A stretch of DNA of 64,000 bases from Escherichia coli (GTDB taxonomy: Bacteria > Pseudomonadota > Gammaproteobacteria > Enterobacterales > Enterobacteriaceae). The notes under the pieces were generated by a model, which did no database searches, had not been told where the DNA came from, and saw only the letters and a list, made by a program, of their open reading frames with translations. The stretch is from assembly GCF_001677475.2 (NCBI RefSeq), contig NZ_CP015229.1; one strand, 5' to 3'. The first letter of the stretch is position 1. Each line of letters starts with the position of its first letter. The translations under genes were made by a program, and so were the position numbers. Positions 1 to 64,000 of this stretch are shown here, piece after piece.

Positions 1-1
1 G

Positions 2-784
2 ATTAACAGCAACGATAAAGATTATCAAGAATACATTGCCACCTACCCATTGCCAATAGATAGCGCAACACATAAAAAAGTCAAAAAATTAAGACCAGTC
101 TGCATCTCCCACTCTCAACATGGTAACTCGATCACTATTACAACAACTTATCTTCGTCCATTCAAAGAAAGAAGTGCAATTGAAACAAATACACTAAGCC
201 CAGCAACACAAAAAGAACTCAATTGTTTTGATGAAATAATTGGAATAAAAGATAGATACATCCAATGTTTTGACACAATTACTTTTAACTATGTTTCCGG
301 CGAAATAACATTTGAAATCGACATGTGTACAAATCTTAACCATAATGAATTGGAGCGCGCATCAACAAGATATCGTAGAATATTAATGTACCTTTTCCAT
401 AAAGAGAATTCATATCACGTCGCCTTCATTAGAAAAAATATATTTACTGCTATCGATAAACTTTACAAATCTGCCGATGGTACCATTTTAAAACTTGGGC
501 ATGCCACAGGAACAGGCTCAGTAAAAGAAGAAAAAATGAGAAAGAGAAAAGATGATTTAAGGAAGGAAAAATATCATGCCGCAGGCTTAGCGGCAATTGG
601 AGGAAAAACTAATAACTTTAGTATTTCTAAACAATGGAATGGAGCACACAATAACATTTTAACAATGCATGTACCCGGACATTTTTCTTTAATTTCATCC
701 TCGCTACCATTTATAAATCATGTTATAATCGAAGGGTGTGTTTGTAAATCAGATTATGAGTTATTGATGTCAAAGGTTTTCTAA
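2..784 (+). CDS. Hypothetical protein, 5'-truncated by window edge; first visible gene of AT-rich three-gene operon
   Basis: Reading frame is open from position 2 to stop at 782-784 (track ORF 50..784 begins at an internal TTG); stop abuts the ATG of the next gene; visibly AT-rich. Confidence 0.45.
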   Translation: MNSNDKDYQEYIATYPLPIDSATHKKVKKLRPVCISHSQHGNSITITTTYLRPFKERSAIETNTLSPATQKELNCFDEIIGIKDRYIQCFDTITFNYVSGEITFEIDMCTNLNHNELERASTRYRRILMYLFHKENSYHVAFIRKNIFTAIDKLYKSADGTILKLGHATGTGSVKEEKMRKRKDDLRKEKYHAAGLAAIGGKTNNFSISKQWNGAHNNILTMHVPGHFSLISSSLPFINHVIIEGCVCKSDYELLMSKVF

Positions 785-1177
785 ATGAATAAGCAGGAAA
801 TGAAAGATATCATACAACATTCTTTTGCTACCGACAGCAAAGTTGGTTTTGCATGTATGAATATTTATCATTACCTGCTTAATGAAGATCTGGATAATTT
901 AAAATATATAACATTCAATAACTTGCAAAAAGTCAGTAATGTTGATCAAAGTATCCTTTACGAGGCAATTACTTATCTATCTGGAGAAAAAGCACCAATA
1001 TTATCAATCGGATACGAATATATTGATGGTGATGACATTTTTGAAATCTCTCAAGATGAGTTAAGCAAAATATATTCAGAAGGAACATTTTATTTCGATG
1101 GCAAACCAGTCCTCAATTGGCAGTCGAAAGTTTACATTTACTTTTATGCATCAGAGTTCTGGAAAGGCCTAGAATGA
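785..1177 (+). CDS. Hypothetical acidic protein (130 aa)
   Basis: ORF 785..1177; ATG directly follows the upstream stop, and its own stop overlaps the next ATG (ATGA), so it is translationally coupled on both sides. Confidence 0.5.
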   Translation: MNKQEMKDIIQHSFATDSKVGFACMNIYHYLLNEDLDNLKYITFNNLQKVSNVDQSILYEAITYLSGEKAPILSIGYEYIDGDDIFEISQDELSKIYSEGTFYFDGKPVLNWQSKVYIYFYASEFWKGLE

Positions 1178-1839
1178 TGGATAATCAGAATAATTTTACG
1201 TTAGAATCGCTGAAGTTCGCAGCGTCATTCGATGAGAGCGCAGCACGCCTTTACCGAAGAATTACATGCAATTCATACGATAAATTTATTGAAATGTTTT
1301 ATATTGACTTAGAAAAAACAATCAGATTGATTGAAAAAAATGCAAGCTTAATGCAAAACGATGGAGAAGACCGTTTATCTATAGAAATAATTAATATACT
1401 AATTGGCTTCGGATATGATTCTGGTCATGATAATTATATAAATGGGCACTCAGACATTGTTGTAAGTTTCAAAAACTACACATGGATTGGAGAGGCTAAA
1501 ATTCATAGCTCATACGACTATTTAATGGAAGGATTCCATCAATTATGCTCTCGTTACTCCACAGGAAGTGAAGATGATTGTCAAGGAGGATTAATAATTT
1601 ATGTGAAAAGCAACAATGCATTAGATGTCGTAGAGAAATGGAAAAAAACATTAACCTCTAAAAAAGATGACTTTGAAGATTTTTATTTATCCGATTGCAA
1701 AACAAGAGAAAAGTTGAGCTTTTACTCTAGCCACAAACACCCTAAATCTGGATTACCATACAAAGTAAGACATTTCGCTGTAATATTGGGATTTGCACCT
1801 AAAGACAAAAGTGCGAGAACAGCAAAGTCCAGAAAATAA
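1174..1839 (+). CDS. Hypothetical protein with PD-(D/E)xK-like motif (putative nuclease fold)
   Basis: Internal ATG of track ORF 1117..1839 overlaps the upstream stop (ATGA). Protein has GEDRLSIEI ... GHSDIVVSF ... IGEAKI, an E / hydrophobic-D / ExK spacing typical of PD-(D/E)xK nucleases; assigned by eye only. Confidence 0.45.
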   Translation: MMDNQNNFTLESLKFAASFDESAARLYRRITCNSYDKFIEMFYIDLEKTIRLIEKNASLMQNDGEDRLSIEIINILIGFGYDSGHDNYINGHSDIVVSFKNYTWIGEAKIHSSYDYLMEGFHQLCSRYSTGSEDDCQGGLIIYVKSNNALDVVEKWKKTLTSKKDDFEDFYLSDCKTREKLSFYSSHKHPKSGLPYKVRHFAVILGFAPKDKSARTAKSRK

Positions 1840-1869
1840 TAAGTTTTATTATCTGGACCAAGGCTGTTT

Positions 1870-2217
1870 TTATCTATTTAGAATACACATAATACCATCA
1901 ATAAATCCAAGTGCAGTTTGCAACTCCTTTCTAATAGTTCCATCCGAGCATTTCCGCTTCTTTGCGATTGTACGGAGTGAAATCCCGATAACAAAGTGAG
2001 CAATGATCAGCTCATATTCTTCTGGTTTATATTTCCGCAACCGGGCCACACATCCATCAATCATAATTCCTTCATCATCATCGCACTGGAGACGTGACTT
2101 TTTACCGTGTGGTAGAAGCCCCTTGAAACCAGCCGCTATCGGCTGCCAGTCGACACCACTATTTTCTGCTGCAGCCCAAGCCCCCCAACGATCTAAAGCT
2201 TCGTACATATCACGCAT
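1870..2217 (-). CDS. Phage antitermination protein Q-like
   Basis: 115 aa beginning MRDMYEALDRWGAWAAAENSGVDW...GFKGLLP...SRLQCDDDEGIMIDGCVARL, which resembles the Q family of lambdoid/Qin-type prophages; it is the last gene of the minus-strand early-right operon. Confidence 0.55.
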   Translation of the reverse strand: MRDMYEALDRWGAWAAAENSGVDWQPIAAGFKGLLPHGKKSRLQCDDDEGIMIDGCVARLRKYKPEEYELIIAHFVIGISLRTIAKKRKCSDGTIRKELQTALGFIDGIMCILNR

Positions 2218-2474
2218 CAGCGCAGTACCTCCTGCACCAGTTTTTCAAACTTTCCAACTTTGGTTTCCAGCTCCGCCACACAATCCACCAGCTCATCCAC
2301 TGCTTTTTGTGCGCGATGTTTCGCCTGCATCAGTTCCCTGAGCGCTGGTACCATATCCCGACGAATGGCATCTTTTGTTACACCTGTTTTTTCCAGTTGT
2401 TCCGCCTGCCGCAACATTTCCTGTGCCTGTTTACGTAATTGCTCAGGGGTAAAAGTCATTGTCTGGTTGTTCAA
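2217..2474 (-). CDS. Hypothetical small helical phage protein (85 aa)
   Basis: ORF between the DnaB-like gene and Q-like gene on the same strand, with start/stop overlaps to both neighbours. Confidence 0.4.
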   Translation of the reverse strand: MNNQTMTFTPEQLRKQAQEMLRQAEQLEKTGVTKDAIRRDMVPALRELMQAKHRAQKAVDELVDCVAELETKVGKFEKLVQEVLR

Positions 2475-3862
2475 AAGAAACGCTCCATCTTACTGCTGTC
2501 AGTTCGTTTGTTACTGTACCTGCGCGGCTTGGACGGCTGCATTGGTGTGGAAAGAACCAGCGCACTTTCCTGGTCTACGGGCAGAAAATGTCCGTTATAA
2601 AAACGCCGGTAAATCGTTCCCAGAGAACCGTTACGTTGTTTCGTGATATTGATTTCCGCGATACCTCTGGCCTGCGTATCCGGGTTGTACACTTCATCCC
2701 TGTAAAGCATCAGAATGATGTCTGCATCAGCTTCTATTTCTCCGGAATTTTTCAGGTCTGAGTTCATAGGTCGTTTATTGGGTCTGGACTCAACTCCACG
2801 GGAAAGTTGGCTCAGCGCAATAACCGGTAATCCACCGGATTTTGCCAGGCCTTTAAGCCCTTTTGATATTTCCCCCACGGCAAGGTCATGACGGCCTGTG
2901 GATCGGGTTTTTATCAGCCCGAGATAATCAACCACCACCAGCGCCGTTTCCGGATGTTTAATCAGGTGGTGTTTCGTTGTTGCGCATATCTCGTCAATGG
3001 TCAGGTTCGCCTGGTCCACCATCCAGATATTGCGTCCGGTCATCAGCTCCACCCCCTTAATGAAACGCGCCCAGTCTTCGTCACCAAAGTGAGAGACAGA
3101 TTTCAGGCGTGATACCGGCATTCCTCCAGCCGCAGATACCATGCGTTCACCAATCTGGATGTTCGCCATTTCCATTGTGAACAGAAGAACACCATGCCCC
3201 TGCTCAGTCACCTTGTCGATGATATCCAGCGCCAGTTCTGTTTTCCCCATCGAAGGGCGAGCCGCGATGAATATCAGGTCGCCAGGCTCCATGCCGCCTG
3301 TTTTTGCGTCCAGTTCATCAATACCGGTCATCAACGTCCTGGATTTCTCCAGCCCCTTATTCCGGCATTCAACACGCTCAACCACCTCGGGAAGCACATC
3401 ATCAATATGTACCGGCTGAATAATGCCCTTTTCCGTCGACAATGAGGCCATCATGTTTTGCGCATCCTTCATGGCATCTTCAGCTGCTTCACAGGTATGC
3501 GCATCGCGTAATTTCTGCAATGCCTCATTCAGTATTTTTTCTGCATCACGCAGTGCAGCATTACGTCGCAGTGCTGCAACATAATGTTCCAGAGATGACT
3601 TCACCCAGGTTTTACGCCCGGAATCAGTAATCACCGGGGCAAGTTCCGGCATCTCATTACACAACAGCACAGGGTCAATCACGCCTGAAACACGGGCCTG
3701 TCGGCAGATGCCTGTGTAGATATCCCGATACGCTCGTACAGAAAAAACGTCTGCCGGCAATGTGGCCAGAATATCCATCACTTCATGATCAGCCCCGCGC
3801 AGAAAGAACGCACCAATGACAGCGCCTTCCAGGTCATCGTTACGCCAGACTGGAGTTGTCAT
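2471..3862 (-). CDS. Replicative DNA helicase, DnaB-like (phage-encoded)
   Basis: Walker A AARPSMGKTELAL, SQLSR motif and DnaB-like N-terminal domain; start taken at MTTPVWR, which overlaps the upstream stop (ATGA). Confidence 0.8.
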   Translation of the reverse strand: MTTPVWRNDDLEGAVIGAFFLRGADHEVMDILATLPADVFSVRAYRDIYTGICRQARVSGVIDPVLLCNEMPELAPVITDSGRKTWVKSSLEHYVAALRRNAALRDAEKILNEALQKLRDAHTCEAAEDAMKDAQNMMASLSTEKGIIQPVHIDDVLPEVVERVECRNKGLEKSRTLMTGIDELDAKTGGMEPGDLIFIAARPSMGKTELALDIIDKVTEQGHGVLLFTMEMANIQIGERMVSAAGGMPVSRLKSVSHFGDEDWARFIKGVELMTGRNIWMVDQANLTIDEICATTKHHLIKHPETALVVVDYLGLIKTRSTGRHDLAVGEISKGLKGLAKSGGLPVIALSQLSRGVESRPNKRPMNSDLKNSGEIEADADIILMLYRDEVYNPDTQARGIAEINITKQRNGSLGTIYRRFYNGHFLPVDQESALVLSTPMQPSKPRRYSNKRTDSSKMERFF

Positions 3863-4746
3863 GCTGCCACACCTCTGATACGAGAACGATAGCTGGGCCA
3901 GTTGAACGACAACCAGTTGCGCCCCCCGTCTGTGATCCTGTCGGCAATGCGGGGGCTGATAAACGCCCACAACTCTTCCGGTGAAAGGTTGCTGATCAGA
4001 ATGGTGGGCAGGATACTTTCGTACCGGGCATTGATAATTTCCTGCAAAATAGCCATTTCAGCCGCGCTGCCAAACTGAACACCAACTTCGTCGATGATCA
4101 GCAAATCCATTGACGCATAATGCTCAATAACTTCATCCGCTGTTTTTTCGCTATCATTCCGCCAGCAGTTTTTCACAGCACGGGTAAGGCGCATCACGTC
4201 GGTGATCTCCACGCTGGCCAGATGATTACGGATGATGTGTTTTGCCATTGATACCGCCAGATGATTTTTCCCGGTACCGCAACTGCCAGTCATAACAAGA
4301 CTGGTGCCGTTCTCCAGCATATCTGGCCAGTTCTCCGCATAGCGGCGACAGGCTGCAAGATTTCTGGCTGCGTCAGGATTAACCTCCAGATAGTTATCAA
4401 ACTCACAGTCCCGAAAACGCAGGGCAATTCCGGCGTTATCAGTCAGCTCTTCCGCCTTGAGGGACGACAGCTCCATGGTCAAATCGTTGGCCTCAGCGAT
4501 CAAGCAGTCAGGGCAGCATGAAATTTTTTCTCTGTCCTCGCCATTACGATCGCTCCACACCAGTATATGCGTACTGTATTTACCGTGTTTTTCGCAATAT
4601 CCACGACCATCACGCATCAGGCAGGAACGATAAGGCCATGGCTTTTCGCCCTTCTGAGCGAATGCAATCTCTGCCCGTAACTCATCCATTCGCGCCTGTA
4701 GTCTTTTTTGTTGTTCACGCAGGTTAAACGTCATCATCGCTGTCAC
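3859..4746 (-). CDS. DnaC/IstB-like AAA+ helicase loader with N-terminal Cys-rich region
   Basis: Walker A GSCGTGKNHLA and Walker B LLIIDEVG; N-terminal CEKHGKY...CCPDC cysteine cluster; sits between the O-like and DnaB-like genes. Confidence 0.75.
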   Translation of the reverse strand: MTAMMTFNLREQQKRLQARMDELRAEIAFAQKGEKPWPYRSCLMRDGRGYCEKHGKYSTHILVWSDRNGEDREKISCCPDCLIAEANDLTMELSSLKAEELTDNAGIALRFRDCEFDNYLEVNPDAARNLAACRRYAENWPDMLENGTSLVMTGSCGTGKNHLAVSMAKHIIRNHLASVEITDVMRLTRAVKNCWRNDSEKTADEVIEHYASMDLLIIDEVGVQFGSAAEMAILQEIINARYESILPTILISNLSPEELWAFISPRIADRITDGGRNWLSFNWPSYRSRIRGVAA

Positions 4747-4747
4747 C

Positions 4748-5662
4748 TCAGAATGTCAATTTGTCACTGGATTTACCGAATTTGTCAGACATGGCTCCCA
4801 GGCCAGACAGGACATCGACCTGTCGCTGTCGCCCACCTCCGGGAGCGGCTGGTTGTTGCCAGAAGTCTTCGAAGTGACGATCGGGGCCAAAGAACGTCGC
4901 TGCCTGCTTCACGAACTGTGTGCCGGTATTTCCTGTAGCACGTACCCAGGCGGCATAGCGTTTCACGCCATCAAGCATGGTTTCGGGTGTCACACCTTCC
5001 CTGATACGGGCTTTCCAGGCTTTGAAAGCAGCTGACTTGGAATTGCCACCAGCACGTTTGGGATATTCCTGCCAGGCCTGTTCAAATTCCGGTGAATATT
5101 CCTGTCGGGCAGAACGTGCTGGTGCAGACGCGTCAGCGGATGCACCAATAGTGTTTTTACTCTCTGTAGTATTCTCTGAAGTAATCTCTGTTGTATTCTC
5201 TGTAAGATCGAAATTGGTTTTCCCTTCTCCGCGGCGAGGGGTTTCCCGTGTCCGCGGTGAAGGCTTTCCCTCCTCCGCGAAATTGGGTTTTACAGTTTCC
5301 CGAAAACGGGTTTCCCCATTTCGGGAAAACTGATTGTTTTCATTGATAATTTCATTAAGGCGCTCACAATCTATACGGTAGAACATTTTGTGCTCAAGAC
5401 GCTTGTTGGTTTCAACCAAAATGCCTCTGGACACAAGATGCTTACGCGCTACAGCCTGTTGTTCAAATGTAAGTCCGGTTTCGTGTTGTATCTCTTCACG
5501 CGTTTTATGTACGCCTTCCGCTGCATGTGCTTTATCCTGCCAGTAAAAAATCTGACCAAAGAAAATAACAGCGTGCGGACTTCCCATGTATTTAACGAGC
5601 CCAGGGTAATAAGCAACCGGATGTCCAAAATCGAGCAGAAGATCAGACGGACGCATAGCCAC
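4748..5662 (-). CDS. Phage replication initiation protein (O-like replisome organiser)
   Basis: 304-aa ORF immediately upstream of the DnaC/DnaB-like pair; contains internal iteron-like direct repeats; start may be MAMRPS (5662) or MRPS (5656). Confidence 0.6.
   Translation of the reverse strand: MAMRPSDLLLDFGHPVAYYPGLVKYMGSPHAVIFFGQIFYWQDKAHAAEGVHKTREEIQHETGLTFEQQAVARKHLVSRGILVETNKRLEHKMFYRIDCERLNEIINENNQFSRNGETRFRETVKPNFAEEGKPSPRTRETPRRGEGKTNFDLTENTTEITSENTTESKNTIGASADASAPARSARQEYSPEFEQAWQEYPKRAGGNSKSAAFKAWKARIREGVTPETMLDGVKRYAAWVRATGNTGTQFVKQAATFFGPDRHFEDFWQQPAAPGGGRQRQVDVLSGLGAMSDKFGKSSDKLTF
5168..5205. repeat. Short direct repeats (ATTCTCTG-like, three copies) inside the O-like gene
   Basis: gtATTCTCTGaagtaATCTCTGttgtATTCTCTGtaag; encodes the repetitive TENTTEITSENTTES stretch. 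Confidence 0.45.
5214..5329. repeat. Iteron array (about five ~23-bp direct repeats); candidate phage replication origin inside the initiator gene
   Basis: Repeats GGTTTTCCCTTCTCCGCGGCGA / GGGGTTTCCCGTGTCCGCGGTGAA / GGCTTTCCCTCCTCCGCGAAATT / GGGTTTTACAGTTTCCCGAAAAC / GGGTTTCCCCATTTCGGGAAAAC; this mirrors the lambda ori-within-O arrangement. Confidence 0.5.
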
Positions 5663-5876
5663 CTCCCAGGCGTTTAAACATTTTTCCGGACTGAAACGCC
5701 ACCAGCGGATAACTCAGGGTATGAGTACGTCCCTGAACCTGGCAGACAACCTTCTGGCTTTCTGTATTGACCAGGCAAACCCGCAGAACGTGACCGTTGC
5801 TGGTGGTGAACCACTGCCCCACACGGGGGCAACGGTTGTATCGGTGATACAGGGAATTAACGACGCGGCGAATCAT
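5643..5876 (-). CDS. Hypothetical small protein (77 aa)
   Basis: ATG at 5874-5876 has a strong GGGAGG Shine-Dalgarno 7 nt upstream and overlaps the upstream stop (ATGA); lies just upstream of the O-like gene. Confidence 0.45.
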   Translation of the reverse strand: MIRRVVNSLYHRYNRCPRVGQWFTTSNGHVLRVCLVNTESQKVVCQVQGRTHTLSYPLVAFQSGKMFKRLGGGYASV

Positions 5877-6379
5877 GGGCGCGCCTCCCATTGATTACGG
5901 CGGAAAGCAGTGTGAGTCAGGCTGGTTTCGGCCTCATGGAATGCTTCAATGCAGCTCTCGTAGTACCGCATTGTGCGCAGACTTAACCCAAGCTGAAGCA
6001 TCATCAGACCATCAAGAGTTATGTAATAACCACGCAAAGAATCGCCATAAAGGTGATAAGTGCCGGGTATGAAATTACGGGTGAAAAACTCGCGCGAGCA
6101 GTTCAGATACTCGATTTTGTCGACGATATTCTGGTGCATGCGCTTGAAGTGGCAGGCAACATGCAGAGAGAAAATAACGGCCTTGCCGTTGACGGTCTCA
6201 ATTTTGAGGAATGGGTGAGTAGTGGTGGTAGTCATGGTGACAGCCCCGGTAGTCAGTTTGTTAGAAAACTCACCACCAAGGCTTTCCACGACCTTATAGG
6301 TGGTGAGACGTACAGGGGTGGAAATACCGGAGACTACCGAACCCGGCCCGACCGAAGTCGGCCCTGTACGCCCCACCAT
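5873..6379 (-). CDS. Hypothetical protein (start uncertain; C-terminal part of a long open frame)
   Basis: Frame is open from 7174 to 5873 but its upstream part overlaps the well-supported FinO-like gene; only the portion downstream of that gene is called. The stop overlaps the next ATG (ATGA); no convincing RBS was found at ATG 6379 or GTG 6472. Confidence 0.3.
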   Translation of the reverse strand: MVGRTGPTSVGPGSVVSGISTPVRLTTYKVVESLGGEFSNKLTTGAVTMTTTTTHPFLKIETVNGKAVIFSLHVACHFKRMHQNIVDKIEYLNCSREFFTRNFIPGTYHLYGDSLRGYYITLDGLMMLQLGLSLRTMRYYESCIEAFHEAETSLTHTAFRRNQWEARP

Positions 6380-6533
6380 AATTTGGGCGTAGCAATGCTC
6401 ATGACACGAAAAAACCGCATGAGCGCGGTTATGCTCAGTAATCAATTTCGGGTTTCCACGCCCGGCATCCACTTTACAAGATGCCTGAATAGTGTAACGT
6501 CCCGAAATTAAGGAATCAATGTTTTGATAAAAT

Positions 6534-6926
6534 TCAGCGATTAGACGCTTCTTTTCTACCCATATTAACTTTGAACAAGAGCTCCATACGACGAGTCCAG
6601 ATACCACGTTCTTTGAGTTGTGCTCTGGCTTCTTCGCGTTCAGATACGGATGTTCTGACAATACGATTTCCCGCCAGATTGCGGCGATATTCTCCAAACG
6701 CGACTGACTGAAGGTATGAATCTGAGCTTTTGTACTGATAGATGGCTCTTCGAAGGCTGTTTTTGTATTCCTTAGGTATATGTCCGAGATCGGCAAAGAG
6801 CTCATGAACGATATCGTGAACAAGCGGAACCACTTTGTATGGAATAACAAAGAAGCTTTCTGGATAGCGTTCAGCCAATACTTTAATGATTTCTTTATTT
6901 GCAAGATGCCTTGCTTTTCTTCCCAT
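6534..6926 (-). CDS. FinO/ProQ-domain RNA chaperone-like protein
   Basis: KEIIKVLAERYPESF...PL...SLRRAIYQYKSSDSYLQSVAFGEYRRNLAGN...EREEARAQLKE aligns by eye with the ProQ N-terminal FinO domain (KEVIAFLAERFPHCF...RSALRLYTSSWRYLYGV...RVDLDGN...EHARKQLEE). Confidence 0.7.
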   Translation of the reverse strand: MGRKARHLANKEIIKVLAERYPESFFVIPYKVVPLVHDIVHELFADLGHIPKEYKNSLRRAIYQYKSSDSYLQSVAFGEYRRNLAGNRIVRTSVSEREEARAQLKERGIWTRRMELLFKVNMGRKEASNR

Positions 6927-6989
6927 ATACCATTCTCCATTACTCTAGATATCAGAATGATATATCCAGGTTTTTCAAGCAGTTCAAGC

Positions 6990-7163
6990 TTATGCTGGTG
7001 CTTCACACTCAACAAAATCACGACGAAACAACCACAGCGGGCTGAAGCATTCATGCGGATAACCATCACGCAGGTAAATAACCCGCTGTGTTTCAGGCTC
7101 CCAGCGTATAACGTGGACACGACGCCCCCTTCCGTCACGGAACCAGCGATTGAGTACTTGCAT
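6990..7163 (-). CDS. Hypothetical small protein (weak call)
   Basis: Short ORF between the Lar-like and FinO-like genes; ATG at 7163 lies 8 nt after the Lar-like stop; RBS is weak. Confidence 0.2.
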   Translation of the reverse strand: MQVLNRWFRDGRGRRVHVIRWEPETQRVIYLRDGYPHECFSPLWLFRRDFVECEAPA

Positions 7164-7170
7164 TTGGATT

Positions 7171-7389
7171 TCATTCCACACCTACCCCTTCACGCTGATT
7201 CCAGTCATGAACAGCACGTTCTTTCGAATCAGGAATCTGGTTTGCGTTACAGCAAGTACATGCGACGTAATAACCATCATCGCCATCCAGAAAATATTTC
7301 ACCTCAATGAGTTGTACTTCCGGATTTCCGCAGAATGGGCAAGGTTTCAGCTCGACATCACCAGTTACACACGTCTTGATTTGCATCAT
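7171..7389 (-). CDS. Lar-family restriction alleviation protein (anti-restriction)
   Basis: ELKPCPFCG...GYYVACTCCNA...AVHDWNQR matches the Lar/restriction-alleviation zinc-ribbon signature (KPCPFCG ... C-x-x-C ... WN-R). Confidence 0.65.
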   Translation of the reverse strand: MMQIKTCVTGDVELKPCPFCGNPEVQLIEVKYFLDGDDGYYVACTCCNANQIPDSKERAVHDWNQREGVGVE

Positions 7390-8240
7390 TTGTTCTCCTG
7401 TAAAAGATTCGCAAGCTCAGTGTTATGGGTAAACAGCCCATCCCATGTTTTCTTCATCGGTAGTTCGCCGTTCAGATAATGGCGATATAACCAGGCAGCA
7501 CCTTTGGGCTTTAGTAACGGTTTAAAGGTGTCTCGCATTTCCCCATTTTCCTGCTCAACCCGGTTGTAGCGCTCCGTCAGATACTGATCACGTGCATACG
7601 CTTTTACACGCCAGCGTGGATACATAGCCTCCGGACGGTCGTCATACAGCCAGTTACGCTCTTCAAGGAACGCATTAATCTGACGAGTGTTTACACCGTT
7701 GAGTTGTTTGCAGAACTGCACAGGAGTGATGCCATCGGCGAGATGACTTTCGAGTTTGCTGATGTAGCGAGCCTGACGCTCTGCATACCCGAGAGCAAGG
7801 CGCTCGGATTTTTTGGCTTCAATCCACGCTTCAGCAGCAGCGATCGGATCGTCAAAGTCTGGAATAGTGTTTGAAGAAGGCGTTGCTTTACGAAAATACG
7901 CCTGCTCCATTTTTTCGAAGAACGACCAGGCCTCGTCTGTATCGACGATTTTTGACATGCGGGCAGCGCCGCGTTCTGTCCAGAGGACAAGTGATGTTGT
8001 ATGTTTATTAACCGACTCGCTAAAAGATAGTCGGAAAGATTTCAGCTCATCACTGCTGATTTTGAAAAAGTGTTTACCCTCAACGAAACGATCTTCATTT
8101 CGAATGTAGTTCTGTTGTATACGGATTGGCGTTGTTCCATATCCCGCCGCCAACGTTTCGGTGGTAACTACACGTACTCCCTGCCACTCAATAACTGGCA
8201 AGTTTTCAGGGTTGACTAATTTTTGTTTATTGATCATCAT
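7386..8240 (-). CDS. Phage antirepressor-like protein (ORF6N/KilA-N-type N-terminal domain)
   Basis: N-terminal IEWQGVRVVTTETLAAGYG...IRNEDRFVEGKHFFKI is characteristic of the ORF6N antirepressor domain; located immediately downstream of the Cro-like gene. Confidence 0.6.
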   Translation of the reverse strand: MMINKQKLVNPENLPVIEWQGVRVVTTETLAAGYGTTPIRIQQNYIRNEDRFVEGKHFFKISSDELKSFRLSFSESVNKHTTSLVLWTERGAARMSKIVDTDEAWSFFEKMEQAYFRKATPSSNTIPDFDDPIAAAEAWIEAKKSERLALGYAERQARYISKLESHLADGITPVQFCKQLNGVNTRQINAFLEERNWLYDDRPEAMYPRWRVKAYARDQYLTERYNRVEQENGEMRDTFKPLLKPKGAAWLYRHYLNGELPMKKTWDGLFTHNTELANLLQENK

Positions 8241-8316
8241 GAAATCCCCTTACTAATCAGAATAAGTCGGGCTGACGGAGTGCGGCCCGGCTTTTCTTTT
8301 TTCGTTCAGTAACCGT

Positions 8317-8583
8317 TCATCGCATGGACATTTCTGATGAATCACTCTGCCCATCTTCCGTGTGCGCTAAGCTTGGATGTGCTCCACGCTTGTTTTTGCG
8401 CGAGCGGTTCTTGTACAGGTTCAGATCGCACTTCAGAGCTCCATCAGTTAGTTTCTCAAGCTCCAGAGCACGCCCTTTAGGTACAATTGCTCCCCATCGA
8501 GTAACAGCCACTTGCGATACATCTAAAGCGCGCGCAACCTTTGCTTTAGTTCCAAAAAACGCAACTGCGTCTTGTGTTTTCAT
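8317..8583 (-). CDS. Cro/YdaS-like HTH DNA-binding protein
   Basis: 88 aa with N-terminal HTH (KAKVARALDVSQVAVTRW); divergent from the XRE repressor gene across a ~95-bp intergenic region. Confidence 0.55.
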   Translation of the reverse strand: MKTQDAVAFFGTKAKVARALDVSQVAVTRWGAIVPKGRALELEKLTDGALKCDLNLYKNRSRKNKRGAHPSLAHTEDGQSDSSEMSMR

Positions 8584-8678
8584 ACCACCTCCAAATAACT
8601 TATGTTTATCTTACTTCTATAACCATAGTTAGTTCAAGTTAACATATATTAATGATTCAACTAGTAGAGAGGATCCCC
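8584..8678. promoter_or_regulatory. Divergent promoter/operator region of the prophage immunity switch (predicted)
   Basis: AT-rich spacer between divergent HTH genes containing partially symmetric AGTTCAAGTTAAC / TTCAACTAGTA elements; operator sites not defined. Confidence 0.3.
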
Positions 8679-9065
8679 ATGGAAATAAGCGAACGCATTA
8701 CTATGAGACGCAAAGAGTTAGGACTTACCAAACTAGCCCTAGCCAAGACGCTAGGGCTGTCAGGTGTCAGCATATTGAAGTGGGAAAATGGGCAAAACGA
8801 GCCAAGCGGGAAAAACCTTTTCGCTCTCAGTGACGCTCTAAAATGCTCCCCGGCATGGTTGCTTTTTGGTGACGAAGATAAGTCTCCGACGCCAGTTGAT
8901 GAACTTCCAACAGAATTAGACGAGCAGCAAACTCAACTACTGAGTTTATTCAATCAACTACCAGACTCGGAAAAAACCATATTAATCAATGAGATATCAG
9001 CAAGAGTTGAGAACTTCAACAAACTATTTGAAGAATTACTAAGGGTCAGAAAACAACGCAAATAA
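8679..9065 (+). CDS. XRE-family HTH repressor (CI-like, short, no peptidase domain)
   Basis: MEISERITMRRKELGLTKLALAKTLGLSGVSILKWENG has an HTH_XRE signature; GAGAGGA RBS before ATG 8679; no S24/LexA-like autocleavage domain is visible. Confidence 0.6.
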   Translation: MEISERITMRRKELGLTKLALAKTLGLSGVSILKWENGQNEPSGKNLFALSDALKCSPAWLLFGDEDKSPTPVDELPTELDEQQTQLLSLFNQLPDSEKTILINEISARVENFNKLFEELLRVRKQRK

Positions 9066-9070
9066 TTATA

Positions 9071-9104
9071 AAACGGCAATCTATTCAGTAGGTTGCCGTT
9101 TTCT
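9071..9104 (+). terminator. Rho-independent terminator downstream of the repressor gene
   Basis: Hairpin CGGCAATCTATTCAGTAGGTTGCCG followed by TTTTC. Confidence 0.45.
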
Positions 9105-9209
9105 CACCCCCAAAAAACTAACTTTTATTAATTTTTACTTGCCCTAAAAGTTATCTTTAGTTATTGTTTGTGGCGTTTAGTTAATGCAACAAAAGTTATA
9201 GACGAAATT

Positions 9210-9668
9210 ATGAACACTCAAAATGGCGAACTTGACTTATTTGACATAGCAGACGAATCACAGATTTTGAACGATTTACTCTCAGTTATTGCATCCGTAA
9301 TCACACATGCAAGCAACGAAATAAACGAAATTGAATCGTGCATGAGCATTGCCTGGAGGATTAGCTCTTCAATTAATGAAAACTTACTTAAGCTCACCAG
9401 AACAGCACAAGCTAAATCAGCGCGTTCATGCAAACAAAATTTAGCTATTAATTCACAGAATCGTCTTCGCCACCAACGCGAAGCCTGCGGCTTAACAACC
9501 GCCGAACTCGCCAGGCTGCTCGATCTCGATGAAGAAATTATCATCCAGTGGGAGAGCGGAGAGTATGAACCAACTATCAGTATGCTTATCCCACTGGCAA
9601 ATGTTCTTGGTTGCGACCCGATATGGCTGTTAACTGGTAAACCAACAGGTGGGGATACTTGCGCATGA
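9210..9668 (+). CDS. Hypothetical protein with C-terminal XRE-type HTH domain
   Basis: C-terminal GLTTAELARLLDLDEEIIIQWESGEYEPTISMLIPLANVLGCDPIWLL is a typical HTH_XRE; the N-terminal ~90 aa are unassigned; start codon uncertain (track ORF begins at 9168). Confidence 0.5.
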   Translation: MNTQNGELDLFDIADESQILNDLLSVIASVITHASNEINEIESCMSIAWRISSSINENLLKLTRTAQAKSARSCKQNLAINSQNRLRHQREACGLTTAELARLLDLDEEIIIQWESGEYEPTISMLIPLANVLGCDPIWLLTGKPTGGDTCA

Positions 9669-9907
9669 AAAACTGTGATGCTTACCACATATGTCTCATT
9701 GGTGAATTGCTTGATTGCATACAAAAAAGCGCTGAGCGCAATAATAAAAATATAACATACGGTAATCTGGCAATAATTTCAGAGGATATTAAGAGCATCG
9801 CTCTTAAATTCAAGAGCGATGCGAACATTGACGACACTATTTACGCTTATCTTGCGAAAATAGTTGACGGATCCAAAAACCAGCCTCTGGATGAGGACCG
9901 TCAGTAA
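9665..9907 (+). CDS. Hypothetical small protein (80 aa)
   Basis: ATG overlaps the upstream stop (ATGA); its 3' end overlaps a convergent minus-strand ORF. Confidence 0.35.
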   Translation: MKNCDAYHICLIGELLDCIQKSAERNNKNITYGNLAIISEDIKSIALKFKSDANIDDTIYAYLAKIVDGSKNQPLDEDRQ

Positions 9908-10064
9908 AAAATTCATTTGATGAACATGAGAAGTGCTTCATAAAATTTACTTTATCTTCAGGTGAAACCACCTGACGAATTAATGCAGAGATAGCGACTT
10001 TGTGCCACATTAATTCTTTTTTGAGCGCTGAAATTTCTTTTTCAAGTTGCTCTTCGTTAATCAT
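9837..10064 (-). CDS. Hypothetical small coiled-coil protein (75 aa)
   Basis: ATG at 10062-10064 is preceded by a GGAGGA Shine-Dalgarno; the protein (MINEEQLEKEISALKKEL...) is predicted helical; it overlaps the 3' end of the plus-strand ORF 9665..9907. Confidence 0.4.
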   Translation of the reverse strand: MINEEQLEKEISALKKELMWHKVAISALIRQVVSPEDKVNFMKHFSCSSNEFFTDGPHPEAGFWIRQLFSQDKRK

Positions 10065-10244
10065 TTTATCCTCCATTGAGAGCTGAATTGTAAATGGAGA
10101 CCAACACGCGGCTACGTGTGGTCGTGCGCCGGACACGGATAAGCATCCGGTAACTAATTATCAATCATTGAGGAAACAGTCTCAATATGAAAACACTTCT
10201 GAGACTCGCTATATAGCAGAACATATAAGTCAGCTGAGGAAGCC

Positions 10245-10610
10245 ATGAAAAAGTTCGAAAACATAACTGTTCTCCATGTTGATGACTTTGATTATACAAA
10301 CCCGGAACTTCTCCCGGAGGTTGTAAAGGCAATAGATGTTGCCGATATAGTGATTAGAGGAAAGAGAATTGTCAAAAACAGGCTCGCATGCACTTCAGGA
10401 GCAATGACAGAAACAACCTCACAACAAGATGATTATGAAGGCATTTGTCTGGAGCCTGACTCATTTGCGGTAAATGTTTATCATTTATTGCATGCAACAC
10501 AGGTATTACATATGTCAAGTAATCACGAAACAAAAACACTTGGCAGCGAAATTCTGAATTTTGCATGTGAATATGCAAAAGCTGCTGCCGAAAAAGAATT
10601 AGCGCAATAA
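10245..10610 (+). CDS. Hypothetical protein (121 aa)
   Basis: ORF with GAGGAA RBS upstream of the ATG; no recognised motifs. Confidence 0.45.
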   Translation: MKKFENITVLHVDDFDYTNPELLPEVVKAIDVADIVIRGKRIVKNRLACTSGAMTETTSQQDDYEGICLEPDSFAVNVYHLLHATQVLHMSSNHETKTLGSEILNFACEYAKAAAEKELAQ

Positions 10611-10806
10611 CAATAAATATTCCCTGAATGTTTATTACGGTTTTATCGCCGGGGATTGTTGCAACCTTTATTCGCAGGAGATTATGTTATGACTTTCCTG
10701 AAACATAAGGCATCGTATAAAACTGCCTGCCTCATTGCACAACATGGAGATTCTTATCTTCATATAGCCAACCTGTATTTGCGCAAAGCATATGGGAGAT
10801 AAGTCA

Positions 10807-10995
10807 ATGGAAGAAAAACAACTGAACATAACACATGAAAAAGTAAGAGTGTTGCTAACTATTGAAAATGGAAAAGTAATTTACTCAAAACATCTGCTGG
10901 ATAATGAATTCGTTGGCTGCATGGATACATTTCTGTGGATGGCAAAAAGAGCAGGCTACACGATTATTCCACCAGCAAAGGAGCAAACATTATGA
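10807..10995 (+). CDS. Hypothetical small protein (62 aa)
   Basis: Internal ATG with GGGAG RBS; its stop overlaps the next ATG (ATGA). Confidence 0.35.
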   Translation: MEEKQLNITHEKVRVLLTIENGKVIYSKHLLDNEFVGCMDTFLWMAKRAGYTIIPPAKEQTL

Positions 10996-11573
10996 ATCAT
11001 TCAGAGTTCCAACCAGAAGTTACGCCACATGGCATAAAAATTGGCAATACAACCATTGATTATGTTGAGGCCGTACAGCGACTTAATGATGGTGAGTACG
11101 ACAATCCATACTGGCACGGTTTAAGAATCATGCAATGTATTGCGGAAGCCGATGATGCCGGATTCCTGGGAAGATTTTCAGTCGATCTGAAGGTTGCTCA
11201 GTGGCGCTGGCTGTATGTAGCGAAATTTATCAGTGAAGAGGAAGACAAGAACGGCACCATTGATATCCCTAACGATAACGGAACTACAGATCGCGCAGTT
11301 ATTTATAAGGGGAAGCATGGTTGCATGAGTATATACCCAGGGCCACTTCGCATTGCCCTGCAAAACCATGTCGAATGGGGATTCATTGAAAAATATGGCG
11401 AAGCTGAAGGCATGGGGCGAGTTCTGTTTCTCTATCAAAAAATGCTCATCGCAGATCCTGATAATGGCTTCATTGTCTCTGCTATGGGACGAGAAGGGCT
11501 TGAACTTCTTCTGGATGAAATGATTCACGATCTGAATACTCATGGTATGCCAGAAACACCAGTGGCACATTAA
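10992..11573 (+). CDS. Hypothetical protein (193 aa)
   Basis: ATG overlaps the upstream stop; no recognised motifs. Confidence 0.5.
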   Translation: MNHSEFQPEVTPHGIKIGNTTIDYVEAVQRLNDGEYDNPYWHGLRIMQCIAEADDAGFLGRFSVDLKVAQWRWLYVAKFISEEEDKNGTIDIPNDNGTTDRAVIYKGKHGCMSIYPGPLRIALQNHVEWGFIEKYGEAEGMGRVLFLYQKMLIADPDNGFIVSAMGREGLELLLDEMIHDLNTHGMPETPVAH

Positions 11574-11575
11574 AT

Positions 11576-11854
11576 ATGTCAAATCAGAATAAAATTAATG
11601 TATTTCAGGTTGAGTCAAAACATAAAACACCTGTGATAAAACACGTTCGCCGCCATACACGCATCTATACGCCAGAAGAGTTTATGGCAATGCCAATGAT
11701 AAAGAAACTCATACGAGACAATCCCGGTCTCGTTGCTATAGATAAAAACAGTGGAGAAATAATGTTATCACGTGAGATTGCCGAAATTTACTGTAGCGTG
11801 AATAACAGTAAAAAGTTGAAAAAGGCAATCAGAAAGATATCAGGAGGAGCATGA
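11576..11854 (+). CDS. Hypothetical basic protein (92 aa)
   Basis: ORF immediately after the previous stop; its own stop overlaps the next ATG. Confidence 0.45.
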   Translation: MSNQNKINVFQVESKHKTPVIKHVRRHTRIYTPEEFMAMPMIKKLIRDNPGLVAIDKNSGEIMLSREIAEIYCSVNNSKKLKKAIRKISGGA

Positions 11855-12039
11855 ATATTTATTTCAGAATAGTCATATCACTGGCAATTATCGCATGCAT
11901 TTACGGATTACTCGTCCCGTTTCTGATATCAATGAAGGATACGGTAGCGGTAATTTCTGGCTTTGCACTGACGTTTCTGACCCCGCCATGCATTTATGCC
12001 ATTTATAAGGGGCTTTCTTTCACTAAGGATAAAAGATGA
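11851..12039 (+). CDS. Small hydrophobic membrane protein (62 aa)
   Basis: Two hydrophobic stretches (IVISLAIIACIYGLLVPFLI and VAVISGFALTFLTPPCIYAIY); translationally coupled on both sides (ATGA overlaps). Confidence 0.45.
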   Translation: MNIYFRIVISLAIIACIYGLLVPFLISMKDTVAVISGFALTFLTPPCIYAIYKGLSFTKDKR

Positions 12040-12863
12040 AAAAAATTATTTTTTCTTTAGCCATTGTTCTGCCTGCCATTGGCCTTGTCGGTTGTGATCG
12101 TGTTGAACCAGGTAATGTTGGCATCAAGGTAAATAAACTGGGCGACGACAAAGGCGTCGGTGAGGTGGTCGGTGTTGGTCGCTACTGGACTGGCTGGAAT
12201 ACTGAAGTTTACATCTTCCCCACCTTCAAGCAAATGAAGACCTACGATGAACCGTTCAGTTTCCAGATGAGTGACGGTACAACCATCGGCTATCACATTG
12301 GCGTGGCCTACAAAGTTGATCCATCCAAAGTTACCACGGTGTTTCAGACTTACCGCAAAGGCGTGGATGACATTACCGACACTGACCTGCGCCAGAAGAT
12401 CGCCGACGCACTCAACCGACTGGCCAGCAAAATGACCACTGACAAATTTATCGACGGCGGGAAGTCTGAACTACTGGATGCAGCTCTTAAAGACATTCAG
12501 GCAGAGATGACACCTATCGGTATTCAGGTAATGAGCCTCTCATATGTGGGTAAGCCGGAGTACCCGCCTACTGTTATCGACAGCATTAATGCCAAAGTCA
12601 CGGCGAACCAGAAAACACTGCAGCGCGAGCAGGAAGTTAAACAGCGCGAAGCGGAAGCCAACATGTTGCGCGCGGAAGCTGCCGGACAGGCTGATGCGAT
12701 TCGCACAAAAGCCCAGGCCGAAGCCGATGCTATTCGTTTACGCGGTGAAGCTCTGCGCCAGAACCCCGGTGTTATGGAGCTGGAAGCCATCAATAAATGG
12801 AACGGCACACTGCCGCAATACATGACCAGCGGTGCCAATACACCATTTATCCAGGTTAAATAA
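12036..12863 (+). CDS. SPFH/band-7 (stomatin/prohibitin-like) domain lipoprotein
   Basis: Signal peptide with lipobox LVGC; body resembles SPFH domain proteins, followed by an Ala/Glu/Gln-rich coiled-coil (QREQEVKQREAEANMLRAEAAGQADAIRTKAQAEADAIRLRGEA). Confidence 0.6.
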   Translation: MKKIIFSLAIVLPAIGLVGCDRVEPGNVGIKVNKLGDDKGVGEVVGVGRYWTGWNTEVYIFPTFKQMKTYDEPFSFQMSDGTTIGYHIGVAYKVDPSKVTTVFQTYRKGVDDITDTDLRQKIADALNRLASKMTTDKFIDGGKSELLDAALKDIQAEMTPIGIQVMSLSYVGKPEYPPTVIDSINAKVTANQKTLQREQEVKQREAEANMLRAEAAGQADAIRTKAQAEADAIRLRGEALRQNPGVMELEAINKWNGTLPQYMTSGANTPFIQVK

Positions 12864-12903
12864 CTTATATGCCCGGCAGAACGCCGGGCTAAGGAAAAAA
12901 CAG

Positions 12904-13275
12904 ATGAATACCCAGAATACTCAACCGCAAATAATGAATTATGACCCGAATCTGACGTCATGCGGACGCATGGCAAAACAAACCGTTCGATTAACTTTCG
13001 GGCTATGGGAATACCGCGAAACATTCGAAGTTACTGTCGGTGGCAACCTGACCGGACTCGATGTTATCAGTTGCGCTATTGAAAGTCTGTACGCAACTCT
13101 GCCTTATGAAGAAGTCCAGAATGAGCGCACAGGGGGAACGGATATCATGGCTACCATTAATATTGGCGAACTGACATGCCAGGATGAAGACCTGTCCGGA
13201 GAGCTCTGGCTTGCCGGGATGCTTATCTCAGCAGAAATTATCAGTATTGAACCCGCTACAAACATACGGCTTTGA
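12904..13275 (+). CDS. Hypothetical protein (123 aa)
   Basis: Internal ATG of track ORF 12832..13275 with an A-rich RBS region. Confidence 0.4.
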   Translation: MNTQNTQPQIMNYDPNLTSCGRMAKQTVRLTFGLWEYRETFEVTVGGNLTGLDVISCAIESLYATLPYEEVQNERTGGTDIMATINIGELTCQDEDLSGELWLAGMLISAEIISIEPATNIRL

Positions 13276-13306
13276 AGTTCTCACTATTCAGAGAGCAGGA
13301 GAAAAA

Positions 13307-13549
13307 ATGTTCGCTTTGATTAATCAGGGACAGCTGTATACCGACAGTGCCGGTTACCCGGTAAAAATTATTCGCTGCATAAATAACACTGTGTTGTACA
13401 GAAGAATGGATGGGCGAACACAGTCGGTAAAAATAAACGATTTTAATGAAATGTTTGAACGGCTCGATCACCTAGAATACCGACAAATTCAGGCAGAAGC
13501 AGAGCAGGAAACTCATCTAAAAAAATTACGGGCCATGAAAAGGAAGTAA
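13307..13549 (+). CDS. Hypothetical protein (80 aa)
   Basis: ATG with AGGAGA RBS (cagagagcaggagaaaaaATG). Confidence 0.4.
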   Translation: MFALINQGQLYTDSAGYPVKIIRCINNTVLYRRMDGRTQSVKINDFNEMFERLDHLEYRQIQAEAEQETHLKKLRAMKRK

Positions 13550-13707
13550 AGAATGAATAAAGCGTTTGAACTATAGGTACGCCAGCGTTACGGCAATCGC
13601 TATGATCTGACGCGAGATGTTGACGGTTTCTACTGTCGTGAAATTGTGAAACGAATGTTTGAAGTGTGGTGCCACTGCCGTGGGCTAAATGTTGTATGAG
13701 GTGAACT

Positions 13708-13917
13708 GTGGGGCTGGATTGCGTACCTATATCAACCTACTGCCGCAACGCAGGAGAAACGGTTGATGCCGTTAACAAACGGATACAAAGAGGAATATGG
13801 AAAGAAGGGGTACATGTATTAAAAGTCGACGGAGTTAAAGAACGTTGGGTCGACTTAATGGAGATTACAAAATGGGCAAGAAAGAACAAGGATCATTATC
13901 TCTCCCCAGAGGAGTAA
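13708..13917 (+). CDS. Excisionase-like protein (putative Xis)
   Basis: 69-aa ORF with GTG start and GAGGTG RBS, immediately upstream of and overlapping the integrase gene; small winged-helix-like protein typical of Xis. Confidence 0.45.
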   Translation: MGLDCVPISTYCRNAGETVDAVNKRIQRGIWKEGVHVLKVDGVKERWVDLMEITKWARKNKDHYLSPEE

Positions 13918-15044
13918 CTATTCGCCAGCATAAAACTGGCAGCACCATGGTTATCACTTTTACATATAAAGGGGTTCTGTGTCGGGAGCCCCTCTCCAGA
14001 ATGGAAGTAAATGCGCGCGGTGTGAAGTACGCCGAGCGTCTGCTGGGAGAAATAAAAAATCAGATTATCGATGGTACCTTCGAATATGCAAAATACTTCC
14101 CCAACTCCCAAAAACTGGAGCTGTTCGGGGGAGTGAAAAAAAACAAAAATATAAAATCTTACCTGGATGAATACCTGATTATCTGCCAGAACCGTAACCT
14201 GTCACCATCGACAATTAAAGGTTATGAAAAATGCCTGTCGGCGCTGTCAGCACTGCACAAATTTCATGTATCAGAACTGACGCCAGCAGTACTCAAAAAC
14301 TGGATCGCCAGCAGAAAAACAAAACTGAAAACGATCCGCAATAATCTTTCATTTCTGCGCAGCGCCATAGATGAAGCGGTAACAGATGGTTTGTTAACAA
14401 TAAATCCTGTCACGCTAGTCAGCGCCAGCCGATATCACGTATTAGACAACACACCAGGCAGTGATGATTACGAGGTCGATCCTTTTACGCCAGCGGAGAC
14501 AGCAGCAATCTATGACGCCTGTCATTACCCGGAATGGCGAAATCTGTTTCGCTTCGCCTTTAATACCGGGCTGCGCAGCTCAGAATTGTGCGCGCTGCGC
14601 TGGACAGATATAGACTTCATCGACAACACAGCGCATGTCCAGACTGCAAGCGTAGTCGGGGTAATCAAAAGCACCAAAACAAAAGCCGGCACTCGCAAAG
14701 TACAACTGAACAGCGAAGCGCTGGCGGCTCTTCAGGCACAAAAGCCCTACACAGCGCTAAAAAGCGACTTTATATTCAGCGATCCGAAAACTCGCGCCCC
14801 TTGGGCAAACGCGGACGCGATTCGAAAAAAAGCCTGGCTACCAACCCTTAAAAAGGCTGGAGTACGCTATCGCAATCCGTACCAGACACGCCACACGTTC
14901 GCCACTAGGCACATTAGCCAGGGCGTTAATCTGTTCTGGCTTGCTGGTCAGATGGGGCATAAAGGACCGGAAATGCTGTTCAGACATTACGGTTCTTACC
15001 TTGCAGAATACGATGGAAAAACGGCGATTTCTGCAACCCCGTGA
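13872..15044 (+). CDS. Phage tyrosine integrase (IntR/IntS-like)
   Basis: C-terminal catalytic region with RHTFATRHISQGVNLFWLAGQMGHKGPEMLFRHYGSYL (R/H/Y motif region); N-terminal arm-binding-like domain; GGAG RBS before ATG 13872. Confidence 0.8.
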   Translation: MGKKEQGSLSLPRGVTIRQHKTGSTMVITFTYKGVLCREPLSRMEVNARGVKYAERLLGEIKNQIIDGTFEYAKYFPNSQKLELFGGVKKNKNIKSYLDEYLIICQNRNLSPSTIKGYEKCLSALSALHKFHVSELTPAVLKNWIASRKTKLKTIRNNLSFLRSAIDEAVTDGLLTINPVTLVSASRYHVLDNTPGSDDYEVDPFTPAETAAIYDACHYPEWRNLFRFAFNTGLRSSELCALRWTDIDFIDNTAHVQTASVVGVIKSTKTKAGTRKVQLNSEALAALQAQKPYTALKSDFIFSDPKTRAPWANADAIRKKAWLPTLKKAGVRYRNPYQTRHTFATRHISQGVNLFWLAGQMGHKGPEMLFRHYGSYLAEYDGKTAISATP

Positions 15045-15313
15045 CGGCAAAATATTTCAAAATGTTGTACATAATCAGGACGTTACAGGGACAACAATAT
15101 GTACGTAAAATGCACATAATTCCTTGTTTGAAAAAATAAATCGTTCATATTCAATAAATTGGATTAATCACGATCACGGGTTCAACTCCCGCCAGCCAAT
15201 CATGATTGGACGGTGTAAGGACAACACCAACAAAAACAGGAAGTTAGAAGTCTCAGCAGGACACCGACCAGACGGTGAGGAGACATAAAAGGATACGCAA
15301 AGGAGCCGCGGCT

Positions 15314-15340
15314 CCTGGTGACATGAAAGCCCACAGATGT
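15314..15340 (+). terminator. Rho-independent terminator-like hairpin in the int-ypjA intergenic region
   Basis: AGCCCACAGATGTGGGCT followed by TTTTT. Confidence 0.4.
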
Positions 15341-15358
15341 GGGCTTTTTCGTTGATGG

Positions 15359-27181: not shown

Positions 27182-28450
27182 ATGTATGATTTTGTGATTA
27201 TTGGCGGCGGCATCATCGGCATGTCGACCGCCATGCAACTGATTGATGTTTATCCGGATGCCCGCATTGCGTTGCTGGAAAAAGAGTCCGGCCCGGCCTT
27301 TCATCAGACGGGCCACAACAGCGGCGTGATCCATGCCGGGGTCTATTACACGCCCGGTAGCCTGAAGGCACAGTTTTGCCTGGCGGGAAACCGCGCCACC
27401 AAAGCCTTTTGCGATCAAAACGGCATTCGCTATGACAACTGCGGAAAGATGCTGGTCGCCACCTCTGAACTCGAAATGGAACGGATGCGCGCGTTGTGGG
27501 AACGTACGGCGGCGAATGGTATCGAGCGCGAGTGGCTAAACGCCGACGAACTGCGCGAGCGCGAACCGAATATCACCGGGCTTGGCGGTATTTTTGTGCC
27601 GTCCAGCGGCATCGTCAGCTATCGCGAAGTGACGGCGGCAATGGCAAAAATTTTCCAGGCCAGAGGCGGCGAGATTATTTATAACGCCGAAGTCAGCGCC
27701 CTCAGTGAGCATAAAAACGGCGTGGTGATACGTACCCGTCAGGGCGGTGAATATGAAGCATCGACGCTGATTAGCTGTTCCGGGCTGATGGCTGACCGGC
27801 TGGTGAAAATGCTCGGCCTCGAACCGGGCTTTATTATCTGCCCGTTCCGTGGCGAGTATTTCCGCCTTGCGCCGGAGCATAACCAGATTGTTAACCACCT
27901 GATTTACCCCATTCCCGACCCCGCGATGCCATTTTTGGGCGTGCATCTCACCCGCATGATCGACGGCAGCGTGACCGTTGGGCCAAACGCGGTGCTGGCT
28001 TTCAAACGCGAAGGCTATCGCAAGCACGACTTCTCATTTAGCGACACGCTGGAGATTTTGAGCTCGTCGGGGATTCGCCGGGTGCTGCAAAACCATCTAC
28101 GCTCAGGACTGGGCGAGATGAAAAACTCGCTGTGCAAAAGCGGCTATCTGCGGCTGGTGCAAAAGTATTGTCCCCGGCTTTCGTTAAGCGATCTCCAGCC
28201 CTGGCCCGCCGGTGTGCGGGCGCAGGCGGTATCGCCGGACGGCAAGCTGATTGACGATTTTCTGTTTGTCACCACCCCGCGCACGATCCACACCTGCAAT
28301 GCGCCCTCCCCGGCAGCGACATCAGCAATTCCTATTGGTGCGCATATTGTCAGCAAGGTACAAACGCTGTTGGCAAGCCAGAGTAACCCCGGACGCACGC
28401 TGCGAGCGGCACGTAGTGTGGATGCCTTACACGCCGCATTTAATCAATAA
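27182..28450 (+). CDS. lhgO: L-2-hydroxyglutarate oxidase
   Basis: Start MYDFVIIGGGIIGMSTAMQL (FAD-binding GxGxxG); 422 aa. Confidence 0.85.
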   Translation: MYDFVIIGGGIIGMSTAMQLIDVYPDARIALLEKESGPAFHQTGHNSGVIHAGVYYTPGSLKAQFCLAGNRATKAFCDQNGIRYDNCGKMLVATSELEMERMRALWERTAANGIEREWLNADELREREPNITGLGGIFVPSSGIVSYREVTAAMAKIFQARGGEIIYNAEVSALSEHKNGVVIRTRQGGEYEASTLISCSGLMADRLVKMLGLEPGFIICPFRGEYFRLAPEHNQIVNHLIYPIPDPAMPFLGVHLTRMIDGSVTVGPNAVLAFKREGYRKHDFSFSDTLEILSSSGIRRVLQNHLRSGLGEMKNSLCKSGYLRLVQKYCPRLSLSDLQPWPAGVRAQAVSPDGKLIDDFLFVTTPRTIHTCNAPSPAATSAIPIGAHIVSKVQTLLASQSNPGRTLRAARSVDALHAAFNQ

Positions 28451-28472
28451 CCTTTGAAAACAGGACGTAACA

Positions 28473-29921
28473 ATGAAACTTAACGACAGTAACTTATTCC
28501 GCCAGCAGGCGTTGATTAACGGGGAATGGCTGGACGCCAACAATGGTGAAGTCATCGACGTCACCAATCCGGCGAACGGCGACAAGCTGGGTAGCGTGCC
28601 GAAAATGGGCGCTGATGAAACCCGCGCCGCTATCAACGCCGCCAACCGCGCCCTGCCCGCCTGGCGTGCGCTCACAGCCAAAGAACGCGCCAACATTCTG
28701 CGCAACTGGTTCAATTTGATGATGGAGCATCAGGACGATTTAGCGCGCCTGATGACCCTCGAACAGGGCAAACCACTGGCCGAAGCGAAAGGCGAAATCA
28801 GCTACGCAGCCTCTTTTATTGAGTGGTTTGCCGAAGAAGGCAAACGTATTTATGGCGATACCATTCCCGGTCATCAGGCCGACAAACGCCTGATTGTTAT
28901 CAAACAGCCGATTGGCGTTACCGCCGCCATCACGCCGTGGAACTTCCCGGCGGCGATGATTACCCGTAAAGCCGGTCCGGCGCTGGCGGCAGGCTGCACG
29001 ATGGTGCTGAAACCTGCCAGTCAGACGCCGTTCTCTGCGCTGGCGCTGGCGGAACTGGCGATTCGCGCAGGCGTTCCGGCTGGCGTATTTAACGTGGTCA
29101 CCGGTTCGGCGGGCGCGGTGGGTAATGAACTGACCAGCAATCCGCTGGTGCGCAAGCTGTCGTTTACCGGCTCGACCGAAATTGGCCGCCAGTTAATGGA
29201 ACAGTGCGCGAAAGACATCAAGAAAGTGTCGCTGGAGCTGGGCGGCAACGCGCCGTTTATCGTCTTTGACGATGCCGACCTCGACAAAGCCGTGGAAGGC
29301 GCACTGGCCTCGAAATTCCGCAACGCCGGGCAAACCTGCGTCTGCGCCAACCGTTTATACGTGCAGGACGGCGTGTATGACCGCTTTGCCGAAAAATTAC
29401 AGCAGGCGGTGAGCAAACTGCACATCGGCGACGGGCTGGAGAATGGCGTCACCATCGGGCCGCTGATTGATGAAAAAGCGGTAGCAAAAGTGGAAGAGCA
29501 TATTGCCGATGCGCTGGAGAAAGGTGCGCGTGTGGTTTGCGGCGGTAAAGCGGATGAACGCGGCGGCAACTTCTTCCAGCCGACCATTCTGGTGGACGTT
29601 CCGGCCAACGCCAAAGTGTCGAAAGAAGAGACGTTCGGCCCCCTTGCCCCGCTATTCCGCTTTAAAGATGAAGCCGATGTGATTGCGCAGGCCAATGACA
29701 CCGAGTTTGGCCTTGCCGCCTATTTCTACGCCCGTGATTTAAGCCGCGTCTTCCGCGTGGGCGAAGCGCTGGAGTACGGCATCGTCGGCATTAATACTGG
29801 CATTATTTCCAATGAAGTGGCCCCGTTCGGCGGCATTAAAGCCTCGGGTCTGGGTCGTGAAGGTTCGAAGTATGGCATCGAAGATTACTTAGAAATCAAA
29901 TATATGTGCATCGGTCTTTAA
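28473..29921 (+). CDS. gabD: Succinate-semialdehyde dehydrogenase (NADP+)
   Basis: 482-aa aldehyde dehydrogenase; synteny. Confidence 0.9.
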   Translation: MKLNDSNLFRQQALINGEWLDANNGEVIDVTNPANGDKLGSVPKMGADETRAAINAANRALPAWRALTAKERANILRNWFNLMMEHQDDLARLMTLEQGKPLAEAKGEISYAASFIEWFAEEGKRIYGDTIPGHQADKRLIVIKQPIGVTAAITPWNFPAAMITRKAGPALAAGCTMVLKPASQTPFSALALAELAIRAGVPAGVFNVVTGSAGAVGNELTSNPLVRKLSFTGSTEIGRQLMEQCAKDIKKVSLELGGNAPFIVFDDADLDKAVEGALASKFRNAGQTCVCANRLYVQDGVYDRFAEKLQQAVSKLHIGDGLENGVTIGPLIDEKAVAKVEEHIADALEKGARVVCGGKADERGGNFFQPTILVDVPANAKVSKEETFGPLAPLFRFKDEADVIAQANDTEFGLAAYFYARDLSRVFRVGEALEYGIVGINTGIISNEVAPFGGIKASGLGREGSKYGIEDYLEIKYMCIGL

Positions 29922-29934
29922 CTGGAGAACGCGA

Positions 29935-31215
29935 ATGAGCAGCAATAAAGAGTTAATGCAGCGCCGCAGTCAGGCGATTCCCCGTGGCGTTGGGCAAATT
30001 CACCCCATTTTCGCTGATCGCGCGGAAAACTGCCGGGTGTGGGACGTTGAAGGCCGTGAGTATCTTGATTTCGCGGGCGGCATTGCAGTGCTCAATACCG
30101 GGCACCTGCATCCGAAAGTGGTTGCGGCGGTGGAAGCGCAGTTGAAAAAACTGTCGCACACCTGCTTCCAGGTGCTGGCCTACGAGCCGTATCTGGAGCT
30201 GTGCGAAATAATGAATCAGAAGGTGCCAAGCAATTTTGCCAAAAAAACGCTGCTGGTAACGACCGGTTCTGAAGCGGTGGAGAACGCGGTGAAAATCGCC
30301 CGCGCCGCCACCAAACGTAGCGGCACCATCGCCTTTAGCGGTGCGTATCATGGGCGCACGCACTATACGCTGGCGCTGACAGGCAAGGTGAATCCGTACT
30401 CTGCGGGCATGGGCCTGATGCCAGGGCATGTTTATCGCGCGCTTTATCCGTGTCCACTGCACGGCATCAGTGAAGATGACGCTATCGCCAGCATCCACCG
30501 GATCTTCAAAAATGACGCCGCGCCGGAAGATATCGCCGCCATCGTGATTGAGCCGGTTCAGGGTGAAGGCGGTTTCTACGCCGCGACGCCAGCCTTTATG
30601 CAGCGTTTACGCGCGCTGTGTGACGAGCACGGGATTATGCTGATTGCCGATGAAGTGCAGAGCGGCGCGGGGCGTACCGGCACGCTGTTTGCGATGGAGC
30701 AGATGGGCGTTGCGCCGGATCTCACCACCTTTGCGAAATCGATCGCAGGCGGCTTCCCGCTGGCGGGCGTCACCGGGCGTACGGAAGTGATGGACGCCGT
30801 CGCACCGGGCGGTCTGGGCGGCACCTATGCCGGTAACCCGATTGCCTGCGTAGCAGCGCTGGAAGTGTTGAAAGTGTTCGAGCAGGAAAATCTGCTGCAA
30901 AAAGCCAACGATCTGGGGCAGAAGCTAAAAGACGGATTGCTGGCGATCGCCGAAAAACACCCGGAGATCGGCGACGTACGCGGGCTGGGAGCGATGATCG
31001 CCATCGAGCTGTTTGAAGATGGCGATCACAGCAAACCGGACGCAAAACTCACCGCTGAGATCGTGGCACGCGCCCGCGATAAGGGCCTGATTCTTCTCTC
31101 CTGCGGCCCGTATTACAACGTGCTGCGCATCCTTGTACCGCTCACCATTGAAGACGCTCAGATCCGTCAGGGTCTGGAGATCATCAGCCAGTGTTTTGAT
31201 GAGGCGAAGCAGTAG
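29935..31215 (+). CDS. gabT: 4-aminobutyrate aminotransferase
   Basis: 426-aa class-III PLP aminotransferase; synteny. Confidence 0.9.
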   Translation: MSSNKELMQRRSQAIPRGVGQIHPIFADRAENCRVWDVEGREYLDFAGGIAVLNTGHLHPKVVAAVEAQLKKLSHTCFQVLAYEPYLELCEIMNQKVPSNFAKKTLLVTTGSEAVENAVKIARAATKRSGTIAFSGAYHGRTHYTLALTGKVNPYSAGMGLMPGHVYRALYPCPLHGISEDDAIASIHRIFKNDAAPEDIAAIVIEPVQGEGGFYAATPAFMQRLRALCDEHGIMLIADEVQSGAGRTGTLFAMEQMGVAPDLTTFAKSIAGGFPLAGVTGRTEVMDAVAPGGLGGTYAGNPIACVAALEVLKVFEQENLLQKANDLGQKLKDGLLAIAEKHPEIGDVRGLGAMIAIELFEDGDHSKPDAKLTAEIVARARDKGLILLSCGPYYNVLRILVPLTIEDAQIRQGLEIISQCFDEAKQ

Positions 31216-31300
31216 CGCCGCTCCCATGCCGGAGGCGACGCTGCGCGTCTTGTCCGGCCTACGAGAATCCAGGTCGGATAAGGCGGAGCCGCTCTCCGGC
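31216..31300. repeat. REP (repetitive extragenic palindromic) element(s)
   Basis: GACGCTGCGCGTCTTGTCCGGCCTAC and GGATAAGGCG motifs typical of REP/BIME. Confidence 0.45.
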
Positions 31301-31389
31301 AAAAAGAATCAATAACAATTAAACGCGTGACCCGACGCGGGAAATGTCGGGGCGCTCTCCCAAGTGACACACTTTCGAGAGGATTCAGG

Positions 31390-32790
31390 ATGGGGCAATC
31401 ATCGCAACCACATGAGTTAGGCGGCGGGCTGAAGTCACGCCACGTCACCATGTTGTCTATTGCCGGTGTTATCGGCGCAAGTCTGTTTGTCGGTTCCAGC
31501 GTCGCCATCGCCGAAGCGGGCCCGGCGGTATTACTGGCCTATCTGTTCGCCGGATTACTGGTGGTTATGATTATGCGGATGTTGGCGGAAATGGCGGTTG
31601 CCACGCCCGACACGGGTTCGTTTTCCACCTATGCAGATAAAGCTATTGGTCGTTGGGCGGGCTATACCATCGGCTGGTTGTACTGGTGGTTTTGGGTACT
31701 GGTTATCCCGCTGGAAGCCAACATCGCCGCCATGATCCTGCACTCGTGGGTTCCAGGCATTCCCATCTGGTTATTTTCCCTCGTCATTACCCTCGCCTTA
31801 ACTGGCAGTAATTTATTAAGCGTTAAAAACTACGGCGAATTTGAGTTCTGGCTGGCGCTGTGCAAAGTCATCGCTATCCTGGCCTTTATTTTCCTTGGTG
31901 CAGTCGCAATTAGCGGTTTTTACCCTTATGCCGAAGTGAGCGGGATCTCAAGATTGTGGGATAGCGGCGGCTTTATGCCCAACGGCTTCGGCGCGGTATT
32001 AAGCGCGATGTTGATCACCATGTTCTCGTTTATGGGCGCAGAAATTGTCACCATTGCCGCCGCGGAATCCGACACGCCGGAAAAACATATTGTCCGCGCC
32101 ACCAACTCGGTTATCTGGCGTATTTCTATCTTCTATTTGTGTTCTATTTTTGTCGTTGTGGCATTAATACCGTGGAATATGCCGGGGCTGAAAGCCGTTG
32201 GATCTTATCGCTCGGTTCTGGAATTGCTCAATATTCCCCATGCGAAATTAATCATGGACTGCGTGATATTACTTTCCGTAACCAGTTGCCTGAACTCGGC
32301 GCTGTATACCGCTTCCAGAATGCTCTACTCCTTAAGCCGTCGCGGTGATGCTCCCGCGGTAATGGGTAAAATCAACCGCAGTAAAACCCCGTATGTGGCG
32401 GTGTTACTCTCCACCGGAGCGGCATTTTTAACGGTGGTGGTGAATTATTACGCGCCTGCGAAAGTGTTTAAATTCCTGATCGACAGTTCCGGCGCTATCG
32501 CCCTGCTGGTTTATTTAGTCATCGCCGTTTCACAGTTGCGGATGCGCAAAATTCTGCGAGCAGAAGGAAGCGAAATTCGCCTGCGTATGTGGCTTTATCC
32601 CTGGCTCACCTGGCTGGTCATCGGCTTTATTACCTTTGTGTTGGTAGTGATGCTATTCCGTCCGGCGCAACAGTTAGAAGTGATCTCCACCGGCTTATTA
32701 GCGATAGGGATTATCTGTACCGTGCCAATTATGGCTCGCTGGAAAAAGCTGGTATTGTGGCAAAAAACACCCGTTCATAATACGCGCTGA
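31390..32790 (+). CDS. gabP: GABA permease
   Basis: Start MGQSSQPHELGGGLKSRHVTMLSIAG; 466-aa APC-family transporter. Confidence 0.85.
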   Translation: MGQSSQPHELGGGLKSRHVTMLSIAGVIGASLFVGSSVAIAEAGPAVLLAYLFAGLLVVMIMRMLAEMAVATPDTGSFSTYADKAIGRWAGYTIGWLYWWFWVLVIPLEANIAAMILHSWVPGIPIWLFSLVITLALTGSNLLSVKNYGEFEFWLALCKVIAILAFIFLGAVAISGFYPYAEVSGISRLWDSGGFMPNGFGAVLSAMLITMFSFMGAEIVTIAAAESDTPEKHIVRATNSVIWRISIFYLCSIFVVVALIPWNMPGLKAVGSYRSVLELLNIPHAKLIMDCVILLSVTSCLNSALYTASRMLYSLSRRGDAPAVMGKINRSKTPYVAVLLSTGAAFLTVVVNYYAPAKVFKFLIDSSGAIALLVYLVIAVSQLRMRKILRAEGSEIRLRMWLYPWLTWLVIGFITFVLVVMLFRPAQQLEVISTGLLAIGIICTVPIMARWKKLVLWQKTPVHNTR

Positions 32791-32810
32791 TCATGATCAG
32801 GAGTCACACC

Positions 32811-33473
32811 ATGACCATTACGTCTCTGGATGGCTATCGCTGGCTGAAGAACGATATTATTCGCGGTAATTTTCAACCGGATGAAAAATTACGGATGAGT
32901 TTGCTGACATCGCGTTATGCACTTGGCGTTGGGCCGTTACGGGAAGCTCTTTCGCAACTGGTGGCGGAACGGCTGGTCACGGTGGTGAATCAAAAAGGGT
33001 ATCGGGTGGCGTCAATGTCAGAGCAGGAGCTTCTCGATATTTTCGACGCCCGCGCCAATATGGAAGCGATGTTAGTGAGTCTGGCTATTGCCCGCGGTGG
33101 CGATGAGTGGGAGGCAGACGTTCTTGCGAAGGCGCATCTGCTCAGTAAGCTTGAGGCCTGTGACGCCAGTGAGAAAATGCTTGATGAGTGGGATCTGCGT
33201 CATCAGGCGTTTCATACTGCAATTGTGGCGGGCTGTGGTTCTCACTATTTGCTGCAAATGCGTGAACGGTTGTTTGATCTGGCGGCGCGCTATCGATTTA
33301 TCTGGCTGCGGCGAACAGTGCTTTCGGTGGAAATGCTGGAGGATAAACACGATCAGCACCAGACCCTGACTGCGGCGGTACTGGCGCGAGATACCGCGCG
33401 CGCCAGTGAGTTAATGCGCCAGCATTTACTGACGCCAATTCCCATTATCCAGCAGGCGATGGCTGGCAATTAA
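32811..33473 (+). CDS. csiR: GntR-family transcriptional repressor CsiR
   Basis: Start MTITSLDGYRWLKNDII; 220 aa. Confidence 0.8.
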   Translation: MTITSLDGYRWLKNDIIRGNFQPDEKLRMSLLTSRYALGVGPLREALSQLVAERLVTVVNQKGYRVASMSEQELLDIFDARANMEAMLVSLAIARGGDEWEADVLAKAHLLSKLEACDASEKMLDEWDLRHQAFHTAIVAGCGSHYLLQMRERLFDLAARYRFIWLRRTVLSVEMLEDKHDQHQTLTAAVLARDTARASELMRQHLLTPIPIIQQAMAGN

Positions 33474-33923
33474 CTACTCTTCAGGAATACGCAACACTTG
33501 CCCCGGGTAAATTTTATCCGGGCTTTTTAGCATCGGTTTATTCGCTTCGAAGATTTTATTGTACAGATTGGCGTTACCGTAGACCTGTTTGGAAATGGCA
33601 CTCAGAGTGTCGCCAGACTTAACGGTATAAAACTGGCTGGCAGTGGCTGGTGTCACCGTTTTCACCTGATCATCGACACTGGCAATACCGGAAATATTCC
33701 CCACCGCAACAAGGATTTTCTCCTTTGCCTCCTGACTTAAGCCGTCACCAGTGACCGTCGCTTTGCCGTCGGCAATTTGAATGTTCACTTTATCGGCATC
33801 AGGTATACCGGTTTTGTTCAGATGCTCCTGCACCTTCTTCGCCTGATCGTCTTTATCGTGCTGACCTGTAACCGCGTCCCAGAGTTTTTCTCCGGCATCT
33901 TTCACAAAATTGAACAGACCCAT
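33474..33923 (-). CDS. kbp: Potassium-binding protein Kbp (BON + LysM domains)
   Basis: Start [15 protein letters not shown]; 149 aa; formerly ygaU. Confidence 0.8.
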
Positions 33924-34006
33924 AGCTACCTCATTCGTTAACGGAAACACTCAGAAAGTGTAGCAGAGGAACGCGGCGCGTTAACGCCGCGGGGGTGAGG
34001 ACAGGT

Positions 34007-34166
34007 TTAATCGCGGGTTTGCACCCAGAACGCGTGAATCAAACCGGGGATATAGCCAAGCAGTGTCAGCAGAATATTAATAATGAACGCCCAACCGAAC
34101 CCTTTACCGAGCAGCACGCCGAGCGGCGGCAGAATGATGGTGATGACGATTCTCCAGAAACCCATA
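34007..34166 (-). CDS. yqaE: Small membrane protein YqaE (Pmp3/UPF0057 family)
   Basis: Reverse strand reads ATGGGTTTCTGGAGAATCGTCATCACC... (MGFWRIVITIILPPLGVLLGKGFGWAFIINILLTLLGYIPGLIHAFWVQTRD); 52 aa, below the track's ORF length cutoff. Confidence 0.6.
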
Positions 34167-34347
34167 TGTACTCCCTATAAGAAAATTACTCATTGTTTAA
34201 AAAGAGATTTTATCTCTTAAGCGTAGTAATTTTAGCGGAGCCTGCCAGTTTGAGCTTACGCTTTTACTCTCATTTACGCTGCTGATGCTGGTATATGTTG
34301 CATTTTTAGTTTAGAGTTTACTTAATTTAGAAAAAACTTAAATAACT

Positions 34348-34647
34348 ATGACTGAACTCGCGCAATTACAGGCCAGTGCCGAACAGGCAGCGGCCTTATT
34401 GAAAGCAATGAGCCACCCTAAACGGTTGCTGATTCTGTGCATGCTTAGCGGTTCCCCCGGTACCAGTGCGGGAGAGCTGACGCGCATTACCGGACTGAGT
34501 GCCTCTGCGACATCACAGCATCTCGCTCGTATGCGGGACGAAGGGCTTATCGACAGCCAACGGGATGCCCAACGCATTCTATATTCCATTAAAAATGAGG
34601 CGGTAAATGCCATTATCGCCACCCTGAAAAATGTCTATTGTCCGTAA
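34348..34647 (+). CDS. ygaV: ArsR-family transcriptional regulator
   Basis: 99 aa; HTH ArsR-like; synteny with ygaP. Confidence 0.8.
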   Translation: MTELAQLQASAEQAAALLKAMSHPKRLLILCMLSGSPGTSAGELTRITGLSASATSQHLARMRDEGLIDSQRDAQRILYSIKNEAVNAIIATLKNVYCP

Positions 34648-34656
34648 GGAGTCACT

Positions 34657-35181
34657 ATGGCTTTGACAACCATTTCGCCGCATGATGCACAAGAATTAAT
34701 CGCACGCGGCGCAAAGTTAATCGATATTCGTGATGCTGATGAATATCTTCGTGAACATATTCCTGAAGCAGATCTGGCTCCATTATCCGTGCTCGAAAAG
34801 TCAGGTCTTCCGCCTAAATTACGTCGCGAGCAAATTATCTTCCACTGCCAGGCAGGTAAACGCACCAGTAATAACGCCGATAAATTAGCAGCGATTGCCG
34901 CACCCGCAGAAATCTTTTTACTCGAAGATGGGATTGATGGCTGGAAAAAAGCAGGATTGCCAGTTGCGGTAAATAAATCTCAACCCTTGCCGTTAATGCG
35001 CCAGGTGCAGATCGCCGCAGGTGGTTTAATATTAATCGGCGTTGTACTGGGTTATACCGTAAATAGCGGTTTCTTCTTATTAAGCGGCTTTGTTGGTGCC
35101 GGGTTACTGTTTGCAGGAATTAGCGGTTTTTGTGGGATGGCAAGGTTGTTAGATAAGATGCCTTGGAACCAACGAGCTTGA
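34657..35181 (+). CDS. ygaP: Inner-membrane rhodanese-domain protein
   Basis: 174 aa; rhodanese domain plus C-terminal transmembrane segments. Confidence 0.8.
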
Positions 35182-35227
35182 GAAGCGACGCCGGACGCGC
35201 CATAGCAGCGACATCCGGCCTCAGTAA

Positions 35228-35632
35228 TTAGATCAGGAAATCGTCGAGAGATTTACCTTCTGCCAGCGCCTGAGCGATTGGCTTCGGTGTACGGCCCTGA
35301 CCGGTCCAGGTTTTAGTTTCACCGTTAACATCGGTGAATTTATATTTTGCCGGACGCGGCTGGCGTTTTTTACCAGCGCGTGGGGCGGCCGCGGAGCTAT
35401 TACCCAATAACTCTTCCGGGTTAATTCCGTCAGCTTTCATCAGCTCCAGCCAGGTACTAATTTTTTCCTGGCGCTCTGCCAGTTCACGCTGCTGCTGTTC
35501 TTCTTCTTCACGTCTTTCTTTAGTGACAACCCTGAATTTTTCGAGCATTTCTTCAAGAACGTCAATGGAGAATTCGCGAGCCATCGCACGGAGGGTGCGA
35601 ATGTTATTTAAACTTTGTAACATTACGGACAT
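35228..35632 (-). CDS. stpA: H-NS paralogue StpA
   Basis: 134 aa [33 protein letters not shown]...; long AT-rich upstream region. Confidence 0.9.
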
Positions 35633-36299
35633 AATAAAGAAAACCTTTTAACGCCAAAACAAAAAAGTATTTCGTCGCGTAGTGTAAGCGATCACTTATT
35701 ATATTTCCACAAAATTTAATCTATTTACAGTCCTGCGCGAGATTATTTCAGCTGTTATTTTCTGAAACTCTCAGAATAATTTCAAGATTATATATTAGCC
35801 ATTTTGATGAGTAATTTAGGTTATTGGTGAACAGAGCGGCGCTCTCTGCTCGCTAATTCCGCAAGCCTGACAACACCAAAGTGAATAAAAATGCAATATA
35901 ACAGAATAAAAGAAAACATCCATCACTGGTGCTTTCTGCTGTTAATGTACATTGTCTGGCATAAAAAATGCTGAAAATGACCCGGTCACGACATACACCG
36001 AATTCTCTACGCTTATAGCGTTACCTCACCCCCAAACTTTCATTAGTGAAATTAAAGGCAAGCTAATATCTAATTGATTTAATTGAAAATAAATCATATC
36101 GGCATGTAAAAATCCACAATGTACAAAAAACGCGCCGTTACGGAATATTTTATCTACAAAAACTGACTAAATAAAAATTTTTCACTAATTGATTAGTCAT
36201 AGCCAGCGATATACGCTATGCGAAAATGCAGATGGCAATGAGATCCACTGCTTTCATCTCCATTAACATCCCATTACGCTTTTATTAAGGAGCATTAGC

Positions 36300-36749
36300 A
36301 TGTTCTCACCGCAGTCACGCTTGCGTCATGCAGTTGCAGATACGTTCGCGATGGTTGTTTACTGTTCTGTCGTGAACATGTGTATTGAAGTTTTCCTCTC
36401 CGGAATGAGCTTCGAACAGTCTTTTTATTCCAGATTGGTAGCGATTCCGGTGAACATCTTAATTGCATGGCCATACGGTATGTACCGCGATCTGTTTATG
36501 CGCGCGGCACGCAAAGTTAGCCCGTCGGGCTGGATAAAAAATCTGGCGGATATCCTGGCTTATGTGACGTTCCAGTCACCGGTGTATGTGGCGATCTTGT
36601 TAGTGGTGGGCGCAGACTGGCATCAGATTATGGCGGCGGTCAGTTCAAACATCGTTGTTTCGATGTTGATGGGGGCGGTTTATGGCTACTTCCTCGATTA
36701 TTGCCGCCGACTGTTTAAAGTCAGCCGTTACCAGCAGGTAAAAGCCTGA
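36300..36749 (+). CDS. alaE: L-alanine exporter
   Basis: 149-aa membrane protein; synteny (formerly ygaW). Confidence 0.8.
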
Positions 36750-36785
36750 CTCTTCTTTTCGCGACTGGCATCGCCAGTCGCGTCT

Positions 36786-37130
36786 TTAACTGGCTTCGCC
36801 AAATAAACCATTTAAATAACGTTCAAGCGCAACACGCGAACTAAAGCCATGCGGGATACCGTAATGCTCGTGTCGCTCGCCTGCTAAATAGAGCGGAAAT
36901 TGTTGATAATGATCGCAAGTTTTAATATCGGAAGCGGGTTCAGCCAGTGTCGAACTACGTTCTTTTAATGTTGGATGAATTACCAGTGCGGTACGTCCCA
37001 TTCGCGCTTCGCGATTAACATAGACATAATTTTCCCCACGGCGGTAACCATACGCTTTCTGGGTTACCACATCGACAGTAAAACCGACTTTTTCAAGTAC
37101 GCGCGCCACCTCGTCTGGTCGTAAATACAT
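36786..37130 (-). CDS. ygaC: Uncharacterised protein YgaC
   Basis: 114 aa; synteny. Confidence 0.75.
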
Positions 37131-37281
37131 ATTTGATCCTCGTTATTATCAACCGCGGGCCTACCTTACCTGATTGCGCATTCACAACGCTTTCAGAAAA
37201 GTCCATAAAGCCGCGATGAACCTCAGTTAAGAAAATTATGGTCTACACTGAAAATTACATCGAATTCTAATGGGGGATCAT

Positions 37282-37611
37282 ATGTTTAACCGACCGAACC
37301 GCAACGACGTTGATGATGGCGTGCAGGATATCCAGAATGATGTCAATCAATTAGCTGACAGCCTCGAATCTGTATTGAAGTCCTGGGGCAGCGACGCCAA
37401 AGGGGAAGCTGAAGCCGCACGCAGTAAAGCTCAGGCATTGCTGAAAGAAACCAGGGCGCGAATGCATGGTCGTACTCGCGTCCAGCAAGCCGCACGCGAT
37501 GCCGTTGGCTGCGCGGATTCTTTTGTTCGTGAAAGACCCTGGTGTAGCGTGGGTACAGCAGCTGCGGTAGGTATTTTTATCGGCGCACTGTTAAGCATGC
37601 GCAAATCGTAG
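37282..37611 (+). CDS. ygaM: Ribosome-associated membrane protein YgaM (ElaB family)
   Basis: Start MFNRPNRNDV; C-terminal transmembrane anchor GTAAAVGIFIGALLSM. Confidence 0.75.
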   Translation: MFNRPNRNDVDDGVQDIQNDVNQLADSLESVLKSWGSDAKGEAEAARSKAQALLKETRARMHGRTRVQQAARDAVGCADSFVRERPWCSVGTAAAVGIFIGALLSMRKS

Positions 37612-37858
37612 TGCAAAAATGATAATAAATACGCGTCTTTGACCCCGAAGCCTGTCTTCGGGGTTTCTTTTTGCCTGGTGAATCACAAAAATCCCCCTAC
37701 CCCGTCACGCTCATATCCAGGGTAATTTCGACCACTATTTGCTATATATTGTGTGGTTGAATCTTTTTTCAACTACATCTAGTATCTCTGTATCAACAGA
37801 GAGACAACCCGACGCGTATCATCGCGCCGTATCTTCATTTTAAACGGAAATACGAATC

Positions 37859-38104
37859 ATGCGCATTACTATTTACACTCGTAACGATTGCGTTCAGTGC
37901 CACGCCACCAAACGGGCGATGGAAAACCGGGGCTTTGATTTTGAAATGATTAATGTCGATCGCGTTCCAGAAGCGGCAGAAGCGCTGCGTGCTCAGGGCT
38001 TTCGTCAGTTGCCGGTAGTGATTGCTGGCGATCTTAGCTGGTCTGGTTTCCGTCCGGACATGATTAACCGTCTGCATCCAGCGCCACACGCGGCCAGTGC
38101 ATGA
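37859..38104 (+). CDS. nrdH: Glutaredoxin-like protein NrdH
   Basis: 81 aa, [18 protein letters not shown] (CxxC); nrdHIEF operon. Confidence 0.9.
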
Positions 38105-38511
38105 GCCAGCTCGTCTACTTCTCCAGCAGCTCCGAAAACACGCAGCGTTTTATCGAACGTTTAGGTCTGCCCGCGGTGCGCATCCCGCTCAATGAGCGGG
38201 AACGGATTCAGGTAGACGGGCCTTACATCCTGATCGTGCCCTCTTACGGCGGCGGCGGTACGGCTGGCGCGGTGCCACGACAGGTAATCCGCTTTTTAAA
38301 CGACGAGCACAACCGGGCGTTGCTTCGCGGCGTTATTGCTTCGGGTAATCGCAACTTTGGTGAGGCGTATGGCCGCGCCGGAGATGTGATTGCTCAGAAA
38401 TGCGGCGTGCCGTGGCTGTACCGCTTTGAACTCATGGGTACGCAAAGCGATATCGAAAACGTTCGTAAAGGAGTAACTGAATTTTGGCAACGACAACCGC
38501 AGAATGCCTGA
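38101..38511 (+). CDS. nrdI: Flavodoxin-like protein NrdI
   Basis: 136 aa; overlaps the nrdH stop. Confidence 0.9.
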
Positions 38512-40628
38512 CGCAGGAAACGATGGATTACCACGCGCTGAATGCGATGCTTAACCTCTACGACAGCGCAGGTCGCATTCAGTTCGATAAAGACCGCCAG
38601 GCCGTTGACGCCTTTATTGCGACGCATGTGCGTCCGAACAGTGTGACCTTCGGTAGCCAGCAGCAGCGCCTGAACTGGCTGGTCAACGAAGGTTACTATG
38701 ATGAAAGCGTTCTTAATCGCTACTCTCGCGACTTTGTCATTACGCTGTTTGCCCACGCACACACCAGCGGTTTTCGTTTTCAGACATTCCTCGGAGCATG
38801 GAAGTTTTACACCAGCTATACGTTGAAGACATTCGACGGTAAGCGTTATCTGGAAGATTTTGCCGATCGAGTCACGATGGTGGCGCTGACGCTGGCACAA
38901 GGCGATGAAACACTGGCGACGCAACTGACCGATGAGATGCTGTCAGGACGCTTTCAGCCTGCAACACCGACATTCCTCAACTGTGGTAAGCAGCAGCGCG
39001 GCGAACTGGTTTCCTGTTTTTTGCTGCGTATTGAAGACAATATGGAGTCGATTGGTCGGGCGGTAAATTCCGCACTGCAACTGTCGAAACGCGGCGGCGG
39101 CGTAGCATTTTTGCTGTCGAATCTGCGGGAAGCGGGCGCGCCAATTAAACGTATTGAAAATCAATCTTCTGGCGTAATTCCGGTGATGAAAATGCTGGAA
39201 GACGCATTTTCCTATGCCAACCAACTCGGCGCGCGTCAGGGGGCTGGTGCAGTCTATTTACATGCTCATCATCCCGATATTCTGCGTTTTCTCGACACGA
39301 AACGGGAAAATGCCGACGAAAAAATCCGCATTAAAACACTGTCGCTTGGCGTGGTGATCCCGGATATCACTTTCCATCTGGCAAAAGAGAATGCGCAGAT
39401 GGCGCTGTTTTCGCCTTATGACGTAGAGCGAGTTTATGGCAAGCCGTTTGCCGATGTCGCCATTAGCGAACACTATGACGAACTGGTTGCCGATGAACGC
39501 ATCCGCAAAAAATACCTCAACGCCCGTGATTTCTTCCAGCGACTGGCAGAAATCCAGTTTGAGTCCGGCTATCCCTACATCATGTATGAAGACACGGTAA
39601 ACCGTGCTAACCCTATCGCCGGGCGCATAAATATGAGCAATCTTTGCTCAGAGATTTTGCAGGTTAACAGCGCATCAGAGTATAACGAGAATCTCGACTA
39701 TGCCCGCACAGGCCATGATATTTCCTGCAATTTAGGTTCGTTGAATATTGCGCACACCATGGATTCCCCGGACTTTGCCCGCACGGTAGAGACTGCCGTA
39801 CGCGGTTTAACGGCGGTGTCAGATATGAGTCATATCCGCAGCGTGCCGTCCATCGAAGCCGGAAATGCCGCCTCACACGCCATCGGGCTGGGGCAGATGA
39901 ATTTACACGGTTATCTGGCGCGAGAAGGCATCGCTTATGGTTCGCCGGAAGCACTGGATTTCACCAATCTCTATTTCTATACCATCACCTGGCACGCACT
40001 GCGTACCTCAATGTTGCTGGCACGCGAACGCGGTGAAACCTTCGCCGGGTTCAAACAGTCACGCTATGCCAGTGGTGAATATTTTAGCCAATATCTGCAA
40101 GGGAACTGGCAGCCGAAAACGGCGAAAGTTGGCGAACTGTTTACCCGTAGCGGTATTACGTTACCTACCCGTGAGATGTGGGCGCAGCTGCGCGACGACG
40201 TGATGTGCTACGGCATTTACAACCAGAATCTTCAGGCGGTGCCGCCAACCGGTTCTATCTCTTATATCAACCATGCTACGTCGAGTATTCATCCGATTGT
40301 GGCGAAAGTAGAGATACGCAAAGAGGGCAAAACAGGACGCGTTTACTACCCTGCCCCGTTTATGACTAACGAGAATCTGGCGCTGTATCAGGATGCTTAC
40401 GCAATCGGCGCAGAAAAGATCATCGACACCTACGCGGAAGCGACTCGCCATGTCGATCAGGGTTTGTCGCTGACGCTGTTTTTCCCCGATACCGCCACCA
40501 CTCGCGATATCAACAAAGCGCAGATTTACGCCTGGCGCAAGGGTATCAAAACGCTCTATTACATTCGCCTGCGTCAGATGGCGCTGGAAGGCACTGAAAT
40601 TGAAGGCTGCGTCTCCTGTGCACTTTAA
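38484..40628 (+). CDS. nrdE: Class Ib ribonucleotide reductase alpha subunit
   Basis: 714 aa; C-terminal CxxC (CVSCAL). Confidence 0.9.
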
Positions 40629-41597
<969 letters not shown>

Positions 41598-41952
41598 GGG
41601 TGTTATTTTCAAAAATATCACTACCCGCGACAGGGAAATAATTCCCGCCAAATAGCTTTTTATCACGCAAATATTTTGTGGCGATCTACACTGATACTCT
41701 GTTGCATTATTCGCCTGAAACCACAATATTCAGGCGTTTTTTCGCTATCTTTGACAAAAAATATCAACTTTTCTCGATTTGCTCTCAGCCCTTATATCAC
41801 GGGAAATTCCGGCGATTTGCTCGCATCAATATTCATGCCACATTTGCCATCAGGGGTTGCCTCAGATTCTCAGTATGTTAGGGTAGAAAAAAGTGACTAT
41901 TTCCATTGGGTAATATATCGACATAAACAAATAACAGGAATCTTTCTATTGC

Positions 41953-43155
41953 ATGGCAATTAAATTAGAAATTAAAAATCTTTATAAAATATTTGGTGAG
42001 CATCCACAGCGAGCGTTCAAATATATCGAACAAGGACTTTCAAAAGAACAAATTCTGGAAAAAACTGGGCTATCGCTTGGCGTAAAAGACGCCAGTCTGG
42101 CCATTGAAGAAGGCGAGATATTTGTCATCATGGGATTATCCGGCTCGGGTAAATCCACAATGGTACGCCTTCTCAATCGCCTGATTGAACCCACCCGCGG
42201 GCAAGTGCTGATTGATGGTGTGGATATTGCCAAAATATCCGACGCCGAACTCCGTGAGGTGCGCAGAAAAAAGATTGCGATGGTCTTCCAGTCCTTTGCC
42301 TTAATGCCGCATATGACCGTGCTGGACAATACTGCGTTTGGTATGGAATTGGCCGGAATTAATGCCGAAGAACGCCGGGAAAAAGCCATTGATGCACTGC
42401 GTCAGGTCGGGCTGGAAAATTATGCCCACAGCTACCCGGATGAACTCTCTGGCGGGATGCGTCAACGTGTGGGATTAGCCCGCGCGTTAGCGATTAATCC
42501 GGATATATTATTAATGGACGAAGCCTTCTCGGCGCTCGATCCATTAATTCGTACAGAGATGCAGGATGAGCTGGTAAAATTACAGGCGAAACATCAGCGC
42601 ACCATTGTCTTTATTTCCCACGATCTCGATGAAGCTATGCGTATTGGCGACCGAATTGCCATTATGCAAAATGGTGAAGTGGTGCAGGTTGGTACACCGG
42701 ATGAAATTCTTAATAATCCGGCGAATGATTATGTCCGTACCTTCTTCCGTGGCGTCGATATTAGCCAGGTGTTCAGTGCGAAAGATATTGCCCGTCGTAC
42801 ACCGAACGGCTTAATTCGTAAAACCCCCGGCTTCGGCCCGCGTTCGGCACTGAAATTATTGCAGGATGAAGATCGCGAATATGGCTACGTCATCGAACGC
42901 GGTAATAAGTTTGTCGGCGCTGTGTCTATCGATTCGCTTAAAGCCGCGTTAACGCAGCAGCAAGGTCTTGATGCGGCGCTGATTGATGCGCCGTTAGCGG
43001 TCGATGCACAAACGCCTCTTAGCGAGTTGCTCTCTCATGTCGGACAGGCACCCTGTGCGGTGCCCGTGGTCGACGAGGACCAACAGTATGTCGGCATCAT
43101 TTCGAAAGGAATGCTGCTGCGCGCTTTAGATCGTGAGGGGGTAAATAATGGCTGA
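41953..43155 (+). CDS. proV: Glycine betaine/proline ABC transporter ATPase
   Basis: 400 aa; Walker [10 protein letters not shown], signature LSGGMRQR, C-terminal CBS domains. Confidence 0.9.
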
Positions 43156-44212
43156 TCAAAATAATCCGTGGGATACCACGCCAGCGGCGGACAGTGCTGC
43201 ACAATCCGCAGACGCCTGGGGTACACCGACGACTGCACCGACTGACGGCGGTGGTGCTGACTGGCTGACCAGTACGCCTGCGCCAAACGTCGAGCATTTT
43301 AATATTCTCGATCCGTTCCATAAAACGCTGATCCCGCTCGACAGTTGGGTCACTGAAGGGATCGACTGGGTCGTTACCCATTTCCGTCCCGTCTTCCAGG
43401 GCGTGCGCGTTCCGGTTGATTATATCCTCAACGGTTTCCAGCAATTGCTGCTGGGTATGCCAGCGCCAGTGGCGATTATCGTTTTTGCTCTCATCGCCTG
43501 GCAGATTTCCGGGGTCGGAATGGGCGTGGCGACGCTGGTTTCGCTGATTGCCATCGGCGCAATCGGTGCCTGGTCGCAGGCAATGGTGACTCTGGCGCTG
43601 GTGTTAACCGCCCTGCTGTTCTGTATCGTCATCGGTTTGCCGTTGGGGATATGGCTGGCGAGAAGTCCGCGAGCGGCGAAAATTATTCGTCCACTGCTTG
43701 ATGCCATGCAGACCACGCCAGCGTTTGTTTATCTGGTGCCAATCGTCATGCTATTTGGTATCGGTAACGTGCCGGGCGTGGTGGTGACGATCATCTTTGC
43801 TCTGCCGCCGATTATCCGTCTGACCATTCTGGGGATTAACCAGGTTCCGGCGGATCTGATTGAAGCCTCGCGCTCATTCGGTGCCAGCCCGCGCCAGATG
43901 CTGTTCAAAGTTCAGTTACCGCTGGCGATGCCGACCATTATGGCGGGCGTTAACCAGACGCTGATGCTGGCCCTTTCTATGGTGGTCATTGCCTCGATGA
44001 TTGCCGTCGGCGGGCTGGGTCAGATGGTACTTCGCGGTATCGGTCGTCTGGATATGGGGCTTGCCACCGTTGGCGGCGTCGGGATTGTGATCCTCGCCAT
44101 TATCCTCGATCGCCTGACGCAGGCCGTTGGGCGCGACTCACGCAGTCGCGGCAACCGTCGCTGGTACACCACTGGCCCTGTTGGTCTGCTGACCCGCCCA
44201 TTCATTAAGTAA
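43148..44212 (+). CDS. proW: Glycine betaine/proline ABC transporter permease
   Basis: 354-aa polytopic membrane protein; overlaps the proV stop. Confidence 0.9.
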
Positions 44213-44269
44213 CTCTGCACTTGCCCGGTGACGCCGGGCATTATCACCCTGCCAAAAAAAGGAATAACA

Positions 44270-45262
44270 ATGCGACATAGCGTACTTTTTGCGACAGCGT
44301 TTGCCACGCTTATCTCTACACAAACTTTTGCTGCCGATCTGCCGGGCAAAGGCATTACTGTTAATCCAGTTCAGAGCACCATCACTGAAGAAACCTTCCA
44401 GACGCTGCTGGTCAGTCGTGCGCTGGAGAAATTAGGTTATACCGTCAATAAACCCAGTGAAGTGGATTACAACGTTGGCTACACCTCGCTTGCTTCCGGC
44501 GATGCAACCTTCACCGCCGTGAACTGGACGCCACTCCATGACAACATGTACGAAGCTGCCGGTGGCGATAAGAAATTTTATCGTGAAGGGGTATTTGTTA
44601 ACGGCGCGGCACAGGGTTACCTGATCGATAAGAAAACCGCCGACCAATACAAAATCACCAACATCGCACAACTTAAAGATCCGAAGATCGCCAAACTGTT
44701 CGATACCAACGGCGACGGTAAAGCGGATTTAACCGGCTGTAACCCAGGCTGGGGCTGCGAAGGTGCGATCAACCACCAGCTTGCCGCGTATGAACTGACC
44801 AACACCGTGACGCATAATCAGGGGAACTACGCAGCGATGATGGCCGACACCATCAGTCGCTACAAAGAGGGCAAACCGGTGTTTTATTACACCTGGACGC
44901 CGTACTGGGTGAGTAATGAGCTGAAGCCAGGGAAAGATGTGGTCTGGTTGCAGGTGCCGTTCTCCGCACTGCCGGGCGATAAAAACGCCGATACCAAACT
45001 GCCGAATGGTGCGAATTATGGCTTCCCGGTCAGCACCATGCATATCGTTGCCAACAAAGCCTGGGCCGAGAAAAACCCGGCAGCAGCGAAACTGTTTGCC
45101 ATTATGCAGTTGCCAGTGGCAGATATTAACGCCCAGAACGCCATTATGCATGACGGCAAAGCCTCAGAAGGCGATATTCAGGGCCATGTTGATGGTTGGA
45201 TCAAAGCCCACCAGCAGCAGTTCGATGGCTGGGTGAATGAGGCGCTGGCAGCGCAGAAGTAA
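44270..45262 (+). CDS. proX: Glycine betaine/proline periplasmic binding protein
   Basis: Start [26 protein letters not shown] (signal peptide); 330 aa. Confidence 0.85.
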
Positions 45263-45269
45263 TTTTTAT

Positions 45270-45360
45270 TCGGGCGGATAAGGCGTTTTTGCCTCATCCG
45301 CCGTTCTGTGCACAATGCCTGATGCGACGCTGGCGCGTCTTATCATGCCTACAAACCACA
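45270..45360. repeat. REP/BIME elements
   Basis: CGGGCGGATAAGGCG...CATCCGCC and GCCTGATGCGACGCTGGCGCGTCTTATCATGCCTAC, classic REP palindromes. Confidence 0.55.
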
Positions 45361-45453
45361 TCGCACATTTCAACAATCTATCTTTCATCCCATATTCATC
45401 AACATCCGCTATTATTGATTTCCAGCTTAATCATCACCTGATGAACAAAAATA

Positions 45454-46638
45454 ATGACTAAACCTAATCATGAGCTTAGCCCGGCGCTGATCGTGCTGAT
45501 GTCTATCGCCACCGGTCTGGCGGTAGCCAGTAACTATTACGCCCAGCCGTTGCTCGACACCATCGCGCGTAACTTTTCCCTTTCCGCCAGTTCGGCAGGC
45601 TTTATTGTTACCGCCGCGCAGTTGGGCTATGCCGCAGGTCTACTGTTTCTTGTTCCCCTCGGTGATATGTTTGAACGCCGCCGCCTGATTGTCTCGATGA
45701 CCTTACTGGCAGCGGGCGGTATGTTAATCACTGCCAGCAGTCAGTCACTGGCGATGATGATCCTCGGTACGGCATTAACCGGTTTATTCTCAGTCGTGGC
45801 ACAAATTCTGGTTCCGCTGGCAGCGACGCTGGCTTCACCGGACAAACGCGGCAAAGTGGTCGGCACCATTATGAGCGGGCTGCTGTTGGGGATCTTGCTG
45901 GCACGAACCGTTGCCGGGTTGCTGGCAAACCTCGGCGGCTGGCGCACCGTCTTTTGGGTTGCCTCGGTGTTAATGGCACTGATGGCGCTGGCATTATGGC
46001 GTGGTCTGCCACAAATGAAATCAGAAACCCACCTCAACTACCCACAGTTGCTTGGTTCCGTTTTCAGCATGTTTATCAGCGATAAGATCCTGCGCACCCG
46101 CGCGTTGCTGGGCTGCCTGACCTTTGCCAACTTCAGCATTCTCTGGACCTCAATGGCCTTTTTGCTTGCCGCTCCACCTTTTAACTACAGCGATGGTGTA
46201 ATTGGTCTGTTTGGACTTGCGGGAGCTGCCGGAGCGTTGGGCGCTCGTCCGGCGGGCGGTTTTGCCGACAAGGGCAAATCGCACCACACAACAACTTTCG
46301 GTCTGCTGCTGCTGTTACTTTCATGGCTGGCAATCTGGTTTGGTCACACTTCCGTACTGGCGCTGATTATCGGCATTCTGGTGCTGGACCTCACCGTGCA
46401 GGGCGTGCATATCACTAACCAGACGGTAATTTATCGAATACACCCTGATGCGCGTAATCGCCTGACCGCAGGTTACATGACCAGCTACTTTATTGGCGGT
46501 GCCGCCGGTTCGCTAATTTCAGCCTCAGCCTGGCAACATGGCGGTTGGGCTGGCGTTTGTCTGGCTGGCGCGACGATTGCCCTGGTTAACTTACTGGTCT
46601 GGTGGCGAGGTTTTCATCGTCAGGAAGCCGCAAATTAA
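45454..46638 (+). CDS. ygaY: MFS transporter, intact
   Basis: 394-aa 12-TM-like ORF without interruption; I recall ygaY as a pseudogene in K-12. Confidence 0.7.
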   Translation: MTKPNHELSPALIVLMSIATGLAVASNYYAQPLLDTIARNFSLSASSAGFIVTAAQLGYAAGLLFLVPLGDMFERRRLIVSMTLLAAGGMLITASSQSLAMMILGTALTGLFSVVAQILVPLAATLASPDKRGKVVGTIMSGLLLGILLARTVAGLLANLGGWRTVFWVASVLMALMALALWRGLPQMKSETHLNYPQLLGSVFSMFISDKILRTRALLGCLTFANFSILWTSMAFLLAAPPFNYSDGVIGLFGLAGAAGALGARPAGGFADKGKSHHTTTFGLLLLLLSWLAIWFGHTSVLALIIGILVLDLTVQGVHITNQTVIYRIHPDARNRLTAGYMTSYFIGGAAGSLISASAWQHGGWAGVCLAGATIALVNLLVWWRGFHRQEAAN

Positions 46639-46761
46639 GCAATCAGCAACCGTTTTCGTGGCTTTACACTTATAAGGGTGTTAAGAAGCCCATCAGTCTG
46701 ATAAGGTTAAGATATTCATTCAGTCTATTTATAATATTAACAATCGTTAAGCGTACACTCT

Positions 46762-47499
46762 ATGGAAAGCCCTACTCCACAGCCTGCTCCTGGTTCGGCG
46801 ACCTTCATGGAAGGATGCAAAGACAGTTTACCGATTGTTATTAGTTATATTCCGGTGGCCTTTGCGTTCGGTCTGAATGCGACCCGTCTGGGATTCTCTC
46901 CTCTCGAAAGCGTTTTTTTCTCCTGCATCATTTATGCAGGCGCGAGCCAGTTCGTCATTACCGCGATGCTGGCAGCCGGGAGTAGTTTGTGGGTTGCTGC
47001 ACTGACCGTCATGGCAATGGATGTTCGCCATGTGTTGTATGGCCCGTCACTGCGTAGCCGTATTATTCAGCGTCTGCAAAAATCGAAAACCGCCCTGTGG
47101 GCGTTTGGCCTGACGGATGAGGTTTTTGCCGCCGCAACCGCAAAACTGGTACGCAATAATCGCCGCTGGAGCGAGAACTGGATGATCGGCATTGCCTTCA
47201 GTTCATGGTCATCGTGGGTATTTGGTACGGTAATAGGGGCATTCTCCGGCAGCGGCTTGCTGCAAGGTTATCCCGCCGTTGAAGCTGCATTAGGTTTTAT
47301 GCTTCCGGCACTCTTTATGAGTTTCCTGCTCGCCTCTTTCCAGCGCAAACAATCTCTTTGCGTTACCGCAGCGTTAGTTGGTGCCCTTGCAGGCGTAACG
47401 CTATTTTCTATTCCCGTCGCCATTCTGGCAGGCATTGTCTGTGGCTGCCTCACTGCGTTAATCCAGGCATTCTGGCAAGGAGCGCCCGATGAGCTATGA
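46762..47499 (+). CDS. ygaZ: Branched-chain amino acid exporter subunit (AzlC family)
   Basis: 245-aa membrane protein; synteny. Confidence 0.85.
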
Positions 47500-47824
47500 G
47501 GTTCTGCTGCTTGGGTTACTGGTTGGCGCGGCGAATTATTGCTTCCGCTATTTGCCGCTGCGCCTGCGTGTGGGTAATGCCCGCCCAACCAAACGTGGCG
47601 CGGTAGGTATTTTGCTCGACACCATTGGCATCGCCTCGATATGCGCTCTGCTGGTTGTCTCTACCGCACCAGAAGTGATGCACGATACACGCCGTTTCGT
47701 GCCCACGCTGGTCGGCTTCGCGGTACTGGGTGCCAGTTTCTATAAAACACGCAGCATTATCATCCCAACACTGCTTAGTGCGCTGGCCTATGGGCTCGCC
47801 TGGAAAGTGATGGCGATTATATAA
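47489..47824 (+). CDS. ygaH: Branched-chain amino acid exporter subunit (AzlD family)
   Basis: 111 aa; overlaps the ygaZ stop. Confidence 0.85.
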
Positions 47825-47914
47825 CCCACAAGAATCATTTTTCTAAAACAATACATTTACTTTATTTGTCACTGTCGTTACTATATCGGCTGAAATTAAT
47901 GAGGTCATACCCAA

Positions 47915-48445
47915 ATGGATAGTTCGTTTACGCCCATTGAACAAATGCTAAAATTTCGCGCCAGCCGCCACGAAGATTTTCCTTATCAGGAGATCCTTCT
48001 GACTCGTCTTTGCATGCACATGCAAAGCAAGCTGCTGGAGAACCGCAATAAAATGCTGAAGGCTCAGGGGATTAACGAGACGTTGTTTATGGCGTTGATT
48101 ACGCTGGAGTCTCAGGAAAACCACAGTATTCAGCCTTCTGAATTGAGTTGTGCTCTTGGATCATCCCGTACCAACGCGACGCGTATTGCCGATGAACTGG
48201 AAAAACGCGGTTGGATCGAACGTCGTGAAAGCGATAACGATCGCCGCTGCCTGCATCTGCAATTAACGGAAAAAGGTCACGAGTTTTTGCGCGAGGTTTT
48301 ACCACCGCAGCATAACTGCCTGCATCAACTCTGGTCCGCGCTCAGCACAACAGAAAAAGATCAGCTCGAGCAAATCACCCGCAAATTGCTCTCCCGTCTC
48401 GACCAGATGGAACAAGACGGTGTGGTTCTCGAAGCGATGAGCTAA
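47915..48445 (+). CDS. mprA: MarR-family repressor of emrAB
   Basis: 176 aa; synteny upstream of emrAB. Confidence 0.9.
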
Positions 48446-48571
48446 CGCGTCATCTCGCTCAAAAATCCAGATTTATAAAAGAAAAAATGACTGGCCAGCA
48501 TCGCAACATGCTGGCCTTTTTGGCAAGCAGGTCGGCTCAGCCGATGAGTTAAGAAGATCGTGGAGAACAAT

Positions 48572-49744
48572 ATGAGCGCAAATGCGGAGACTCAAACCCC
48601 GCAGCAACCGGTAAAGAAGAGCGGCAAACGTAAGCGTCTGCTCCTCCTTCTCACCTTGCTCTTTATAATTATTGCCGTAGCGATAGGGATTTATTGGTTT
48701 TTGGTACTGCGTCATTTCGAAGAAACCGATGACGCATACGTGGCAGGGAATCAGATTCAAATTATGTCTCAGGTGTCTGGCAGCGTGACGAAAGTCTGGG
48801 CCGATAACACCGATTTTATAAAAGAAGGCGATGTTCTGGTCACTCTCGACCCGACAGATGCTCGCCAGGCGTTTGAAAAAGCCAAAACTGCACTGGCTTC
48901 CAGCGTTCGCCAAACCCACCAGCTGATGATTAACAGCAAACAGTTGCAGGCGAATATTGAGGTGCAAAAAATCGCCCTCGCGAAAGCACAAAGCGACTAC
49001 AACCGCCGAGTGCCGCTGGGCAATGCCAACCTGATTGGTCGCGAAGAGCTGCAACACGCCCGCGACGCCGTCACCAGTGCCCAGGCGCAACTGGACGTCG
49101 CTATTCAACAATACAATGCCAATCAGGCGATGATTCTGGGGACTAAACTGGAAGATCAGCCTGCCGTGCAACAGGCTGCCACCGAAGTACGTAACGCCTG
49201 GCTGGCGCTGGAGCGTACCCGTATTGTCAGTCCGATGACCGGTTATGTTTCCCGTCGTGCCGTGCAACCGGGTGCGCAAATTAGCCCAACGACGCCGCTG
49301 ATGGCGGTCGTTCCAGCCACCAATATGTGGGTGGATGCCAACTTTAAAGAGACGCAGATTGCCAATATGCGCATCGGTCAGCCGGTCACCATCACCACCG
49401 ATATTTACGGCGATGATGTGAAATACACCGGTAAAGTGGTTGGTCTGGATATGGGCACAGGTAGCGCATTCTCACTGCTTCCGGCGCAAAATGCGACCGG
49501 TAACTGGATCAAAGTCGTTCAGCGCCTGCCTGTGCGTATTGAACTGGACCAGAAACAGCTGGAGCAATACCCGCTGCGTATCGGTTTGTCCACGCTGGTG
49601 AGCGTCAATACCACTAACCGTGACGGTCAGGTACTGGCAAATAAAGTACGTTCCACACCGGTCGCGGTAAGTACCGCGCGTGAAATCAGCCTGGCACCTG
49701 TCAATAAACTGATCGACGATATCGTAAAAGCTAACGCTGGCTAA
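48572..49744 (+). CDS. emrA: Multidrug efflux membrane fusion protein
   Basis: Start MSANAETQTPQQPVKKSGKRK; 390 aa. Confidence 0.9.
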   Translation: MSANAETQTPQQPVKKSGKRKRLLLLLTLLFIIIAVAIGIYWFLVLRHFEETDDAYVAGNQIQIMSQVSGSVTKVWADNTDFIKEGDVLVTLDPTDARQAFEKAKTALASSVRQTHQLMINSKQLQANIEVQKIALAKAQSDYNRRVPLGNANLIGREELQHARDAVTSAQAQLDVAIQQYNANQAMILGTKLEDQPAVQQAATEVRNAWLALERTRIVSPMTGYVSRRAVQPGAQISPTTPLMAVVPATNMWVDANFKETQIANMRIGQPVTITTDIYGDDVKYTGKVVGLDMGTGSAFSLLPAQNATGNWIKVVQRLPVRIELDQKQLEQYPLRIGLSTLVSVNTTNRDGQVLANKVRSTPVAVSTAREISLAPVNKLIDDIVKANAG

Positions 49745-49760
49745 TCCAGAGGTGCGTGTG

Positions 49761-51299
49761 ATGCAACAGCAAAAACCGCTGGAAGGCGCGCAACTGGTCA
49801 TTATGACGATTGCGCTGTCACTGGCGACATTCATGCAGGTGCTGGACTCCACCATTGCTAACGTGGCGATCCCCACTATCGCCGGGAATCTGGGCTCATC
49901 GCTCAGCCAGGGAACGTGGGTAATCACTTCTTTCGGGGTGGCGAATGCCATCTCGATCCCGCTTACCGGCTGGCTGGCAAAGCGCGTCGGGGAAGTGAAA
50001 CTGTTCCTCTGGTCAACCATCGCCTTTGCTATTGCGTCGTGGGCGTGTGGTGTCTCCAGCAGCCTGAATATGCTGATCTTCTTCCGCGTGATTCAGGGGA
50101 TTGTCGCCGGGCCGTTGATCCCGCTTTCGCAAAGTCTATTGCTGAATAACTACCCGCCAGCCAAACGCTCGATCGCGCTGGCACTGTGGTCGATGACGGT
50201 GATTGTCGCGCCAATTTGCGGCCCAATCCTCGGCGGGTATATCAGTGACAATTACCACTGGGGCTGGATATTCTTCATCAACGTACCGATTGGCGTGGCG
50301 GTGGTGTTGATGACACTGCAAACCCTGCGCGGACGCGAAACCCGCACCGAACGGCGGCGGATTGATGCCGTGGGGCTGGCACTGCTGGTTATTGGTATCG
50401 GCAGCCTACAGATTATGCTCGACCGCGGTAAAGAGCTGGACTGGTTTTCATCACAGGAAATTATCATCCTTACCGTGGTGGCAGTGGTGGCTATCTGCTT
50501 CCTGATTGTCTGGGAGCTGACCGACGATAACCCGATAGTCGATCTGTCGTTGTTTAAGTCGCGCAACTTCACCATCGGCTGTTTGTGTATCAGCCTCGCG
50601 TATATGCTCTACTTCGGCGCTATTGTTCTGCTGCCGCAGTTGTTGCAGGAGGTCTACGGTTACACGGCAACGTGGGCAGGTCTGGCCTCTGCGCCGGTAG
50701 GAATTATTCCGGTGATCCTGTCGCCGATTATCGGCCGCTTCGCGCATAAACTGGATATGCGGCGGCTGGTAACCTTCAGCTTTATTATGTATGCCGTCTG
50801 CTTCTACTGGCGTGCCTATACCTTTGAACCGGGTATGGATTTTGGCGCGTCGGCCTGGCCGCAGTTTATCCAGGGGTTTGCGGTGGCCTGCTTCTTTATG
50901 CCGCTGACCACCATTACGCTGTCTGGTTTGCCACCGGAACGACTGGCGGCAGCATCGAGCCTCTCCAACTTTACGCGAACGCTGGCGGGGTCTATCGGCA
51001 CGTCCATCACCACCACCATGTGGACCAACCGCGAGTCGATGCACCATGCGCAGTTGACTGAGTCGGTAAACCCGTTCAACCCGAATGCCCAGGCGATGTA
51101 CAGTCAACTGGAAGGGCTTGGGATGACGCAACAGCAGGCATCAGGCTGGATTGCCCAGCAGATCACCAATCAGGGGCTGATTATTTCCGCCAATGAGATC
51201 TTCTGGATGTCAGCCGGGATATTCCTCGTCCTGCTGGGGCTGGTGTGGTTTGCTAAACCGCCATTTGGCGCAGGTGGCGGCGGAGGCGGTGCGCACTAA
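49761..51299 (+). CDS. emrB: Multidrug efflux MFS transporter
   Basis: Start MQQQKPLEGAQLVIMTIALSL; 512 aa. Confidence 0.9.
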   Translation: MQQQKPLEGAQLVIMTIALSLATFMQVLDSTIANVAIPTIAGNLGSSLSQGTWVITSFGVANAISIPLTGWLAKRVGEVKLFLWSTIAFAIASWACGVSSSLNMLIFFRVIQGIVAGPLIPLSQSLLLNNYPPAKRSIALALWSMTVIVAPICGPILGGYISDNYHWGWIFFINVPIGVAVVLMTLQTLRGRETRTERRRIDAVGLALLVIGIGSLQIMLDRGKELDWFSSQEIIILTVVAVVAICFLIVWELTDDNPIVDLSLFKSRNFTIGCLCISLAYMLYFGAIVLLPQLLQEVYGYTATWAGLASAPVGIIPVILSPIIGRFAHKLDMRRLVTFSFIMYAVCFYWRAYTFEPGMDFGASAWPQFIQGFAVACFFMPLTTITLSGLPPERLAAASSLSNFTRTLAGSIGTSITTTMWTNRESMHHAQLTESVNPFNPNAQAMYSQLEGLGMTQQQASGWIAQQITNQGLIISANEIFWMSAGIFLVLLGLVWFAKPPFGAGGGGGGAH

Positions 51300-51307
51300 G
51301 GTTGTCA

Positions 51308-51331
51308 AAGGGAGCTGCGGCTCCCTTTTTA
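51308..51331 (+). terminator. Rho-independent terminator after emrB
   Basis: GGGAGCTGCGGCTCCC hairpin followed by TTTTTA. Confidence 0.6.
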
Positions 51332-51556
51332 TTTGCTCATTCTGCAAACGGTTGTTTTATCCACTCATTCGGTGTATCTTTTCGCCGCCCCAAACTCTTC
51401 CATTCACCATTAACCGGTTCTGAGCATTCGCTCAGGTTGTTAATTCTCTTTTTCTTTCGCCCTCGCTTTCGCGGGTGATACTCACATTTTTCTTTTAACC
51501 CCATAACTCGCACCCTCGCGGGCGTACATTTATTACACACAAAATAATGGATTATT

Positions 51557-52264
51557 ATGAATACCCAACGAAAATACGGGAGAACCTGGCATTACCCTTT
51601 CTCCCCAGGCACCACCAGCGATGACCGTATTAACACCGATTACTGGCAGGATTTACAGGCCATCACGCAATTGGTGCACACAGAAAAACTCGACGGTGAA
51701 AATAACTGCCTTAACCGCTACGGCGTGTTTGCCCGTTCCCATGCCGCGCCTACGCAGTCGGCATGGACCTATAAAATTCGCCAACGCTGGCAACTGCTGA
51801 AAAACGATCTCGGCGATCTGGAGTTGTTTGGTGAAAATCTTTATGCCGTCCATTCGATTGAATATCGCGCCCTGGAGCAGGATTTTTATCTGTTTGCCGT
51901 TCGCTGCCAGGATATGTGGCTGAGCTGGGAAGAGGTGCAGTTTTACGCCGCTCTGTTTGATTTCCCCTGCGTTCCCGAAATCTCCGGCCCGCAGCCGGGG
52001 AATGATGAAAAAAGCTGGCAACGTGATTTTCTGGCGCTGACCAATGCGCGCGGCGCGTTCGATCCCTGGGATACGCAAACCGGGCAACCCTGTACGCTGG
52101 AAGGCATTGTCAGCCGAAATCGTGACGCGTTTTCCGTCGCTGACTTTTCGCATAACGTCTTCAAGTATGTGCGCAAAAATCATGTCAAAACCACCGTGCA
52201 CTGGAAACGACACTGGCAACGGGCGCGGATGGCCCATGAGTTCGCTTATGGAGAACAGTCATGA
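51557..52264 (+). CDS. Minimal RNA/DNA ligase-like nucleotidyltransferase (putative RNA ligase)
   Basis: Covalent nucleotidyltransferase motifs in canonical order: [11 protein letters not shown] (KxDGxN), [35 protein letters not shown]; 235 aa; not present at this junction in K-12 as I recall it. Confidence 0.65.
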
Positions 52265-53373
52265 TTTGGCAGCTTACCGACGACAAACGCTGGTCGACGC
52301 TACGCCAGCGTTTCAGTTGGGTTGAGGAGATGCATCACACGCCACAAGACCCGGAGCATCATGGTGAAGGTGACGTCGGCGTGCATACGGAAATGGTGCT
52401 TAACGCCCTCGTTACTCAGCCAGAATTCCAGCAACTCCCCGCTCAACAGCAGGAAGTTTTATGGGCGGCGGCGTTATTGCATGATGTTGAAAAGCGCAGC
52501 ACTACCGTGCAGGAAAACGGACGTATTCAGTCTCCAGGCCATGCTCGTCGGGGCGAACTGACGGCCCGACAAATTTTATGGCGCGATATCCCAACGCCGT
52601 TCGTGCTACGCGAGCAAATTGTTGCGCTGGTGCGTCTGCATGGGTTACCGCTATGGTTACTGGAACGTCCGGAACCGGAGCGTTTGCTGCTCACGGCTGC
52701 AATGCGCATCGACACGCGTCTGCTCGCTTTGCTTGCTCGTGCCGACCTGCTTGGTCGCCAAAGCCCGGATCAGCAATCAATGCTGGAACGCATCGATCTG
52801 TTCGAGCTGTTTTGCCATGAGCAACAATGCTGGGGAAAAGTGCGCCCGTTCGTTTCTGATTCCGCACGCTGGCACTACCTGACTCATGAGCAAAGTTCTC
52901 CTGATTTTGTTCCCTGGGGGGCTGAACCTTTTGAGGTTATTTTGCTGTGTGGCTTACCGGGTATGGGCAAAGATCGCTATATCAGTGAACAGTGCCAGGG
53001 AATGGACGTTATCAGCCTTGATGATATGCGGCGGCGAATCAATGCCAGCCCGGACGACAAAACCGCCACCGGGCGTATTGTGCAACAGGCAAAAGAAGAG
53101 GCGCGCGTTTTTTTACGCCAGAAAAAGCCGTTCATCTGGAATGCAACGAACATTACCCGCCAGCTGCGTAGCCAGCTCATCAGCTTGTTTACGGCCTACG
53201 GTGCAAGGGTAAAAATTATCTATCTGGAAGTGCCGTGGGCACAATGGAAGCAGCAAAATGCCAGGCGTGTGTATGCAGTTCCTGAAGTGGTCGTAATGCG
53301 GATGGCCTCAAGGCTGGAAGTTCCTCAACCTGATGAAGCACATAGCGTGGAGTATCGGGTGATTGAAAGGTAA
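52261..53373 (+). CDS. HD-domain phosphohydrolase fused to P-loop NTPase/kinase (putative HD-Pnk-type polynucleotide end-healing enzyme)
   Basis: N-terminal HD signature ([14 protein letters not shown] ... LLHDVEKR), C-terminal P-loop [13 protein letters not shown] with downstream [12 protein letters not shown] overlaps the ligase stop (ATGA). Confidence 0.6.
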
Positions 53374-53378
53374 AAAAA

Positions 53379-53411
53379 CCGGGCGGTGCTGTCACCTGCC
53401 CGGCTTCTTTT
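53379..53411. terminator. Bidirectional rho-independent terminator between the HD/P-loop gene and luxS
   Basis: CCGGGCGGTGCTGTCACCTGCCCGG hairpin flanked by an A-run on the left and a T-run on the right. Confidence 0.55.
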
Positions 53412-53421
53412 GTTCCACTGA

Positions 53422-53937
53422 CTAAATGTGCAGTTCTTGCAACTTCTCTTTCGGCAGCGCCAGCTCTTCGTTGCTGTTGATGCGTACGTCACGTTCCAGA
53501 ATGCTACGCGCAATATCCTGCGCTTCCTGCAACGAGTGCATCTGGTAAGTGCCACACTGGTAGACGTTCAGTTCTGGGATCTGATTCTGATCCTGCACTT
53601 TCAGCACGTCTTCCATTGCCGCTTTCCAGGCATCAGCAACACGCTGCTCATCTGGCGTACCAATCAGACTCATATAAAAACCGGTGCGGCAGCCCATTGG
53701 CGAGATATCGATAATCTCTACACCATTACCGTTAAGATGGTTACGCATAAAACCAGCAAACAGGTGCTCCAGGGTATGGATCCCTCTTTCTGGCATCACT
53801 TCTTTGTTCGGCACGCAGAAGCGCAGATCGAACACGGTGATTGCGTCGCCATGCGGGGTGTTCATTGTTTTCGCCACCCGAACTGCAGGCGCTTCCATCC
53901 GGGTATGATCGACTGTGAAGCTATCTAACAACGGCAT
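53422..53937 (-). CDS. luxS: S-ribosylhomocysteine lyase (autoinducer-2 synthase)
   Basis: 171 aa [14 protein letters not shown]...[10 protein letters not shown] (HxxEH metal motif). Confidence 0.9.
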
Positions 53938-54005
53938 TTAGCCACCTCCGGTAATTTTTTTAAAAATTTTCTGAACTCTTTCTTCCCAGGCGAGTCTGAG
54001 TATAT

Positions 54006-54079
54006 GAAAGACGCGCATTTGTTATCATCATCCCTGAATTCAGAGATGAAATTTTGGCCACTCACGAGTGGCCTTTTTC
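54006..54079 (+). ncRNA. micA: MicA (SraD) small regulatory RNA
   Basis: GAAAGACGCGCATTTGTTATCATCATCCCTGAATTCAGAGATGAAATTTTGGCCACTCACGAGTGGCCTTTTT in the luxS-gshA intergenic region, ending in a terminator hairpin plus T-run. Confidence 0.75.
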
Positions 54080-54086
54080 TTTTCTG

Positions 54087-55670
<1,584 letters not shown>

Positions 55671-55715
55671 TTAATTAGCATAACTGTAATGGTGACCATA
55701 TGTGCAGGCCTACAA

Positions 55716-56144
55716 TTAGTGCCACCACATCATGCCCTGAACGGTCGCTGCTGCAACTGCAACATAGCGTAACGCTTTACCAAGGCACAAAAAAAAGATT
55801 ACCGGCCCCCAGGAGATGCGCATCCATCCCGCTAACAGACACAGTAAATCGCCAACTACGGGCATCCAGCTTAATAATAGCGTGACTGCACCATAGCGTT
55901 TCAGCCAGCCAGTAGCTTTCTCTTGCCAGCGCGATGTTTTACGCAATGGAAAGAAACGCCCAAGGATAACGTTAGTTAACCCTCCAAGGCTATTACCCAT
56001 TGTTGCTGTTAAAACTAAAACCCAGGGATGACTGATCCCGGAAAGCAACATTGCCACCAGCACGACTTCGGAGTTGCCGGGTAATAGTGTAGCGCTGAGA
56101 AAACTACTGGCAAACAACGAGAAAAGCGATAACGCTTCACTCAC
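55716..56144 (-). CDS. yqaA: DedA/YqaA-family inner membrane protein
   Basis: 142 aa; synteny. Confidence 0.8.
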   Translation of the reverse strand: MSEALSLFSLFASSFLSATLLPGNSEVVLVAMLLSGISHPWVLVLTATMGNSLGGLTNVILGRFFPLRKTSRWQEKATGWLKRYGAVTLLLSWMPVVGDLLCLLAGWMRISWGPVIFFLCLGKALRYVAVAAATVQGMMWWH

Positions 56145-56707
56145 AGCAAGCGAACATCCACAGCGTCCATGCCTGCTGCGCGGGCCGCCTGAATACCGAA
56201 ATCGGCATCTTCAAAGACCACACACTGTGTCGGTTGCACGCCCATACGCTGCGCGCACAACAAAAATGTGTCTGGCGCGGGTTTATGGTGTTTGACGTGA
56301 TCGGCAGCGACGACGGCGTCAAAATAACGGCGTAATCCCAGGTGCGCCAGCAATGCCTCAGCGATGGCGCTTTCACTCCCCGTTCCTACAGCCATTGGGC
56401 GACGACCATGCCAACTTTTCACCACTTCAACAAGAGGAAGCGGCTCGACACTATCCAGCAGCATACTTCTTACTGCTTCTGTTTTTTCACGCGCTAACGC
56501 ATGCGGGTCGAGATCGGCCTGATTCAGCTCAATAATCGCCTGAGCAATACGCCAGGTGGGCGAGCCATTAAGCGCAATCATTGCCTGAACATCGTACTGA
56601 AGACCGTAGTGCCCTAATACTTCGCGCCACGCTTTACGGTGCGTAGGCTCCGTATCCAGGATTGTGCCATCCATATCAAAAATTAAACCTGCATAACGCT
56701 CGTACAT
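56141..56707 (-). CDS. yqaB: HAD-family sugar phosphatase
   Basis: 188 aa with N-terminal DxD motif (LIFDMDGTILDT). Confidence 0.85.
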   Translation of the reverse strand: MYERYAGLIFDMDGTILDTEPTHRKAWREVLGHYGLQYDVQAMIALNGSPTWRIAQAIIELNQADLDPHALAREKTEAVRSMLLDSVEPLPLVEVVKSWHGRRPMAVGTGSESAIAEALLAHLGLRRYFDAVVAADHVKHHKPAPDTFLLCAQRMGVQPTQCVVFEDADFGIQAARAAGMDAVDVRLL

Positions 56708-56917
56708 GGTCTTCTCGCAAGTCGAAAAATATGACGCTACTTTAGCGTAATTGCTTGATTTTGTCGCTGATGGCGAAGGAGAAGAAAATTCAGGAAATAG
56801 ATAAAGTAGTTATTTAGAAATGAGATATTTTTGAAGGAAATTTGTGGGAGAAGATGGTGCCTGCGGTTAGTACTGCTACCTCTTCGATACCTTCATTGCT
56901 GAAGATTACGGAGAATA

Positions 56918-56994
56918 TGGTGCATCCGGGAGGATTCGAACCTCCGACCGCTCGGTTCGTAGCCGAGTACTCTATCCAGCTGAGCTACGGATGC
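56918..56994 (-). tRNA. argQ: tRNA-Arg (anticodon ACG)
   Basis: Reverse complement is GCATCCGTAGCTCAGCTGGATAGAGTACTCGGCTACGAACCGAGCGGTCGGAGGTTCGAATCCTCCCGGATGCACCA; name assigned by position in the array. Confidence 0.85.
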
Positions 56995-57096
56995 ATCGGG
57001 AAAACTTATTTTACTGCTGATATTGATACCGCTACTAAAGCCATATCAAATAAGAAAATCCATCTTAACCATCATCACTGATGATTACGGAGAATA

Positions 57097-57173
57097 TGGT
57101 GCATCCGGGAGGATTCGAACCTCCGACCGCTCGGTTCGTAGCCGAGTACTCTATCCAGCTGAGCTACGGATGC
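57097..57173 (-). tRNA. argZ: tRNA-Arg (anticodon ACG)
   Basis: Identical 77-nt tRNA-Arg sequence; second copy. Confidence 0.85.
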
Positions 57174-57235
57174 ATCGGGAAATTTATTTTACTGCTGATA
57201 TTGATACCGCTACTAAAGCCATATCAAGTAAGAGA

Positions 57236-57312
57236 TGGTGCATCCGGGAGGATTCGAACCTCCGACCGCTCGGTTCGTAGCCGAGTACTCTATCCAGCTG
57301 AGCTACGGATGC
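57236..57312 (-). tRNA. argY: tRNA-Arg (anticodon ACG)
   Basis: Identical 77-nt tRNA-Arg sequence; third copy. Confidence 0.85.
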
Positions 57313-57376
57313 ATCGGGAAACTTACTTTACTGCAGATTTTTTGATACCGCTACTAAAGCCGTATCAAGTAAGAGA

Positions 57377-57395
57377 TGGTGCATCCGGGAGGATT
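57377..57395 (-). other. Truncated tRNA-Arg fragment (3'-terminal ~19 nt only)
   Basis: TGGTGCATCCGGGAGGATT matches the 3' end of the tRNA-Arg copies, then diverges into unrelated sequence. Confidence 0.4.
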
Positions 57396-57511
57396 ACTCG
57401 CCTTGCGGCTCGCCCTTCGGGCCGTTGCTAAAGCAACGTTATCCTTCCTGGTGCTTGCGGCTAGTACCGCCACCTCTTCCACATCTTCATCGCTGAAGAT
57501 TACGGATAATA

Positions 57512-57588
57512 TGGTGCATCCGGGAGGATTCGAACCTCCGACCGCTCGGTTCGTAGCCGAGTACTCTATCCAGCTGAGCTACGGATGC
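57512..57588 (-). tRNA. argV: tRNA-Arg (anticodon ACG)
   Basis: Identical 77-nt tRNA-Arg sequence; fourth copy, 3 nt from serV. Confidence 0.85.
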
Positions 57589-57591
57589 AAA

Positions 57592-57684
57592 TGGCGGTGA
57601 GGCGGGGATTCGAACCCCGGATGCAGCTTTTGACCGCATACTCCCTTAGCAGGGGAGCGCCTTCAGCCTCTCGGCCACCTCACC
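57592..57684 (-). tRNA. serV: tRNA-Ser (anticodon GCU)
   Basis: Reverse complement is GGTGAGGTGGCCGAGAGGCTGAAGGCGCTCCCCTGCTAAGGGAGTATGCGGTCAAAAGCTGCATCCGGGGTTCGAATCCCCGCCTCACCGCCA, with a long variable arm. Confidence 0.85.
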
Positions 57685-57998
57685 ACACGCCTCTTACGAG
57701 TGCTTCGAAGAACTTGTTTATCGCTCATCGTCGCTGCGTGGCGCACATATTACTTTCTGAGACTTATAAGTCAAACAATTTTTCCCACACTTTTATCGTT
57801 TGCACACTTCACGCTCAATTAGTCTGTAAAAACGTCAAAAAGAGTGTTTTATCAACAGAAAAACGGAGGTCTGTCAGATAGCAGTAATGCAAAAAAATGG
57901 AGACTTAAGTTGAATGAACGGGAGTAAAGCGAAAAGACAATGGAGTGAAGAAGAAATTTGAGGGTGCGTCTCACCGATAAAGATGAGACGCGGAAAGA

Positions 57999-58184
57999 TT
58001 AGTAACTGGACTGCTGGGATTTTTCAGCCTGGATACGCTGGTAGATCTCTTCACGGTGAACAGAAACTTCCTTCGGGGCATTTACGCCAATACGTACCTG
58101 GTTGCCCTTTACCCCTAAAACTGTCACGGTGACCTCATCCCCAATCATGAGGGTCTCACCAACTCGACGAGTCAGAATCAGCAT
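57999..58184 (-). CDS. csrA: Carbon storage regulator (RNA-binding global regulator)
   Basis: 61 aa [61 protein letters not shown]. Confidence 0.95.
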
Positions 58185-58418
58185 TCTTTGCTCCTTGAAA
58201 GATTAAAAGAGTCGGGTCTCTCTGTATCCCGGCATTATCCATCATATAACGCCAAAAAGTAAGCAATGACAAACACATTACATGTAAGCAGTCATGGCAT
58301 TACATTCTGTTAAACCTAAGTTTAGCCGATATACACAACTTCAACCTGACTTTATCGTTGTCGATAGCGTTAATGCGAATGCCGTGAAGCGAGTCCACGG
58401 CATTGCCTGACGCTTATA

Positions 58419-61049
58419 TTATTGCAATTTCGCGCTGACCCAGCCTTTCACACTGGCTAACGCTGCAGGTAAGGCCGCAGCATCCGTACCACCGGCTTGC
58501 GCCATGTCAGGACGTCCACCACCCTTGCCGCCCACCTGCTGAGCGACCACACCAATCAGTTCCCCTGCTTTCACACGATCTGTGACGTCCTTAGATACGC
58601 CTGCAATCAGAGAAACCTTACCTTCGACTACCGTTGCCAGCACGATAATTGTCGACCCCAGCTGATTTTTTAAATCGTCAACCATGGTACGCAACATTTT
58701 CGGCTCAACACCGCTAAGCTCGCTAACCAACAGCTTAACACCATTAACATCAATTGCCTTACTGGAAAGATTTGCGCTCTCCTGTGCGGCAGCTTGTTCT
58801 TTAAGCTGTTGTAACTCTTTTTCCAGCTGACGCGTACGTTCCAGTACTGAGCGCACTTTATCAGCCAGATTATTGCTATCGCCTTTCAGCAGATGCGCGA
58901 CTTCGCTTAAGCGATCGCTGTCTGCATGAACGGTCGCGATAGCGCCTTCTCCGGTTACCGCTTCGATACGACGAACGCCTGCAGCAGTACCCGATTCAGA
59001 GATGATGCGGAACAGACCAATATCACCAGTGCGACTGGCGTGAGTACCGCCACACAGCTCGGTGGAGAAATCGCCCATGCTCAGCACGCGTACGCGCTCA
59101 TCATACTTCTCACCAAACAGCGCCATCGCACCTTTCGCTTTCGCCGCTTCGAGATCCATGATGTTGGTTTCGATCGGCAAGTTACGGCGAATCTGTGCGT
59201 TCACCAGGTCTTCGACCGCACGAATCTCTTCTGGTTTCATCGCTTCGTTGTGTGAGAAGTCGAAGCGCAGCACTTTGTCGTTAACCAGTGAACCTTTCTG
59301 CGATACATGAGTACCCAGAACCTGGCGCAGCGCAGCGTGCATCAGGTGCGTTGCGGAGTGATTCAGACGAATACGGGCGCGAAGAGCCTCATCAACATCA
59401 GCCTGCACCGCGTCGCCCACTTTCAGAGAACCCGCAGCAAGTTTACCGATGTGACCAATCGCCTGGCCGTATTTCTGCGTATCTTCCACCGCAAAGGAGA
59501 AGTTAGCGCCTTTCAGTTCGCCTTTATCACCAACCTGACCGCCGGATTCCGCATAGAATGGCGTTTGATCCAGCACGACCACAGCTTCCTGGCCTGCATT
59601 GATGGCATCAACCGCTTTACCATCAACAAACAGCGCGGTCACTTTGCCGTTCAGTTCCAGATGGTCATAGCCTTTAAATTCAGATGCGCTGTCAACACGG
59701 ATCATTGCGTTGTAATCGGCACCAAAGCCGCTGGCTTCGCGCGCGCGACGACGCTGCTCTTCCATTGCTGCTTCGAAACCAGCTTCGTCAACTTTGATGT
59801 TGCGCTCACGACAAACATCAGCCGTCAGGTCAACCGGGAAGCCATAGGTGTCGTACAGACGGAAAGCCGTTTCACCATCCAGCGTATCACCAGAAAGTTT
59901 TGCCAGCTCTTCATCCAGCAGCGCCAGACCGCGCTCCAGAGTACGGGCAAACTGCTCTTCTTCAGTCTTCAGCACCTGCTCAACCTGCGCCTGCTGGCGT
60001 TTCAGGTCTTCACCCGCAGAGCCCATTACGTCGATCAGCGGACCAACCAGTTTGTAGAAGAAGGTTTCTTTCGCGCCCAGCATATTGCCGTGACGCACTG
60101 CGCGACGAATGATACGACGCAGTACATAACCACGGTTTTCATTGGACGGCATTACGCCATCCGCGATCAGGAACGCACAAGAACGAATGTGGTCAGCGAT
60201 TACGCGCAGCGATTTATTGCTCAGATCGGTCGCGCCAGTGACTTTCGCTACCGCCTGGATCAGCGTGCGGAACAGGTCGATGTCATAGTTAGAGTTAACG
60301 TGTTGCAGCACCGCAGCAATACGCTCCAGACCCATACCGGTATCTACAGACGGCTTCGGCAGCGGTTCCATCGTGCCATCTGCCTGGCGGTTGAACTGCA
60401 TGAAGACGATGTTCCAGATCTCAATGTAGCGATCGCCGTCTTCTTCCGGACTTCCCGGAGGGCCACCCCAAATGTGGTCGCCGTGATCGTAGAAGATTTC
60501 GGTGCACGGGCCGCACGGACCAGTGTCACCCATCTGCCAGAAGTTGTCAGATGCGTATGGCGCACCTTTGTTATCGCCGATGCGAATAATACGTTCGCGC
60601 GGGATCCCTACTTCTTTTTCCCAGATTTCGTAGGCTTCGTCGTCGCTTTCATAGACGGTAACCCACAGACGCTCTTTCGGCAGGGCAAACCATTTTTCAC
60701 TGGTCAGCAGTTCCCATGCAAACTGAATGGCATCGTGTTTGAAATAGTCGCCGAAGCTGAAGTTGCCCAGCATTTCGAAGAAGGTATGGTGACGCGCGGT
60801 GTAACCGACGTTTTCCAGGTCGTTGTGTTTACCACCCGCACGCACGCAGCGTTGGGAAGTGGTAGCGCGGGAATAATTACGCTTGTCGAGCCCAAGGAAC
60901 ACATCCTTGAACTGGTTCATCCCGGCGTTGGTAAACAACAAAGTTGGGTCGTTATGGGGTACCAGGGAGCTGCTGGCAACTACCTGATGTCCCTTACTAT
61001 GGAAAAAGTCGAGAAACGCCTGACGGATCTCAGCGGTGCTCTTGCTCAT
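58419..61049 (-). CDS. alaS: Alanine-tRNA ligase
   Basis: 876 aa; [24 protein letters not shown]. Confidence 0.95.
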
Positions 61050-61176
61050 AATTATCCTGAAATCAAGCTAACGAAATATCGCCACCAGCTCCAGCGTGTC
61101 TTAACCGCCGGGCTGGTAACTGAAAAGTGGGAATAAGATAAGTTTTCTTGACTGGGAAGTAAAATACCGTATGCGT

Positions 61177-61677
61177 TCAGTCGGCAAAATTTCGCCAAAT
61201 ATCCTGGATATCTTCCATCAGATAGCCACGATAGAGCAGAAAACGCTGGATCTTAACTTTTTCTGAAAAGACAGTTGGCAAAGGTTCACCATATTTTCGC
61301 GTCGCCTGATCGCGCGCCAGTGCGCACCAGTCGATGTCACATTCACGCATCGCTTTTTCTGTCGCTTCGCGGGAAATACCTTTCTGATTCAGTTCCTGAC
61401 GAATACGCGCAGGTCCATAACCTTTGCGGCTACGGCTGGCGATAAAGCGCGCAACAAATCGGCTGTCATCAAGATAGCCATGTTCATGGCACCAGGCAAT
61501 AACGCGCTCGTAATCTTCTGCCGTGGCATCAATCTCTTCCGGGCCATTTTTGCCCATAATCGGTGCCGCGAGTTTACGTCGCAGTTCTTGCTCACTGTGA
61601 TCGCGCACCGCCAGAATGCGTACCGCACGATCCAACAGGCGAGCATATGCCGGGCGACGGGACGTTGATTCTGTCAT
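61177..61677 (-). CDS. recX: RecA regulator RecX
   Basis: 166 aa; immediately downstream of recA on the same strand. Confidence 0.9.
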
Positions 61678-61694
61678 GGCATATCCTTACAACT

Positions 61695-61725
61695 TAAAAA
61701 AGCAAAAGGGTCGCAGATGCGACCC
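61695..61725 (-). terminator. Rho-independent terminator between recA and recX (attenuates read-through into recX)
   Basis: On the minus strand, GGGTCGCATCTGCGACCC hairpin followed by TTTTGCTTTTTT. Confidence 0.6.
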
Positions 61726-61919
61726 AGGTTTTGCTGATAAACAGATTTAATAGTCAATGAGTGTGCAGAATGTTCCCGCAGGCCCAATTCGTTAGAAGAT
61801 CGAGGTGAGAGTAATTTTTCACGCCAGTGCTGACCTGTTCCCCTCACCCTCACCCTCTCCCCAAAGGGGCGAGGGGACCGTCCGTGCACACATTATCTAT
61901 TATCATCAATAACGAACGA

Positions 61920-63060
<1,141 letters not shown>

Positions 63061-63558
63061 TCAAGTGTTTTGTAGAAATTGTTGCCACAAGGTCTGCAAT
63101 GCATACGCAGTAGCCCGACGACGCACCGCATCACGGTCACCGCTGAAGCATTCCCGCCGGATAATGCCTTCACCGCGGGCAGTGGCAAAAGCAAACCAGA
63201 CGGTGCCGACAGGCTTCTCTTCACTGCCGCCATCCGGCCCGGCGATACCACTAATAGACACGGCATAATCAGCACGAGCCGCTTTCAGTGCGCCTATCGC
63301 CATTTCCACCACGACGGGTTCGCTCACCGCGCCATGCTGCGCCAGCGTCTCTTCGCGTACGCCGATCATTTGCGCTTTCGCTTCGTTACTGTAGGTGACA
63401 AATCCGCGTTCAAACCAGGCGGAACTGCCGGCAATATCGGTAATCACTTTCGCTACCCAACCACCGGTACAAGACTCAGCAGTTGTTACGGTTGCGCCAC
63501 GGGCTTTCAGCGCCTGCCCAACCTGTTCGCTTAACTGCATCAGTTCACTGTCAGTCAT
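63061..63558 (-). CDS. pncC: NMN amidohydrolase (CinA-like domain)
   Basis: Start MTDSELMQLSEQVGQALKARGATVTTAESCTGG; 165 aa; formerly ygaD. Confidence 0.85.
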   Translation of the reverse strand: MTDSELMQLSEQVGQALKARGATVTTAESCTGGWVAKVITDIAGSSAWFERGFVTYSNEAKAQMIGVREETLAQHGAVSEPVVVEMAIGALKAARADYAVSISGIAGPDGGSEEKPVGTVWFAFATARGEGIIRRECFSGDRDAVRRRATAYALQTLWQQFLQNT

Positions 63559-63702
63559 CACAACCTCTGTCAGTCAAAAATTTATGCCGGACAAGATAGC
63601 ACTTTCGTCAGGAAGATGGTGTTGGCGTTGCAATTTTACGAGGAGGATTCAGAAAAAAGCTGATTAGCCAGAGGGAAGCTCACGCCCCCCTCTTGCAAAT
63701 AG

Positions 63703-64000
63703 TTACTGCACGCGCGCCAGCGCCACGGCTTGTCCTAACTGCCAGACCGCCATTGCGTAATGGGTGCTGTGGTTATAACGGGTAATGGTGTAGAAGTTCG
63801 GCAGACCGTACCAGTACTGGTAACCTGTTCCAACATCCAGACGCAGCAGGCTGGCTTGTTGATGGTTGCCTAGCGGCTGCTGTGGCGTTAAACCTGCCGC
63901 GGCAAGCTGCGAAATGCTGTACTTGGTTTTGAAGCCATTTGGCAAGCCTGGAGCCTGACCGTTTGCCATTACCGCGACCTGATCGCCTTTCACCCAGCCG
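63703..64000 (-). CDS. mltB: Membrane-bound lytic murein transglycosylase B, C-terminal part (gene continues beyond window end)
   Basis: Partial minus-strand ORF ending ...MAVWQLGQAVALARVQ; synteny with pncC-recA. Confidence 0.8.
   Translation of the reverse strand, partial: GWVKGDQVAVMANGQAPGLPNGFKTKYSISQLAAAGLTPQQPLGNHQQASLLRLDVGTGYQYWYGLPNFYTITRYNHSTHYAMAVWQLGQAVALARVQ

Follow-up and report, generated by a model that had tools for sequence, protein, structure and literature searches.

What do three AT-rich genes, packed against the antiterminator gene of an Escherichia coli prophage, encode, and what might they be for? The question is raised by the left end of a 64,000-nucleotide stretch of E. 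coli DNA (contig NZ_CP015229.1), which we refer to as the window. A first-pass annotation had singled out these genes as a candidate defence or toxin-immunity module ending in a nuclease-like protein. We followed up that proposal by reexamining the gene structure, searching for relatives in genomes and viral contigs, predicting structures for the three proteins (P1, P2 and P3), and comparing the loci in which they or their domains occur.

Gene structure and composition of the locus

The features of the locus are collected in Table 1. Gene 1 is cut by the edge of the window, as had been noted, and comparison with E. coli genomes carrying the same DNA shows that 268 nt is all that falls outside. 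Upstream of it there is no additional co-oriented gene, so the locus encodes a three-gene system (350 + 130 + 221 aa), and the earlier concern that the system was seriously incomplete does not hold. The three ORFs had also been described as joined by overlapping starts and stops. Read from the sequence, this is correct for P2 and P3, which share a 4-bp ATGA (1174-1177), and incorrect for P1 and P2, where the TAA at 782-784 abuts the ATG at 785 with zero overlap.

Table 1. Features at the left end of the window, with predicted or proposed roles
Feature	Position	Strand	Description
Gene 1 (P1), 3' part	2..784	+	Last 260 codons and stop; complete protein 350 aa, WP_000646552.1; RdgC-like predicted fold; proposed DNA-binding sensor/clamp
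Gene 2 (P2)	785..1177	+	130 aa; acidic, predicted winged helix; proposed sensor-nuclease adaptor
Gene 3 (P3)	1174..1839	+	221 aa; BamHI-like PD-(D/E)xK nuclease by predicted fold; proposed effector
Inverted repeat (hairpin)	1827..1858	.	Candidate bidirectional terminator, tentative; spans P3 stop codon, in 30-bp gap to Q
Convergent antiterminator Q gene	1870..2217	-	Right edge of cargo slot; outside the system

The compositional contrast reported at the outset is borne out by windowed GC content, which is 0.30-0.35 over positions 1-2000 (about 33% in the module) and 0.48-0.55 over 2000-6000, in the adjoining replication genes. ORF coordinates and RefSeq annotation likewise agree with the first description of the right-hand boundary, where 30 bp separate the end of P3 from the stop codon of the convergent Q gene. 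RefSeq annotates this ORF as 'antiterminator Q family protein' in 22 of the 22 trio-bearing E. coli genomes, and Pfam Phage_antitermQ is recorded for the gene at the equivalent position in Enterobacter and Siccibacter prophages. The hairpin in the gap has a 13-bp stem and a computed RNA fold of -13.8 kcal/mol (z -2.65 relative to shuffles). It may act as a bidirectional terminator; it is absent from the results of a consensus terminator scan. Scanning for sigma-70 promoters upstream of gene 1 gave no convincing site, and an Rfam scan of positions 1-2600 gave no RNA family.

Conservation and distribution of the trio

DNA was fetched around relatives, comprising 72 loci from species genomes and 50 viral contigs, and all ORFs were searched with iterated HMMs. 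In 111 of the fetched loci, P1, P2 and P3 are encoded on one strand in a constant order, and their genes most often meet in a 4-bp overlap. Because order and strand are conserved to this extent, the three ORFs are genuine genes rather than chance reading frames. The species-genome loci span Alpha-, Beta- and Gammaproteobacteria, many Cyanobacteria and one member of the Bacteroidota. A search with P3 returned about 35 clusters in an annotated protein collection, and an exhaustive P3 profile search returned 728 clusters at 50% identity among 1.84 billion representatives. In searches started from P1, P2-P3 were also present in 20 of the 20 viral-contig loci recovered; the P1 pattern search was built on a 13-sequence subset, the full P1 alignment being too divergent. 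A word-indexed search with the P2 profile yielded standalone homologues only and no new fusions. Within the species, the same DNA is found at identities of at least 99.4% in 22 of 5,426 complete E. coli genomes.

None of the three proteins had been recognised as belonging to a characterised family, and family searches lead to the same result. Pfam gave no match for P1, P2 or P3 as single sequences, nor for any member of the P1 or P2 alignments; NCBIfam 20.0, including its antiphage models, gave nothing below E 0.07 for any of the three; and sequence and profile searches of the PDB with all three gave no match. Each is assigned to a PHROG of unknown function. The best PADLOC-DB 2.0 matches, LmuB for P1, a CARF model for P2 and PDC-S54 for P3, had E-values of about 0.007-0.009 and were dismissed as non-significant. 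The LmuB match, which would suggest Lamassu, has an E-value of 0.007 over 83 residues, and the confident P1 model, an RdgC-like alpha/beta protein lacking a P-loop domain, contradicts kinship with LmuB, an SMC-like ATPase with Walker motifs and a coiled coil.

Predicted structures of P1, P2 and P3

By two methods, the P1 model is RdgC-like, and it contains the base, centre and tip domains of that fold. Identity to RdgC, a DNA-binding protein linked to recombination whose dimer is ring-shaped, is 9%, with Foldseek TM values of 0.36-0.41. Aligned by hhalign, the P1 profile gave a probability of 0.3% against E. coli RdgC and 0.2% against lambda RexA, each target being a single sequence, which limits the power of both comparisons. 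The Pfam RdgC model matched none of 86 P1 members. Because the profile comparisons with RdgC and RexA were negative, we claim fold similarity rather than family membership; the P1 model resembles RdgC in fold only. P1 further differs from RdgC in some 65 additional, helical residues at its N-terminus, and in its constant linkage to P2-P3, which RdgC does not show. Nine Lys/Arg columns are conserved in the P1 family. The E. coli protein is basic, yet the median pI across the family is 6.4; P1 may bind DNA, a property that is not assured because P1 is not basic across the family.

P2 and P3 were predicted as one chain, joined by a 25-residue linker and based on a locus-paired alignment of 36 sequences. 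The resulting model has a pLDDT of 88.8 and a pTM of 0.80, with low confidence confined to the linker. A pTM of this order despite the disordered linker suggests that P2 and P3 share a defined interface. The predicted fold of P2 is a winged helix. The first description of the middle protein as small and acidic applies not only in E. coli (pI 4.5, net charge -10) but to the family, whose median pI is 4.7 across 91 homologues.

Structure prediction had been suggested as a check on the proposed PD-(D/E)xK fold, and it gives P3 a restriction-endonuclease-like fold with an alpha-beta-beta-beta-alpha-beta core, in which invariant residues occupy the catalytic positions. Across a 30-sequence alignment that includes homologues at only 30% identity, E65, D66, D94, E107, K109, Q123, R127 and Y128 never vary, and E65/D66, D94, E107 and K109 are likewise constant in the paired alignment of 36 sequences. 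The model places E65/D66 at the start of helix alpha1, D94 at the start of a strand, E107 and K109 on the next strand, and Q123/R127/Y128 on the helix that follows it. The motif as originally read from the sequence was thus partly right: D94 (in HSDIVV) and E107-A-K109 (in GEAKI) are invariant, E71 (in RLSIEI) is variable, and E65-D66 (in GEDRL) takes its place as the invariant acidic pair.

On the basis of this model, we propose that P3 is a BamHI-like PD-(D/E)xK nuclease with predicted activity. Placement of P3 in the BamHI family by sequence returned no Pfam match at E<=10 and no PDB profile match. P3 also differs from type II enzymes of the BamHI/BglII/BstYI/OkrAI type in its N-terminal helical extension and its two obligate partner proteins, and those enzymes' sequence-level resemblance and cognate methyltransferase are both lacking here: there is no cognate methyltransferase in the conserved P1-P2-P3 unit. 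The methyltransferase gene near the E. coli trio is a late-region gene that is also present in prophages without the trio. Nor does the trio include an ATPase or other obvious switch that would account for the sparing of self DNA.

P2 and P3 recur as domains of other proteins

Natural variants of the locus place P2 and P3 on other front ends. In six cyanobacterial loci, and in about ten of the best 150 representatives, P3 is the C-terminal end of proteins of 712-1,226 aa. These begin with a P-loop STAND-type NTPase (NACHT- or NB-ARC-like), followed by HEAT or TPR repeats, and P1 and P2 are absent nearby. The P3 match in the STAND fusions starts at profile position 30-35, and for this reason the first ~30 residues of standalone P3 are specific to the three-gene form, where they would contact P2.

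P2, in turn, is the C-terminal domain of enzymes of 1,167 and 1,763 aa. An operon in a Sphingopyxis MAG encodes HsdM, HsdS and a type I HsdR that ends in a complete P2 domain, followed by P3, and in a Rhizobium genome a near full-length type IIG/ISP restriction-methyltransferase ends in P2 and is again followed by P3. Both loci are without P1. In a Synechococcales MAG, P2-P3 occur without P1 on a small insertion together with a divergent 866-aa protein. Given the STAND, HsdR and type ISP fusions and this P1-less pair, P2-P3 behaves as a portable adaptor-plus-nuclease unit, with P1 apparently standing in the place of a DNA-engaging front end.

The trio is cargo in a variable prophage slot

The E. 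coli trio is flanked by the Q gene and the late region. It is transcribed in the opposite direction to the late operon and shares the orientation of the repressor and integrase genes; the LexA-family repressor gene is about 6.7 kb away. Past the trio in the late direction come a 198-bp ORF, the DNA methyltransferase gene and tRNAs, then stx2e, stx1a or TerB/DUF3927, and then the lysis genes. The first-pass annotation had remarked that a late promoter and lysis genes usually occupy this spot. The late promoter has not been replaced here; it has moved to the far side of the module. Carriers of the trio include Stx2e and Stx1a prophages, seven deposited Stx1a-converting phages and non-Stx lambdoid prophages. 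Trios with 65-66% identity occupy the same slot in prophages of Enterobacter bugandensis and Siccibacter turicensis, where they also converge on Q and lie upstream of holin/lysozyme genes.

Comparison of the Q-adjacent slot across related prophages, as had been proposed, found it variably occupied. It is empty in E. coli O103:H2 12009, in which the antiterminator gene is followed by 222 bp and then the same late region, and in E. coli PSJ-22 it holds a different two-gene cassette that PADLOC does not recognise. When the joined flanks were used as a query, no exact empty site carrying this Q allele turned up; the sites recovered were mosaics with another antiterminator, or held another cassette. 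Left-flank homology stops 40-55 bp ahead of the gene 1 start codon. The trio is therefore separately acquired cargo, as first surmised from its composition, the Q-to-late-promoter slot being empty, filled by the trio or filled otherwise among E. coli prophages. From these comparisons, the Q-to-late-promoter junction of lambdoid and Stx prophages appears to be a cargo hotspot.

Outside prophages, some trios have defence genes for neighbours. The Lysobacter trio adjoins a Gabija-like OLD/UvrD pair; that of Serratia adjoins an MmeI-type R-M gene, a DEAD helicase and T5orf172; and that of Cedecea is on an integrase island beside a Dcm-type cytosine methylase and DUF4928. When PADLOC was run on the 20 nearest large flanking ORFs of ten other diverse loci, 2 of the 20 matched, both weakly and partially, and for that reason we do not claim a general association with defence islands.

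Defence and its competing explanations

On balance, and with odds that we put slightly above even, the trio is an uncharacterised prophage-borne three-gene system of defence against phages or mobile DNA, carried as Q-late-promoter cargo and transcribed against the late operon. In the mechanism we propose, P1 would use its RdgC/Iml3 DNA-clasping fold to bind invading or replicating foreign DNA, and P2, the acidic winged helix, would bridge P1 to P3. P3 would then cut DNA by means of E65/D66, D94 and E107-x-K109, its target being foreign or host DNA. In other bacteria, P2-P3 would work joined to a type I or type ISP restriction enzyme in place of P1, and P3 alone would serve as the C-terminal output domain of STAND NTPases.

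Indirect support for the defence function first suggested for the module comes from the P2 and P3 fusions, from some defence-island neighbours and from machine learning. In Table S10 of the DefensePredictor study (DeWeirdt, Mahoney and Laub, Science 2026, PMC13092281), P2 (WP_001041173.1) is entered as a 'Predicted novel defense gene' with a mean log-odds of 6.28. It is there one of 1,041 E. coli clusters whose defence protein is predicted but uncharacterised, and neither HHblits nor Foldseek connects it to a known defence protein. None of the P1, P2 and P3 accessions was found among the 118 transcription units tested in that study, and P2 is likewise absent from its tables of validated units. 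Our literature search found the trio described nowhere beyond this table entry, and found no RdgC-like protein coupled to a nuclease in defence.

The same genes could be read as a toxin-antitoxin or addiction module, which is the other half of the first-pass proposal. P3 would be a DNase toxin, P2 its antitoxin (perhaps a DNA mimic or active-site blocker) and P1 a regulator or third component, and the module would stabilise the prophage or kill the cell on loss of P2. We consider this unlikely, and the less likely of the two readings originally offered: large restriction enzymes carry P2 as a stable C-terminal fusion, which does not suit a labile antitoxin, and STAND NTPases have P3 as their output domain with no P2. 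Moreover, the 350-aa P1 is conserved as strictly as P2 and P3, which departs from a two-gene arrangement, and Pfam, NCBIfam and PADLOC gave no match to a toxin-antitoxin family. Another reading is service to the phage itself: the module abuts Q and the stx-driving late promoter, and convergent transcription could alter how Q is expressed. RecA and recombination are under the control of RdgC, and RexA acts without RexB in biasing the lambda switch (PMC11077077); a few lambdoid phages also carry true homologues of RdgC (PMC12315714). The trio would then pair a structure-specific nuclease with a modulator, acting either like RdgC on RecA and recombination or like RexA on the lysis-lysogeny switch, as an accessory to prophage replication, recombination, induction or late/Stx control. 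However, the trio also occurs outside prophages, on integrase islands and beside R-M and Gabija-like genes, as well as inside a type I R-M operon; closely related prophages dispense with it; it is a compositional outlier that lies outside the recombination (early-left) module; and its P3 domain is used by STAND NTPases. We judge such a lifecycle role quite improbable.

A further possibility is restriction without a methyltransferase, either type IV-like (modification-dependent) or sequence-specific, in which P3 would be a true restriction endonuclease with targets chosen by P1 and P2. This differs from the defence system we favour in how the target is recognised, not in function, and we think it very improbable: the trio has no McrB-like GTPase/ATPase partner and no SRA, YTH or Mrr-N reader of modified bases (no Pfam matches), and proteins of the RdgC fold are associated with binding DNA irrespective of its sequence (PMC11077077). 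The fusions of P2 and P3 and the way the trio is distributed fit each of these three readings less well than the defence system we favour. Within the defence interpretation, a more specific proposal is speculative and we hold it to be possible rather than probable: the RdgC fold would be a new type of immune sensor, clasping foreign DNA such as free ends or replication and recombination intermediates and arming P2-P3 as a plug-in. The trio would then be a nuclease-armed counterpart of lambda Rex and an unrecognised defence family.

Relation to known systems and implications

Lambda Rex offers a close comparison: its exclusion sensor RexA has two domains in an RdgC-like fold and shows non-specific DNA binding (PMC11077077). 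Like Rex, the trio is prophage cargo in lysogenic orientation, and P1 and RexA are both RdgC-like in fold. Several differences set the trio apart from the Rex system: it lacks a RexB-like membrane protein, and its output is a predicted soluble PD-(D/E)xK nuclease acting via an extra adaptor; P1 shows no sequence similarity to RexA in the single-sequence profile comparison, and RexA is not among the listed structural matches of P1; and the trio occupies the Q-pR' slot, whereas Rex lies next to cI.

The use of P2-P3, or P3 alone, on varied front ends (P1, HsdR, type ISP, STAND) recalls the Avs/STAND nuclease effectors and the effector modules, for example nuclease-protease pairs, that one report describes as recurrently acquired by unrelated immune systems (PMC12799240). 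Set beside the modules of that report as described there, the components of the trio are other proteins and include no protease. The difference from Avs/STAND nuclease effectors is that P3 is C-terminal in the STAND fusions, after the repeat region.

Computational methods now predict defence-gene candidates by the thousand, and the trio is one well-supported candidate among many. If it is a defence system, it would add to the catalogued systems a family to which none of them is related in sequence, and would reveal an adaptor-nuclease cassette common to a stand-alone system, classical restriction enzymes and STAND receptors. The RdgC/RexA fold would also gain a second, mechanistically tractable immune role. 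How RexA detects infection is an old puzzle, and a soluble nuclease, if real, would offer an easier read-out to study than RexB. Finally, its location in Stx phages, with Q on one side and the late promoter on the other, could link the trio to the control of competition among toxin phages, and the Q-late-promoter hotspot would, if the trio is defensive, bear on that competition and on which strains are able to acquire Stx phages.

Genomic contexts of the trio and its slot

In Lysobacter, the region around the P1-P2-P3 trio is a conflict-system island. Its immediate upstream neighbours in the fetched locus (L003) form a Gabija-like pair, an OLD-family ATPase/TOPRIM protein with a UvrD helicase; next come an HTH-Peptidase_M78 protein and one of 207 aa. 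On the downstream side are an H-NS-like gene and a locus for an RHS toxin. P2 and P3 also occur without P1, on an insertion in a Synechococcales metagenome-assembled genome (locus L008). Its P2 carries an 82-aa N-terminal extension, and the insertion also encodes a divergently transcribed 866-aa protein. A duplicated gene fragment borders the insertion: positions 5752-6039 repeat the start of the ORF at 10647-12290.

The slot between the convergent Q gene and the late region can hold other genes. In E. coli PSJ-22 (locus L138), it is occupied by a two-gene cassette, which we regard as a candidate further cargo or defence module. Both of its proteins are annotated as hypothetical, and PADLOC matched neither of the two. 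Within the window itself, a second AT-rich stretch inside the prophage, between the integrase end and the early genes, may contain further cargo genes. Far outside the prophage is a tRNA cluster, whose members we take to be ordinary chromosomal tRNA genes.

Locations of the features discussed (window coordinates, or coordinates within the fetched locus)
Feature	Location	Description
P2-P3 insertion	L008:6040-10640	Synechococcales MAG JAAFHZ010000028.1; ~4.6 kb
Island adjoining trio	L003:1-5887	Lysobacter
PSJ-22 slot cassette	L138:3595-5158	NZ_AP027634.1; 343 aa + 179 aa, overlapping genes
Divergent intergenic region	L001:11472-11731	260 bp; upstream of gene 1, outside window
Second AT-rich stretch	window 8800-11000	GC 0.34-0.40
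433-aa ORF	window 5873-7174	- strand; between replication genes and ORF 7386-8240
tRNA cluster	window 56918-57684	- strand; four tRNA-Arg(ACG), one tRNA-Ser(GCT)

Position of the trio relative to the late promoter

The 260-bp intergenic region upstream of gene 1 (locus L001) yielded no sigma-70-like promoter that could serve this gene. On the late-operon strand, the region contains a short GC stem with a run of eight T (T8) after it. By sequence, the arrangement resembles a tR'-type terminator, and the Q-dependent late promoter is therefore probably located immediately upstream of gene 1. With the promoter at this position, the trio would separate Q from its site of action, placing ~2.1 kb between the two.

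Follow-up and report, generated by a model that had tools for sequence, protein, structure and literature searches.

The Stx2e-converting phage phiP27 (AJ298298 / NC_003356) matches 51 % of the query with 93.8 % identity, sharing with it the early-left genes, a replication module with O-like, DnaC-like and DnaB-like genes, and the overall map. Nevertheless, its homology ends inside the antiterminator gene Q (query position 2171), and phiP27 contains another Q allele, lacks the cassette described below and possesses its own immunity region and integrase, unlike those found here; additionally, phiP27-type relatives are located at yecE, whereas the prophage studied here occupies the 3′ end of ssrA. 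CP4-57 uses this site in K-12, with a right flank that likewise comprises the psaA relic and then ypjA. However, the P4-like integrative element CP4-57 (intA, alpA, abpAB, rnlAB) has a gene content unrelated to that of this prophage, and its integrase adjoins ssrA instead of lying at the ypjA end. The Stx1a phages of O145:H28 strains (e.g., Stx1_14040, LC567819) and the Stx2e prophages of the pig strains cq9 and HNSQ2209 contain, as here, a three-gene cassette that separates Q from the late genes. In other lambdoid prophages too, convergent cargo separates Q from the lysis genes, examples being nmpC (DLP12) and lc (PA-2).

The window, that is, the whole stretch of 64,000 nt from Escherichia coli (NZ_CP015229.1) that was analysed, contains in its positions 1–15196 what is very probably the integrase-proximal third of a phiP27-type lambdoid prophage, plus an AT-rich operon in its cargo slot. 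We give a probability of around 0.7 to the complete interpretation, in which a phiP27-type prophage at the ssrA site has a displaced late promoter and carries the cassette as an exclusion system.

Attachment site and early genes of the prophage

The attR core (CGGGTTCAACTCCCGCCAGC, 15177–15196, + strand) is identical in all its 20 bp to the 3′ end of ssrA and, from sequence comparison, corresponds to a displaced ssrA 3′ end, equivalent to psaA of K-12. This direct repeat, situated at the ypjA-side boundary, identifies an integrative element of the ssrA (tmRNA) site, whose attL copy falls outside the window. Homology and collinearity with K-12 resume at position 15192, the right flank showing no difference from the psaA-ypjA stretch of K-12, and the prophage ends at about 15191–15196. 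The first-pass annotation had rightly described a lambdoid prophage whose integrase adjoins ypjA (15359–20056, − strand), the chromosomal neighbour past the int end, although it extended the prophage to position 15340; it had also placed CP4-57 in this neighbourhood in K-12, where it is indeed flanked by ssrA and the psaA relic, at 160 bp from ypjA. Full prophages occupy the same ssrA-ypjA site in HNSQ2209, where the prophage spans from ssrA to ypjA, and in MFDS1022581, which contains an Stx2g prophage. Relative to HNSQ2209, attR has lost 5 bp, which could impair excision.

The tyrosine integrase gene, int (13872–15044, + strand, 390 aa; Phage_integrase 6e-20, Arm-DNA-bind_2 9e-19), and the excisionase gene, xis (13708–13917, + strand; phrog_2917, 1.5e-40), are at one end of the element, beside the att site. 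These genes, together with a divergent repressor/Cro pair, a replication module and Q, in the same order as in phiP27 and its Stx-phage relatives, are those of a lambdoid temperate prophage, and family scans confirmed the gene order and strands that had been described from the sequence. The early-left operon runs from the repressor side to xis and int. Its early-left genes (9168–13549, + strand), assigned by family scans, are common to phiP27 and the ssrA-site relatives, and code for a second HTH protein (9168–9668, + strand), an SPFH/Band-7 protein (12036–12863, + strand), a DUF5406 protein (12904–13275, + strand) and a DUF4222 protein (13307–13549, + strand), besides members of phrog_5451 and phrog_1515. 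The interval between xis and the repressor had been taken for cargo, but it only contains these usual phiP27 genes and nothing special. The repressor (8652–9065, + strand, 137 aa) had been designated cI and is indeed paired with a Cro-type regulator (8317–8583, − strand, 88 aa; P22_Cro 9e-19); however, it is a DicA-type protein with an HTH only (HTH_3 2e-14; NF007257 DicA, 177 bits with a cutoff of 101), in which the family scan found no S24 autocleavage/peptidase domain.

On the opposite strand, the early-right operon includes the genes for Cro and the antirepressor, a putatively RNA-controlled Ash/Rha gene, those for the O-like initiator, the DnaC-like loader and the DnaB-like helicase and, finally, Q. 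The antirepressor (7386–8240, − strand, 284 aa) contains ORF6N and ANT/KilAC domains (PF10543 2e-20, PF03374 8e-7), and is followed by genes for a Lar restriction-alleviation protein (7171–7389, − strand; PF14354 2e-11), an early-right DUF4222 protein (6990–7181, − strand; PF13973 2e-15) and a ProQ/FinO-domain protein of 130 aa (6534–6926, − strand; PF04352 2e-13). Next are an isrK-like sRNA (6408–6484, − strand; Rfam RF01394, 53.4 bits with a gathering threshold of 50) and a C4 antisense RNA (6296–6383, − strand; Rfam RF01695, 81.9 bits with a gathering threshold of 45), a pair (6296–6484) resembling the RNA immunity element of the P1 ImmI / Gifsy-1 type. The C4 RNA gene lies upstream of an antirepressor-type gene, as in P1 ImmI-type immunity, this being the Ash/Rha-type ORF (5873–6379, − strand, 168 aa counted from MVGRTG), which is likely the target gene of the upstream C4/isrK RNAs. 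The Ash and pRha matches fall in the C-terminal half of a longer ORF (5873–7174), the start having been mapped separately, and the region is 80 % identical to the region for an “ash family protein” of HNSQ2209. The Stx1a and Stx2e relatives possess LexA-family (S24) repressors and other antirepressors, whereas the window contains the DicA-type repressor and the ORF6N-ANT, Lar and ProQ-like genes.

The O-like replication initiator (4748–5662, − strand, 304 aa) matched phrog_270, “replication initiation protein” (2.7e-67), and had no match in Pfam. It is followed by a DnaC/IstB-like AAA+ helicase loader (3859–4746, − strand, 295 aa; IstB_IS21 2e-15), also matching NF005931 DnaC with 2.8e-38, under the equivalog cutoff, and by a DnaB-family replicative helicase (2471–3862, − strand, 463 aa; DnaB_C 5e-73, DnaB N-terminal domain 2e-5, TIGR00665 2e-92); these family scans agree with the earlier proposal that the prophage encodes both its own loader and its own helicase. 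A small conserved hypothetical gene (2217–2474, − strand; phrog_2565), annotated in all relatives, is situated between the helicase gene and Q.

The antiterminator gene Q and the adjoining cargo slot

Gene Q (1870–2217, − strand, 115 aa), the last of the early-right genes, codes for an antiterminator of the Q21/PF06530 family (152.8 bits, 4.7e-45; cutoff of 26 bits), with a weak similarity to the Q21 chain 6p18 (E 0.005). Immediately after it there is a convergent AT-rich operon (<1–1839, + strand), with 33.1 % GC versus about 50 % in its neighbours, whose last gene is separated from the Q stop codon by only 30 bp, so that Q does abut foreign cargo, as had been noticed. The operon is a conserved cassette that we found in 22 of the 5426 complete E. 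coli genomes, in single copy and beside this Q every time; reciprocally, among these genomes the Q allele (≥99 % identity) was only found together with the cassette.

The first-pass annotation had left open whether the prophage is a remnant or carries an insertion, and the relatives favour the latter. The cassette (≥99.4 % identity) is placed between Q and complete late, lysis and terminase regions in all nine relatives inspected, and relatives with the cassette carry stx1a, stx2e or no toxin, the place of stxAB, between Q/pR′ and the lysis genes, being outside the window. The block formed by the cassette, Q, and the helicase, loader and O genes showed 95–96.6 % identity, over window positions 1 to 5191–5888, in three relatives (L002, L005 and L006), and HNSQ2209 (L001) showed 94 % over positions 1–4434 only. 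Other cargo occupies the same slot elsewhere, namely a convergent ompC-like porin gene (ETEC1734) or dam with ParB/Srx (2014C-4423). As here, the ETEC1734 porin gene immediately follows Q in the opposite orientation and precedes the late genes, with the same late-leader block beyond, whereas the cargo of the window is a three-gene, nuclease-containing operon in contrast to the porin genes (nmpC, lc and that of ETEC1734). These sequence comparisons support that the AT-rich operon is an insertion in a cargo slot and not the mark of a deletion. Alternatively, this copy could be a defective remnant that lost its late region, with the AT-rich operon marking the junction of a deletion or replacement. 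Consistent with this possibility, there are no late genes within the window, the attR core contains the 5-bp deletion and the Ash/Rha region looks mosaic; besides, any complete genome of the collection covers at most 71 % of the region, which makes inference from relatives indirect. Nevertheless, the Q-cassette junction is identical base for base in the 22 genomes, the nine inspected all run on into late genes, and every early, replication and integration gene of the window is an intact ORF of the expected length, making a remnant improbable. The late region is probably absent only because the window ends, and the late genes would lie beyond its start, in a copy that the relatives suggest is complete. 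The AT-rich operon after Q is thus a conserved cassette and no sign of a broken prophage.

The cassette lies outside the late operon, because it is on the opposite strand and also stands on its own in non-phage defence islands, and it is dispensable, since two relatives carry it in a frameshifted or decayed form. Past the cargo, a conserved late-leader block (TAACGCGTACGCAAAA...TGnTAAGAGTGGTyAC...CAC) stands at the head of the late strand with an intrinsic terminator after it, about 2.2 kb from Q and beyond the cassette. All annotated loci that have a PF06530 Q contain this block, as do 10 of 12 IMG/VR loci with Q, and it was found in none of six sampled loci without Q and was absent from a relative with a lambda-type Q. 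An 8-bp-period repeat (GTyAC-N3-GnCAC) is included in it, and the binding element of 21Q is a direct repeat of TGAGCA with 8-bp spacing (PMC6606751). We infer that pR′, together with the Q-binding site and the terminator, now lies beyond the cassette, although we could not read a convincing sigma-70 promoter within the conserved block and a weak promoter-like site (TAGATA-17-GATAAT, 1876–1848) is situated right after Q. The cargo slot would then probably lie between Q and its late promoter, and late transcription need not cross the cassette.

A three-gene cassette with a possible role in defence

The start of the first gene of the cassette, g1 (1–784, + strand; phrog_12777), falls outside the window, so that about 90 codons are missing here; the protein has 350 aa in relatives, and a full-length gene is found, for instance, in L004 (8732–9784). 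Its product is basic (pI 9.2), with homologues in 441 representative clusters, and its AF2 model (pLDDT 97) was most similar in a Foldseek search to RdgC (2owl; E 4e-6, probability 1.0, about 300 columns, TM 0.35–0.40), followed by CENP-N, which suggests a fold of the RdgC / RexA family. By sequence, g1 does not belong to this family: none of 85 homologues matched any Pfam family, RdgC included, a comparison with lambda RexA using hhalign gave a probability of 0.1 and no sequence similarity, and a profile search of the PDB yielded nothing relevant. The product of g2 (785–1177, + strand; phrog_11490) is small (130 aa) and acidic (pI 4.5) and has no TM segment. The product of g3 (1174–1839, + strand, 221 aa) is predicted, from its modelled restriction-endonuclease fold, which is BamHI-like, and a catalytic D...(D/E)xK motif, to be a PD-(D/E)xK nuclease and the effector of the cassette.

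Of 60 distant loci, 56 preserve the order g1-g2-g3 (10/10 from genomes and metagenomes, and 46/50 from viral contigs), with a g2 homologue between g1 and g3 in all the loci examined, save that two of the four exceptions, both viral contigs, have g2 below the detection threshold, the other two being cut by the contig end. The trio is a conserved and so far unnamed cassette, for which Pfam, NCBIfam and PADLOC gave no match at family level. Comparison of the three proteins with the named and candidate systems of PADLOC-DB 2.0.0 produced no significant matches, and scans of individual members only gave one marginal match among 85 for g1 and three among 22 for g3, these limited to the nuclease region of PDC-S54. 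Likewise, no cassette protein matched family-level models for Shedu SduA, Hachiman HamA, NucC, McrC or the PADLOC candidate PDC-S54, and the association with g1 and g2 is unique to the trio.

Other copies of the cassette are located in integrase islands, a P4-like satellite and the cargo slots of prophages, and in some loci its neighbours are Gabija (GajA 9e-215, GajB 7e-213), RmrA, a type IIG RM system (E about 0) or AbiL (4e-93). A conserved operon recurring beside known defence genes and on mobile elements fits the generic pattern of anti-phage systems, and we cautiously lean towards the cassette being a prophage-borne anti-phage (exclusion) system, a function that we infer from an associative argument of neighbourhood. 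The cassette might instead serve the own cycle of the phage, with the RdgC-like protein and its partner nuclease controlling recombination or replication, or modulating RecA/RecBCD; E. coli RdgC modulates RecA and recombination (PMC11077077), and the cassette is common on phage contigs, with 50 IMG/VR loci, 14 of them linked to Q. However, its transcription opposes both the early and the late operons, copies in chromosomal islands lie without phage genes beside Gabija, type IIG RM and AbiL, and it is rare and patchy in E. coli (22/5426), decaying while the prophage stays, so that we consider such a role unlikely. We find it slightly less credible still that the trio is a selfish addiction or toxin-antitoxin-like module, with the g3 toxin held by the acidic g2 and maintained by post-segregational killing and not by phage sensing: a third large, highly conserved protein with a DNA-binding fold, present in 56 of the 60 loci with only technical exceptions, would be unexpected for a two-part pair. 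This possibility also overlaps with a defence function, because many toxin-antitoxin modules act in defence.

The exclusion system that we favour finds its nearest parallel in RexA/RexB of lambda, a prophage-encoded module expressed in the lysogen whose sensor, the phage-exclusion protein RexA, has the RdgC/CENP-N fold (PMC11077077), the same folds that best match g1; for the cassette, both expression in the lysogen and exclusion are proposals. The cassette differs from Rex in lacking a RexB-like membrane protein (maximum hydropathy is low), in the partners of g1, an acidic protein and a PD-(D/E)xK nuclease, and in its genomic slot. In the mechanism that we propose, a promoter of its own would drive expression of the cassette in the lysogen; the basic, RdgC-fold g1 may bind or encircle DNA, acting as a sensor, the small acidic g2 may couple or restrain g1 and g3, and the BamHI-like nuclease g3 would cut DNA, protecting the lysogen through phage exclusion.

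Prophage map, right end and attachment site

Six-frame ORFs and family scans bore out the lambdoid gene map drawn in the first-pass annotation. The minus strand carries, from right to left, genes for Cro (8317..8583, P22_Cro), an antirepressor with ORF6N and ANT domains (7386..8240), Lar (7171..7389), a DUF4222 protein (6990..7181), a ProQ/FinO-domain protein (6534..6926; PF04352, 2e-13), an Ash/Rha-type ORF (6379..5873), a small gene (5643..5891), an O-like initiator (4748..5662, phrog_270), a DnaC/IstB-like loader (3859..4746), a DnaB-family helicase (2471..3862), a further small gene (2217..2474) and the antiterminator Q (1870..2217, PF06530). On the plus strand, a DicA-type repressor of 137 aa (8652..9065; NF007257, 177 bits) is separated from the excisionase gene (13708..13917) by genes for a second HTH protein, an SPFH protein, DUF5406 and DUF4222 proteins and several genes with PHROG matches only; the integrase (13872..15044) follows and, after it, ypjA (15359..20056, minus strand). 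Converging on Q is an AT-rich operon (<1..1839, plus strand), here designated the cassette, with 33% GC against about 50% in its neighbours; 30 bp lie between its end and the stop codon of Q. An ORF of 433 aa (5873..7174, minus strand) was not accepted as a gene, since it runs through the ProQ-like and DUF4222 genes in a different frame and is gene-like only over its final 168 codons. Automatic gene callers are easily misled by it.

The closest named phage in the phage collection was phiP27 (51% coverage, 93.8% identity), followed by Stx1a-, Stx2a-, Stx2c- and Stx2d-converting phages. The DnaC/DnaB-type replication module is standard among phiP27-like phages. One group of relatives shares the block comprising cassette, Q and replication genes, a second group shares the early-left-int block, and the immunity region is peculiar to this prophage. 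At most 71% of the region is covered by any one complete E. coli genome, and we therefore regard the element, on sequence comparison, as a new mosaic of the phiP27/Stx-phage pool, otherwise ordinary and in a well-known attachment site; the modest interest of the locus lies in its unnamed nuclease cassette and in the cargo slot between Q and its putative promoter.

In strain HNSQ2209, a close relative of the prophage spans from ssrA to ypjA, with tail genes beside ssrA and the integrase beside ypjA. Positions 15177..15196 of the window (CGGGTTCAACTCCCGCCAGC) are the ssrA 3′ end, and alignment with K-12 and HNSQ2209 identifies the sequence to the right of this att core as common backbone; by local BLAST, collinearity with K-12 starts at 15192. 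The element thus ends at about 15196 and uses the CP4-57 site, so that its identification as a prophage stands while the right end initially placed at 15340 does not. K-12 indeed carries CP4-57 at this place, and the same backbone there begins after the psaA relic that closes that element. The displaced ssrA 3′ end at attR (15177..15200) is short of 5 bp (CCAG-----CCAATC, compared with CCAGCTCCACCAATC in HNSQ2209), a deletion that may lower excision competence; psaA of K-12 is missing 1 bp at this position. Farther right, downstream of ypjA, an AT-rich stretch within 20500..24000 (GC 0.33–0.38) surrounds the tRNA-Ile(CAU) gene ileY (22961..23036, called Met-CAT by ARAGORN) and is collinear with K-12.

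Immunity region and putative RNA control

Two RNA elements matched Rfam families at gathering level, a C4 antisense RNA (6296..6383, minus strand, 81.9 bits) and the Hfq-binding RNA isrK (6408..6484, minus strand, 53.4 bits). Both lie directly upstream of the Ash/Rha ORF (6379..5873) and overlap its start, an arrangement that looks like an RNA-controlled antirepressor module of the P1 ImmI or Gifsy-1 kind. The Pfam 'Ash' match is partly over the RNA genes, and the family signal may partly come from translated RNA sequence. The ProQ/FinO-domain gene beside the two RNAs may encode a dedicated RNA chaperone.

The repressor lacks an S24 autocleavage domain and a search for LexA boxes (CTGT-N8-ACAG) found none in the prophage (1..15196), which contains two antirepressor-type genes, ORF6N-ANT and Ash/Rha. 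For these reasons, induction is probably driven by antirepressor rather than by RecA-mediated cleavage, and RNA control of an antirepressor-type gene fits an uncleavable repressor and the lack of LexA boxes. The cassette-bearing relatives that we inspected differ in having LexA-family or XRE-family repressors instead of the DicA type. The only perfect LexA box of the window (63043..63058) is outside the prophage.

Downstream of a promoter-like site (TTGACT-17-CATCAT, 8212..8240, plus strand) comes a strong terminator hairpin on the same strand, with an 11-bp stem and a T-run (8264..8293). The resulting unit (8212..8303, plus strand) runs antisense to the antirepressor gene's 5′ leader, and could conceivably specify a short sar-like antisense RNA against ant.

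A cargo slot between Q and a candidate late promoter

Q was initially described as abutting foreign cargo, as would be the case either in a defective remnant or in a phage with an insertion. The cassette sequence (window 1–1870) occurs in 22 of 5426 complete genomes, always in single copy, at least 99.4% identical and adjoining this Q. We inspected nine relatives of differing backgrounds, eight from the cassette-bearing genomes and one a phage record; they include the Stx1a phage record Stx1_14040, the Stx1a prophage of O145:H28 strain 16003, and the toxin-free prophages of E300082, TUM9812, E100341 and C311. In all nine, late genes are present to the left of the cassette on the expected strand, in one of two arrangements: either stx1AB, nanS-p, holin, endolysin and terminase, or a 198-bp ORF, a DNA methyltransferase gene and tRNAs, with or without stx2e or TerB/DUF3927, followed by holins, an M15 endolysin, HNH and terminase. 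The junction of Q with foreign genes is therefore, judging by these relatives, a stable layout of complete phages and not the scar of a truncation; the late genes of this genome would lie beyond the window.

Related Q alleles (82–92% identity) are found without the cassette in about 400 genomes, and homology in them ends within Q, some 25 nt before its 3′ end. Other cargo occupies the slot in ETEC1734, where it is a convergent ompC-like porin gene in a prophage whose replication and early region is about 93% identical to that of the window, and in 2014C-4423, where it comprises dam and a convergent ParB/Srx gene. Following the late strand away from the cargo, locus by locus, we found a conserved block, then an intrinsic terminator (e.g., AACCCGCCGATGCGCGGGTTTTTTT in Stx1a phages), with the late genes after it. 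The sequence of the block is ...TAACGCGTACGCAAAA..TAT.GTA...TGnTAAGAGTGGTyACTTnGnCACA.AGCTTA, and carries an 8-bp palindrome (GCGTACGC) and a direct repeat of 8-bp period, GTyAC-N3-GnCAC. It is located at 8560..8700 (minus strand) in locus L004 of a relative, and also in loci L005, L007, L008, L011, L034, L035, L039 and L040.

The block accompanies this type of Q. It was seen only together with PF06530-type Q genes, in every annotated locus that has one and always beyond the cargo (2.4 kb from Q in 2014C-4423), and was absent from the Stx2g relative, whose Q is of the lambda type. Among IMG/VR cassette loci, it was present in 10 of 12 with Q, always just upstream of g1, the first cassette gene, and on the opposite strand, and in none of the six sampled without Q. 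The Q of the window has weak similarity to Q21, and the 21Q-binding element is a direct repeat of TGAGCA with 8-bp spacing (PMC6606751). We infer that the block is a candidate pR′/QBE/tR′ unit of this Q lineage, with cargo inserted between Q and its target. Read by eye, it showed no convincing clean σ70 −35/−10 pair, and it matched no Rfam family. The alternative that the main pR′ directly follows Q, at TAGATA-17-GATAAT (1876..1848), was rejected because this site is weak, the gap between Q and the last cassette gene, g3, is just 9 bp in an Enterobacter relative, and the element conserved among relatives is on the far side of the cassette. The junction is explained by a slot that repeatedly takes up cargo, between the gene of a Q21-family Q and its probable displaced late promoter, and a missing pR′ right after Q need not mean a defective prophage, which matters for the reading and calling of Stx and other lambdoid prophages.

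The three-gene cassette

The cassette genes overlap or abut, and code for g1 (350 aa, pI 9.2), g2 (130 aa, pI 4.5) and g3 (221 aa), a predicted BamHI-like PD-(D/E)xK nuclease. None of the products has transmembrane segments or a family-level match in Pfam, NCBIfam or PADLOC, and they fall in three PHROGs, each of unknown function. The g1 family comprises 441 clusters at 50% identity, all of about 350 aa; the g1 model (pLDDT 97) has RdgC as its best fold match (E 4e-6), followed by CENP-N. Lambda RexA has been assigned to the RdgC/CENP-N fold family (PMC11077077); hhalign of the g1 profile with RexA indicated no relation. Cas7, the sole PDB profile match of g1, was marginal (E 0.006) and was dismissed, and a PDB sequence search with the g3 profile gave no match. 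A word-indexed search for g2 homologues returned near-identical copies only, and homologues were taken from genomic contexts.

The order g1-g2-g3 is kept in all ten genome and metagenome loci, down to 22% g1 identity, and in 46 of the 50 viral contigs; the remaining four depart from it for technical reasons (two contigs are end-cut and in two g2 is under the detection threshold). A PF06530 Q converges on g3 in 14 viral contigs. Outside phages, the trio adjoins Gabija and RmrA in Lysobacter, a type IIG RM system in Serratia and one metagenome contig, and AbiL and a McrB-N protein in another metagenome contig; integrase islands and a P4-like satellite are further settings. Such conservation and neighbourhoods are a classic signature of anti-phage systems. 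Two copies are damaged: in HNSQ2209, an additional A within an A-run shifts the reading frame of g3 (locus L001, 18174..18836), and in C311 all three genes are disrupted (locus L026, 6732..8835).

A tentative reading, to which we assign a probability of roughly 0.35, is that the cassette could be an undescribed anti-phage system, a Rex-like exclusion function made up of an RdgC-fold DNA binder, a small acidic partner (g2) and a nuclease effector, and disseminated by temperate phages, among them Stx1a- and Stx2e-converting ones, via the slot that parts a Q21-family Q from its late promoter by about 2 kb. The simplest mechanism would be a DNA-binding sensor coupled to the nuclease; the putative effector would then differ from that of Rex, which is a membrane channel. 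Literature searches with these protein accessions and PHROG identifiers, and for RdgC in connection with defence, found no account of the trio. The cassette is a widespread, strictly conserved three-gene module without family assignment and with hallmarks of defence systems, and Shiga-toxin phages from pigs, cattle and humans are among its carriers. If functional, it would represent a new combination of sensor and effector, and might influence both superinfection and how Stx phages spread.

Follow-up and report, generated by a model that had tools for sequence, protein, structure and literature searches.

Positions 5145-5329 of the window (the whole stretch of DNA that was analysed, 64 kb in length) are, as judged from the sequence, very probably the replication origin of a lambdoid prophage, located inside the gene for the prophage's own initiator. 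The best reading is a lambda-type origin serving a replicon with O-like, DnaC-like and DnaB-like proteins, of the Eru7 type of Shiga-toxin phages (Table 1). The original prediction had proposed a lambda-like arrangement with iterons inside the initiator gene, a proposal now backed by the position of the repeats in a linker, their out-of-frame period, the adjoining low-stability tract, the co-variation of the iterons with the initiator N-terminus, the layout known from lambda and P22, and the operon context. The unexpected finding is the array of 12-mers that follows the iterons, which on sequence comparison is conserved at the codon level. For replicons of this type, the literature searches yielded no report of binding, of unwinding, or of autonomous replication.

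Table 1. Positions in the window of the candidate origin, its initiator gene, and neighbouring prophage genes.
Feature	Position	Strand	Remarks
Iteron array	5215..5329	minus (gene) strand	five 23-bp units, exact phase
Iteron u1	5329-5307	gene strand	TTTTCCCGAAATGGGGAAACCCG
Iteron u2	5306-5284	gene strand	TTTTCGGGAAACTGTAAAACCCA
Iteron u3	5283-5261	gene strand	ATTTCGCGGAGGAGGGAAAGCCT
Iteron u4	5260-5238	gene strand	TCACCGCGGACACGGGAAACCCC
Iteron u5	5237-5215	gene strand	TCGCCGCGGAGAAGGGAAAACCA
Half unit ATTTCGATCTT	5204..5214	gene strand	left half of a sixth iteron; links the array to the 12-mers
12-mer array, 4 units, consensus ACAGAGAWTACW	5156..5203	gene strand	proposed DNA-unwinding or single-strand capture element
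Conserved tail AAAAACACTATTGG	5145..5158	gene strand	directly 3' of the 12-mers
Replication initiator gene	4748..5656	minus	302 aa from ATG at 5656; ORF opens at GTG 5662
N-terminal winged-helix domain, aa 10-108	5333..5629	minus	presumed iteron-binding domain
C-terminal helical domain, aa 185-272	4841..5104	minus	motif EYSPEFEQAWQEYPKR; pLDDT 83-96
DnaC-like AAA+ helicase-loader gene	3859..4746	minus	Pfam IstB_IS21 2.1e-15, Bac_DnaA 1e-6
DnaB-like replicative helicase gene	2471..3970	minus	Pfam DnaB_C 5.7e-73, DnaB N-terminal domain 2.4e-5; coordinates are those of a mechanical ORF, true start probably internal, near the DnaC-like stop codon
cro-like gene	8317..8583	minus	Pfam P22_Cro 9e-19, HTH_3 1.9e-14; head of the early operon running through the origin
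CI-like repressor gene, divergent	8652-9065	plus	
Ash + Rha domain protein gene	5873-7174		

The original prediction had placed an iteron array at 5168-5329 within an O-like open reading frame, and repeats were recovered there both by Tandem Repeats Finder, which reported a 23-bp array at 5219-5279 (2.7 copies, score 80), and by a direct-repeat search, which returned clean 23-mers at 5216, 5239, and 5262 and weaker copies at 5281-5300 and 5304-5323. Read in register, the predicted "about five" direct repeats of ~23 bp are five units beginning on the plus strand at 5216, 5239, 5262, 5285, and 5308, to which the half unit is added. Units u3-u5 are clean, with the gene-strand form nTTTCGCGGAnnnGGGAAAnCC, and form the most stable part of the duplex along the initiator gene; their dyad symmetry is weak, being limited to a CCGCGG centre and a partial TTTCSC...GGGAAA. 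Units u1 and u2 are degenerate and contain inverted repeats (15-18 nt at 78-87%). In a lambda-type origin, every iteron would be an inverted repeat bound by a dimer of the initiator. Self-identity of the array at a lag of 23 is 0.66, compared with 0.11-0.45 at neighbouring lags, and is the strongest periodicity found among all 115-bp segments of the 64 kb at lags of 10-40 (binomial p ~1e-16). A 17-mer iteron pattern allowing two or fewer mismatches was enriched relative to shuffled sequences, and all four of its matches in the window fall inside 5217-5325. Since a 23-bp period does not divide into whole codons and the GGGAAA core is translated in three different frames, the iterons are features of the DNA itself.

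Where the original prediction had counted three ATTCTCTG-like repeats, four contiguous 12-mers were found on the gene strand (5203-5156), reading in gene order ACAGAGAATACA, ACAGAGATTACT, TCAGAGAATACT, and ACAGAGAGTAAA, encoding the peptide TENT-TEIT-SENT-TESK, and starting on the plus strand at 5158, 5170, 5182, and 5194 (strands of a unit: ACAGAGATTACT, top; AGTAATCTCTGT, bottom). Tandem Repeats Finder gave a 12-bp array at 5161-5204 (3.7 copies, score 67), and identity at a lag of 12 is 0.78. Allowing up to two mismatches, the pattern TATTCTCTGTAG matched ten times in the window against 3.0 expected and was enriched relative to shuffles, with four contiguous matches at the array. The GC content here is 0.32 (5150-5199), and no 40-mer of the gene is less stable than the 12-mer block (-45.8 kcal/mol, compared with a mean of -56 and a standard deviation of 3.9), so that an easily melted, AT-rich tract lies directly downstream of the iterons, as in lambda-type origins. 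A second AT-rich patch at 5318-5358, on the other side of the iterons, is nearly as unstable as the 12-mers, and the side on which melting would occur is therefore assigned only by reference to lambda and P22. The 12-mer array is proposed to be an unwinding or single-strand capture element.

The gene that contains the repeats is 97% identical to genes of ~20 Stx1a/Stx2a prophages and carries a variety of names (e.g., "DNA-binding protein" in the NCBI cluster; "replication protein O" or "primosomal protein I" in phage records). Its product matches PHROG 270 "replication initiation protein" (1.6e-66) and PHROG 9773 "replication initiation O-like" (1.5e-36). Searches of Pfam (E <= 0.01) and NCBIfam assigned no family, Pfam PF04492 Phage_rep_O did not match, and BLASTP against lambda O reached a best E of 0.04 over an irrelevant stretch, which is not significant. 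The predicted O-like nature of the protein thus stands as far as the PHROG O-like families are concerned and falls as regards homology to lambda O detectable by Pfam or BLASTP; since only these broad families match, the protein is described here as O-like in its working and is not filed as a family member. A PDB sequence search with the initiator gave no match. In the AlphaFold2 model, the N-terminal domain (pLDDT 77-90 over aa 20-100) has helices at 53-60 and 64-76 and a beta hairpin at 80-85/90-95, and the Foldseek matches to the PDB are all winged-helix DNA binders (prob 0.8-0.99, E ~0.1), including a staphylococcal plasmid Rep-DNA complex (5kbj/4pt7) and the ORC2 winged helix; with E-values this weak, the matches were taken for fold class only. 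This domain presumably binds the iterons, and the C-terminal domain, by analogy with that of lambda O, presumably contacts the helicase loader or the helicase. Amino acids 109-184 between the two domains are disordered in the model (pLDDT ~30), and this linker is exactly the segment encoded by the iterons and 12-mers, with the five units and the half unit (5204-5329) encoding aa 110-151. A lambda-type origin has four or more direct repeats inside the initiator ORF, between the N-terminal DNA-binding domain and the C-terminal domain, as is the case here.

The early region of the prophage runs in the order cI/cro, antirepressor, Lar, Ash/Rha, initiator, DnaC-like, DnaB-like, and Q. The initiator, the AAA+ IstB/DnaC-like loader, and the DnaB_C helicase are encoded on one strand, as in a phiP27-type module, and the same order of the three genes is found in phiP27, Stx2_EH2201, and a Stx2e prophage; the DnaC-like gene is full length compared with its Stx2_EH2201 homologue. 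The three ORFs bear out the earlier claim that the replication module is structurally intact, a claim that does not extend to the whole prophage, which lacks int and xis at the end visible in the window and may be defective. No stx genes are in view for this prophage, which is truncated at one end. DnaA boxes (TTWTNCACA) are absent between 4178 and 28130, with two in the window against 6.4 expected. A scan for promoters and terminators found sites no commoner than in shuffled sequences, the single "terminator" being the inverted repeat of u1. A reading of the region as an RNA element was dropped, as Rfam applied to 4600-5800 gave only a chance snoRNA match (E 0.39).

The position of the iterons in this operon also bears on the idea that they are bound by the initiator or by some other regulator for autoregulation, incompatibility, or exclusion, with the true origin elsewhere in the prophage. 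It is general knowledge that plasmid iterons serve copy control as well (PMC5043065), the window covers only the early region of the prophage, leaving room for another origin to the left, and an orphan copy of related repeats on pBSG3 plasmids (described below) could be a decoy. This idea is nevertheless unlikely, given that iterons followed by a low-stability repeat, within an initiator gene and upstream of loader and helicase genes, reproduce the architecture of lambda and P22, and that no second iteron-like array was found in the 64-kb window, where the sole comparable periodicity is a peptide-linker repeat in chromosomal ypjA. The iterons of the proposed origin could still have a dual role in initiation and regulation.

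Among known systems, the candidate origin follows the logic of lambda, where the origin likewise lies inside gene O between the parts for DNA binding (N-terminal) and recruitment (C-terminal), four to five iterons spaced 20-24 bp apart give way, along the direction of transcription, to an A-rich tract of low stability (PMC7466680, PMC5043065), and the initiator gene belongs to the cro-side early operon. Lambda AAAGACACTATT and TCAGAGAATTCT are in the same reading frame as AAAAACACTATT and TCAGAGAATACT of the window, and AAAGACACTATT stands at the start of the lambda AT-rich tract, in the frame of the window tail AAAAACACTATTGG. However, in addition to the undetectable protein homology, the window iterons are unrelated in sequence and have much weaker dyad symmetry, a regular 4 x 12-bp array takes the place of the A-rich tract, and a DnaC-like loader with the phage's own DnaB-like helicase is encoded, whereas lambda P hijacks host DnaB. 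Phage P22 is alike in having an annotated rep_origin inside gene 18, CGGTAAAAC iterons at ~22-23 bp with a tandem A-rich 12/13-mer (ACAAAAGACAATA, two copies) after them, and a phage DnaB-like helicase (gene 12) downstream, but a DnaC-like gene is missing, gp18 belongs to the lambda-O (TYGY/TYGW) type, and the repeat after the iterons differs in sequence. The Stx2e phage phiP27 (L17-L18-L19) shares the C-terminal domain of the initiator (94% identical in DNA over positions 4748-5152 of the window) and the succession of DnaC-like loader and replicative helicase after the initiator, but its L17 has an HTH_36-type N-terminus and repeats CAGAATCTGAAGGGTCA at 15/32 bp and lacks the ACAGAG 12-mers. 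[quoted passage not shown] The likeness is one of arrangement, and capture in the window is conjectural; in contrast to the window, the plasmid origins are intergenic, have DnaA boxes, and use a monomeric Rep with WH1-WH2 domains. The DnaA boxes that such iteron plasmids have next to the iterons or the DUE were not found beside the window array.

The reference phage of the Eru7 type is Stx2_14040 (LC567818.1), whose initiator is 96.5% identical over 91% of the length. Eru types are defined by the genes adjoining cI (Fagerlund et al. 2022, PMC8951638); the present assignment to Eru7 is based on initiator identity and the Ash/Rha gene upstream. The typing paper describes the replication proteins of Eru phages as unknown and leaves the initiator unnamed (PMC8951638), and iterons and an origin go unmentioned in both Eru papers. 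A concrete candidate origin and initiator can now be assigned to the replicon of this type, reported as the most widespread in Europe (PMC8951638), and a "non-lambdoid" replicon would thereby follow lambda logic, differing in its winged-helix initiator and DnaC/DnaB-type helicase system. Since replication of Stx phages drives toxin gene dosage, the iterons and the N-terminal domain of the initiator are testable targets.

In the proposed mechanism, transcription from the cro-side promoter after derepression would supply the initiator and, as in lambda (PMC5043065), also activate the origin. Binding of the winged-helix domain to the five 23-bp iterons and the half site would distort the DNA, the adjacent four ACAGAGAWTACW 12-mers, as the least stable duplex of the gene, would melt, and one melted strand would probably be captured by the initiator, whose C-terminal domain would then recruit the products of the two genes just downstream, the DnaC-like loader and the DnaB-like helicase. 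In situ replication of this prophage on induction is a plausible prediction.

Absence of the repeats from related initiator genes had been named beforehand as a finding that would count against an origin, and every relative inspected has repeats, with homologous five-unit iteron arrays in each of the N-terminal homologues examined. For example, L029, L030, L079, L085, and Klebsiella Kp4882-1, with 47-72% identity in the N-terminus, have five related iterons at ~23 bp and share the junction ATTTCGAT(C/T)(C/T)T. Phage mEp460 carries the same 12-mers even though its N-terminus and its six 23-bp iterons are different and its C-terminus is lambda-O-like. Of 89 unique viral contexts, 75 have 23 bp as their best upstream period, and in 82 this period is 22-24 bp. 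Each iteron type has its own N-terminus (e.g., phiP27, mEp460, Kp4882-1, PM1, AB2, and at least 12 types in viral contigs), so that type-specific iterons are inherited with the N-terminal domain, as in lambda-type origins, while C-termini are exchanged independently. The C-terminal domain is a mosaic, variable block even among close relatives, and its swaps fall right after the repeats. An apparent extra conservation of the origin (99% compared with 97% identity), considered as evidence for selection, proved on per-region diversity to be an artefact of this mosaic C-terminus. Purifying selection on the iterons is unsupported among 19 close variants, in which the iterons (6.3% variable sites) are no more conserved than the N-terminal domain (2.2%).

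The 12-mers are found in phages and prophages of both Gammaproteobacteria (Escherichia, Klebsiella, Serratia, Providencia, Xenorhabdus, Pantoea, Acinetobacter, Photobacterium, Marinomonas) and Firmicutes (Bacillus, Sporosarcina, Planococcus, Staphylococcus, Lachnospiraceae, Selenomonadaceae), and may occur in further phyla on metagenome-assembled genomes. Regardless of host, they stand directly 3' of iterons with a period of ~23 bp, ~120 codons past a YW motif conserved in the winged-helix domain, and their codons are fixed (ACA GAG) in the initiator genes of Proteobacteria and Firmicutes phages, where the wobble positions are A in 306/306, G in 289/306, and T in 299/306. This constancy weighs on the possibility that the repeats are a by-product of a low-complexity linker peptide, produced by slippage in a tolerant, disordered segment and lacking any function as DNA. 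The segment does encode a disordered linker, 12 is a multiple of 3 and yields a TENT/TEIT peptide repeat, and the 12-mer copy number among relatives is 2-5 (usually 3), as slippage would give. Such an origin of the repeats is nonetheless very improbable, as the 23-bp period is out of frame with its conserved core in three frames, and a codon-degenerate scan found the initiator 12-mers as ACA GAG AWT ACW in viral contigs with GC contents of 0.27-0.60 (ACA in 182/190, GAG in 184/190), while unrelated genes encode the same peptide with other codons. Periodic repeats of 21-24 bp lie upstream of 24 of the 30 ACAGAG forms and of none of the 89 other codon forms (Fisher p = 7e-20). Additionally, some 12-mer copies in L151 and L167 are in another frame or 11 nt apart, and Bacillus plasmids of the pBSG3 family carry an orphan, non-coding 180-bp copy of PM1-type iterons and 12-mers without an initiator ORF.

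It is conceivable, with confidence a little short of even, that the ACAGAGAWTACW array is an undescribed and nearly invariant cis-element of a very large family of phage origins whose members differ in everything else (iteron sequence, subtype of the N-terminus, C-terminal domain, and partner helicase or loader). The fixed wobble positions would then imply a conserved reader of the 12-mers, for which the simplest candidate is a conserved face of the initiator by which one strand is captured after melting. If so, the 12-mer array would play in phages the part of the DnaA-trio or of the DUE 13-mers of RK2 and F, and would provide a one-line sequence signature for locating such origins in any genome. 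The general rule that emerges for this large, cross-phylum family is variable iterons in 23-bp phase followed by an invariant ACAGAGAWTACW array, and a functional array would allow the question of how iteron-type initiators open and hold an unwinding element to be tested in many systems through one shared sequence.

Alternatively, the 12-mer block may be a conserved recombination joint for swapping the N-terminus and iterons against C-terminal helicase-recruitment modules, with no role in unwinding. Mosaic breakpoints do flank the block: homology with phiP27 ends at 5152, just past it, the stretch held in common with mEp460 is limited to window positions 5165-5208, and diversity among the close variants jumps right after it, from 6% to 22-50% variable sites. 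Selection for evolvability, however, cannot keep wobble positions invariant across Proteobacteria and Firmicutes phages, and the block, the least stable part of the gene, stands where lambda and P22 have their AT-rich unwinding region. A joint without an unwinding role is thus improbable, and any role in recombination may be a consequence of 12-mer conservation and not its cause. Other readings of the 12-mers, as DnaA-trio-like triplets, Hfq ARN motifs, an internal promoter, or primase start sites (CTG on the bottom strand; CTA/TTA on the top strand), were set aside because they leave the conservation of all 12 positions unexplained, and literature searches with sequence strings (ACAGAGATTACT, TEITTE, and others) returned only noise. 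The tail AAAAACACTATTGG also follows the 12-mers in several otherwise dissimilar initiator types.

The repeats inside the initiator gene are best read, with good though not full confidence, as a lambda-type origin of replication. Tandem Repeats Finder detects two arrays, one of 23-bp period at 5219-5279 and one of 12-bp period at 5161-5204, and a repeat search adds further, weaker 23-bp copies beyond the former. On the gene strand, five iteron units (u1-u5) lie in exact phase; u3-u5 are clean and TTTCGCGGAnnnGGGAAAnCC-like, and u1-u2 are degenerate with inverted repeats. Self-identity at lag 23 is 0.66 (versus 0.11-0.45 at neighbouring lags), the top periodic signal in the entire 64-kb window (p ~1e-16), and matches to the repeat pattern are more numerous than in dinucleotide shuffles and cluster at the array. 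These searches bear out the repeat coordinates and description of the original prediction, except that it counted three 12-mers where there are four. Second in periodic strength within the window is a repeat of 12/24 bp (GGATCCGGTTTTGGGTCTGGTTTC) at 16273-16400, which is unrelated to the origin. The region matches the ypjA/ehaD autotransporter gene of the chromosome, in which the repeat, read on the minus strand, probably codes for a linker rich in Pro, Asp and Lys.

Coordinates of the proposed origin, the surrounding prophage genes and a related plasmid segment
Feature	Position	Strand	Remarks
Initiator ORF	4748-5662	minus	302 aa from ATG at 5656
Iteron u1 (23 bp)	5329-5307	gene strand
Iteron u2 (23 bp)	5306-5284	gene strand
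Iteron u3 (23 bp)	5283-5261	gene strand
Iteron u4 (23 bp)	5260-5238	gene strand
Iteron u5 (23 bp)	5237-5215	gene strand
Half unit	5214-5204	gene strand	ATTTCGATCTT
Four 12-mers	5203-5156	gene strand	ACAGAGAATACA, ACAGAGATTACT, TCAGAGAATACT, ACAGAGAGTAAA
Tail	after 12-mers	gene strand	AACACTATTGG
DnaC/IstB-like AAA+ gene	3859-4746	minus	downstream of initiator
DnaB-like helicase gene	2471-3970	minus	downstream of initiator
Q antiterminator	after DnaB-like gene		downstream of initiator
ORF6N/ANT antirepressor	7386-8240		in cro operon
CI-like repressor	8652-9065		137 aa; HTH_3 domain only
Second HTH protein	9168-9668		adjoins CI-like repressor
Early-left arm	8652-12000; 11577-12001		~3 kb only
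pBSG3 orphan segment	716-888		L330, Bacillus amyloliquefaciens plasmid, NC_014104.1

Upstream of the initiator gene lie Ash/Rha protein, Lar, antirepressor, Cro and divergent CI-like repressor genes; together with the DnaC-like, DnaB-like and Q genes downstream, they give the gene the position that O has in the early rightward operon of lambda. The order of origin parts is the same in the window and in the CHARACTERISED origins of the lambda and P22 records: the annotated lambda iterons (spacings 20, 24 and 23 bp) lie mid-O and are followed by an AT-rich tract, and in P22 the rep_origin annotated within gene 18 contains CGGTAAAAC iterons spaced ~22-23 bp apart and, after them, two copies of ACAAAAGACAATA. 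In lambda, O dimers occupy the iterons, the adjacent 40-bp A+T-rich region opens, and the opened strands are contacted by O and P (PMC5043065; PMC7466680). The 12-mer block of the window is the least stable 40-mer of the initiator gene (-45.8 kcal/mol versus a mean of -56, sd 3.9) and adjoins the most stable segment, u3-u5; a second unstable patch (5318-5358) lies on the opposite side of the iteron array. Lambda AAAGACACTATT and TCAGAGAATTCT share the frame of AAAAACACTATT and TCAGAGAATACT in the window, a likeness taken as a lead and not as proof of homology; Pfam and BLASTP detected no relationship between the initiator protein and lambda O, and a motif search found no DnaA boxes at the origin. 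A regulatory rather than initiating role of the repeats is an unlikely rival reading; their position mid-initiator gene, followed by an unstable block as in lambda and P22, supports the lambda-type reading of the original prediction, of which the functional steps are proposed here.

Pfam and NCBIfam have no family for the initiator protein; among PHROG families it hits 270 'replication initiation protein' (1.6e-66) as well as 9773 'replication initiation O-like', and its NCBI cluster of 406 members is named 'DNA-binding protein'. An AlphaFold2 model with 33 homologues as input has a confident N-terminal domain (aa 10-108, a helix-turn-helix with a beta-hairpin wing), followed by a linker (aa 109-184) that is disordered at pLDDT ~30 and by a C-terminal domain (aa 185-272), helical and again confident; aa 110-167, encoded by the iterons and 12-mers, lie in this linker. 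Foldseek against the PDB matched the model exclusively to winged-helix DNA binders (MarR/ArsR types, the ORC2 winged helix and staphylococcal plasmid Rep-DNA complexes), with weak E-values that therefore support the fold class only. The winged-helix domain would bind the 23-bp iterons, the 12-mer array would melt, and the C-terminal domain would recruit the DnaC-like loader and DnaB-like helicase, with cro-side transcription supplying the replication proteins and probably activating the origin.

A pure peptide repeat is an unlikely rival reading. The iterons are DNA-level features: their 23-bp period does not divide into whole codons, and the conserved GGGAAA core is read in three frames (G-E-T, E-G-K, R-E-T, G-K-T). 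The 12-mers are in frame (TENT, TEIT, SENT, TESK) and therefore required a separate codon test, in which collections were scanned with an any-codon pattern for T-E-[N/I]-T twice. Viral contigs gave 95 unique contexts (contig GC 0.27-0.60), in which the first Thr codon is ACA in 182/190 cases and Glu is GAG in 184/190, the few exceptions being unrelated repeats. Bacterial and archaeal genomes gave 119 unique hits, 30 in ACAGAG form, and 21-24-bp periodic repeats lie directly upstream of 24 of these 30 versus 0 of the 89 other-codon hits (Fisher p = 7e-20). Position counts over 306 units, selected from 99 contexts at >=9/12 matches, are A294 C305 A306 G292 A305 G289 A306 W278 T299 A300 C262 W301. 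In small Bacillus plasmids of the pBSG3 family (8.4 kb, at least 8 records) there is an orphan stretch of 180 bp with three CCTACAGGGAAAGA iterons and three ACAGAGATTACT units. It is 78% identical to the initiator gene of phage PM1, but only to the iteron and 12-mer part. Its indels break the frame and the plasmids have no initiator ORF, so the stretch behaves as a cis-acting DNA element; it could let the plasmid hitch-hike on phage replication or act as a decoy. At two viral contigs, L151 (1-212) and L167, the 12-mers follow 23-bp iterons with copies in another frame (QRLQ) or at 11-nt spacing. A TGA shortly upstream closes the T-E-I-T frame of L151, and both contigs may have kept the DNA element in an initiator gene that is split or frameshifted.

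About 20 Stx1a/Stx2a prophages and phage ASU11 have a 'replication protein O' gene with 97% identity to the initiator gene, and more distant relatives show modular inheritance. L17 of phiP27 has only the C-terminal half in common (94% DNA identity, homology ending at window 5152), with a different N-terminus and different internal repeats, and mEp460, with a different N-terminus, six different 23-bp iterons and a lambda-O-like C-terminus, resembles the window in precisely the 12-mer block (97.5% identity over 40 bp). N-terminal homologues at 47-72% identity (L029, L030, L079, L085 and Klebsiella phage Kp4882-1) all keep five related ~23-bp iterons with a changed consensus (e.g. GGGGAAAGTCCATTCCG); the C-termini joined to them are of at least three kinds. 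In 19 close variants of the gene, variable sites make up 2-6% of a single conserved block, comprising the N-terminal domain, iterons and 12-mers, and 22-50% of the mosaic C-terminus after it; this shows a recombination joint directly after the origin and is no demonstration of extra selection on the iterons themselves. In the phiP27 record NC_003356.1 (L002, 2501-3427), the HTH-type initiator L17 with its different repeats precedes DnaC-like and DnaB-like genes, while Kozlowska et al. 2020 describe for 'P27' a lambda-like O gene with six iterons (PMC7466680); either one name covers two phages, or replication regions differ between isolates.

That the 12-mer block is a mere recombination joint is an unlikely rival reading. 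The ACAGAGAWTACW array (window 5156-5203) is conserved at codon level in phage and prophage initiator genes of Gammaproteobacteria and Firmicutes (L004, L005, L087-L206, L209-L326), and possibly, from metagenome-assembled genomes, in Nitrospirae and Cyanobacteria, always after ~23-bp-period iterons of many different sequences. Across 89 unique viral contexts, the upstream repeats are of a dozen or more types, and the 130 bp before the 12-mers have their best period at 23 bp in 75 contexts and within 22-24 bp in 82; the 12-mers number 3 in 57 contexts, 4 in 17, 2 in 13 and 5 in 2. The array is mid-ORF in 86/90 contexts (median 161 codons upstream, 150 downstream), and a YW dipeptide lies 115-123 residues before it in 100/107 unique N-termini (24 clusters). 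By analogy with the sequence-specific DUE 13-mers of RK2 and F, of which Rep holds one strand (PMC10797057, PMC4081077), the 12-mers may be a DNA-unwinding or single-strand capture element. Their invariance across phyla calls for a conserved reader, and the only protein part common to all 12-mer initiators is the winged-helix scaffold with the YW motif; an unwinding or strand-capture step with such a reader has roughly an even chance of being correct.

An origin inside the initiator gene is the classical arrangement, and such origins are routinely proposed by analogy, e.g., in Francisella phage KIRK (PMC7924643), so this kind of finding is already known. We found no description of the ACAGAGAWTACW element in the open-access literature. 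The reference phage of Eru7, a replication-region type of Stx phages (LC567818.1), carries the same initiator at 96.5% identity, while the Eru papers (PMC8951638 among them) mention neither origin nor iterons and report a complete lack of knowledge on the replication proteins of Eru phages, which makes the finding useful.

As the original prediction held, the replication module is intact, all three ORFs being full length relative to homologues. Escherichia chromosome (ypjA, ygaQ, gabDTP; 96.5% identity to E. coli) begins at ~12 kb and fills the rest of the window. The stretch from the CI-like gene (8652) to this junction contains no gene for an integrase, an excisionase or a tRNA/tmRNA, whereas in a related Stx2e prophage a further 5.5 kb leads to xis and int. 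The prophage thus appears truncated at its CI-side end, and if derepressed it could be predicted to replicate only in place, which would fit the 'in situ replication' proposed originally. Since the CI-like repressor has no S24 peptidase domain and an antirepressor lies in the cro operon, induction is probably antirepressor-driven rather than by RecA-stimulated self-cleavage.

Follow-up and report, generated by a model that had tools for sequence, protein, structure and literature searches.

The window, a stretch of 64,000 nucleotides from the Escherichia coli contig NZ_CP015229.1, carries an early-right operon with all of its genes on the minus strand. Cro, an ORF6N-ANT protein and a Lar-family protein are encoded upstream, and a DnaC-like loader downstream, of a single frame that stays free of stop codons from 7174 to 5873. 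The ORF list bears out the length of 433 codons given in the original prediction, and 13 of the 5303 stop-to-stop stretches in the window reach this length. The frame is a composite of two genes that lie in another frame (DUF4222 and FinO-like), two RNA genes (isrK and C4) and an in-frame Rha-like gene. The features of the locus are as follows:

7171–7389, minus strand: Lar-family gene, the upstream neighbour of the frame, whose TGA stop overlaps ATG 7174 (Pfam PF14354, E 2.4e-11)
5873–7174, minus strand: through-frame (eta-like ORF) of 433 codons, starting at ATG 7174 (ORF list)
6990–7181 (or 7163), minus strand: nested DUF4222 gene in another frame, starting at GTG 7181 or at ATG 7163 (PGAP) (Pfam E 2e-15)
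6534–6926, minus strand: nested FinO/ProQ-domain gene of 130 aa in another frame (Pfam PF04352, 50.7 bits vs 27, E 2e-13)
6491–6519, minus strand: putative isrK promoter, TTGATT (6519–6514), 17 nt and TACACT (6496–6491), with hexamers conserved in relatives
6408–6484, minus strand: isrK/P4 seqA-like sRNA, the a1b1 element (Rfam RF01394, 53.4 bits vs gathering score 50)
6296–6383, minus strand: C4/P4 CI-type antisense immunity RNA (Rfam RF01695, 81.9 bits vs gathering score 45)
6244–6289, minus strand: C4 target region with b2 (GTGGAAA, 6289–6283) and a2 (GACTACCG, 6254–6247), from complementarity and co-variation
5873–6235, minus strand: Rha-like gene of 120 aa, in frame with the through-frame (pN/pS 0.24; phrog_995, E 1e-55)
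5643–5876, minus strand: next gene, 77 aa from ATG 5876, ATGA-coupled to the through-frame stop (phrog_1153, E 9e-43)

At its 5′ end, the frame begins with ATG 7174, which has AGGTG upstream and forms an ATGA overlap with the TGA stop codon of the Lar gene. At its 3′ end (CCCATGATTC), the stop TGA 5875–5873 overlaps ATG 5876 of the following gene, an overlap that had been recognised in the original prediction. The overlap with the Lar stop and both of the RNA genes in the middle of the frame were absent from that account; the RNA genes are the key to the locus.

The first nested gene encodes a DUF4222 protein, for which comparison of 19 unique homologues gave a pN/pS of 0.17 in its own frame vs 1.79 in the long frame. 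The second encodes a protein that belongs to the ProQ/FinO domain family by its PF04352 score and its similarity to solved FinO domains, the closest structure being the N-terminal domain of ProQ (5nb9, E 1.7e-5) followed by RocC (7rgu, E 0.03); these matches uphold the earlier claim that this gene is well supported. FinO-like homologues of 33–52% identity sit upstream of C4-type RNAs as well. Such distant homologues were obtained only by exhaustive search, the related-locus search having given four near-identical loci and the word-index protein search one cluster, and a tblastn search of the phage collection with this protein as the query returned no match. Small FinO-domain genes directly upstream of C4-type RNAs were observed in seven independent contexts.

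The downstream third of the frame had been suspected of real translation, and it is indeed coding, with a pN/pS for the Rha-like gene of 0.24 vs 1.12 and 1.23 in the other frames. The product scores barely above the cut-off of the Pfam family Phage_pRha (PF09669; 30.4 bits vs 29.9) and below that of TIGR02681 (41.6 vs 45.95), and phrog_518, annotated as Rha-like, was matched with an E value of 8e-15. Residues 227–317 of the through-frame match the Pfam family Phage_ASH (PF10554) with 40.5 bits against a cut-off of 26, and this similarity falls over the RNA genes. The Pfam Ash family is probably more than a spurious translation of RNA genes, as the frame is that of P4 eta, which published work reports to be translated, and only the amino acid conservation of Ash is secondary.

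The RNA module and its start codons

The putative isrK promoter is weak, with 8 of the 12 consensus bases matched, which is why the TTGATT-17-TACACT pair was not listed by the promoter scan; transcription from it would begin near 6484. The RNA that follows is assigned to isrK by a score above the gathering threshold and by the presence of an intrinsic terminator (6430–6413, then a U run) identified by terminator scan. It contains the motifs b1 (GTGGAAA, 6459–6453) and a1 (GATTACTG, 6443–6436). The c4-a1b1 model (RF03163) scores 18.5 vs 46.7 here, below its threshold, and is matched in Gifsy-1 and in locus L139.

The C4 RNA matches its covariance model over the full length (model positions 1–87), has a predicted fold of −47.3 kcal/mol and displays the loops a′ (CGGTAGTC, 6339–6332) and b′ (TTTCCAC, 6324–6318). 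The first of these is predicted to pair with GACTACCG (6254–6247) and the second with GTGGAAA (6289–6283), and the a2 site overlaps the first G of a Shine-Dalgarno-like GGGG (6247–6244). Each of the 73 unique related loci contains a perfect complement of at least 7 nt to the C4 of that locus, the sites occurring in 28 distinct sequences, and the two loop-target complements average 8.4 and 7.9 nt within loci vs 5.6 and 5.5 nt across loci. This co-variation was relied on instead of whole-molecule duplex energies, since the latter were no better than those of shuffles for C4 and its target (75/500; C4 with isrK, 13/500). Judged by its sequence, the locus is a C4/CI-type RNA immunity module, whose C4 would be cut by RNase P out of a longer transcript and would repress translation of the downstream gene.

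The original prediction also stated that the frame has no start with a convincing ribosome binding site, and this proved wrong. In addition to ATG 7174 with its AGGTG, there is ATG 6235 with a Shine-Dalgarno-like GGGG run 8 nt upstream, and an SD-ATG at this position is conserved in nearly all of the 73 related loci, in both locus classes. As the C4 loops are complementary to co-varying sites that abut the GGGG-ATG, ATG 6235 is taken to be the regulated start. Of the two candidates proposed earlier, GTG 6472 is an unlikely start because it lies inside the first isrK hairpin. The other, ATG 6379, is a conserved AUG at the 5′ end of C4 that lies in the long frame, in frame with ATG 6235 (144 nt apart), and is homologous to the first AUG of Gifsy-1 orf45.

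Openness of the long frame

The long frame is, with a probability of roughly 0.6, a through-frame of the P4 eta type that overlies an RNA immunity module (C4/CI type) within the early-right operon of a lambdoid prophage. A single frame is kept free of stops from the Lar stop codon to the start codon of the downstream gene, and it crosses DUF4222 and the FinO-like gene in the +1 frame of each.

Shuffles of the nested genes, counts from the RNA module and the comparison with relatives make a chance open frame very unlikely for the frame overall. In synonymous or codon shuffles, the +1 frame was stop-free in 5–14% of cases for DUF4222 and in 0.5–5.6% for the FinO-like gene. Over the RNA module, unselected frames were stop-free in 16/146 cases and the frame of interest (frame 0) in 45/73 sequences, counts that come from mutually related sequences and are therefore not independent. 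Taken together, the shuffle fractions and the fraction for unselected module frames give a joint probability of openness by chance on the order of 1e-4 at most. Within the class A loci, frame 0 has no stop in 42 sequences, with 3–4 stops in each of the other two frames at about 21 variable positions, and each of the nine junction types of this class has a large upstream ORF whose stop directly adjoins the first ATG of the frame. Among FinO-carrying relatives, the same frame is open for 433–555 codons behind three different upstream junctions. Frame 0 is also open, without stops in 13 sequences, over a different nested gene, a real one of 76 aa with a pN/pS of 0.40 in its own frame and 1.18 in frame 0. 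In a P2-like prophage, the frame is open for 388 codons across a FinO-like gene of 52% identity (shuffle P 0.017–0.034).

The amino acid sequence of the through-frame is unconstrained, with a pN/pS of 1.79 over DUF4222 and 0.84 over the RNA module. The distant FinO-like genes that precede C4 RNAs have 1–9 stops in their +1 frame, so the passage of the frame across the FinO gene is clade-specific and not obligatory. Gifsy-type loci have stops in that frame and work without any through-frame. Most relatives have an eta-like ATG some 55 codons before the AUG of C4; this ATG is missing here.

A possible but clearly less probable alternative is that only the 3′ part of the frame is translated, from ATG 6235 (120 aa) and perhaps also ATG 6379 (168 aa), and that the openness upstream is a functionless product of chance or hitch-hiking. 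This would fit the pN/pS of 1.79 in the upstream part, which overlaps two genes under purifying selection, and the absence of a canonical start between 6612 and 6472. The shuffle probabilities of 5–14% and 0.5–5.6% are small but not negligible, close relatives of 92–96% identity have too few substitutions to give power to a test of stop avoidance (FinO gene, P = 0.29; DUF4222, P = 0.10), and the frame was singled out in the original prediction for being an outlier. Against this alternative, the frame is also open in the 52%-identical FinO-like gene of another phage type, behind three upstream junctions with an ATG each time at the preceding stop codon, and over the nested 76-aa ORF. For these events together, the joint probability is about 1e-4 or less.

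It is improbable that the frame encodes a functional protein of 433 aa, or the 222-aa "ash family protein" of PGAP, whose polypeptide, including the Ash domain, acts as an antirepressor or regulator. The Phage_ASH match of 40.5 bits, the PHROG families covering the stretch, the existence of the PGAP annotation and the reported inhibition of cell division upon expression of K-12 ymfM, a 5′ remnant of the homologous frame, would agree with such a protein. Against this, the Ash stretch occupies exactly the same bases as the promoter, isrK and C4, and there is no protein-type constraint over it, as the pN/pS of 0.84 in the long frame compares with 1.04 and 0.94 in the other frames. Furthermore, Gifsy-type loci have stops in that frame, the PGAP gene needs an ATC start, and the constructs used for ymfM included the nested DUF4222 ORF as well, with no frame-specific mutant among them.

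Two frames open over the same DNA might suggest programmed ribosomal frameshifting into the long frame out of the FinO-like or the DUF4222 gene. Such a shift is not needed and is highly improbable: the long frame is +1 relative to either nested gene, and the 8–9 stops in the +2 frame of these genes rule out a −1 shift on geometric grounds. At the end of the FinO gene (CGC TGA A), no re-pairing for a +1 slip is seen by eye, and the openness upstream to the ATG at the stop codon of the preceding gene would be left unexplained. Of the three options in the original prediction, a real gene holds for the downstream third, frameshifting is not needed, and a chance open frame is very unlikely for the frame overall.

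Related immunity systems and a proposed mechanism

In phage P4, translation of the eta through-frame from upstream transcripts overrides termination that depends on the immunity RNA (Forti et al. 1999, J Bacteriol 181:5225, as summarised in PMC10111431). Re-derivation of the P4 anatomy from its sequence placed the eta ATGs (8767/8764/8761) in overlap with the ORF88 stop, and the frame passes through isrK-like and C4 matches to end as the 65-codon kil; the eta/"cI ORF" product matches Phage_ASH with 59.7 bits. In P4 and in the present locus alike, the ATG of a long ORF lies on the stop codon of the preceding gene, ahead of the immunity promoter. The ORF continues in frame across both RNA elements (seqA/isrK-like and CI/C4), and its 3′ part is the first gene to be translated from that promoter. 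The SD-ATG motif is the same at P4 kil (GAGGCTGCCATCATGGCT) and at ATG 6235 (GGGGCTGTCACCATGACT), both match Phage_ASH, and the Rha-like gene is the positional homologue of kil. The start coupled to an upstream stop, the passage through both RNAs and the PF10554 relationship assign the frame to the eta/kil type. The two differ in that the frame has 433 codons here and 197–199 in P4, passes over two complete conserved genes, being +1 to each, and ends in a Rha-like gene of 120 aa instead of a kil of 65 aa. In addition, the host element here is a lambdoid prophage with the module upstream of the replication genes in the Cro-side operon, and a FinO-domain gene precedes the RNAs.

The immI region of phages P1 and P7 (c4-icd-ant) reportedly encodes a C4 RNA with a′ and b′ loops, which is said to act on a1/b1 sites upstream and a2/b2 sites downstream in the same transcript, with a specificity that comes from co-varying loop and target. 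The loops, the two pairs of sites and the co-varying specificity have their likeness here, whereas the first gene is Rha-like here and reportedly icd in P1. To our knowledge, no through-frame has been described in P1.

The isrK-orf45-anrP locus of Gifsy-1 comprises the isrK sRNA with a terminator, orf45 and the downstream antirepressor gene anrP (Hershko-Shalev et al. 2016, PMC4825925). Its orf45 contains a C4-type RNA (69 bits), and the conserved AUG at the 5′ end of C4 is the orf45 start, corresponding to ATG 6379 of the window (PMC4825925). An isrK with a terminator and a downstream antirepressor start with an SD are further points in common. Unlike the present frame, that of the Gifsy-1 AUG is only 45 codons long, its stop overlapping the start of anrP (ATGA), and another stop lies two codons upstream of the AUG, so that Gifsy-1 has no through-frame. 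The antirepressor there is of the ORF6N type, and the module is not embedded in an early operon.

An sRNA with an intrinsic terminator is the usual ligand of FinO domains, and FinO/FinP-traJ and similar pairs of chaperone and antisense RNA are known (PMC9977716, PMC9674577). The present locus resembles these in that a small FinO-domain protein is encoded beside a cis-acting antisense RNA system with a terminator-ended isrK. The FinO domain is a candidate RNA chaperone for immunity RNAs of the C4/CI class; no report linking FinO-domain proteins to C4, CI or isrK RNAs was found in the literature searched.

By analogy with P4 and P1 immI, the internal promoter alone would be active in the lysogen, and its transcripts would stop at the isrK terminator or give C4. 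The C4 RNA would pair with a2 and b2, blocking translation from ATG 6235, and transcription would stop before the replication genes. Upon induction, transcripts from the Cro-side promoter would carry ATG 7174, and ribosomes coupled to the termination of Lar could translate the entire frame through isrK and C4. Such translation would prevent the action of the terminator and of the C4 targets, allow read-through into the replication genes and yield an N-terminally extended Rha-like product. Indirect evidence for such an effect of translation comes from the openness of the frame in the absence of amino acid constraint. Ribosomes may also enter the frame at ATG 6379, which is homologous to the start codon of Gifsy-1 orf45.

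A wider form of this model is put forward tentatively, at somewhat less than even odds. Enterobacterial temperate phages, both lambdoid and P2-like, may keep 390–555 codons stop-free purely as a ribosome track that begins at the stop codon of one gene and passes over whole unrelated genes in the +1 frame and over the isrK and C4 RNAs, so that translation from induced upstream transcripts physically overrides RNA-based immunity and termination, with the FinO protein as a dedicated isrK/C4 chaperone. The P4 device of through-frame translation against RNA immunity and termination would then be widespread in those lambdoid and P2-like prophages that gate their replication genes. If this is true, selection is able to keep hundreds of codons stop-free over other genes while leaving the peptide unconstrained, which matters for the detection of overlapping genes.

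The locus also explains a recurrent annotation puzzle. The "Ash family protein", the long "Rha family" ORFs, gp41 of mEp460, gp44 of cdtI and K-12 ymfM are all readings of one frame, and the conservation of this frame derives from the promoter and the two RNA genes. Under the wider model, K-12 ymfM would be a remnant of such a track whose nested DUF4222 ORF is perhaps the conserved protein; in annotations of the Ash/Rha type, the nested DUF4222 gene is sometimes dropped.

Long frame and nested genes

The ORF listing contains an open minus-strand frame that starts at ATG 7174 and stops at TGA 5875–5873 (433 codons), as the original prediction described; stretches this long account for 13 of the 5303 stop-to-stop stretches in the window. 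The ATGA overlap of its stop with the ATG of the next gene (CCCATGATTC) had also been recognised correctly, while the overlap at the other end was overlooked: ATG 7174 forms an ATGA with the TGA that ends the Lar-family gene upstream (7171–7389, minus strand), and AGGTG precedes it by a few bases. Two genes nested in this interval are read in one common frame, relative to which the long frame is +1:

7181/7163–6990, minus strand: DUF4222 gene in the other frame (Pfam E 2e-15)
6926–6534, minus strand: ProQ/FinO-domain gene in the other frame (Pfam E 2e-13)

The Pfam match of the second agrees with the earlier view that the FinO-like protein is well supported. Over its overlap, the DUF4222 gene exhibits a pN/pS of 0.17 in its own frame versus 1.79 in the long frame. 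The long frame as observed is real and non-random.

The module is located in the Cro-side early operon, which also contains two further genes:

8583–8317, minus strand: Cro
8240–7386, minus strand: ORF6N-ANT (ORF6N and ANT/KilAC domains, 284 aa), directly after Cro

The minus-strand order is Cro, ORF6N-ANT, Lar, DUF4222, FinO-like, the RNAs, the Rha-like gene, a 77-aa gene and the replication genes, including a DnaC-like loader. ORF6N-ANT is a second antirepressor-type gene, upstream in the same operon. The 77-aa gene (5643–5876, minus strand), coupled to the end of the long frame, has a weak DUF4222 match (E 0.042, on an 82-aa ORF from ATG 5891) and may be a second, divergent DUF4222-like gene of the operon.

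RNA module and Rha-like gene

The central part of the long frame coincides with the following elements:

6519–6491, minus strand: putative promoter TTGATT-17 nt-TACACT, hexamer pair conserved in relatives
6484–6408, minus strand: isrK (Rfam 53.4 bits, gathering score 50)
6430–6413, minus strand: isrK terminator hairpin, followed by a U run
6383–6296, minus strand: C4 antisense RNA (Rfam 81.9 bits, gathering score 45)

From the hexamer pair, transcription would be expected to begin at the isrK 5' end. The pair is a weak match to consensus and is absent from the list produced by the promoter scan. A Pfam Phage_ASH match to residues 227–317 of the long frame (window 6496–6224) coincides exactly with the putative -10 hexamer, isrK, C4 and the C4 targets. 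Over the RNA module, pN/pS is 0.84 in the long frame versus 1.04 and 0.94 in the other frames.

The C4 loop CGGUAGUC (6339–6332) is predicted to pair with its complement GACUACCG (6254–6247), which overlaps the first G of a GGGG run, and the C4 segment UUUCCAC (6324–6318) is predicted to pair with GUGGAAA (6289–6283). Matching C4-complementary sites lie within isrK at 6443–6436 and 6459–6453. For comparison, 73 unique related loci were gathered by DNA pattern, so the sample is unbiased toward any reading frame. The sites on both sides of C4 co-vary with the loops: each C4 has a perfect complement of at least 7 nt to its own sites in all 73 loci (means 8.4 and 7.9 nt; 28 distinct site sequences), versus means of 5.6 and 5.5 nt when C4 and sites are taken from different loci. 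By analogy, start 6235 with its C4 sites appears to follow the logic of P1/P7 immI, where, reportedly from the 1990 work of Citron and Schuster, the a'/b' segments of C4 target a2/b2 at the ribosome-binding site, with a1/b1 located upstream.

The last 120 codons of the long frame, from ATG 6235, are a real gene, in line with the earlier suggestion that the downstream third is translated. Among six homologues (78–97% identity) its pN/pS is 0.24 in the long frame versus 1.12 and 1.23 in the others, and the Rha-like domain starts at residue 9. The earlier statement that no start has a convincing RBS is contradicted by GGGG-ATG 6235, as an ATG preceded by GAGG or GGGG is kept at this position in nearly all of the 73 loci. 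The two starts proposed instead fared differently. ATG 6379 is the conserved AUG at the C4 5' end and, lying 144 nt from ATG 6235 in the frame of the Rha-like gene, could yield a 168-aa form, whereas GTG 6472 falls inside the first isrK hairpin and appears an unlikely start.

In Gifsy-1 the AUG matching 6379 is the start codon of orf45 (45 codons), and the orf45 stop and the anrP start overlap; orf45 is translated, as seen by tagging, and is required for anrP translation (PMC4825925). A full C4 antisense RNA (34131–34214, 69 bits) is found inside orf45 of this isrK-orf45-anrP locus, and isrK overlaps a c4-a1b1 match (48.1 bits). The ~80-nt processed orf45'/STnc1160 species of the Gifsy-1 paper is probably C4, and mutations such as A107C are also located in the C4 outer stem.

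Conservation of the open frame

The long frame was first read as a chance fusion, and a chance open frame was one option of the original prediction; five lines of comparative results argue against this. First, stops are avoided. In class A (42 sequences) no stop interrupts the C4-AUG frame once past the isrK 5' end; the remaining two frames have 3–4 stops per sequence (~21 variable positions each). Class B (31 Gifsy-like sequences) has ~3 stops in all three frames. Over the RNA module the C4-AUG frame is open in 45/73 sequences and the other frames in 16/146, all counts resting on sequences related to one another. Second, the first ATG of the class A frame lies on or a few bases from the stop of a large upstream ORF, in nine junction sequences. 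Relatives with the FinO-like gene have three upstream neighbours (Lar, ymfL and a Rha-family regulator), and all three junction types place the ATG directly at the upstream stop, with a frame of 433–555 codons.

Third, one subgroup uses the conserved SD-ATG to start a 76-aa gene that is read in another frame (pN/pS 0.40). Where it overlaps this nested gene, the through-frame has a pN/pS of 1.18 and 0 stops in 13 unique sequences, compared with 3.5 stops per sequence in the third frame, and its end coincides with the ATG of the following gene. Fourth, a P2-like prophage (L139/L140) encodes a FinO-like protein 52% identical to that of the window, again with isrK and C4 downstream, and a +1 frame without stops for 388 codons runs across its gene (shuffle probability 0.017–0.034). 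The shuffle probability of a stop-free +1 frame is 0.005–0.056 for the window FinO-like gene and 0.05–0.14 for DUF4222; FinO-like genes more distant than the 52% one have 1–9 stops in this frame. With the absence of amino-acid constraint as the fifth line, these sequence comparisons indicate a frame selected for openness, not for a particular peptide.

Phage P4 precedent, proposed mechanism and related loci

Phage P4 shares the arrangement, with one frame open for 218 codons. Its ATGs 8767/8764/8761 overlap the ORF88 stop (CATGATGATG), and it crosses an isrK-like element (8692–8615, 60.8 bits) and the CI RNA (8507–8420, 74.9 bits with the C4 model). Its final portion is a 65-codon ORF that starts at AGGAGGCTGCCATCATGGCT, a motif shared with window 6235. 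The parts of the P4 frame are eta (197–199 aa) and kil (65 aa). In the account of Forti et al. (1999) relayed by Mageeney et al. (2023, PMC10111431), transcripts from a constitutive internal promoter are terminated early via CI-seqA interactions, yielding CI, and kil is translated upon occasional read-through. In the same account, eta translation requires transcripts from an upstream late promoter, is coupled to the alpA homologue preceding eta, and blocks termination. Rfam C4 and isrK models also pick up CI/seqA relatives within 'Bro network' genes (Mageeney et al. 2023, PMC10111431). The window frame differs from P4 in being longer, in extending over two whole genes in the other frame, in ending in the Rha-like gene and in having a FinO-domain gene before the RNAs. 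The anatomy identifies the locus with high confidence as a variant of the P4 eta/kil and CI/seqA design.

Translation-dependent read-through, proposed by analogy, is given a probability of about 0.6. In the lysogen, transcription would start at the internal promoter alone and give isrK and C4; C4 would cover the 6235 ribosome-binding site, and transcription would stop short of the replication genes. Upon induction, transcripts of the operon would include ATG 7174, and ribosomes would reinitiate at the Lar stop and translate the through-frame over the terminator and the C4/target region. This would keep terminator, C4 and targets unfolded and unpaired, so that transcription would reach the replication genes. 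The usual eta-like ATG just before the promoter is missing in the window's lineage, which is a weak point of the mechanism. Gifsy-type modules lie outside such an early operon and have no through-frame, which fits the model.

Some relatives (L134, 1943–2500; L002, 1772–2616) carry a tandem pair of isrK-C4 modules with differing specificities, both spanned by the through-frame; the window resembles a single-module form of this arrangement. A stretch of 73 nt spanning the SD-ATG and initial codons (window 6247–6175) is repeated in L127 and L134, consistent with deletion or recombination between repeats.

Annotation of the frame varies. The PGAP 'ash family protein' of a 99.8%-identical E. coli genome corresponds to window 6541–5873 with an ATC start; in mEp460, cdtI and JJ1887 the annotation treats the whole frame as a single regulator of 383 aa and omits the nested DUF4222 gene. 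PHROG families likewise include the Ash stretch. In P4 (regions 8168–8584 and 7888–8175 compared), Phage_ASH (PF10554) matches eta, or the obsolete 'cI ORF', over the CI RNA (59.7 bits), and epsilon matches PF25738 'Derepression' without a Phage_ASH match, unlike two papers that equate Ash or PF10554 with epsilon.

Small FinO-domain proteins (125–131 aa, 33–52% identical to the window protein) are encoded upstream of C4 or sRNA-Xcc1 Rfam matches in 7/8 contexts having enough downstream sequence (window 6534–6926, minus strand; L139 2001–2393; L143, L144, L146, L147 and L148). The spacing is 120–160 nt (547 nt in L148), and antirepressor-type genes (Derepression, ORF6N, Bro-N) come next after the match. 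An intrinsic terminator is the usual FinO-domain ligand, and isrK ends in one; none of the papers searched names FinO together with C4/isrK. After FinO-like genes, sRNA-Xcc1 (RF02221) occupies the expected place of C4 in L144 (2502–2587, 3055–3143) and L146 (1057–1138), and its position and identical model length (87) suggest that the two RNA families are related.

The ymfM gene of K-12 e14 (L138 3323–3661; 112 aa, 'cell division inhibitor') has an ATGA overlap with the ymfL stop and, by sequence comparison with window 7174–6990, appears to be the surviving 5' part of that through-frame. A DUF4222 ORF overlaps it in a different frame, and purifying selection acts on the DUF4222 frame (pN/pS 0.17 vs 1.79). 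The ymfM work used a clone of the entire ORF and included no mutants specific to either frame, which leaves the active product questionable.

Further Rfam matches in the window are:

22964–23036, minus strand: tRNA, possibly the prophage attachment site
45272–45349: naRNA4
54006–54077: MicA
56921–57684, minus strand: five-tRNA cluster

The window is an E. coli-type chromosome bearing a prophage at its left end.

Follow-up and report, generated by a model that had tools for sequence, protein, structure and literature searches.

The question raised by this locus is which RNAs would be served by a small FinO/ProQ-family protein encoded in an Escherichia coli prophage between cro and the replication genes. 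Among the chaperones that serve sRNAs in bacteria, FinO/ProQ proteins form the third major class. In the window, that is, the whole stretch of 64,000 nucleotides analyzed here, the gene for this 130-aa protein lies on the minus strand at 6534..6926, with a GGAG Shine-Dalgarno sequence 9 nt 5' of its ATG. The original prediction had read it as an RNA chaperone gene next to a Lar-family anti-restriction gene, and had suggested that its product could reprogramme host sRNA networks or stabilise phage antisense RNAs. Both predicted ORFs are present in place on the minus strand. RNA genes that went unnoticed in that prediction are the main clue to the function of the FinO-domain protein, and they suggest that it probably serves an adjoining switch and is not a general rewirer of host RNAs.

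The FinO-domain assignment was borne out by profile search, as Pfam PF04352 (ProQ/FINO) matched with E=2.5e-13 and 50.4 bits, residues 10-107 corresponding to model positions 4-99 of 109, and the predicted fold agreed. The proposed alignment to most of the N-terminal FinO domain of ProQ was likewise recovered, with residues 6-106 matching positions 6-105 of 205 in NCBIfam ProQ (NF003434). The AlphaFold2 model has a pLDDT of 93.5, and the top 26 Foldseek matches in the PDB were all RocC, Lpp1663, NMB1681 or FinO, with no match of E<1 in the PDB outside FinO-domain structures. A profile of the subfamily matched ProQ-NTD, Lpp1663 and RocC at E=1e-14 to 1e-17 (ProQ-NTD 5NB9, E=1.6e-17; RocC 7RGU, E=1.9e-14). 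PGAP labels the identical protein WP_038813125.1 'ProQ/FINO family protein' and frequently leaves the FinO-like ORF uncalled. Orthology with ProQ was rejected (41.2 bits against the 127-bit equivalog cut-off of NF003434), as was orthology with FinO (19.7 bits against the 136-bit cut-off of NCBIfam NF010317). A ProQ-like architecture was not found, the protein being a single domain that lacks both linker and C-terminal domain. Profiles and the predicted model describe a minimal FinO/ProQ-family protein with one domain, distinct from both ProQ and FinO proper, and its sequence places it in a rare subfamily of about 122-142 aa that is borne on prophages.

In the alignment, Tyr71, Arg81 and Arg59 correspond to Tyr87, Arg97 and Arg75 of RocC, and their ProQ counterparts are Y70, R80 and R58. 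RocC Tyr87 and Arg97 shape the 3'-nucleotide pocket, and Arg75 belongs to the N-cap helix (PMC9674577). Tyr71 is invariant across the subfamily, and position 81 is Arg or Lys in most members. The beta-turn Gly that is near-universal in the family (RocC Gly52, ProQ Gly37) is replaced by Asp38, a position occupied across the subfamily by D, G, N, S, K, T or H. The N-cap Ser is not clearly kept, since it aligns with Tyr54 and the predicted helix begins earlier, at residue 52. As far as the alignment tells, Asp38 and the apparent loss of the N-cap Ser are a departure inside an otherwise conserved site. At its C-terminus the protein also carries one more conserved helix, in which Trp110 is invariant-like.

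A complete module of the P1 immI / Gifsy-1 IsrK type begins 50 nt past the FinO stop codon, and consists, in order, of a leader RNA with an intrinsic terminator, a C4 RNA, C4 targets over a ribosome-binding site and a Rha-like gene. The leader is an IsrK-like/a1b1 RNA (6408..6484, minus strand; Rfam RF01394 isrK, 53.4 bits against a gathering score of 50), which also matches the Rfam family c4-a1b1 weakly. It folds into two hairpins, the second of which holds the C4 target b1, GUGGAAA (6459-6453), in its loop, and it ends in an intrinsic terminator with a stem at 6430-6413 and then a U6 run. The C4-type antisense RNA follows at 6296..6383 on the minus strand (Rfam RF01695, 81.9 bits against a gathering score of 45, E=7e-16). 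Two inner hairpins lie within its long closing stem and the 3' end reads ..CACCACC. Of the features that bear on putative RNase P processing out of the read-through transcript, the tRNA-like closing stem and ..CCACC terminus are visible. The fold has a free energy of -47.3 kcal/mol (z=-5.6), and when eight FinO-linked C4 RNAs were aligned, compensatory changes occurred at 15 of the 27 pairs. An exact complementarity search placed the C4 targets at 6247..6289 on the minus strand. The internal loop b' (UUUCCAC) pairs with GUGGAAA both at b1 and at b2 (6289-6283), and the loop a' (CGGUAGUC) is complementary to a2 (GACUACCG, 6254-6247), which stands 12 nt before the next ATG, over the ribosome-binding region.

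The Rha-like regulator or antirepressor-type ORF downstream encodes 120 aa (5873..6235, minus strand; PHROG 995, E=1.4e-55), and it also matches Rha-like and anti-repressor PHROGs. From the complementarity, we infer that it is the gene under C4 control. PGAP lengthens this ORF at its 5' end across the RNA genes into a 222-aa 'ash family protein', in which Pfam Phage_pRha matches residues 125-205 and Phage_ASH matches residues 16-106. The Phage_ASH match corresponds to nt 6496-6224, that is, to the RNA module, and the 'ash family protein' annotation over such loci appears to represent translated RNA genes. A promoter-like site read from the sequence, TTGATT-N17-TACACT (6491..6519, minus strand), would by its spacing start the leader at about 6484, where the Rfam isrK match has its 5' end, and the homologous isrK promoter of Gifsy-1 has been shown experimentally (PMC4825925). 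A hexamer scan gave a second candidate, TTGAAC-N17-TATATC (6959..6987, minus strand), in the 63-nt gap 5' of the FinO gene and under the consensus-scan threshold; both promoter-like sites in the window are weak (8/12 matches). In other lineages, a divergent gene or a long gap lies 5' of the FinO gene, which requires a promoter of its own there.

The same arrangement was found far beyond the window. A C4-type RNA or leader lies 3' of the FinO gene, on the same strand, in 9 of 11 informative lineages including that of the window, a count that leaves out two uninformative contigs. The homologues come from prophages of the lambdoid and P2-like kinds and from short metagenome contigs, and the linked ones are 33-52% identical to the window protein. 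Counted from the FinO stop codon, a C4 RNA stands at 145 nt in P0002 (52% identity, P2-like prophage), followed by a Derepression-family protein, at 158 nt in P0005 (40%), followed by the contig end, at 161 nt in P0009 (35%), followed by Bro-N, and at 547 nt in P0010 (34%, P2-like), followed by an unannotated 101-aa ORF. An sRNA-Xcc1 match takes its place at 121 nt in P0006 (36%, lambdoid nin region), upstream of ORF6N, at 134 nt in P0008 (38%) and at 98 nt in P0011 (33%), upstream of AntA, and an a1b1/isrK leader lies at 61 nt in P0012 (36%), after which the contig ends. The strand of the RNA is that of the FinO gene in every one of them. The two negatives, P0003 and P0014, are short contigs that offer 339 and 247 nt of sequence downstream of the gene, and no C4-type RNA was matched there. 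In the approximately 214 kb scanned, C4-type matches occurred nowhere but downstream of FinO genes.

In seven other loci too, loop sequences are complementary to one site in the leader and to another close to the ribosome-binding site, and the genes in the C4-controlled position at other loci encode Derepression, ORF6N, Bro-N or AntA domains. The loop sequences of the linked RNAs vary from lineage to lineage, and the C4 specificity loops change completely. Each linked RNA comes with a leader terminator and U run; a terminator with a U run is the canonical ligand of FinO domains. In the P0010 lineage, one 40-nt promoter-bearing repeat occurs twice, ahead of the FinO gene and again ahead of the C4 leader. 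By these features, the linked RNAs are working C4-type modules.

The FinO gene itself is rare and its flanks are mosaic, with both upstream and downstream genes differing between genomes. Of 5,426 complete E. coli genomes, 13 carried it and 1,937 (about a third) carried a similar isrK-C4 segment, so it accompanies less than 1% of the related E. coli modules (13 against 1,937), which implies that C4 modules work without it. In Rfam, IsrK is classed among the RNAs that bind Hfq, and a chaperone of the host may thus be enough. No tblastn match was found in 50,697 phage records for the window protein, P0006 or P0008, or in 72,556 plasmids for the window protein. With the three closest sequences as query, nothing was found in GTDB species-representative genomes and only four near-identical contigs in IMG/VR, and P0003, P0004, P0007, P0014, P0019 and P0050, scanned singly in IMG/VR, gave no match. 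Word-indexed homologue searches yielded few members, and the subfamily was revealed by an exhaustive search of representatives.

The conserved placement in relatives of 33-52% identity suggests that the protein is probably the switch's own RNA chaperone. We favor, with reasonable though far from full confidence, the reading that it is a dedicated chaperone of a C4/IsrK-type switch and tunes expression of the antirepressor. The suggestion that it might stabilise phage antisense RNAs fits this reading, as the gene and its distant relatives lie directly upstream of C4-type modules. [quoted passage not shown] The FinO-domain protein would grip the hairpin base and the single-stranded 3'-OH tail, as other FinO domains do, and its ligand may be the IsrK-like leader terminator, the mature C4 stem-plus-tail, or both. 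Bound leader and C4 RNAs would be protected and their pairing speeded, and binding would thereby set the tightness of the translation block on the Rha-like antirepressor and so tune prophage stability and induction. The whole arrangement may be a phage counterpart of FinO-FinP-traJ. What the analysis shows is the predicted fold, the kept pocket residues, the RNA genes with their complementarities, and the conserved linkage; RNA binding, the identity of the ligand RNA and the net balance of repression against activation we infer from position.

Studies of related components give this reading its context. FinO, FopA and RocC each have one cis-linked or dedicated antisense RNA partner (PMC9977716), IsrK was found associated with Salmonella ProQ (PMC5391140), and the AnrP antirepressor is controlled by IsrK and the processed STnc1160 of about 80 nt (PMC4825925). 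Extended to the subfamily, the proposal would be that a minimal FinO domain co-evolved with C4-type RNAs (C4 and sRNA-Xcc1) as a protein-assisted switch, a phage 'FinOP', by which lambdoid and P2-like prophages would set the expression of their antirepressors. We put forward this generalization tentatively, with confidence a little short of even.

The protein could instead be a global ProQ-like regulator that binds many host and phage terminators and rewires the sRNA networks of the lysogen, its adjacency to C4 being incidental. A minimal FinO-domain protein is able to bind globally, as ProQ/NMB1681 of N. meningitidis shows (PMC9977716; PMC9674577), and the conserved pocket residues read generic hairpin-plus-tail features. 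However, a free-standing global regulator is not expected to keep one gene-RNA arrangement in 9 of 11 lineages, across unrelated prophage types and with identity falling to 33%, and the studied FinO-family proteins of mobile elements (FinO, FopA) have a single dedicated partner (PMC9977716). Nothing in the analysis speaks for the host rewiring that the original prediction had raised, and we regard global regulation as unlikely. We give the same low weight to the possibility that the protein antagonizes or substitutes for a host chaperone, competing with ProQ or Hfq for the leader, C4 or host RNAs and so insulating the switch from the RNA-chaperone status of the host, or de-repressing it, rather than aiding pairing. 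The association of host ProQ with IsrK in Salmonella (PMC5391140) speaks for it, the absence of the FinO gene from most related C4 modules is what an optional modulator would show, and the atypical beta-turn residue could alter binding properties; the simpler chaperone reading, however, fits the same synteny equally well.

Rarer still among our expectations is a passenger gene, either a moron hitch-hiking at a recombination-prone module boundary or a domain decaying past RNA binding. Its rarity (13 of 5,426 genomes), its mosaic flanks with neighbors that differ between genomes, the Gly to Asp38 substitution and the frequent failure of PGAP to call the ORF would all agree with such a gene. Against these stand a linkage that outlasts protein divergence to 33-52% identity and a complete change of the C4 loops, a very confident fold prediction with the key Tyr and Arg residues kept, and, in the P0010 lineage, a promoter repeat that the gene shares with the C4 leader. 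A dedicated chaperone of the adjoining switch remains our preferred reading of the 130-aa protein.

The Lar gene does not belong to this switch. The 72-aa product (7171..7389, minus strand; PHROG 599) was confirmed as a Lar-family zinc-ribbon protein by profile search, matching Pfam PF14354 (Lar_restr_allev) with E=3.9e-11 and passing TIGR03655 with 49.4 bits against a cut-off of 39.6 bits, and the Cys motifs CPFCG (residues 17-21) and CTCC (residues 44-47) can be read from its sequence. As a RalR equivalog it fell short (25 bits against 113). Between the Lar and FinO genes, which had been taken for neighbors, lies a gene for a DUF4222 small protein of 57-63 aa (6990-7163/7181, minus strand; PHROG 1343, E=1.2e-33). 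This DUF4222 gene accompanies the FinO gene in 13 of 13 E. coli carriers, strains OkiPb01695 and GB089 among them. Annotation was read for two FinO-bearing genomes; in both, a Rha-type gene lies upstream of DUF4222 and the Lar gene is absent from the stretch shown. About 800 E. coli genomes have the Lar-bearing region without the FinO gene. Because the genes occur independently in other genomes, a functional FinO-Lar pair was rejected, and their pairing has no visible meaning. As a separate accessory gene two genes upstream, the Lar-family gene probably acts in anti-restriction.

The placement between cro and the replication genes was upheld, the interval running from a cro/DicC-like early regulator gene (8317..8583, minus strand; PHROG 409, NCBIfam DicC) to an O-like replication initiator gene (4748..5662, minus strand; PHROG 270, E=2.7e-67). 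A DicA-type prophage repressor gene lies beyond it on the plus strand (8652..9065; NCBIfam NF007257 DicA, 177 bits against a cut-off of 101). The antirepressor, Lar and FinO genes attributed to the interval are all there, the first being a 284-aa ORF6N/Ant-type gene (7386..8240, minus strand; PHROG 63 'anti-repressor Ant', E=7e-47) whose relatives PGAP calls 'ORF6N domain-containing protein', but the inventory had omitted the isrK/a1b1 RNA, the C4 RNA, the Rha-like ORF and an 82-aa ORF. Because they run through the RNA genes and better-supported minus-strand genes, a 433-aa ORF at 5873-7174 and the overlapping plus-strand ORFs of the region were dismissed as non-genes.

C4/IsrK modules decide on antirepressor production and hence on prophage silence, including that of Shiga-toxin phages of the same mosaic family, and the pairing of gene and RNA suggests that the threshold of prophage induction may be tunable by a dedicated RNA chaperone. 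If the proposed co-evolution of FinO domain and C4-type RNAs is real, tRNA-like processed C4 RNAs or terminated leaders would be a new class of FinO-domain ligand, a phage-encoded FinO/ProQ protein would have its first defined function, and a protein layer may have been added to immI-type immunity specificity. Phage-encoded members of the family have been noted in reviews (PMC9977716), and the searchable papers gave no such member with an assigned RNA partner or role. The literature searched held no paper that links C4 RNA with FinO-domain proteins or ProQ in a relevant way; isrK appeared with FinO/ProQ only in a list of ProQ-associated sRNAs, and STnc1160 with ProQ not at all. For structural work, the 130-aa protein would be a naturally minimal FinO domain whose candidate ligand is already known.

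Compared with known systems, the 72-aa protein resembles Lar/RalR of the Rac prophage in scoring above the Lar-family cut-off and in its zinc-ribbon Cys motifs, but is not its equivalog (25 against 113 bits). The FinO-domain protein aligns over residues 6-106 with the N-terminal FinO domain of E. coli ProQ and, unlike ProQ, has neither the linker nor the C-terminal Tudor-like domain. It is closer in form to the minimal ProQ proteins (NMB1681, Lpp1663) and RocC, which are FinO domains with only short extensions; the best structural matches of the predicted model are RocC (target-normalised TM-score 0.72-0.80), Lpp1663 and NMB1681, and their Tyr/Arg 3'-end pocket is kept. Those proteins, however, are chromosomal, with global or competence-specific regulons (as in RocC-RocR), and only 16-26% identical to the window protein, which differs from them in having Asp38 for the beta-turn Gly and the extra C-terminal helix with Trp110. 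On the RNA side, P1/P7 immI (c4-icd-ant) and Gifsy-1 isrK-orf45(STnc1160)-anrP have the same RNA families in the same layout, namely an a1b1/IsrK leader with terminator, C4, a2b2 at the ribosome-binding site and an antirepressor-type gene, whereas no FinO-domain gene is described there and the controlled gene of the window is a short Rha-like ORF. In FinO-FinP-traJ of F-like plasmids, as is proposed for the window, a small FinO-domain protein from a mobile element has a dedicated antisense RNA, structured and covering the ribosome-binding site of a regulator mRNA, and hairpin plus 3' tail binding would be expected in both. The window protein nevertheless lacks the long N-terminal helix of FinO (NCBIfam FinO, 19.7 against 136 bits), the C4-type RNA would be cut from a same-strand transcript with repeated targets and is not a true opposite-strand antisense RNA like FinP, and the presumed target is a prophage antirepressor-type gene and not a conjugation activator such as traJ. 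In contrast to the plasmid system, the FinO gene of the window directly adjoins its presumed RNA.

The 130-aa protein encoded at 6926-6534 (minus strand) belongs to the FinO/ProQ family, as the original prediction had proposed from an alignment by eye with most of the ProQ FinO domain: Pfam ProQ/FINO matches residues 10-107 (E=2.5e-13), and the NCBIfam ProQ profile covers residues 6-106. A profile built from this protein and 17 relatives matches the solved FinO domain of ProQ (5NB9, E=1.6e-17) as well as the solved Lpp1663, RocC, NMB1681 and FinO domains, AlphaFold2 predicts the structure with confidence (pLDDT 93.5), and a Foldseek search of the PDB with the resulting model returned FinO-domain structures only. 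The protein is neither ProQ itself, with 41 bits against a cut-off of 127 and without linker or C-terminal domain, nor FinO proper (19.7 bits against 136). In the RocC-RocR crystal structure (PMC9674577), the pocket for the 3' nucleotide is made up of Tyr87 and Arg97, and the N-cap helix carries Arg75; these residues align with Tyr71, Arg81 and Arg59. The near-universal beta-turn glycine of the family is replaced by Asp38, a position that varies across the subfamily, and this is a real departure. Phage-borne FinO/ProQ homologues are already known from reviews and from PGAP annotation, where the identical protein WP_038813125.1 is a "ProQ/FINO family protein".

Directly 3' of the FinO stop codon and on the same strand, Rfam models identified two RNA genes, an isrK/a1b1 leader (6484-6408 minus, 53.4 bits) and a C4 antisense RNA (6383-6296 minus, 81.9 bits, E=7e-16). 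The leader is closed by an intrinsic terminator whose stem (6430-6413) is followed by U6, and the C4 fold is far more stable than shuffled sequence (z=-5.6). The exposed C4 element UUUCCAC is exactly complementary to GUGGAAA in the leader (6459-6453), with a second match just 3' of C4 (6289-6283), and the second exposed element, CGGUAGUC, is exactly complementary to GACUACCG (6254-6247), located 12 nt upstream of the ATG start codon of a Rha-like ORF. This design is shared with P1/P7 immI (c4-icd-ant) and with the Gifsy-1 isrK-orf45-anrP locus. In Gifsy-1, transcription past the IsrK terminator yields an mRNA that is translationally silent, IsrK has a complementary partner in STnc1160, a processed RNA of ~80 nt, and the AnrP antirepressor is turned on by IsrK in trans (PMC4825925).

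PGAP annotates an "ash family protein" ORF at 5873-6541 (minus), whose Pfam Phage_ASH match (residues 16-106) corresponds to nt 6224-6496, which encode the C4 RNA together with its isrK leader and its target sites; the Rha domain occupies only the C-terminal part of the ORF. At loci of this kind, the "Ash protein family" looks like translated conserved RNA genes, and the true start of the Rha-like ORF is probably ATG 6235. Promoter assignments in the window are weak. On the plus strand, the stretch 8212-8303 combines a promoter-like site (TTGACT-N17-CATCAT, 8212-8240) with a strong intrinsic terminator downstream of it (stem 8264-8293 with a U run; z=-2.8). The predicted product of ~55 nt would be antisense to the ORF6N antirepressor gene, which starts at 8240 on the minus strand, and would cover its RBS and 5' end. 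This predicted RNA is similar to P22 sar and would be a further antisense RNA with a terminator end in the vicinity of the FinO gene.

The arrangement of FinO gene and RNA is conserved. When 1.84 billion representative proteins were searched exhaustively, 47 relatives emerged, about 20 of them with a single domain and a length of roughly 122-142 aa, and we examined the DNA around 11 further representatives, each its own cluster at 50% identity. Linkage was found in 9 of the 11 informative lineages, the window lineage included, with RNA and FinO gene always on the same strand; the contigs of P0004 and P0007 were too short and stand outside this count. Counted from the FinO stop codon, a1b1/isrK and then C4 follow at 145 nt in a P2-like prophage beside cpxA (P0002, 52% identity), before a Derepression-family gene. 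C4 lies at 158 nt in P0005 (40%, metagenome contig, contig end next), at 161 nt in P0009 (35%, metagenome contigs, Bro-N gene next) and at 547 nt, with one opposing ORF between, in P0010 (34%, P2-like prophage, unannotated 101-aa ORF next), and a1b1/isrK lies at 61 nt in P0012 (36%, metagenome contig, contig end next). An sRNA-Xcc1 RNA was found at 134 nt in P0008 (38%, short contig) and at 98 nt in P0011 (33%, metagenome contig, AntA next), and two such units at 121 nt in P0006 (36%, lambdoid nin region, ORF6N genes next). The available downstream DNA of P0003 and P0014 (339 and 247 nt, respectively) contained no C4-type RNA, and none occurred outside the FinO-downstream position in ~214 kb scanned.

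In each linked RNA, at least 7 nt of loop sequence match exactly, as complements, both a site in the leader and one beside the downstream start codon, with loop sequences that vary between lineages. A terminator and U run end the leader in every linked module, and 15 of the 27 stem pairs show compensatory change in an alignment of eight FinO-linked C4 RNAs. Judged by these sequence features, the linked RNAs are working modules rather than relics. In loci L010, L011, L019 and L026, the C4 position is taken by RNAs that Rfam scores as sRNA-Xcc1 (RF02221, outside the C4 clan). These RNAs follow the same logic, their loops being complementary both to a site in the leader and to the ribosome-binding region downstream, and have a ..GCCACC-like 3' end; they appear to be related to C4 or to be its functional analogues. 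Tandem duplications of leader-C4 or sRNA-Xcc1 units were observed 3' of the FinO gene (L017, 3443-4000; L010, 6502-7143; L011, 5560-6201), with an own ORF6N gene after each unit in L010 and L011. A repeat of 40 nt, AAAAA(A/T)AGTGAATCACTATCTTGACATAGTGGCACACTAT, precedes the FinO-family gene as well as the C4 leader in the P0010 lineage (3928-3967 and 4775-4814 in L023 and L025). It contains a consensus -35 hexamer (TTGACA) and short inverted repeats, which suggests a common promoter or operator and, as it precedes both, that the two are regulated together.

Gene order, the tyrosine integrase (13845-15044) and the chromosomal flank (20500-26000 and beyond) identify the locus as the early-right region of a lambdoid prophage carried by an Escherichia chromosome. 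Among 5,426 complete E. coli genomes, even the best match to this flank reaches only 96.7% identity, and the host is therefore a divergent Escherichia lineage. The window starts within the prophage. Its early-right genes (8583-2471) are all on the minus strand and its DicA-type repressor gene (8652-9065) on the plus strand. The order is a cro/DicC-like gene (8583-8317), the ORF6N/Ant antirepressor gene (8240-7386), a Lar-family gene (7389-7171), a DUF4222 gene (7163-6990), the FinO gene and RNA module, the Rha-like ORF (6235-5873), an 82-aa ORF (5891-5643), and genes for an O-like initiator (5662-4748), a DnaC-like loader (4746-3859) and a DnaB-type helicase (3970-2471). Just past the integrase, the only matches of a 1565-aa ORF (15359-20056 minus) are PHROGs 21473 and 30792, both of unknown function, and a second recombinase-like ORF (20893-22035) adjoins tRNA-Ile2(CAT) (22961-23036); this stretch may be a separate island. 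MicA (54006-54077), naRNA4 and a tRNA gene block (56921-57684) were also detected.

The assignment of the 72-aa protein to the Lar family was confirmed (TIGR03655, 49.4 bits against a cut-off of 39.6, plus a Pfam Lar match), and its identification as the RalR equivalog was rejected. The FinO and Lar genes are not neighbours as had been proposed, since the DUF4222 gene lies between them. Roughly 800 E. coli genomes carry Lar-bearing versions of the region without the FinO gene, and in the two FinO-bearing genomes with annotation examined, a Rha-type gene lies upstream of DUF4222 and the stretch shown has no Lar gene. These data give no sign of joint action of the two genes. The FinO gene occurs in 13 of the 5,426 complete E. 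coli genomes, all copies being 100% identical and all accompanied by the DUF4222 gene; in 10 carriers (H34-H43; e.g., L002, 4041-4488), RefSeq/PGAP leaves the ORF unannotated despite identical DNA. The subfamily gene was not found in the phage and plasmid records searched or in GTDB species-representative genomes.

FinO domains bind the base of a hairpin and its single-stranded tail with a 3'-OH, typically an intrinsic terminator (PMC9674577), and the studied members on mobile elements each serve one dedicated antisense RNA, as in FinO-FinP and FopA-Inc (PMC9977716). In Salmonella, IsrK is among the RNAs associated with host ProQ (PMC5391140). The simplest reading of the conserved arrangement is that the FinO-domain protein would bind mature C4 or the terminated leader, or both RNAs. 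Such binding may stabilise these RNAs or speed up their pairing, which would set the strength of the hold on the antirepressor-type gene, in either direction. We consider a role dedicated to the module somewhat probable from the genomic arrangement. What likelihood is left is divided among three rivals: the protein could act globally in the manner of ProQ, compete with host chaperones, or be encoded by a passenger gene. A similar isrK-C4 segment is present in 1,937 of the complete E. coli genomes against 13 with the FinO gene, so C4 modules clearly function in its absence; at most, the protein is an optional modulator.

C4/IsrK modules are already known, and no paper linking them with FinO/ProQ homologues was found in the open-access literature. 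The new element is the conserved pairing of a FinO gene with a C4 module, which, as a type of system, would correspond to FinOP-like, protein-assisted antisense control.

Follow-up and report, generated by a model that had tools for sequence, protein, structure and literature searches.

The immunity region of a lambdoid prophage carried on a 64,000-nt stretch of Escherichia coli contig NZ_CP015229.1 (hereafter, the window) raises the question of how a phage is induced whose CI repressor is short and has no S24 peptidase domain. About 1..15.3 kb of the window correspond to the int-to-Q half of a prophage with intact int, replication and Q genes, the late genes lying beyond the left window end. 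An earlier sequence-only reading had placed an antirepressor gene, a Cro-like gene, a repressor gene, a second helix-turn-helix (HTH) gene and a terminator in this region, and the coordinates of all four genes and of the terminator proved to be correct. We interpret the region as the type of central immunity region represented by DicA/DicC (Qin) and GfoR (Gifsy), here in a P27-like E. coli prophage, and the whole explanation set out below, including the roles given to induction, Ant, the second HTH protein and isrK/C4, appears to us slightly favoured on balance. The support is computational, operators and promoters having been assigned by motif, with weak promoter matches of 7-8 out of 12 consensus positions. 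Exactly the same repressor controls Stx2e-converting phages, and therefore whatever inactivates CI sets Shiga-toxin release there. A survey of Stx-phage regulatory regions noted that repressors without a peptidase domain are unexplored (PMC8951638).

The cI gene (8679..9065, plus strand) encodes a DicA-family repressor of 128 aa, in which an N-terminal HTH resembling that of P22 C2 is joined to a DicA-like C-terminal domain. CI scored 177 bits against the NCBIfam model NF007257 for DicA (cut-off 101), K-12 DicA is 56% identical to it over 126 aa (full length), and its N-terminal domain resembles the DNA-binding domain of P22 C2 (PDB match E 6e-16, about 50% identical). The HTH_3 domain comprises residues 10-61, the protein ends 60 aa past the HTH, and the PGAP start of cI is identical in a 99.5%-identical copy. 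No Peptidase_S24 match to CI was obtained with Pfam at E<=0.1, and no Ala-Gly dipeptide, the cleavage site, is visible in the 128-aa sequence. The repressor is thus as short and as devoid of S24 as had been proposed from the sequence, and, as it lacks this domain, RecA-stimulated self-cleavage is excluded. Judged by its sequence, CI is a member of the DicA/GfoR-type non-cleavable lambdoid repressors, outside the S24 self-cleaving class of LexA and lambda CI, which is marked by a C-terminal Peptidase_S24 domain with a Ser-Lys dyad.

Divergent from cI, as the sequence-only reading had described it, lies cro (8317..8583, minus strand), the structural gene for an 88-aa P22-Cro/DicC-like protein (Pfam P22_Cro E 9e-19; DicC model 56.9 bits). 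Similarity to the immunity module of STEC308 begins at window position 8358, and the comparison indicates that a mosaic junction lies near 8358 and that the C-terminal tail of Cro is derived from the ant-side module. The right operator region (OR, 8584..8678) between the two genes contains AGTTA/TAACT half-sites at 8596, 8627 and 8637. A candidate PR on the minus strand (8637-8608) is composed of TTGAAC (8637-8632), an 18-nt spacer and TAAGAT (8613-8608), and a candidate PRM has the -10 sequence TATATT (8645-8650) and a poor -35; both were read by eye, and PR, with 8 of 12 consensus positions, falls under the threshold of the promoter scan. Downstream of cI, an inverted repeat at 9070..9102 with a 15-bp stem in the predicted fold forms an intrinsic terminator on both strands. 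On the plus strand the fold has -18.8 kcal/mol (z = -8.1) and is followed by UUUUCU; on the minus strand it has -14.2 kcal/mol (z = -5.0) and is also followed by a U-rich tract, so that the terminator is considered bidirectional. This fold agrees with the earlier proposal that cI is set apart from the second HTH gene by a terminator, after which a new transcription unit starts. The left operator and promoter region (OL, 9112..9209, plus strand), the counterpart of Qin dicBp or lambda PL, follows with AGTTA/TAACT sites at 9119, 9149, 9159, 9179 and 9194 and a candidate leftward promoter at 9139-9167 on the plus strand (TTGCCC at 9139-9144, a 17-nt spacer, TATTGT at 9162-9167).

A scan for operator repeats thus detected AGTTA/TAACT motifs in both regions. 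The 8 copies in the 239 bp of OR and OL compare with about 1 expected (0.41 from the window-wide rate, 1.05 from shuffles), a number reached in 0 of 5,000 shuffles, and the OR/OL alignment score of 74 is about 4 sd above that of shuffled sequences (53+/-5). Words from OR recur ahead of genes of the second HTH family in other immunity types, and an operator word common to both promoter regions is also present in Qin and in three S24-type relatives. In Qin, TGTTAGTCAT is common to dicCp and dicBp. In the lysogen, as homology and motif layout suggest, the 128-aa CI would bind the AGTTA operators at OR and OL, where the OR sites would overlap the -35 and the start site of the cro promoter, leftward in the window, and the OL sites would lie across the promoter preceding the second HTH gene; we propose that CI thereby keeps the two early operons silent. 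Transcription of cI itself probably starts at a promoter whose -10 is good and whose -35 is poor, and which would need an activator; it would end at the bidirectional terminator.

The dicA-dicC-dicBp region of the cryptic prophage Qin in K-12 resembles this arrangement in its related repressor without S24, in its divergent DicC/P22-Cro-like Cro (PMC10448788) and in having one operator word common to the divergent promoter region and to the promoter past the repressor gene. The two differ in that the word is TGTTAG-N6-CTAACA in Qin and AGTTA-based in the prophage studied here, in that the first leftward gene is ydfA in Qin and an HTH regulator here, and in that Qin has the antirepressor Rem, of which no homologue was found here. 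P22 immC (c2/cro) is similar with respect to the N-terminal domain of CI and the P22_Cro match; C2 of P22, however, has an S24 domain, which CI lacks.

In the rightward operon, the place of cII is taken by ant (7386..8240, minus strand), which encodes a 284-aa protein of the ORF6N plus KilAC antirepressor family. Its assignment to antirepressor families in the sequence-only reading was sound, as ORF6N (E 2e-20, 73.3 bits), the KilAC/ANT domain (29.9 bits, cut-off 25.3) and PHROG 63 (phrog_63, 'anti-repressor Ant', E 7e-47) were all matched. The promoter scan detected no promoter-like minus-strand site between cro and ant, and neither a promoter, nor Mnt/Arc, nor a LexA box was found by which ant could be controlled on its own. 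Over the ribosome-binding site of ant, a candidate small antisense RNA (8247-8303, plus strand) is predicted from a promoter-like site (TTGACT-17-CATCAT, 8212-8240) and a hairpin at 8264-8293 followed by a U-run; the hairpin is a good terminator on the plus strand only (-21.3 kcal/mol, z -2.5; minus strand z -0.4), and the region 8212..8303 is identical in 5 loci. A KilAC-family Ant and a possible antisense RNA in this position recall sar in P22 immI (mnt-arc-ant-sar), but here Mnt/Arc and a separate ant promoter are missing, ant resides inside the rightward early operon, and the candidate RNA does not match sar in Rfam. The sar RNA of P22 was reportedly described in Genes & Development papers of 1987. 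A lar-like restriction-alleviation gene (7171..7389, minus strand; Pfam Lar_restr_allev E 2e-11) overlaps the stop codon of ant.

In the sequence-only reading, induction was thought to depend probably on this ORF6N antirepressor, and Ant might indeed be the dedicated inactivator of the short CI through which induction runs: CI cannot cleave itself, Ant has bona fide antirepressor-family domains, and P22-type Ant proteins inactivate C2-like repressors. In addition, cro is followed by Ant-like genes in 3 of 4 contexts of the CI family, with N-terminal types ORF6N, pRha and KilA-N, so that an Ant function of some kind could still be relevant to the switch. Against this, ant is located past cro in an operon that CI represses and has neither a promoter nor a LexA box of its own; it is therefore kept off by CI, and the first event must be a different one. 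An Ant with 96.5% identity is found behind an S24-type, cleavable repressor in strain MFDS1022581, and among 5,426 complete E. coli genomes ant is present in 13, this cI allele in 5 and both together in none. Furthermore, a 100%-identical CI works in Stx2e phages without any ant-like gene, and in another prophage (L011) the Ant found after the same CI is of the pRha type and has no detectable similarity to the ORF6N Ant, which argues that these Ants have no conserved CI-binding domain. We therefore regard a dedicated role of Ant as unlikely; the earlier proposal is not supported, and it is probably something other than Ant that wakes the phage. From the loci compared, Ant is best described as a portable early-gene cassette and no dedicated partner of the DicA-type CI, so that the neighbouring antirepressor gene, although the obvious candidate, has no fixed association with this repressor. 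It would be transcribed only once the cro promoter fires and, if it is a true antirepressor, might provide feed-forward reinforcement or act on the repressors of co-resident prophages like FsoA of Fels-1. FsoA is controlled by the Fels-1 repressor, acts in trans and is dispensable for induction of Fels-1 itself (PMC3121763), and it matches ant in position. A second possibility, which we rate as somewhat unlikely, is that a LexA-controlled small antirepressor, encoded in the late half or by another prophage, inactivates CI, with Ant and the early genes as bystanders. The Gifsy-1/2/3 repressors GfoR, GtgR and GfhR, which like CI are short non-cleavable lambdoid repressors, are inactivated by the LexA-controlled small antirepressors GfoA, GftA and GfhA (PMC3121763), and in Qin Rem relieves DicA (PMC10448788); small antirepressors act across prophages, and the window shows only half of this one. 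Both of these known routes for short repressors were not detectable in the sequence examined. CTGT-N8-ACAG occurs at a single site in the 64 kb, at recA (63043..63058), no site within 3 mismatches of the 20-mer LexA consensus was found in the window, and a weight matrix built from SOS boxes gave 24.4 bits for the recA box and 11.3 bits, under all training sites, for the next best site; as positive controls, the recN boxes and the Gifsy-1 dinI/gftA box were recovered. This systematic scan bears out what had been concluded by eye, that the immunity region has no LexA box and that the only one is at recA, and it revealed no Gifsy-subtype LexA box controlling an antirepressor within the window. 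In contrast to Gifsy, dinI is also missing, and the canonical antirepressor site between the replication genes and Q contains no GftA-like ORF but only an 85-aa coiled-coil ORF that is present whatever the CI type. The Gifsy and Fels-1 antirepressors have about 70 aa, in comparison with the 284-aa ORF6N/KilAC Ant. By tblastn, no homologues of Rem or GftA were found in the visible prophage half or in a complete relative, a Stx2e prophage with identical CI, and an HMM from 68 Rem sequences recovered Rem at E 2e-54 and nothing else under E = 1; as this HMM was blind to GftA, the search for small antirepressors is of limited reach. In the complete relative, ant and the C4 RNA are missing and none of the regulatory genes has a LexA box nearby; its one LexA-like site (18.5 bits) lies inside the tail-sheath gene. 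As neither a LexA box nor a Rem/GftA-type antirepressor was found in the visible 15 kb or in the complete relative, the primary trigger would be encoded outside the region, and in our analysis its two most likely forms are an antirepressor that another element provides in trans and a loss of CI, stochastic or caused by stress, that Cro would then lock in, as with DicA/DicC. DicA represses dicBp and dicC, and spontaneous switching depends on DicC (PMC10448788).

The remaining candidates involve the second HTH gene (HTH2, 9210..9668, plus strand), which encodes a 152-aa protein with HTH_3 at residues 86-140 and an N-terminal part of about 85 aa that has no Pfam, NCBIfam or PDB relative, in agreement with the C-terminal HTH and unassigned N-terminal domain noted earlier. 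The family combines a variable N-terminal domain, modelled with low confidence as two helices, with a near-invariant XRE HTH, and it is always found behind a left operator region. Since the AGTTA motif is present ahead of HTH2 as well as in the cro-cI gap, HTH2 appears to head a repressor-controlled early-left operon, and it would be the first product of this operon upon derepression and an early regulator. For the purpose of annotation, it is the first leftward early gene. An 82-aa ORF (9659..9907, plus strand; phrog_23054) without similarity to HTH2 overlaps its end by 10 nt and is variable or absent in related loci, and a convergent 75-aa ORF (9837..10064, minus strand; phrog_20080) is preceded by the best promoter-like site of the region (TTGAGA-17-GATAAT, 10185-10157). 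That HTH2, alone via its N-terminal domain or with an adjacent small ORF, inactivates CI in the manner of the Vibrio and Aeromonas modules seems very unlikely to us. The N-terminal type changes with the CI type (6 loci, 5 CI types), the HTH staying near-invariant, and an XRE factor beside small ORFs, one of them counter-oriented with a promoter-like site, fits the published logic of transcription-factor/small-ORF modules (PMC10432266), to which the layout is loosely similar, the 75-aa ORF being convergent and not divergent. However, physical linkage accounts equally well for the co-variation, since the recombination joint is located within the conserved HTH coding sequence; with left operators ahead of it, HTH2 should be kept off by CI; the same family occurs beside S24-cleavable repressors, which need no such device; the small ORFs are not conserved; and the low confidence of the N-terminal model weakens the case further. 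The sequence-only reading had left open a second regulator, a toxin-antitoxin-like module or a defence-associated sensor, and of these the second regulator is supported by the position behind the left operator. A prophage-expressed toxin-antitoxin or defence module formed by HTH2 and the overlapping 82-aa ORF is hardly credible: the 10-nt overlap suggests translational coupling and weak NCBIfam and PADLOC matches to HTH domains of the HipB, MqsA, CapH and RmrA type exist, but these cover the generic HTH only, no toxin or defence family was matched by HTH2 beyond it, the 82-aa ORF belongs to no toxin family and in close relatives gives way to an unrelated 66-aa ORF or to none, and from the operator layout one would expect repression in the lysogen. 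A type II toxin-antitoxin pair was rejected on the variable or absent partner and the lack of a toxin family.

A further speculation, to which we give little credence, is that HTH2 represents an uncharacterised immunity-linked early regulator family of P27-like and Stx phages, in which the fast-diverging N-terminus would recognise a partner specific to the immunity type, for instance the cognate CI or Cro, the invariant HTH would bind a site common to all of these phages, and decoy copies would exist. If this were true, HTH2 would be a private early anti-immunity or commitment factor for each immunity type and could be the missing inactivation step where CI is a non-cleavable DicA-type repressor. 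The 121-aa ORF at 10245..10610 is a free-standing copy of a foreign HTH2-type N-terminal domain, and under the same speculation such copies would act as decoys against other prophages.

The early regions of phiP27 and of Stx1a, Stx2a and Stx2e phages have the same order, with Rha/C4, Ant-like, cro, cI, an HTH2-family gene and small ORFs followed by SPFH, DUF5406, DUF4222 and xis/int, and phiP27 DNA is 98% identical from the HTH2 C-terminus onward. Most phiP27-related phages have an S24-cleavable CI of 218-234 aa, in contrast to the DicA-type cassette found here. The early-region architecture is modular: one end of the exchanged immunity cassette lies inside cro and the other halfway through the second HTH gene. 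The two-HTH variants probably correspond to what PMC8951638 calls 'Clade VIII atypical CI'.

Further along the rightward operon, directly downstream of a ProQ/FinO-domain gene (6534..6926, minus strand; Pfam ProQ E 2e-13), an isrK-like RNA with its terminator was detected at 6408..6484 on the minus strand (Rfam RF01394, 53.4 bits, gathering score 50), preceded by a promoter-like site (TTGATT at 6519-6514, a 17-nt spacer, TACACT at 6496-6491). It is followed by a C4-type antisense RNA (6296..6383, minus strand; Rfam RF01695, 81.9 bits, positions 1-87 of 87). Annotated 'Ash family' genes of these phages overlap this isrK/C4 RNA switch upstream of the replication genes. The next ORF (5873..6235, minus strand), whose Shine-Dalgarno region is the C4 target, encodes a 120-aa Rha-domain protein without a KilAC domain (Phage_pRha 28.5 bits, just below the cut-off of 29.9) and is coupled by an ATGA overlap to a 77-aa ORF (5643..5876, minus strand), next to which the replication genes are found. 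With its full-length C4 after isrK and its two recognition elements, whose predicted targets include the next Shine-Dalgarno, the module resembles P1 immI (c4-icd-ant), N15 anti-immunity and Gifsy-1 isrK-orf45-anrP, and Gifsy-1 has the same isrK-C4 tandem (PMC4825925). The gated genes differ, being icd-ant in P1, AnrP in Gifsy-1 and the Rha-domain ORF followed by replication genes here. The gene for the ORF6N Ant shares an 83-nt stretch at 81% with STM2616 of Gifsy-1, at the anrP position, and lies outside C4 control here. Pairing predictions suggest that isrK/C4 gates translation of the Rha-domain ORF, and it probably also gates the coupled 77-aa ORF and the replication genes. In these predictions, loop 2 and the 3' element of C4 pair with two downstream sites, one of which is the Shine-Dalgarno of the Rha-domain ORF, and four specificities with fully compensatory changes were observed across five loci.

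All four open reading frames which the sequence-only reading had placed in the immunity region are present, namely ant (7386..8240, minus strand), cro (8317..8583, minus strand), cI (8679..9065, plus strand) and a second HTH gene, here called HTH2 (9210..9668, plus strand). The repressor CI has 128 aa with a single XRE HTH domain and scores 177 bits against the NCBI DicA model (cut-off 101). DicA from strain K-12 is 56% identical to it over both domains, and the N-terminal domain of P22 C2, whose structure is solved, aligns with its DNA-binding domain (E 6e-16). CI had been described as short and non-cleavable, and this holds: there is no S24 peptidase domain, and searches of Pfam, NCBIfam and PDB ruled out a cryptic peptidase. 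In the Qin prophage, the short, non-cleavable repressor is DicA. Its targets are dicC, a Cro analogue, and the dicB promoter further downstream, and the small protein Rem can relieve this repression (PMC10448788). Lemire and colleagues grouped DicA with the repressors of the Gifsy prophages, for which small antirepressors under LexA control serve as inactivators (PMC3121763). The score against the DicA model, the identity to DicA and this published class together assign CI to a known class of repressors, and its immunity region is of the DicA/GfoR type, a known kind of system. The product of cro is P22-Cro/DicC-like. The terminator proposed after cI was recovered as a strong hairpin at 9070..9102 (-18.8 kcal/mol, z -8.1), and as it also folds on the opposite strand it is bidirectional.

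The pentamer AGTTA/TAACT occurs three times in the gap between cro and cI (OR, 8584..8678) and five times between the cI terminator and HTH2 (OL). These 8 copies in 239 bp compare with 0.41 predicted by the frequency of the motif over the whole window and with 1.05 in composition-matched shuffles, of which none out of 5,000 reached 8, and an alignment of OR with OL scores about 4 sd above shuffled controls. The best candidate for a cro promoter (TTGAAC, 18 nt, TAAGAT, minus strand) has OR sites on its -35 element and on its start site, and the OL sites are spread over a candidate leftward promoter. A palindromic P22-like operator, TTAAC-N4-GTTAA, was also considered and has a single good copy (8639-8652), so that the statistically supported array of AGTTA half-sites is preferred. 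Other prophages have a comparable arrangement: the dicC-dicA gap and dicBp of Qin have the word TGTTAGTCAT in common, and in three relatives with S24-type repressors an operator word from OR was found again in front of the homologous HTH gene, where some of them have a near-consensus promoter (TTGACA, 17 nt, TAATAT) beside it. The motif layout in OR and OL, together with its recurrence elsewhere, suggests that HTH2 heads a repressor-controlled early-left operon, at the place taken by N in lambda or by ydfA in Qin, and it is predicted to be silent in the lysogen and to be made at once on derepression.

In a systematic scan of the 64 kb the only LexA box is that of recA (63041..63060), which was also the only one identified earlier. 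In or near the immunity region a LexA box was ruled out with the exact pattern, with the consensus allowing 3 mismatches and with a weight matrix, which was built from SOS boxes and which, as positive controls, found the boxes of recN and that of dinI/gftA in Gifsy-1. No homologues of the small antirepressors Rem of Qin or GftA of Gifsy were found in the window or its relatives. The 85-aa ORF between dnaB and Q was considered as a Rem-like antirepressor and rejected, as it encodes a coiled-coil protein unrelated to Rem; it is present irrespective of CI type.

What triggers induction matters, since this repressor is shared with Stx2e phages. The sequence-only reading made induction probably dependent on the ORF6N antirepressor, and the protein does belong to antirepressor families: Ant (284 aa) combines ORF6N and KilAC/ANT domains and matches PHROG families annotated as 'anti-repressor Ant'. 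Its context does not support the proposed dependence. No promoter-like site for ant was found between cro and ant, which follows on the same strand, so the repressor should keep ant off. In strain MFDS1022581 a 96.5%-identical Ant follows a cro that differs from that of the window, with a cI of the S24 type, and in phiP27 and other phages with cleavable repressors of 218-234 aa an Ant-like gene likewise comes directly after cro. Of 5,426 complete genomes of E. coli, 5 have the cI allele and 13 have ant, counted at a coverage of at least 80%, and no genome has both. Conversely, Stx2e-converting prophages inserted beside ssrA (six related loci, L007-L010, L013 and L016, from STEC306-308 and others) have a 100%-identical CI, together with the same operator regions and the same HTH2 as the window. 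In these, the genes after cro are those of two small unknown proteins and of a helicase-primase module, with no Ant-like gene there; a complete example, L016, contains neither an ant-like gene after cro nor a C4 RNA nor a homologue of Rem or GftA. Another prophage with the same CI has a pRha-type Ant after cro, and as this protein has no detectable similarity to the Ant of the window, a conserved CI-binding domain common to the Ant variants found with this CI was discarded.

Five lines of sequence evidence thus argue against a dedicated role of Ant in induction. The closest precedent is FsoA of Fels-1, an antirepressor which is controlled by the repressor of its own phage, is dispensable for induction of that phage and acts on another prophage (PMC3121763). 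Should Ant be a true antirepressor, it would more likely serve in feed-forward reinforcement or in cross-talk between prophages. The gene itself may be subject to antisense control. Between cro and ant, a hairpin at 8264..8293 followed by a U-run folds well in plus-strand RNA (-21.3 kcal/mol, z -2.5) and poorly on the minus strand (z -0.4), and so makes a good terminator for plus-strand RNA only. Just upstream, a plus-strand promoter-like site (TTGACT-17-CATCAT) overlaps the ant start codon, and the whole element (8212..8303, plus strand) is a candidate source of a small RNA (8247-8303, about 55 nt) that would be antisense to the ribosome-binding site of ant. P22 sar, in papers from 1987, is said to have a similar layout; a sar homologue at 8212..8303 was rejected, as Rfam gave no sar match there and the likeness is one of layout only. 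The region is identical in all five aligned copies and thus offers no variation for a covariation test.

Further along the same operon lies a module that would act as a second, RNA-based checkpoint, in which an isrK-like RNA (6408..6484, minus strand; Rfam, 53.4 bits) with its own promoter-like site and terminator precedes a full-length C4 antisense RNA (6296..6383, minus strand; Rfam, 81.9 bits). The next gene after C4 is a Rha-domain ORF of 120 aa (6235..5873, minus strand), joined by an ATGA overlap to an ORF of 77 aa, and replication genes then follow. Across five loci, loop 2 and the 3' element of C4 each covary with two downstream targets, with four specificities, all fully compensated, and one of the targets spans the Shine-Dalgarno sequence of the Rha ORF. 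The logic is that of P1 immI and of N15 anti-immunity, and in Gifsy-1 the same isrK-C4 tandem stands before STM2616, the gene that occupies the position of anrP (PMC4825925). Irrespective of CI type, the module stays with the genes on the replication side, and the Stx2e relative lacks it; therefore it is not a dedicated inactivator of this CI. The ORF of 433 aa at 5873..7174 (minus strand) was rejected as an open-frame artefact that overlaps a ProQ-domain gene, a DUF4222 gene and the two RNA genes. PGAP calls of 'Ash family protein' overlap the isrK and C4 RNAs, and ORFs annotated as 'Ash family protein' or 'transcriptional regulator' (210-555 aa depending on the locus) cross both RNA genes in the window (the same 5873..7174) and in the related loci L002 (4309..4971) and L015 (166..825). 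The N-terminal 'Phage_ASH' Pfam match may be a translation product of the RNA region; dual coding at these places is possible. Immediately upstream of isrK/C4 lies a gene for a ProQ/FinO-domain protein of the RNA chaperone family (6534..6926, minus strand), which is also present in the related locus L006 and absent from several relatives; a functional link to the neighbouring RNAs is possible.

As CI lacks self-cleavage and the visible element shows no tie to LexA, the first step of induction would be supplied in trans or would consist in a stochastic or stress-driven loss of CI. In the lysogen, CI would hold off both early promoters via the AGTTA operators, and loss of CI would be locked in by Cro, as for DicA/DicC. 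Firing of the cro promoter would then lead rightward to Cro, Ant, Lar and the ProQ/FinO-domain protein, followed by the C4-gated Rha ORF and the replication genes, and derepression would lead leftward to the HTH2 regulator and the int-side genes. In this scheme the family assignments, motif statistics and genomic associations are shown, and the placing of the promoters, the repression of HTH2 and an activity of Ant, if any, are inferred.

The first 15.3 kb or so of the window are the integrase-proximal half of a lambdoid prophage whose late genes lie beyond the left edge. This half includes Q (1870..2217, minus strand), replication genes with an O-like initiator (4748..5662, minus strand) and a DnaB-like helicase with a DnaC-like loader (minus strand), and a tyrosine integrase (13845..15044, plus strand) that adjoins an AIDA-type autotransporter gene. 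None of the complete E. coli genomes of the collection has the exact mosaic of the window; draft assemblies with it exist, for example that of locus L012. The DNA match to phiP27 and other phages starts exactly where the coding sequence for the HTH of HTH2 starts, which sets the end of the exchanged cassette in mid-HTH2. Judged from such matches, the exchanged immunity cassette is the segment from inside cro (about 8358) to mid-HTH2 (about 9462). Both joints are intragenic, one in the C-terminal third of cro and the other where the N-terminal domain of HTH2 meets its HTH, and consequently both genes are chimeras of immunity-specific and common parts.

HTH2 (152 aa) had been described as having a C-terminal XRE HTH and an unassigned N-terminal domain, and this is borne out: the N-terminal 85 aa or so have no known relative, a PDB profile search gave HTH matches only, and the AlphaFold model of this domain shows two long helices at low confidence (pLDDT 50-60). 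Homologues, none with a functional name, are plentiful among prophages of E. coli. The family has one or two copies of an HTH that is near-invariant, joined to N-terminal domains of unrelated or barely related types, and in six loci with five CI types the N-terminal type is specific to each CI type. Variants with two HTHs probably correspond to the 'Clade VIII atypical CI' of a survey of Stx phages (PMC8951638); a separate bona fide cI lies upstream of the HTH2-family gene in every locus examined. Of the roles proposed earlier for HTH2, that of a second regulator is retained. A toxin-antitoxin or defence function together with orf82 (82 aa; 9659..9907, plus strand), which overlaps the end of HTH2, was rejected, as orf82 is swapped or missing in close relatives and matches to toxin or defence models were limited to generic HTH domains. 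HTH2 represents an immunity-linked HTH family so far uncharacterised, which adds slightly to the interest of the locus. The C-terminal 47 aa of a 121-aa protein encoded at 10245..10610 (plus strand) share 45% identity (E 3e-10) with the N-terminal domain seen in HTH2-family proteins of a different immunity type (P0069), so that a copy of a foreign N-terminal domain is present without an HTH. Convergent with the HTH2 operon, orf75 (75 aa, phrog_20080; region 9837..10185, minus strand) shares about 70 nt with the 3' end of orf82, and its promoter match (10/12) is the best sigma-70-like one in the region.

In the Stx2e prophage L016, the tail-sheath gene contains a strong LexA-like box at 28666..28685 (AACTGTATGTTATTGCAGTA, 18.5 bits); this box is the only LexA-like site of that prophage and is probably fortuitous. 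Downstream of Q, on the opposite strand, the window has three co-oriented ORFs (50..1839, plus strand) without a Pfam family and with only marginal PADLOC matches. In the full-length relatives L005 and L012 these ORFs encode 350, 130 and 221 aa, and they may be moron or defence cargo at the junction of Q and the late genes.
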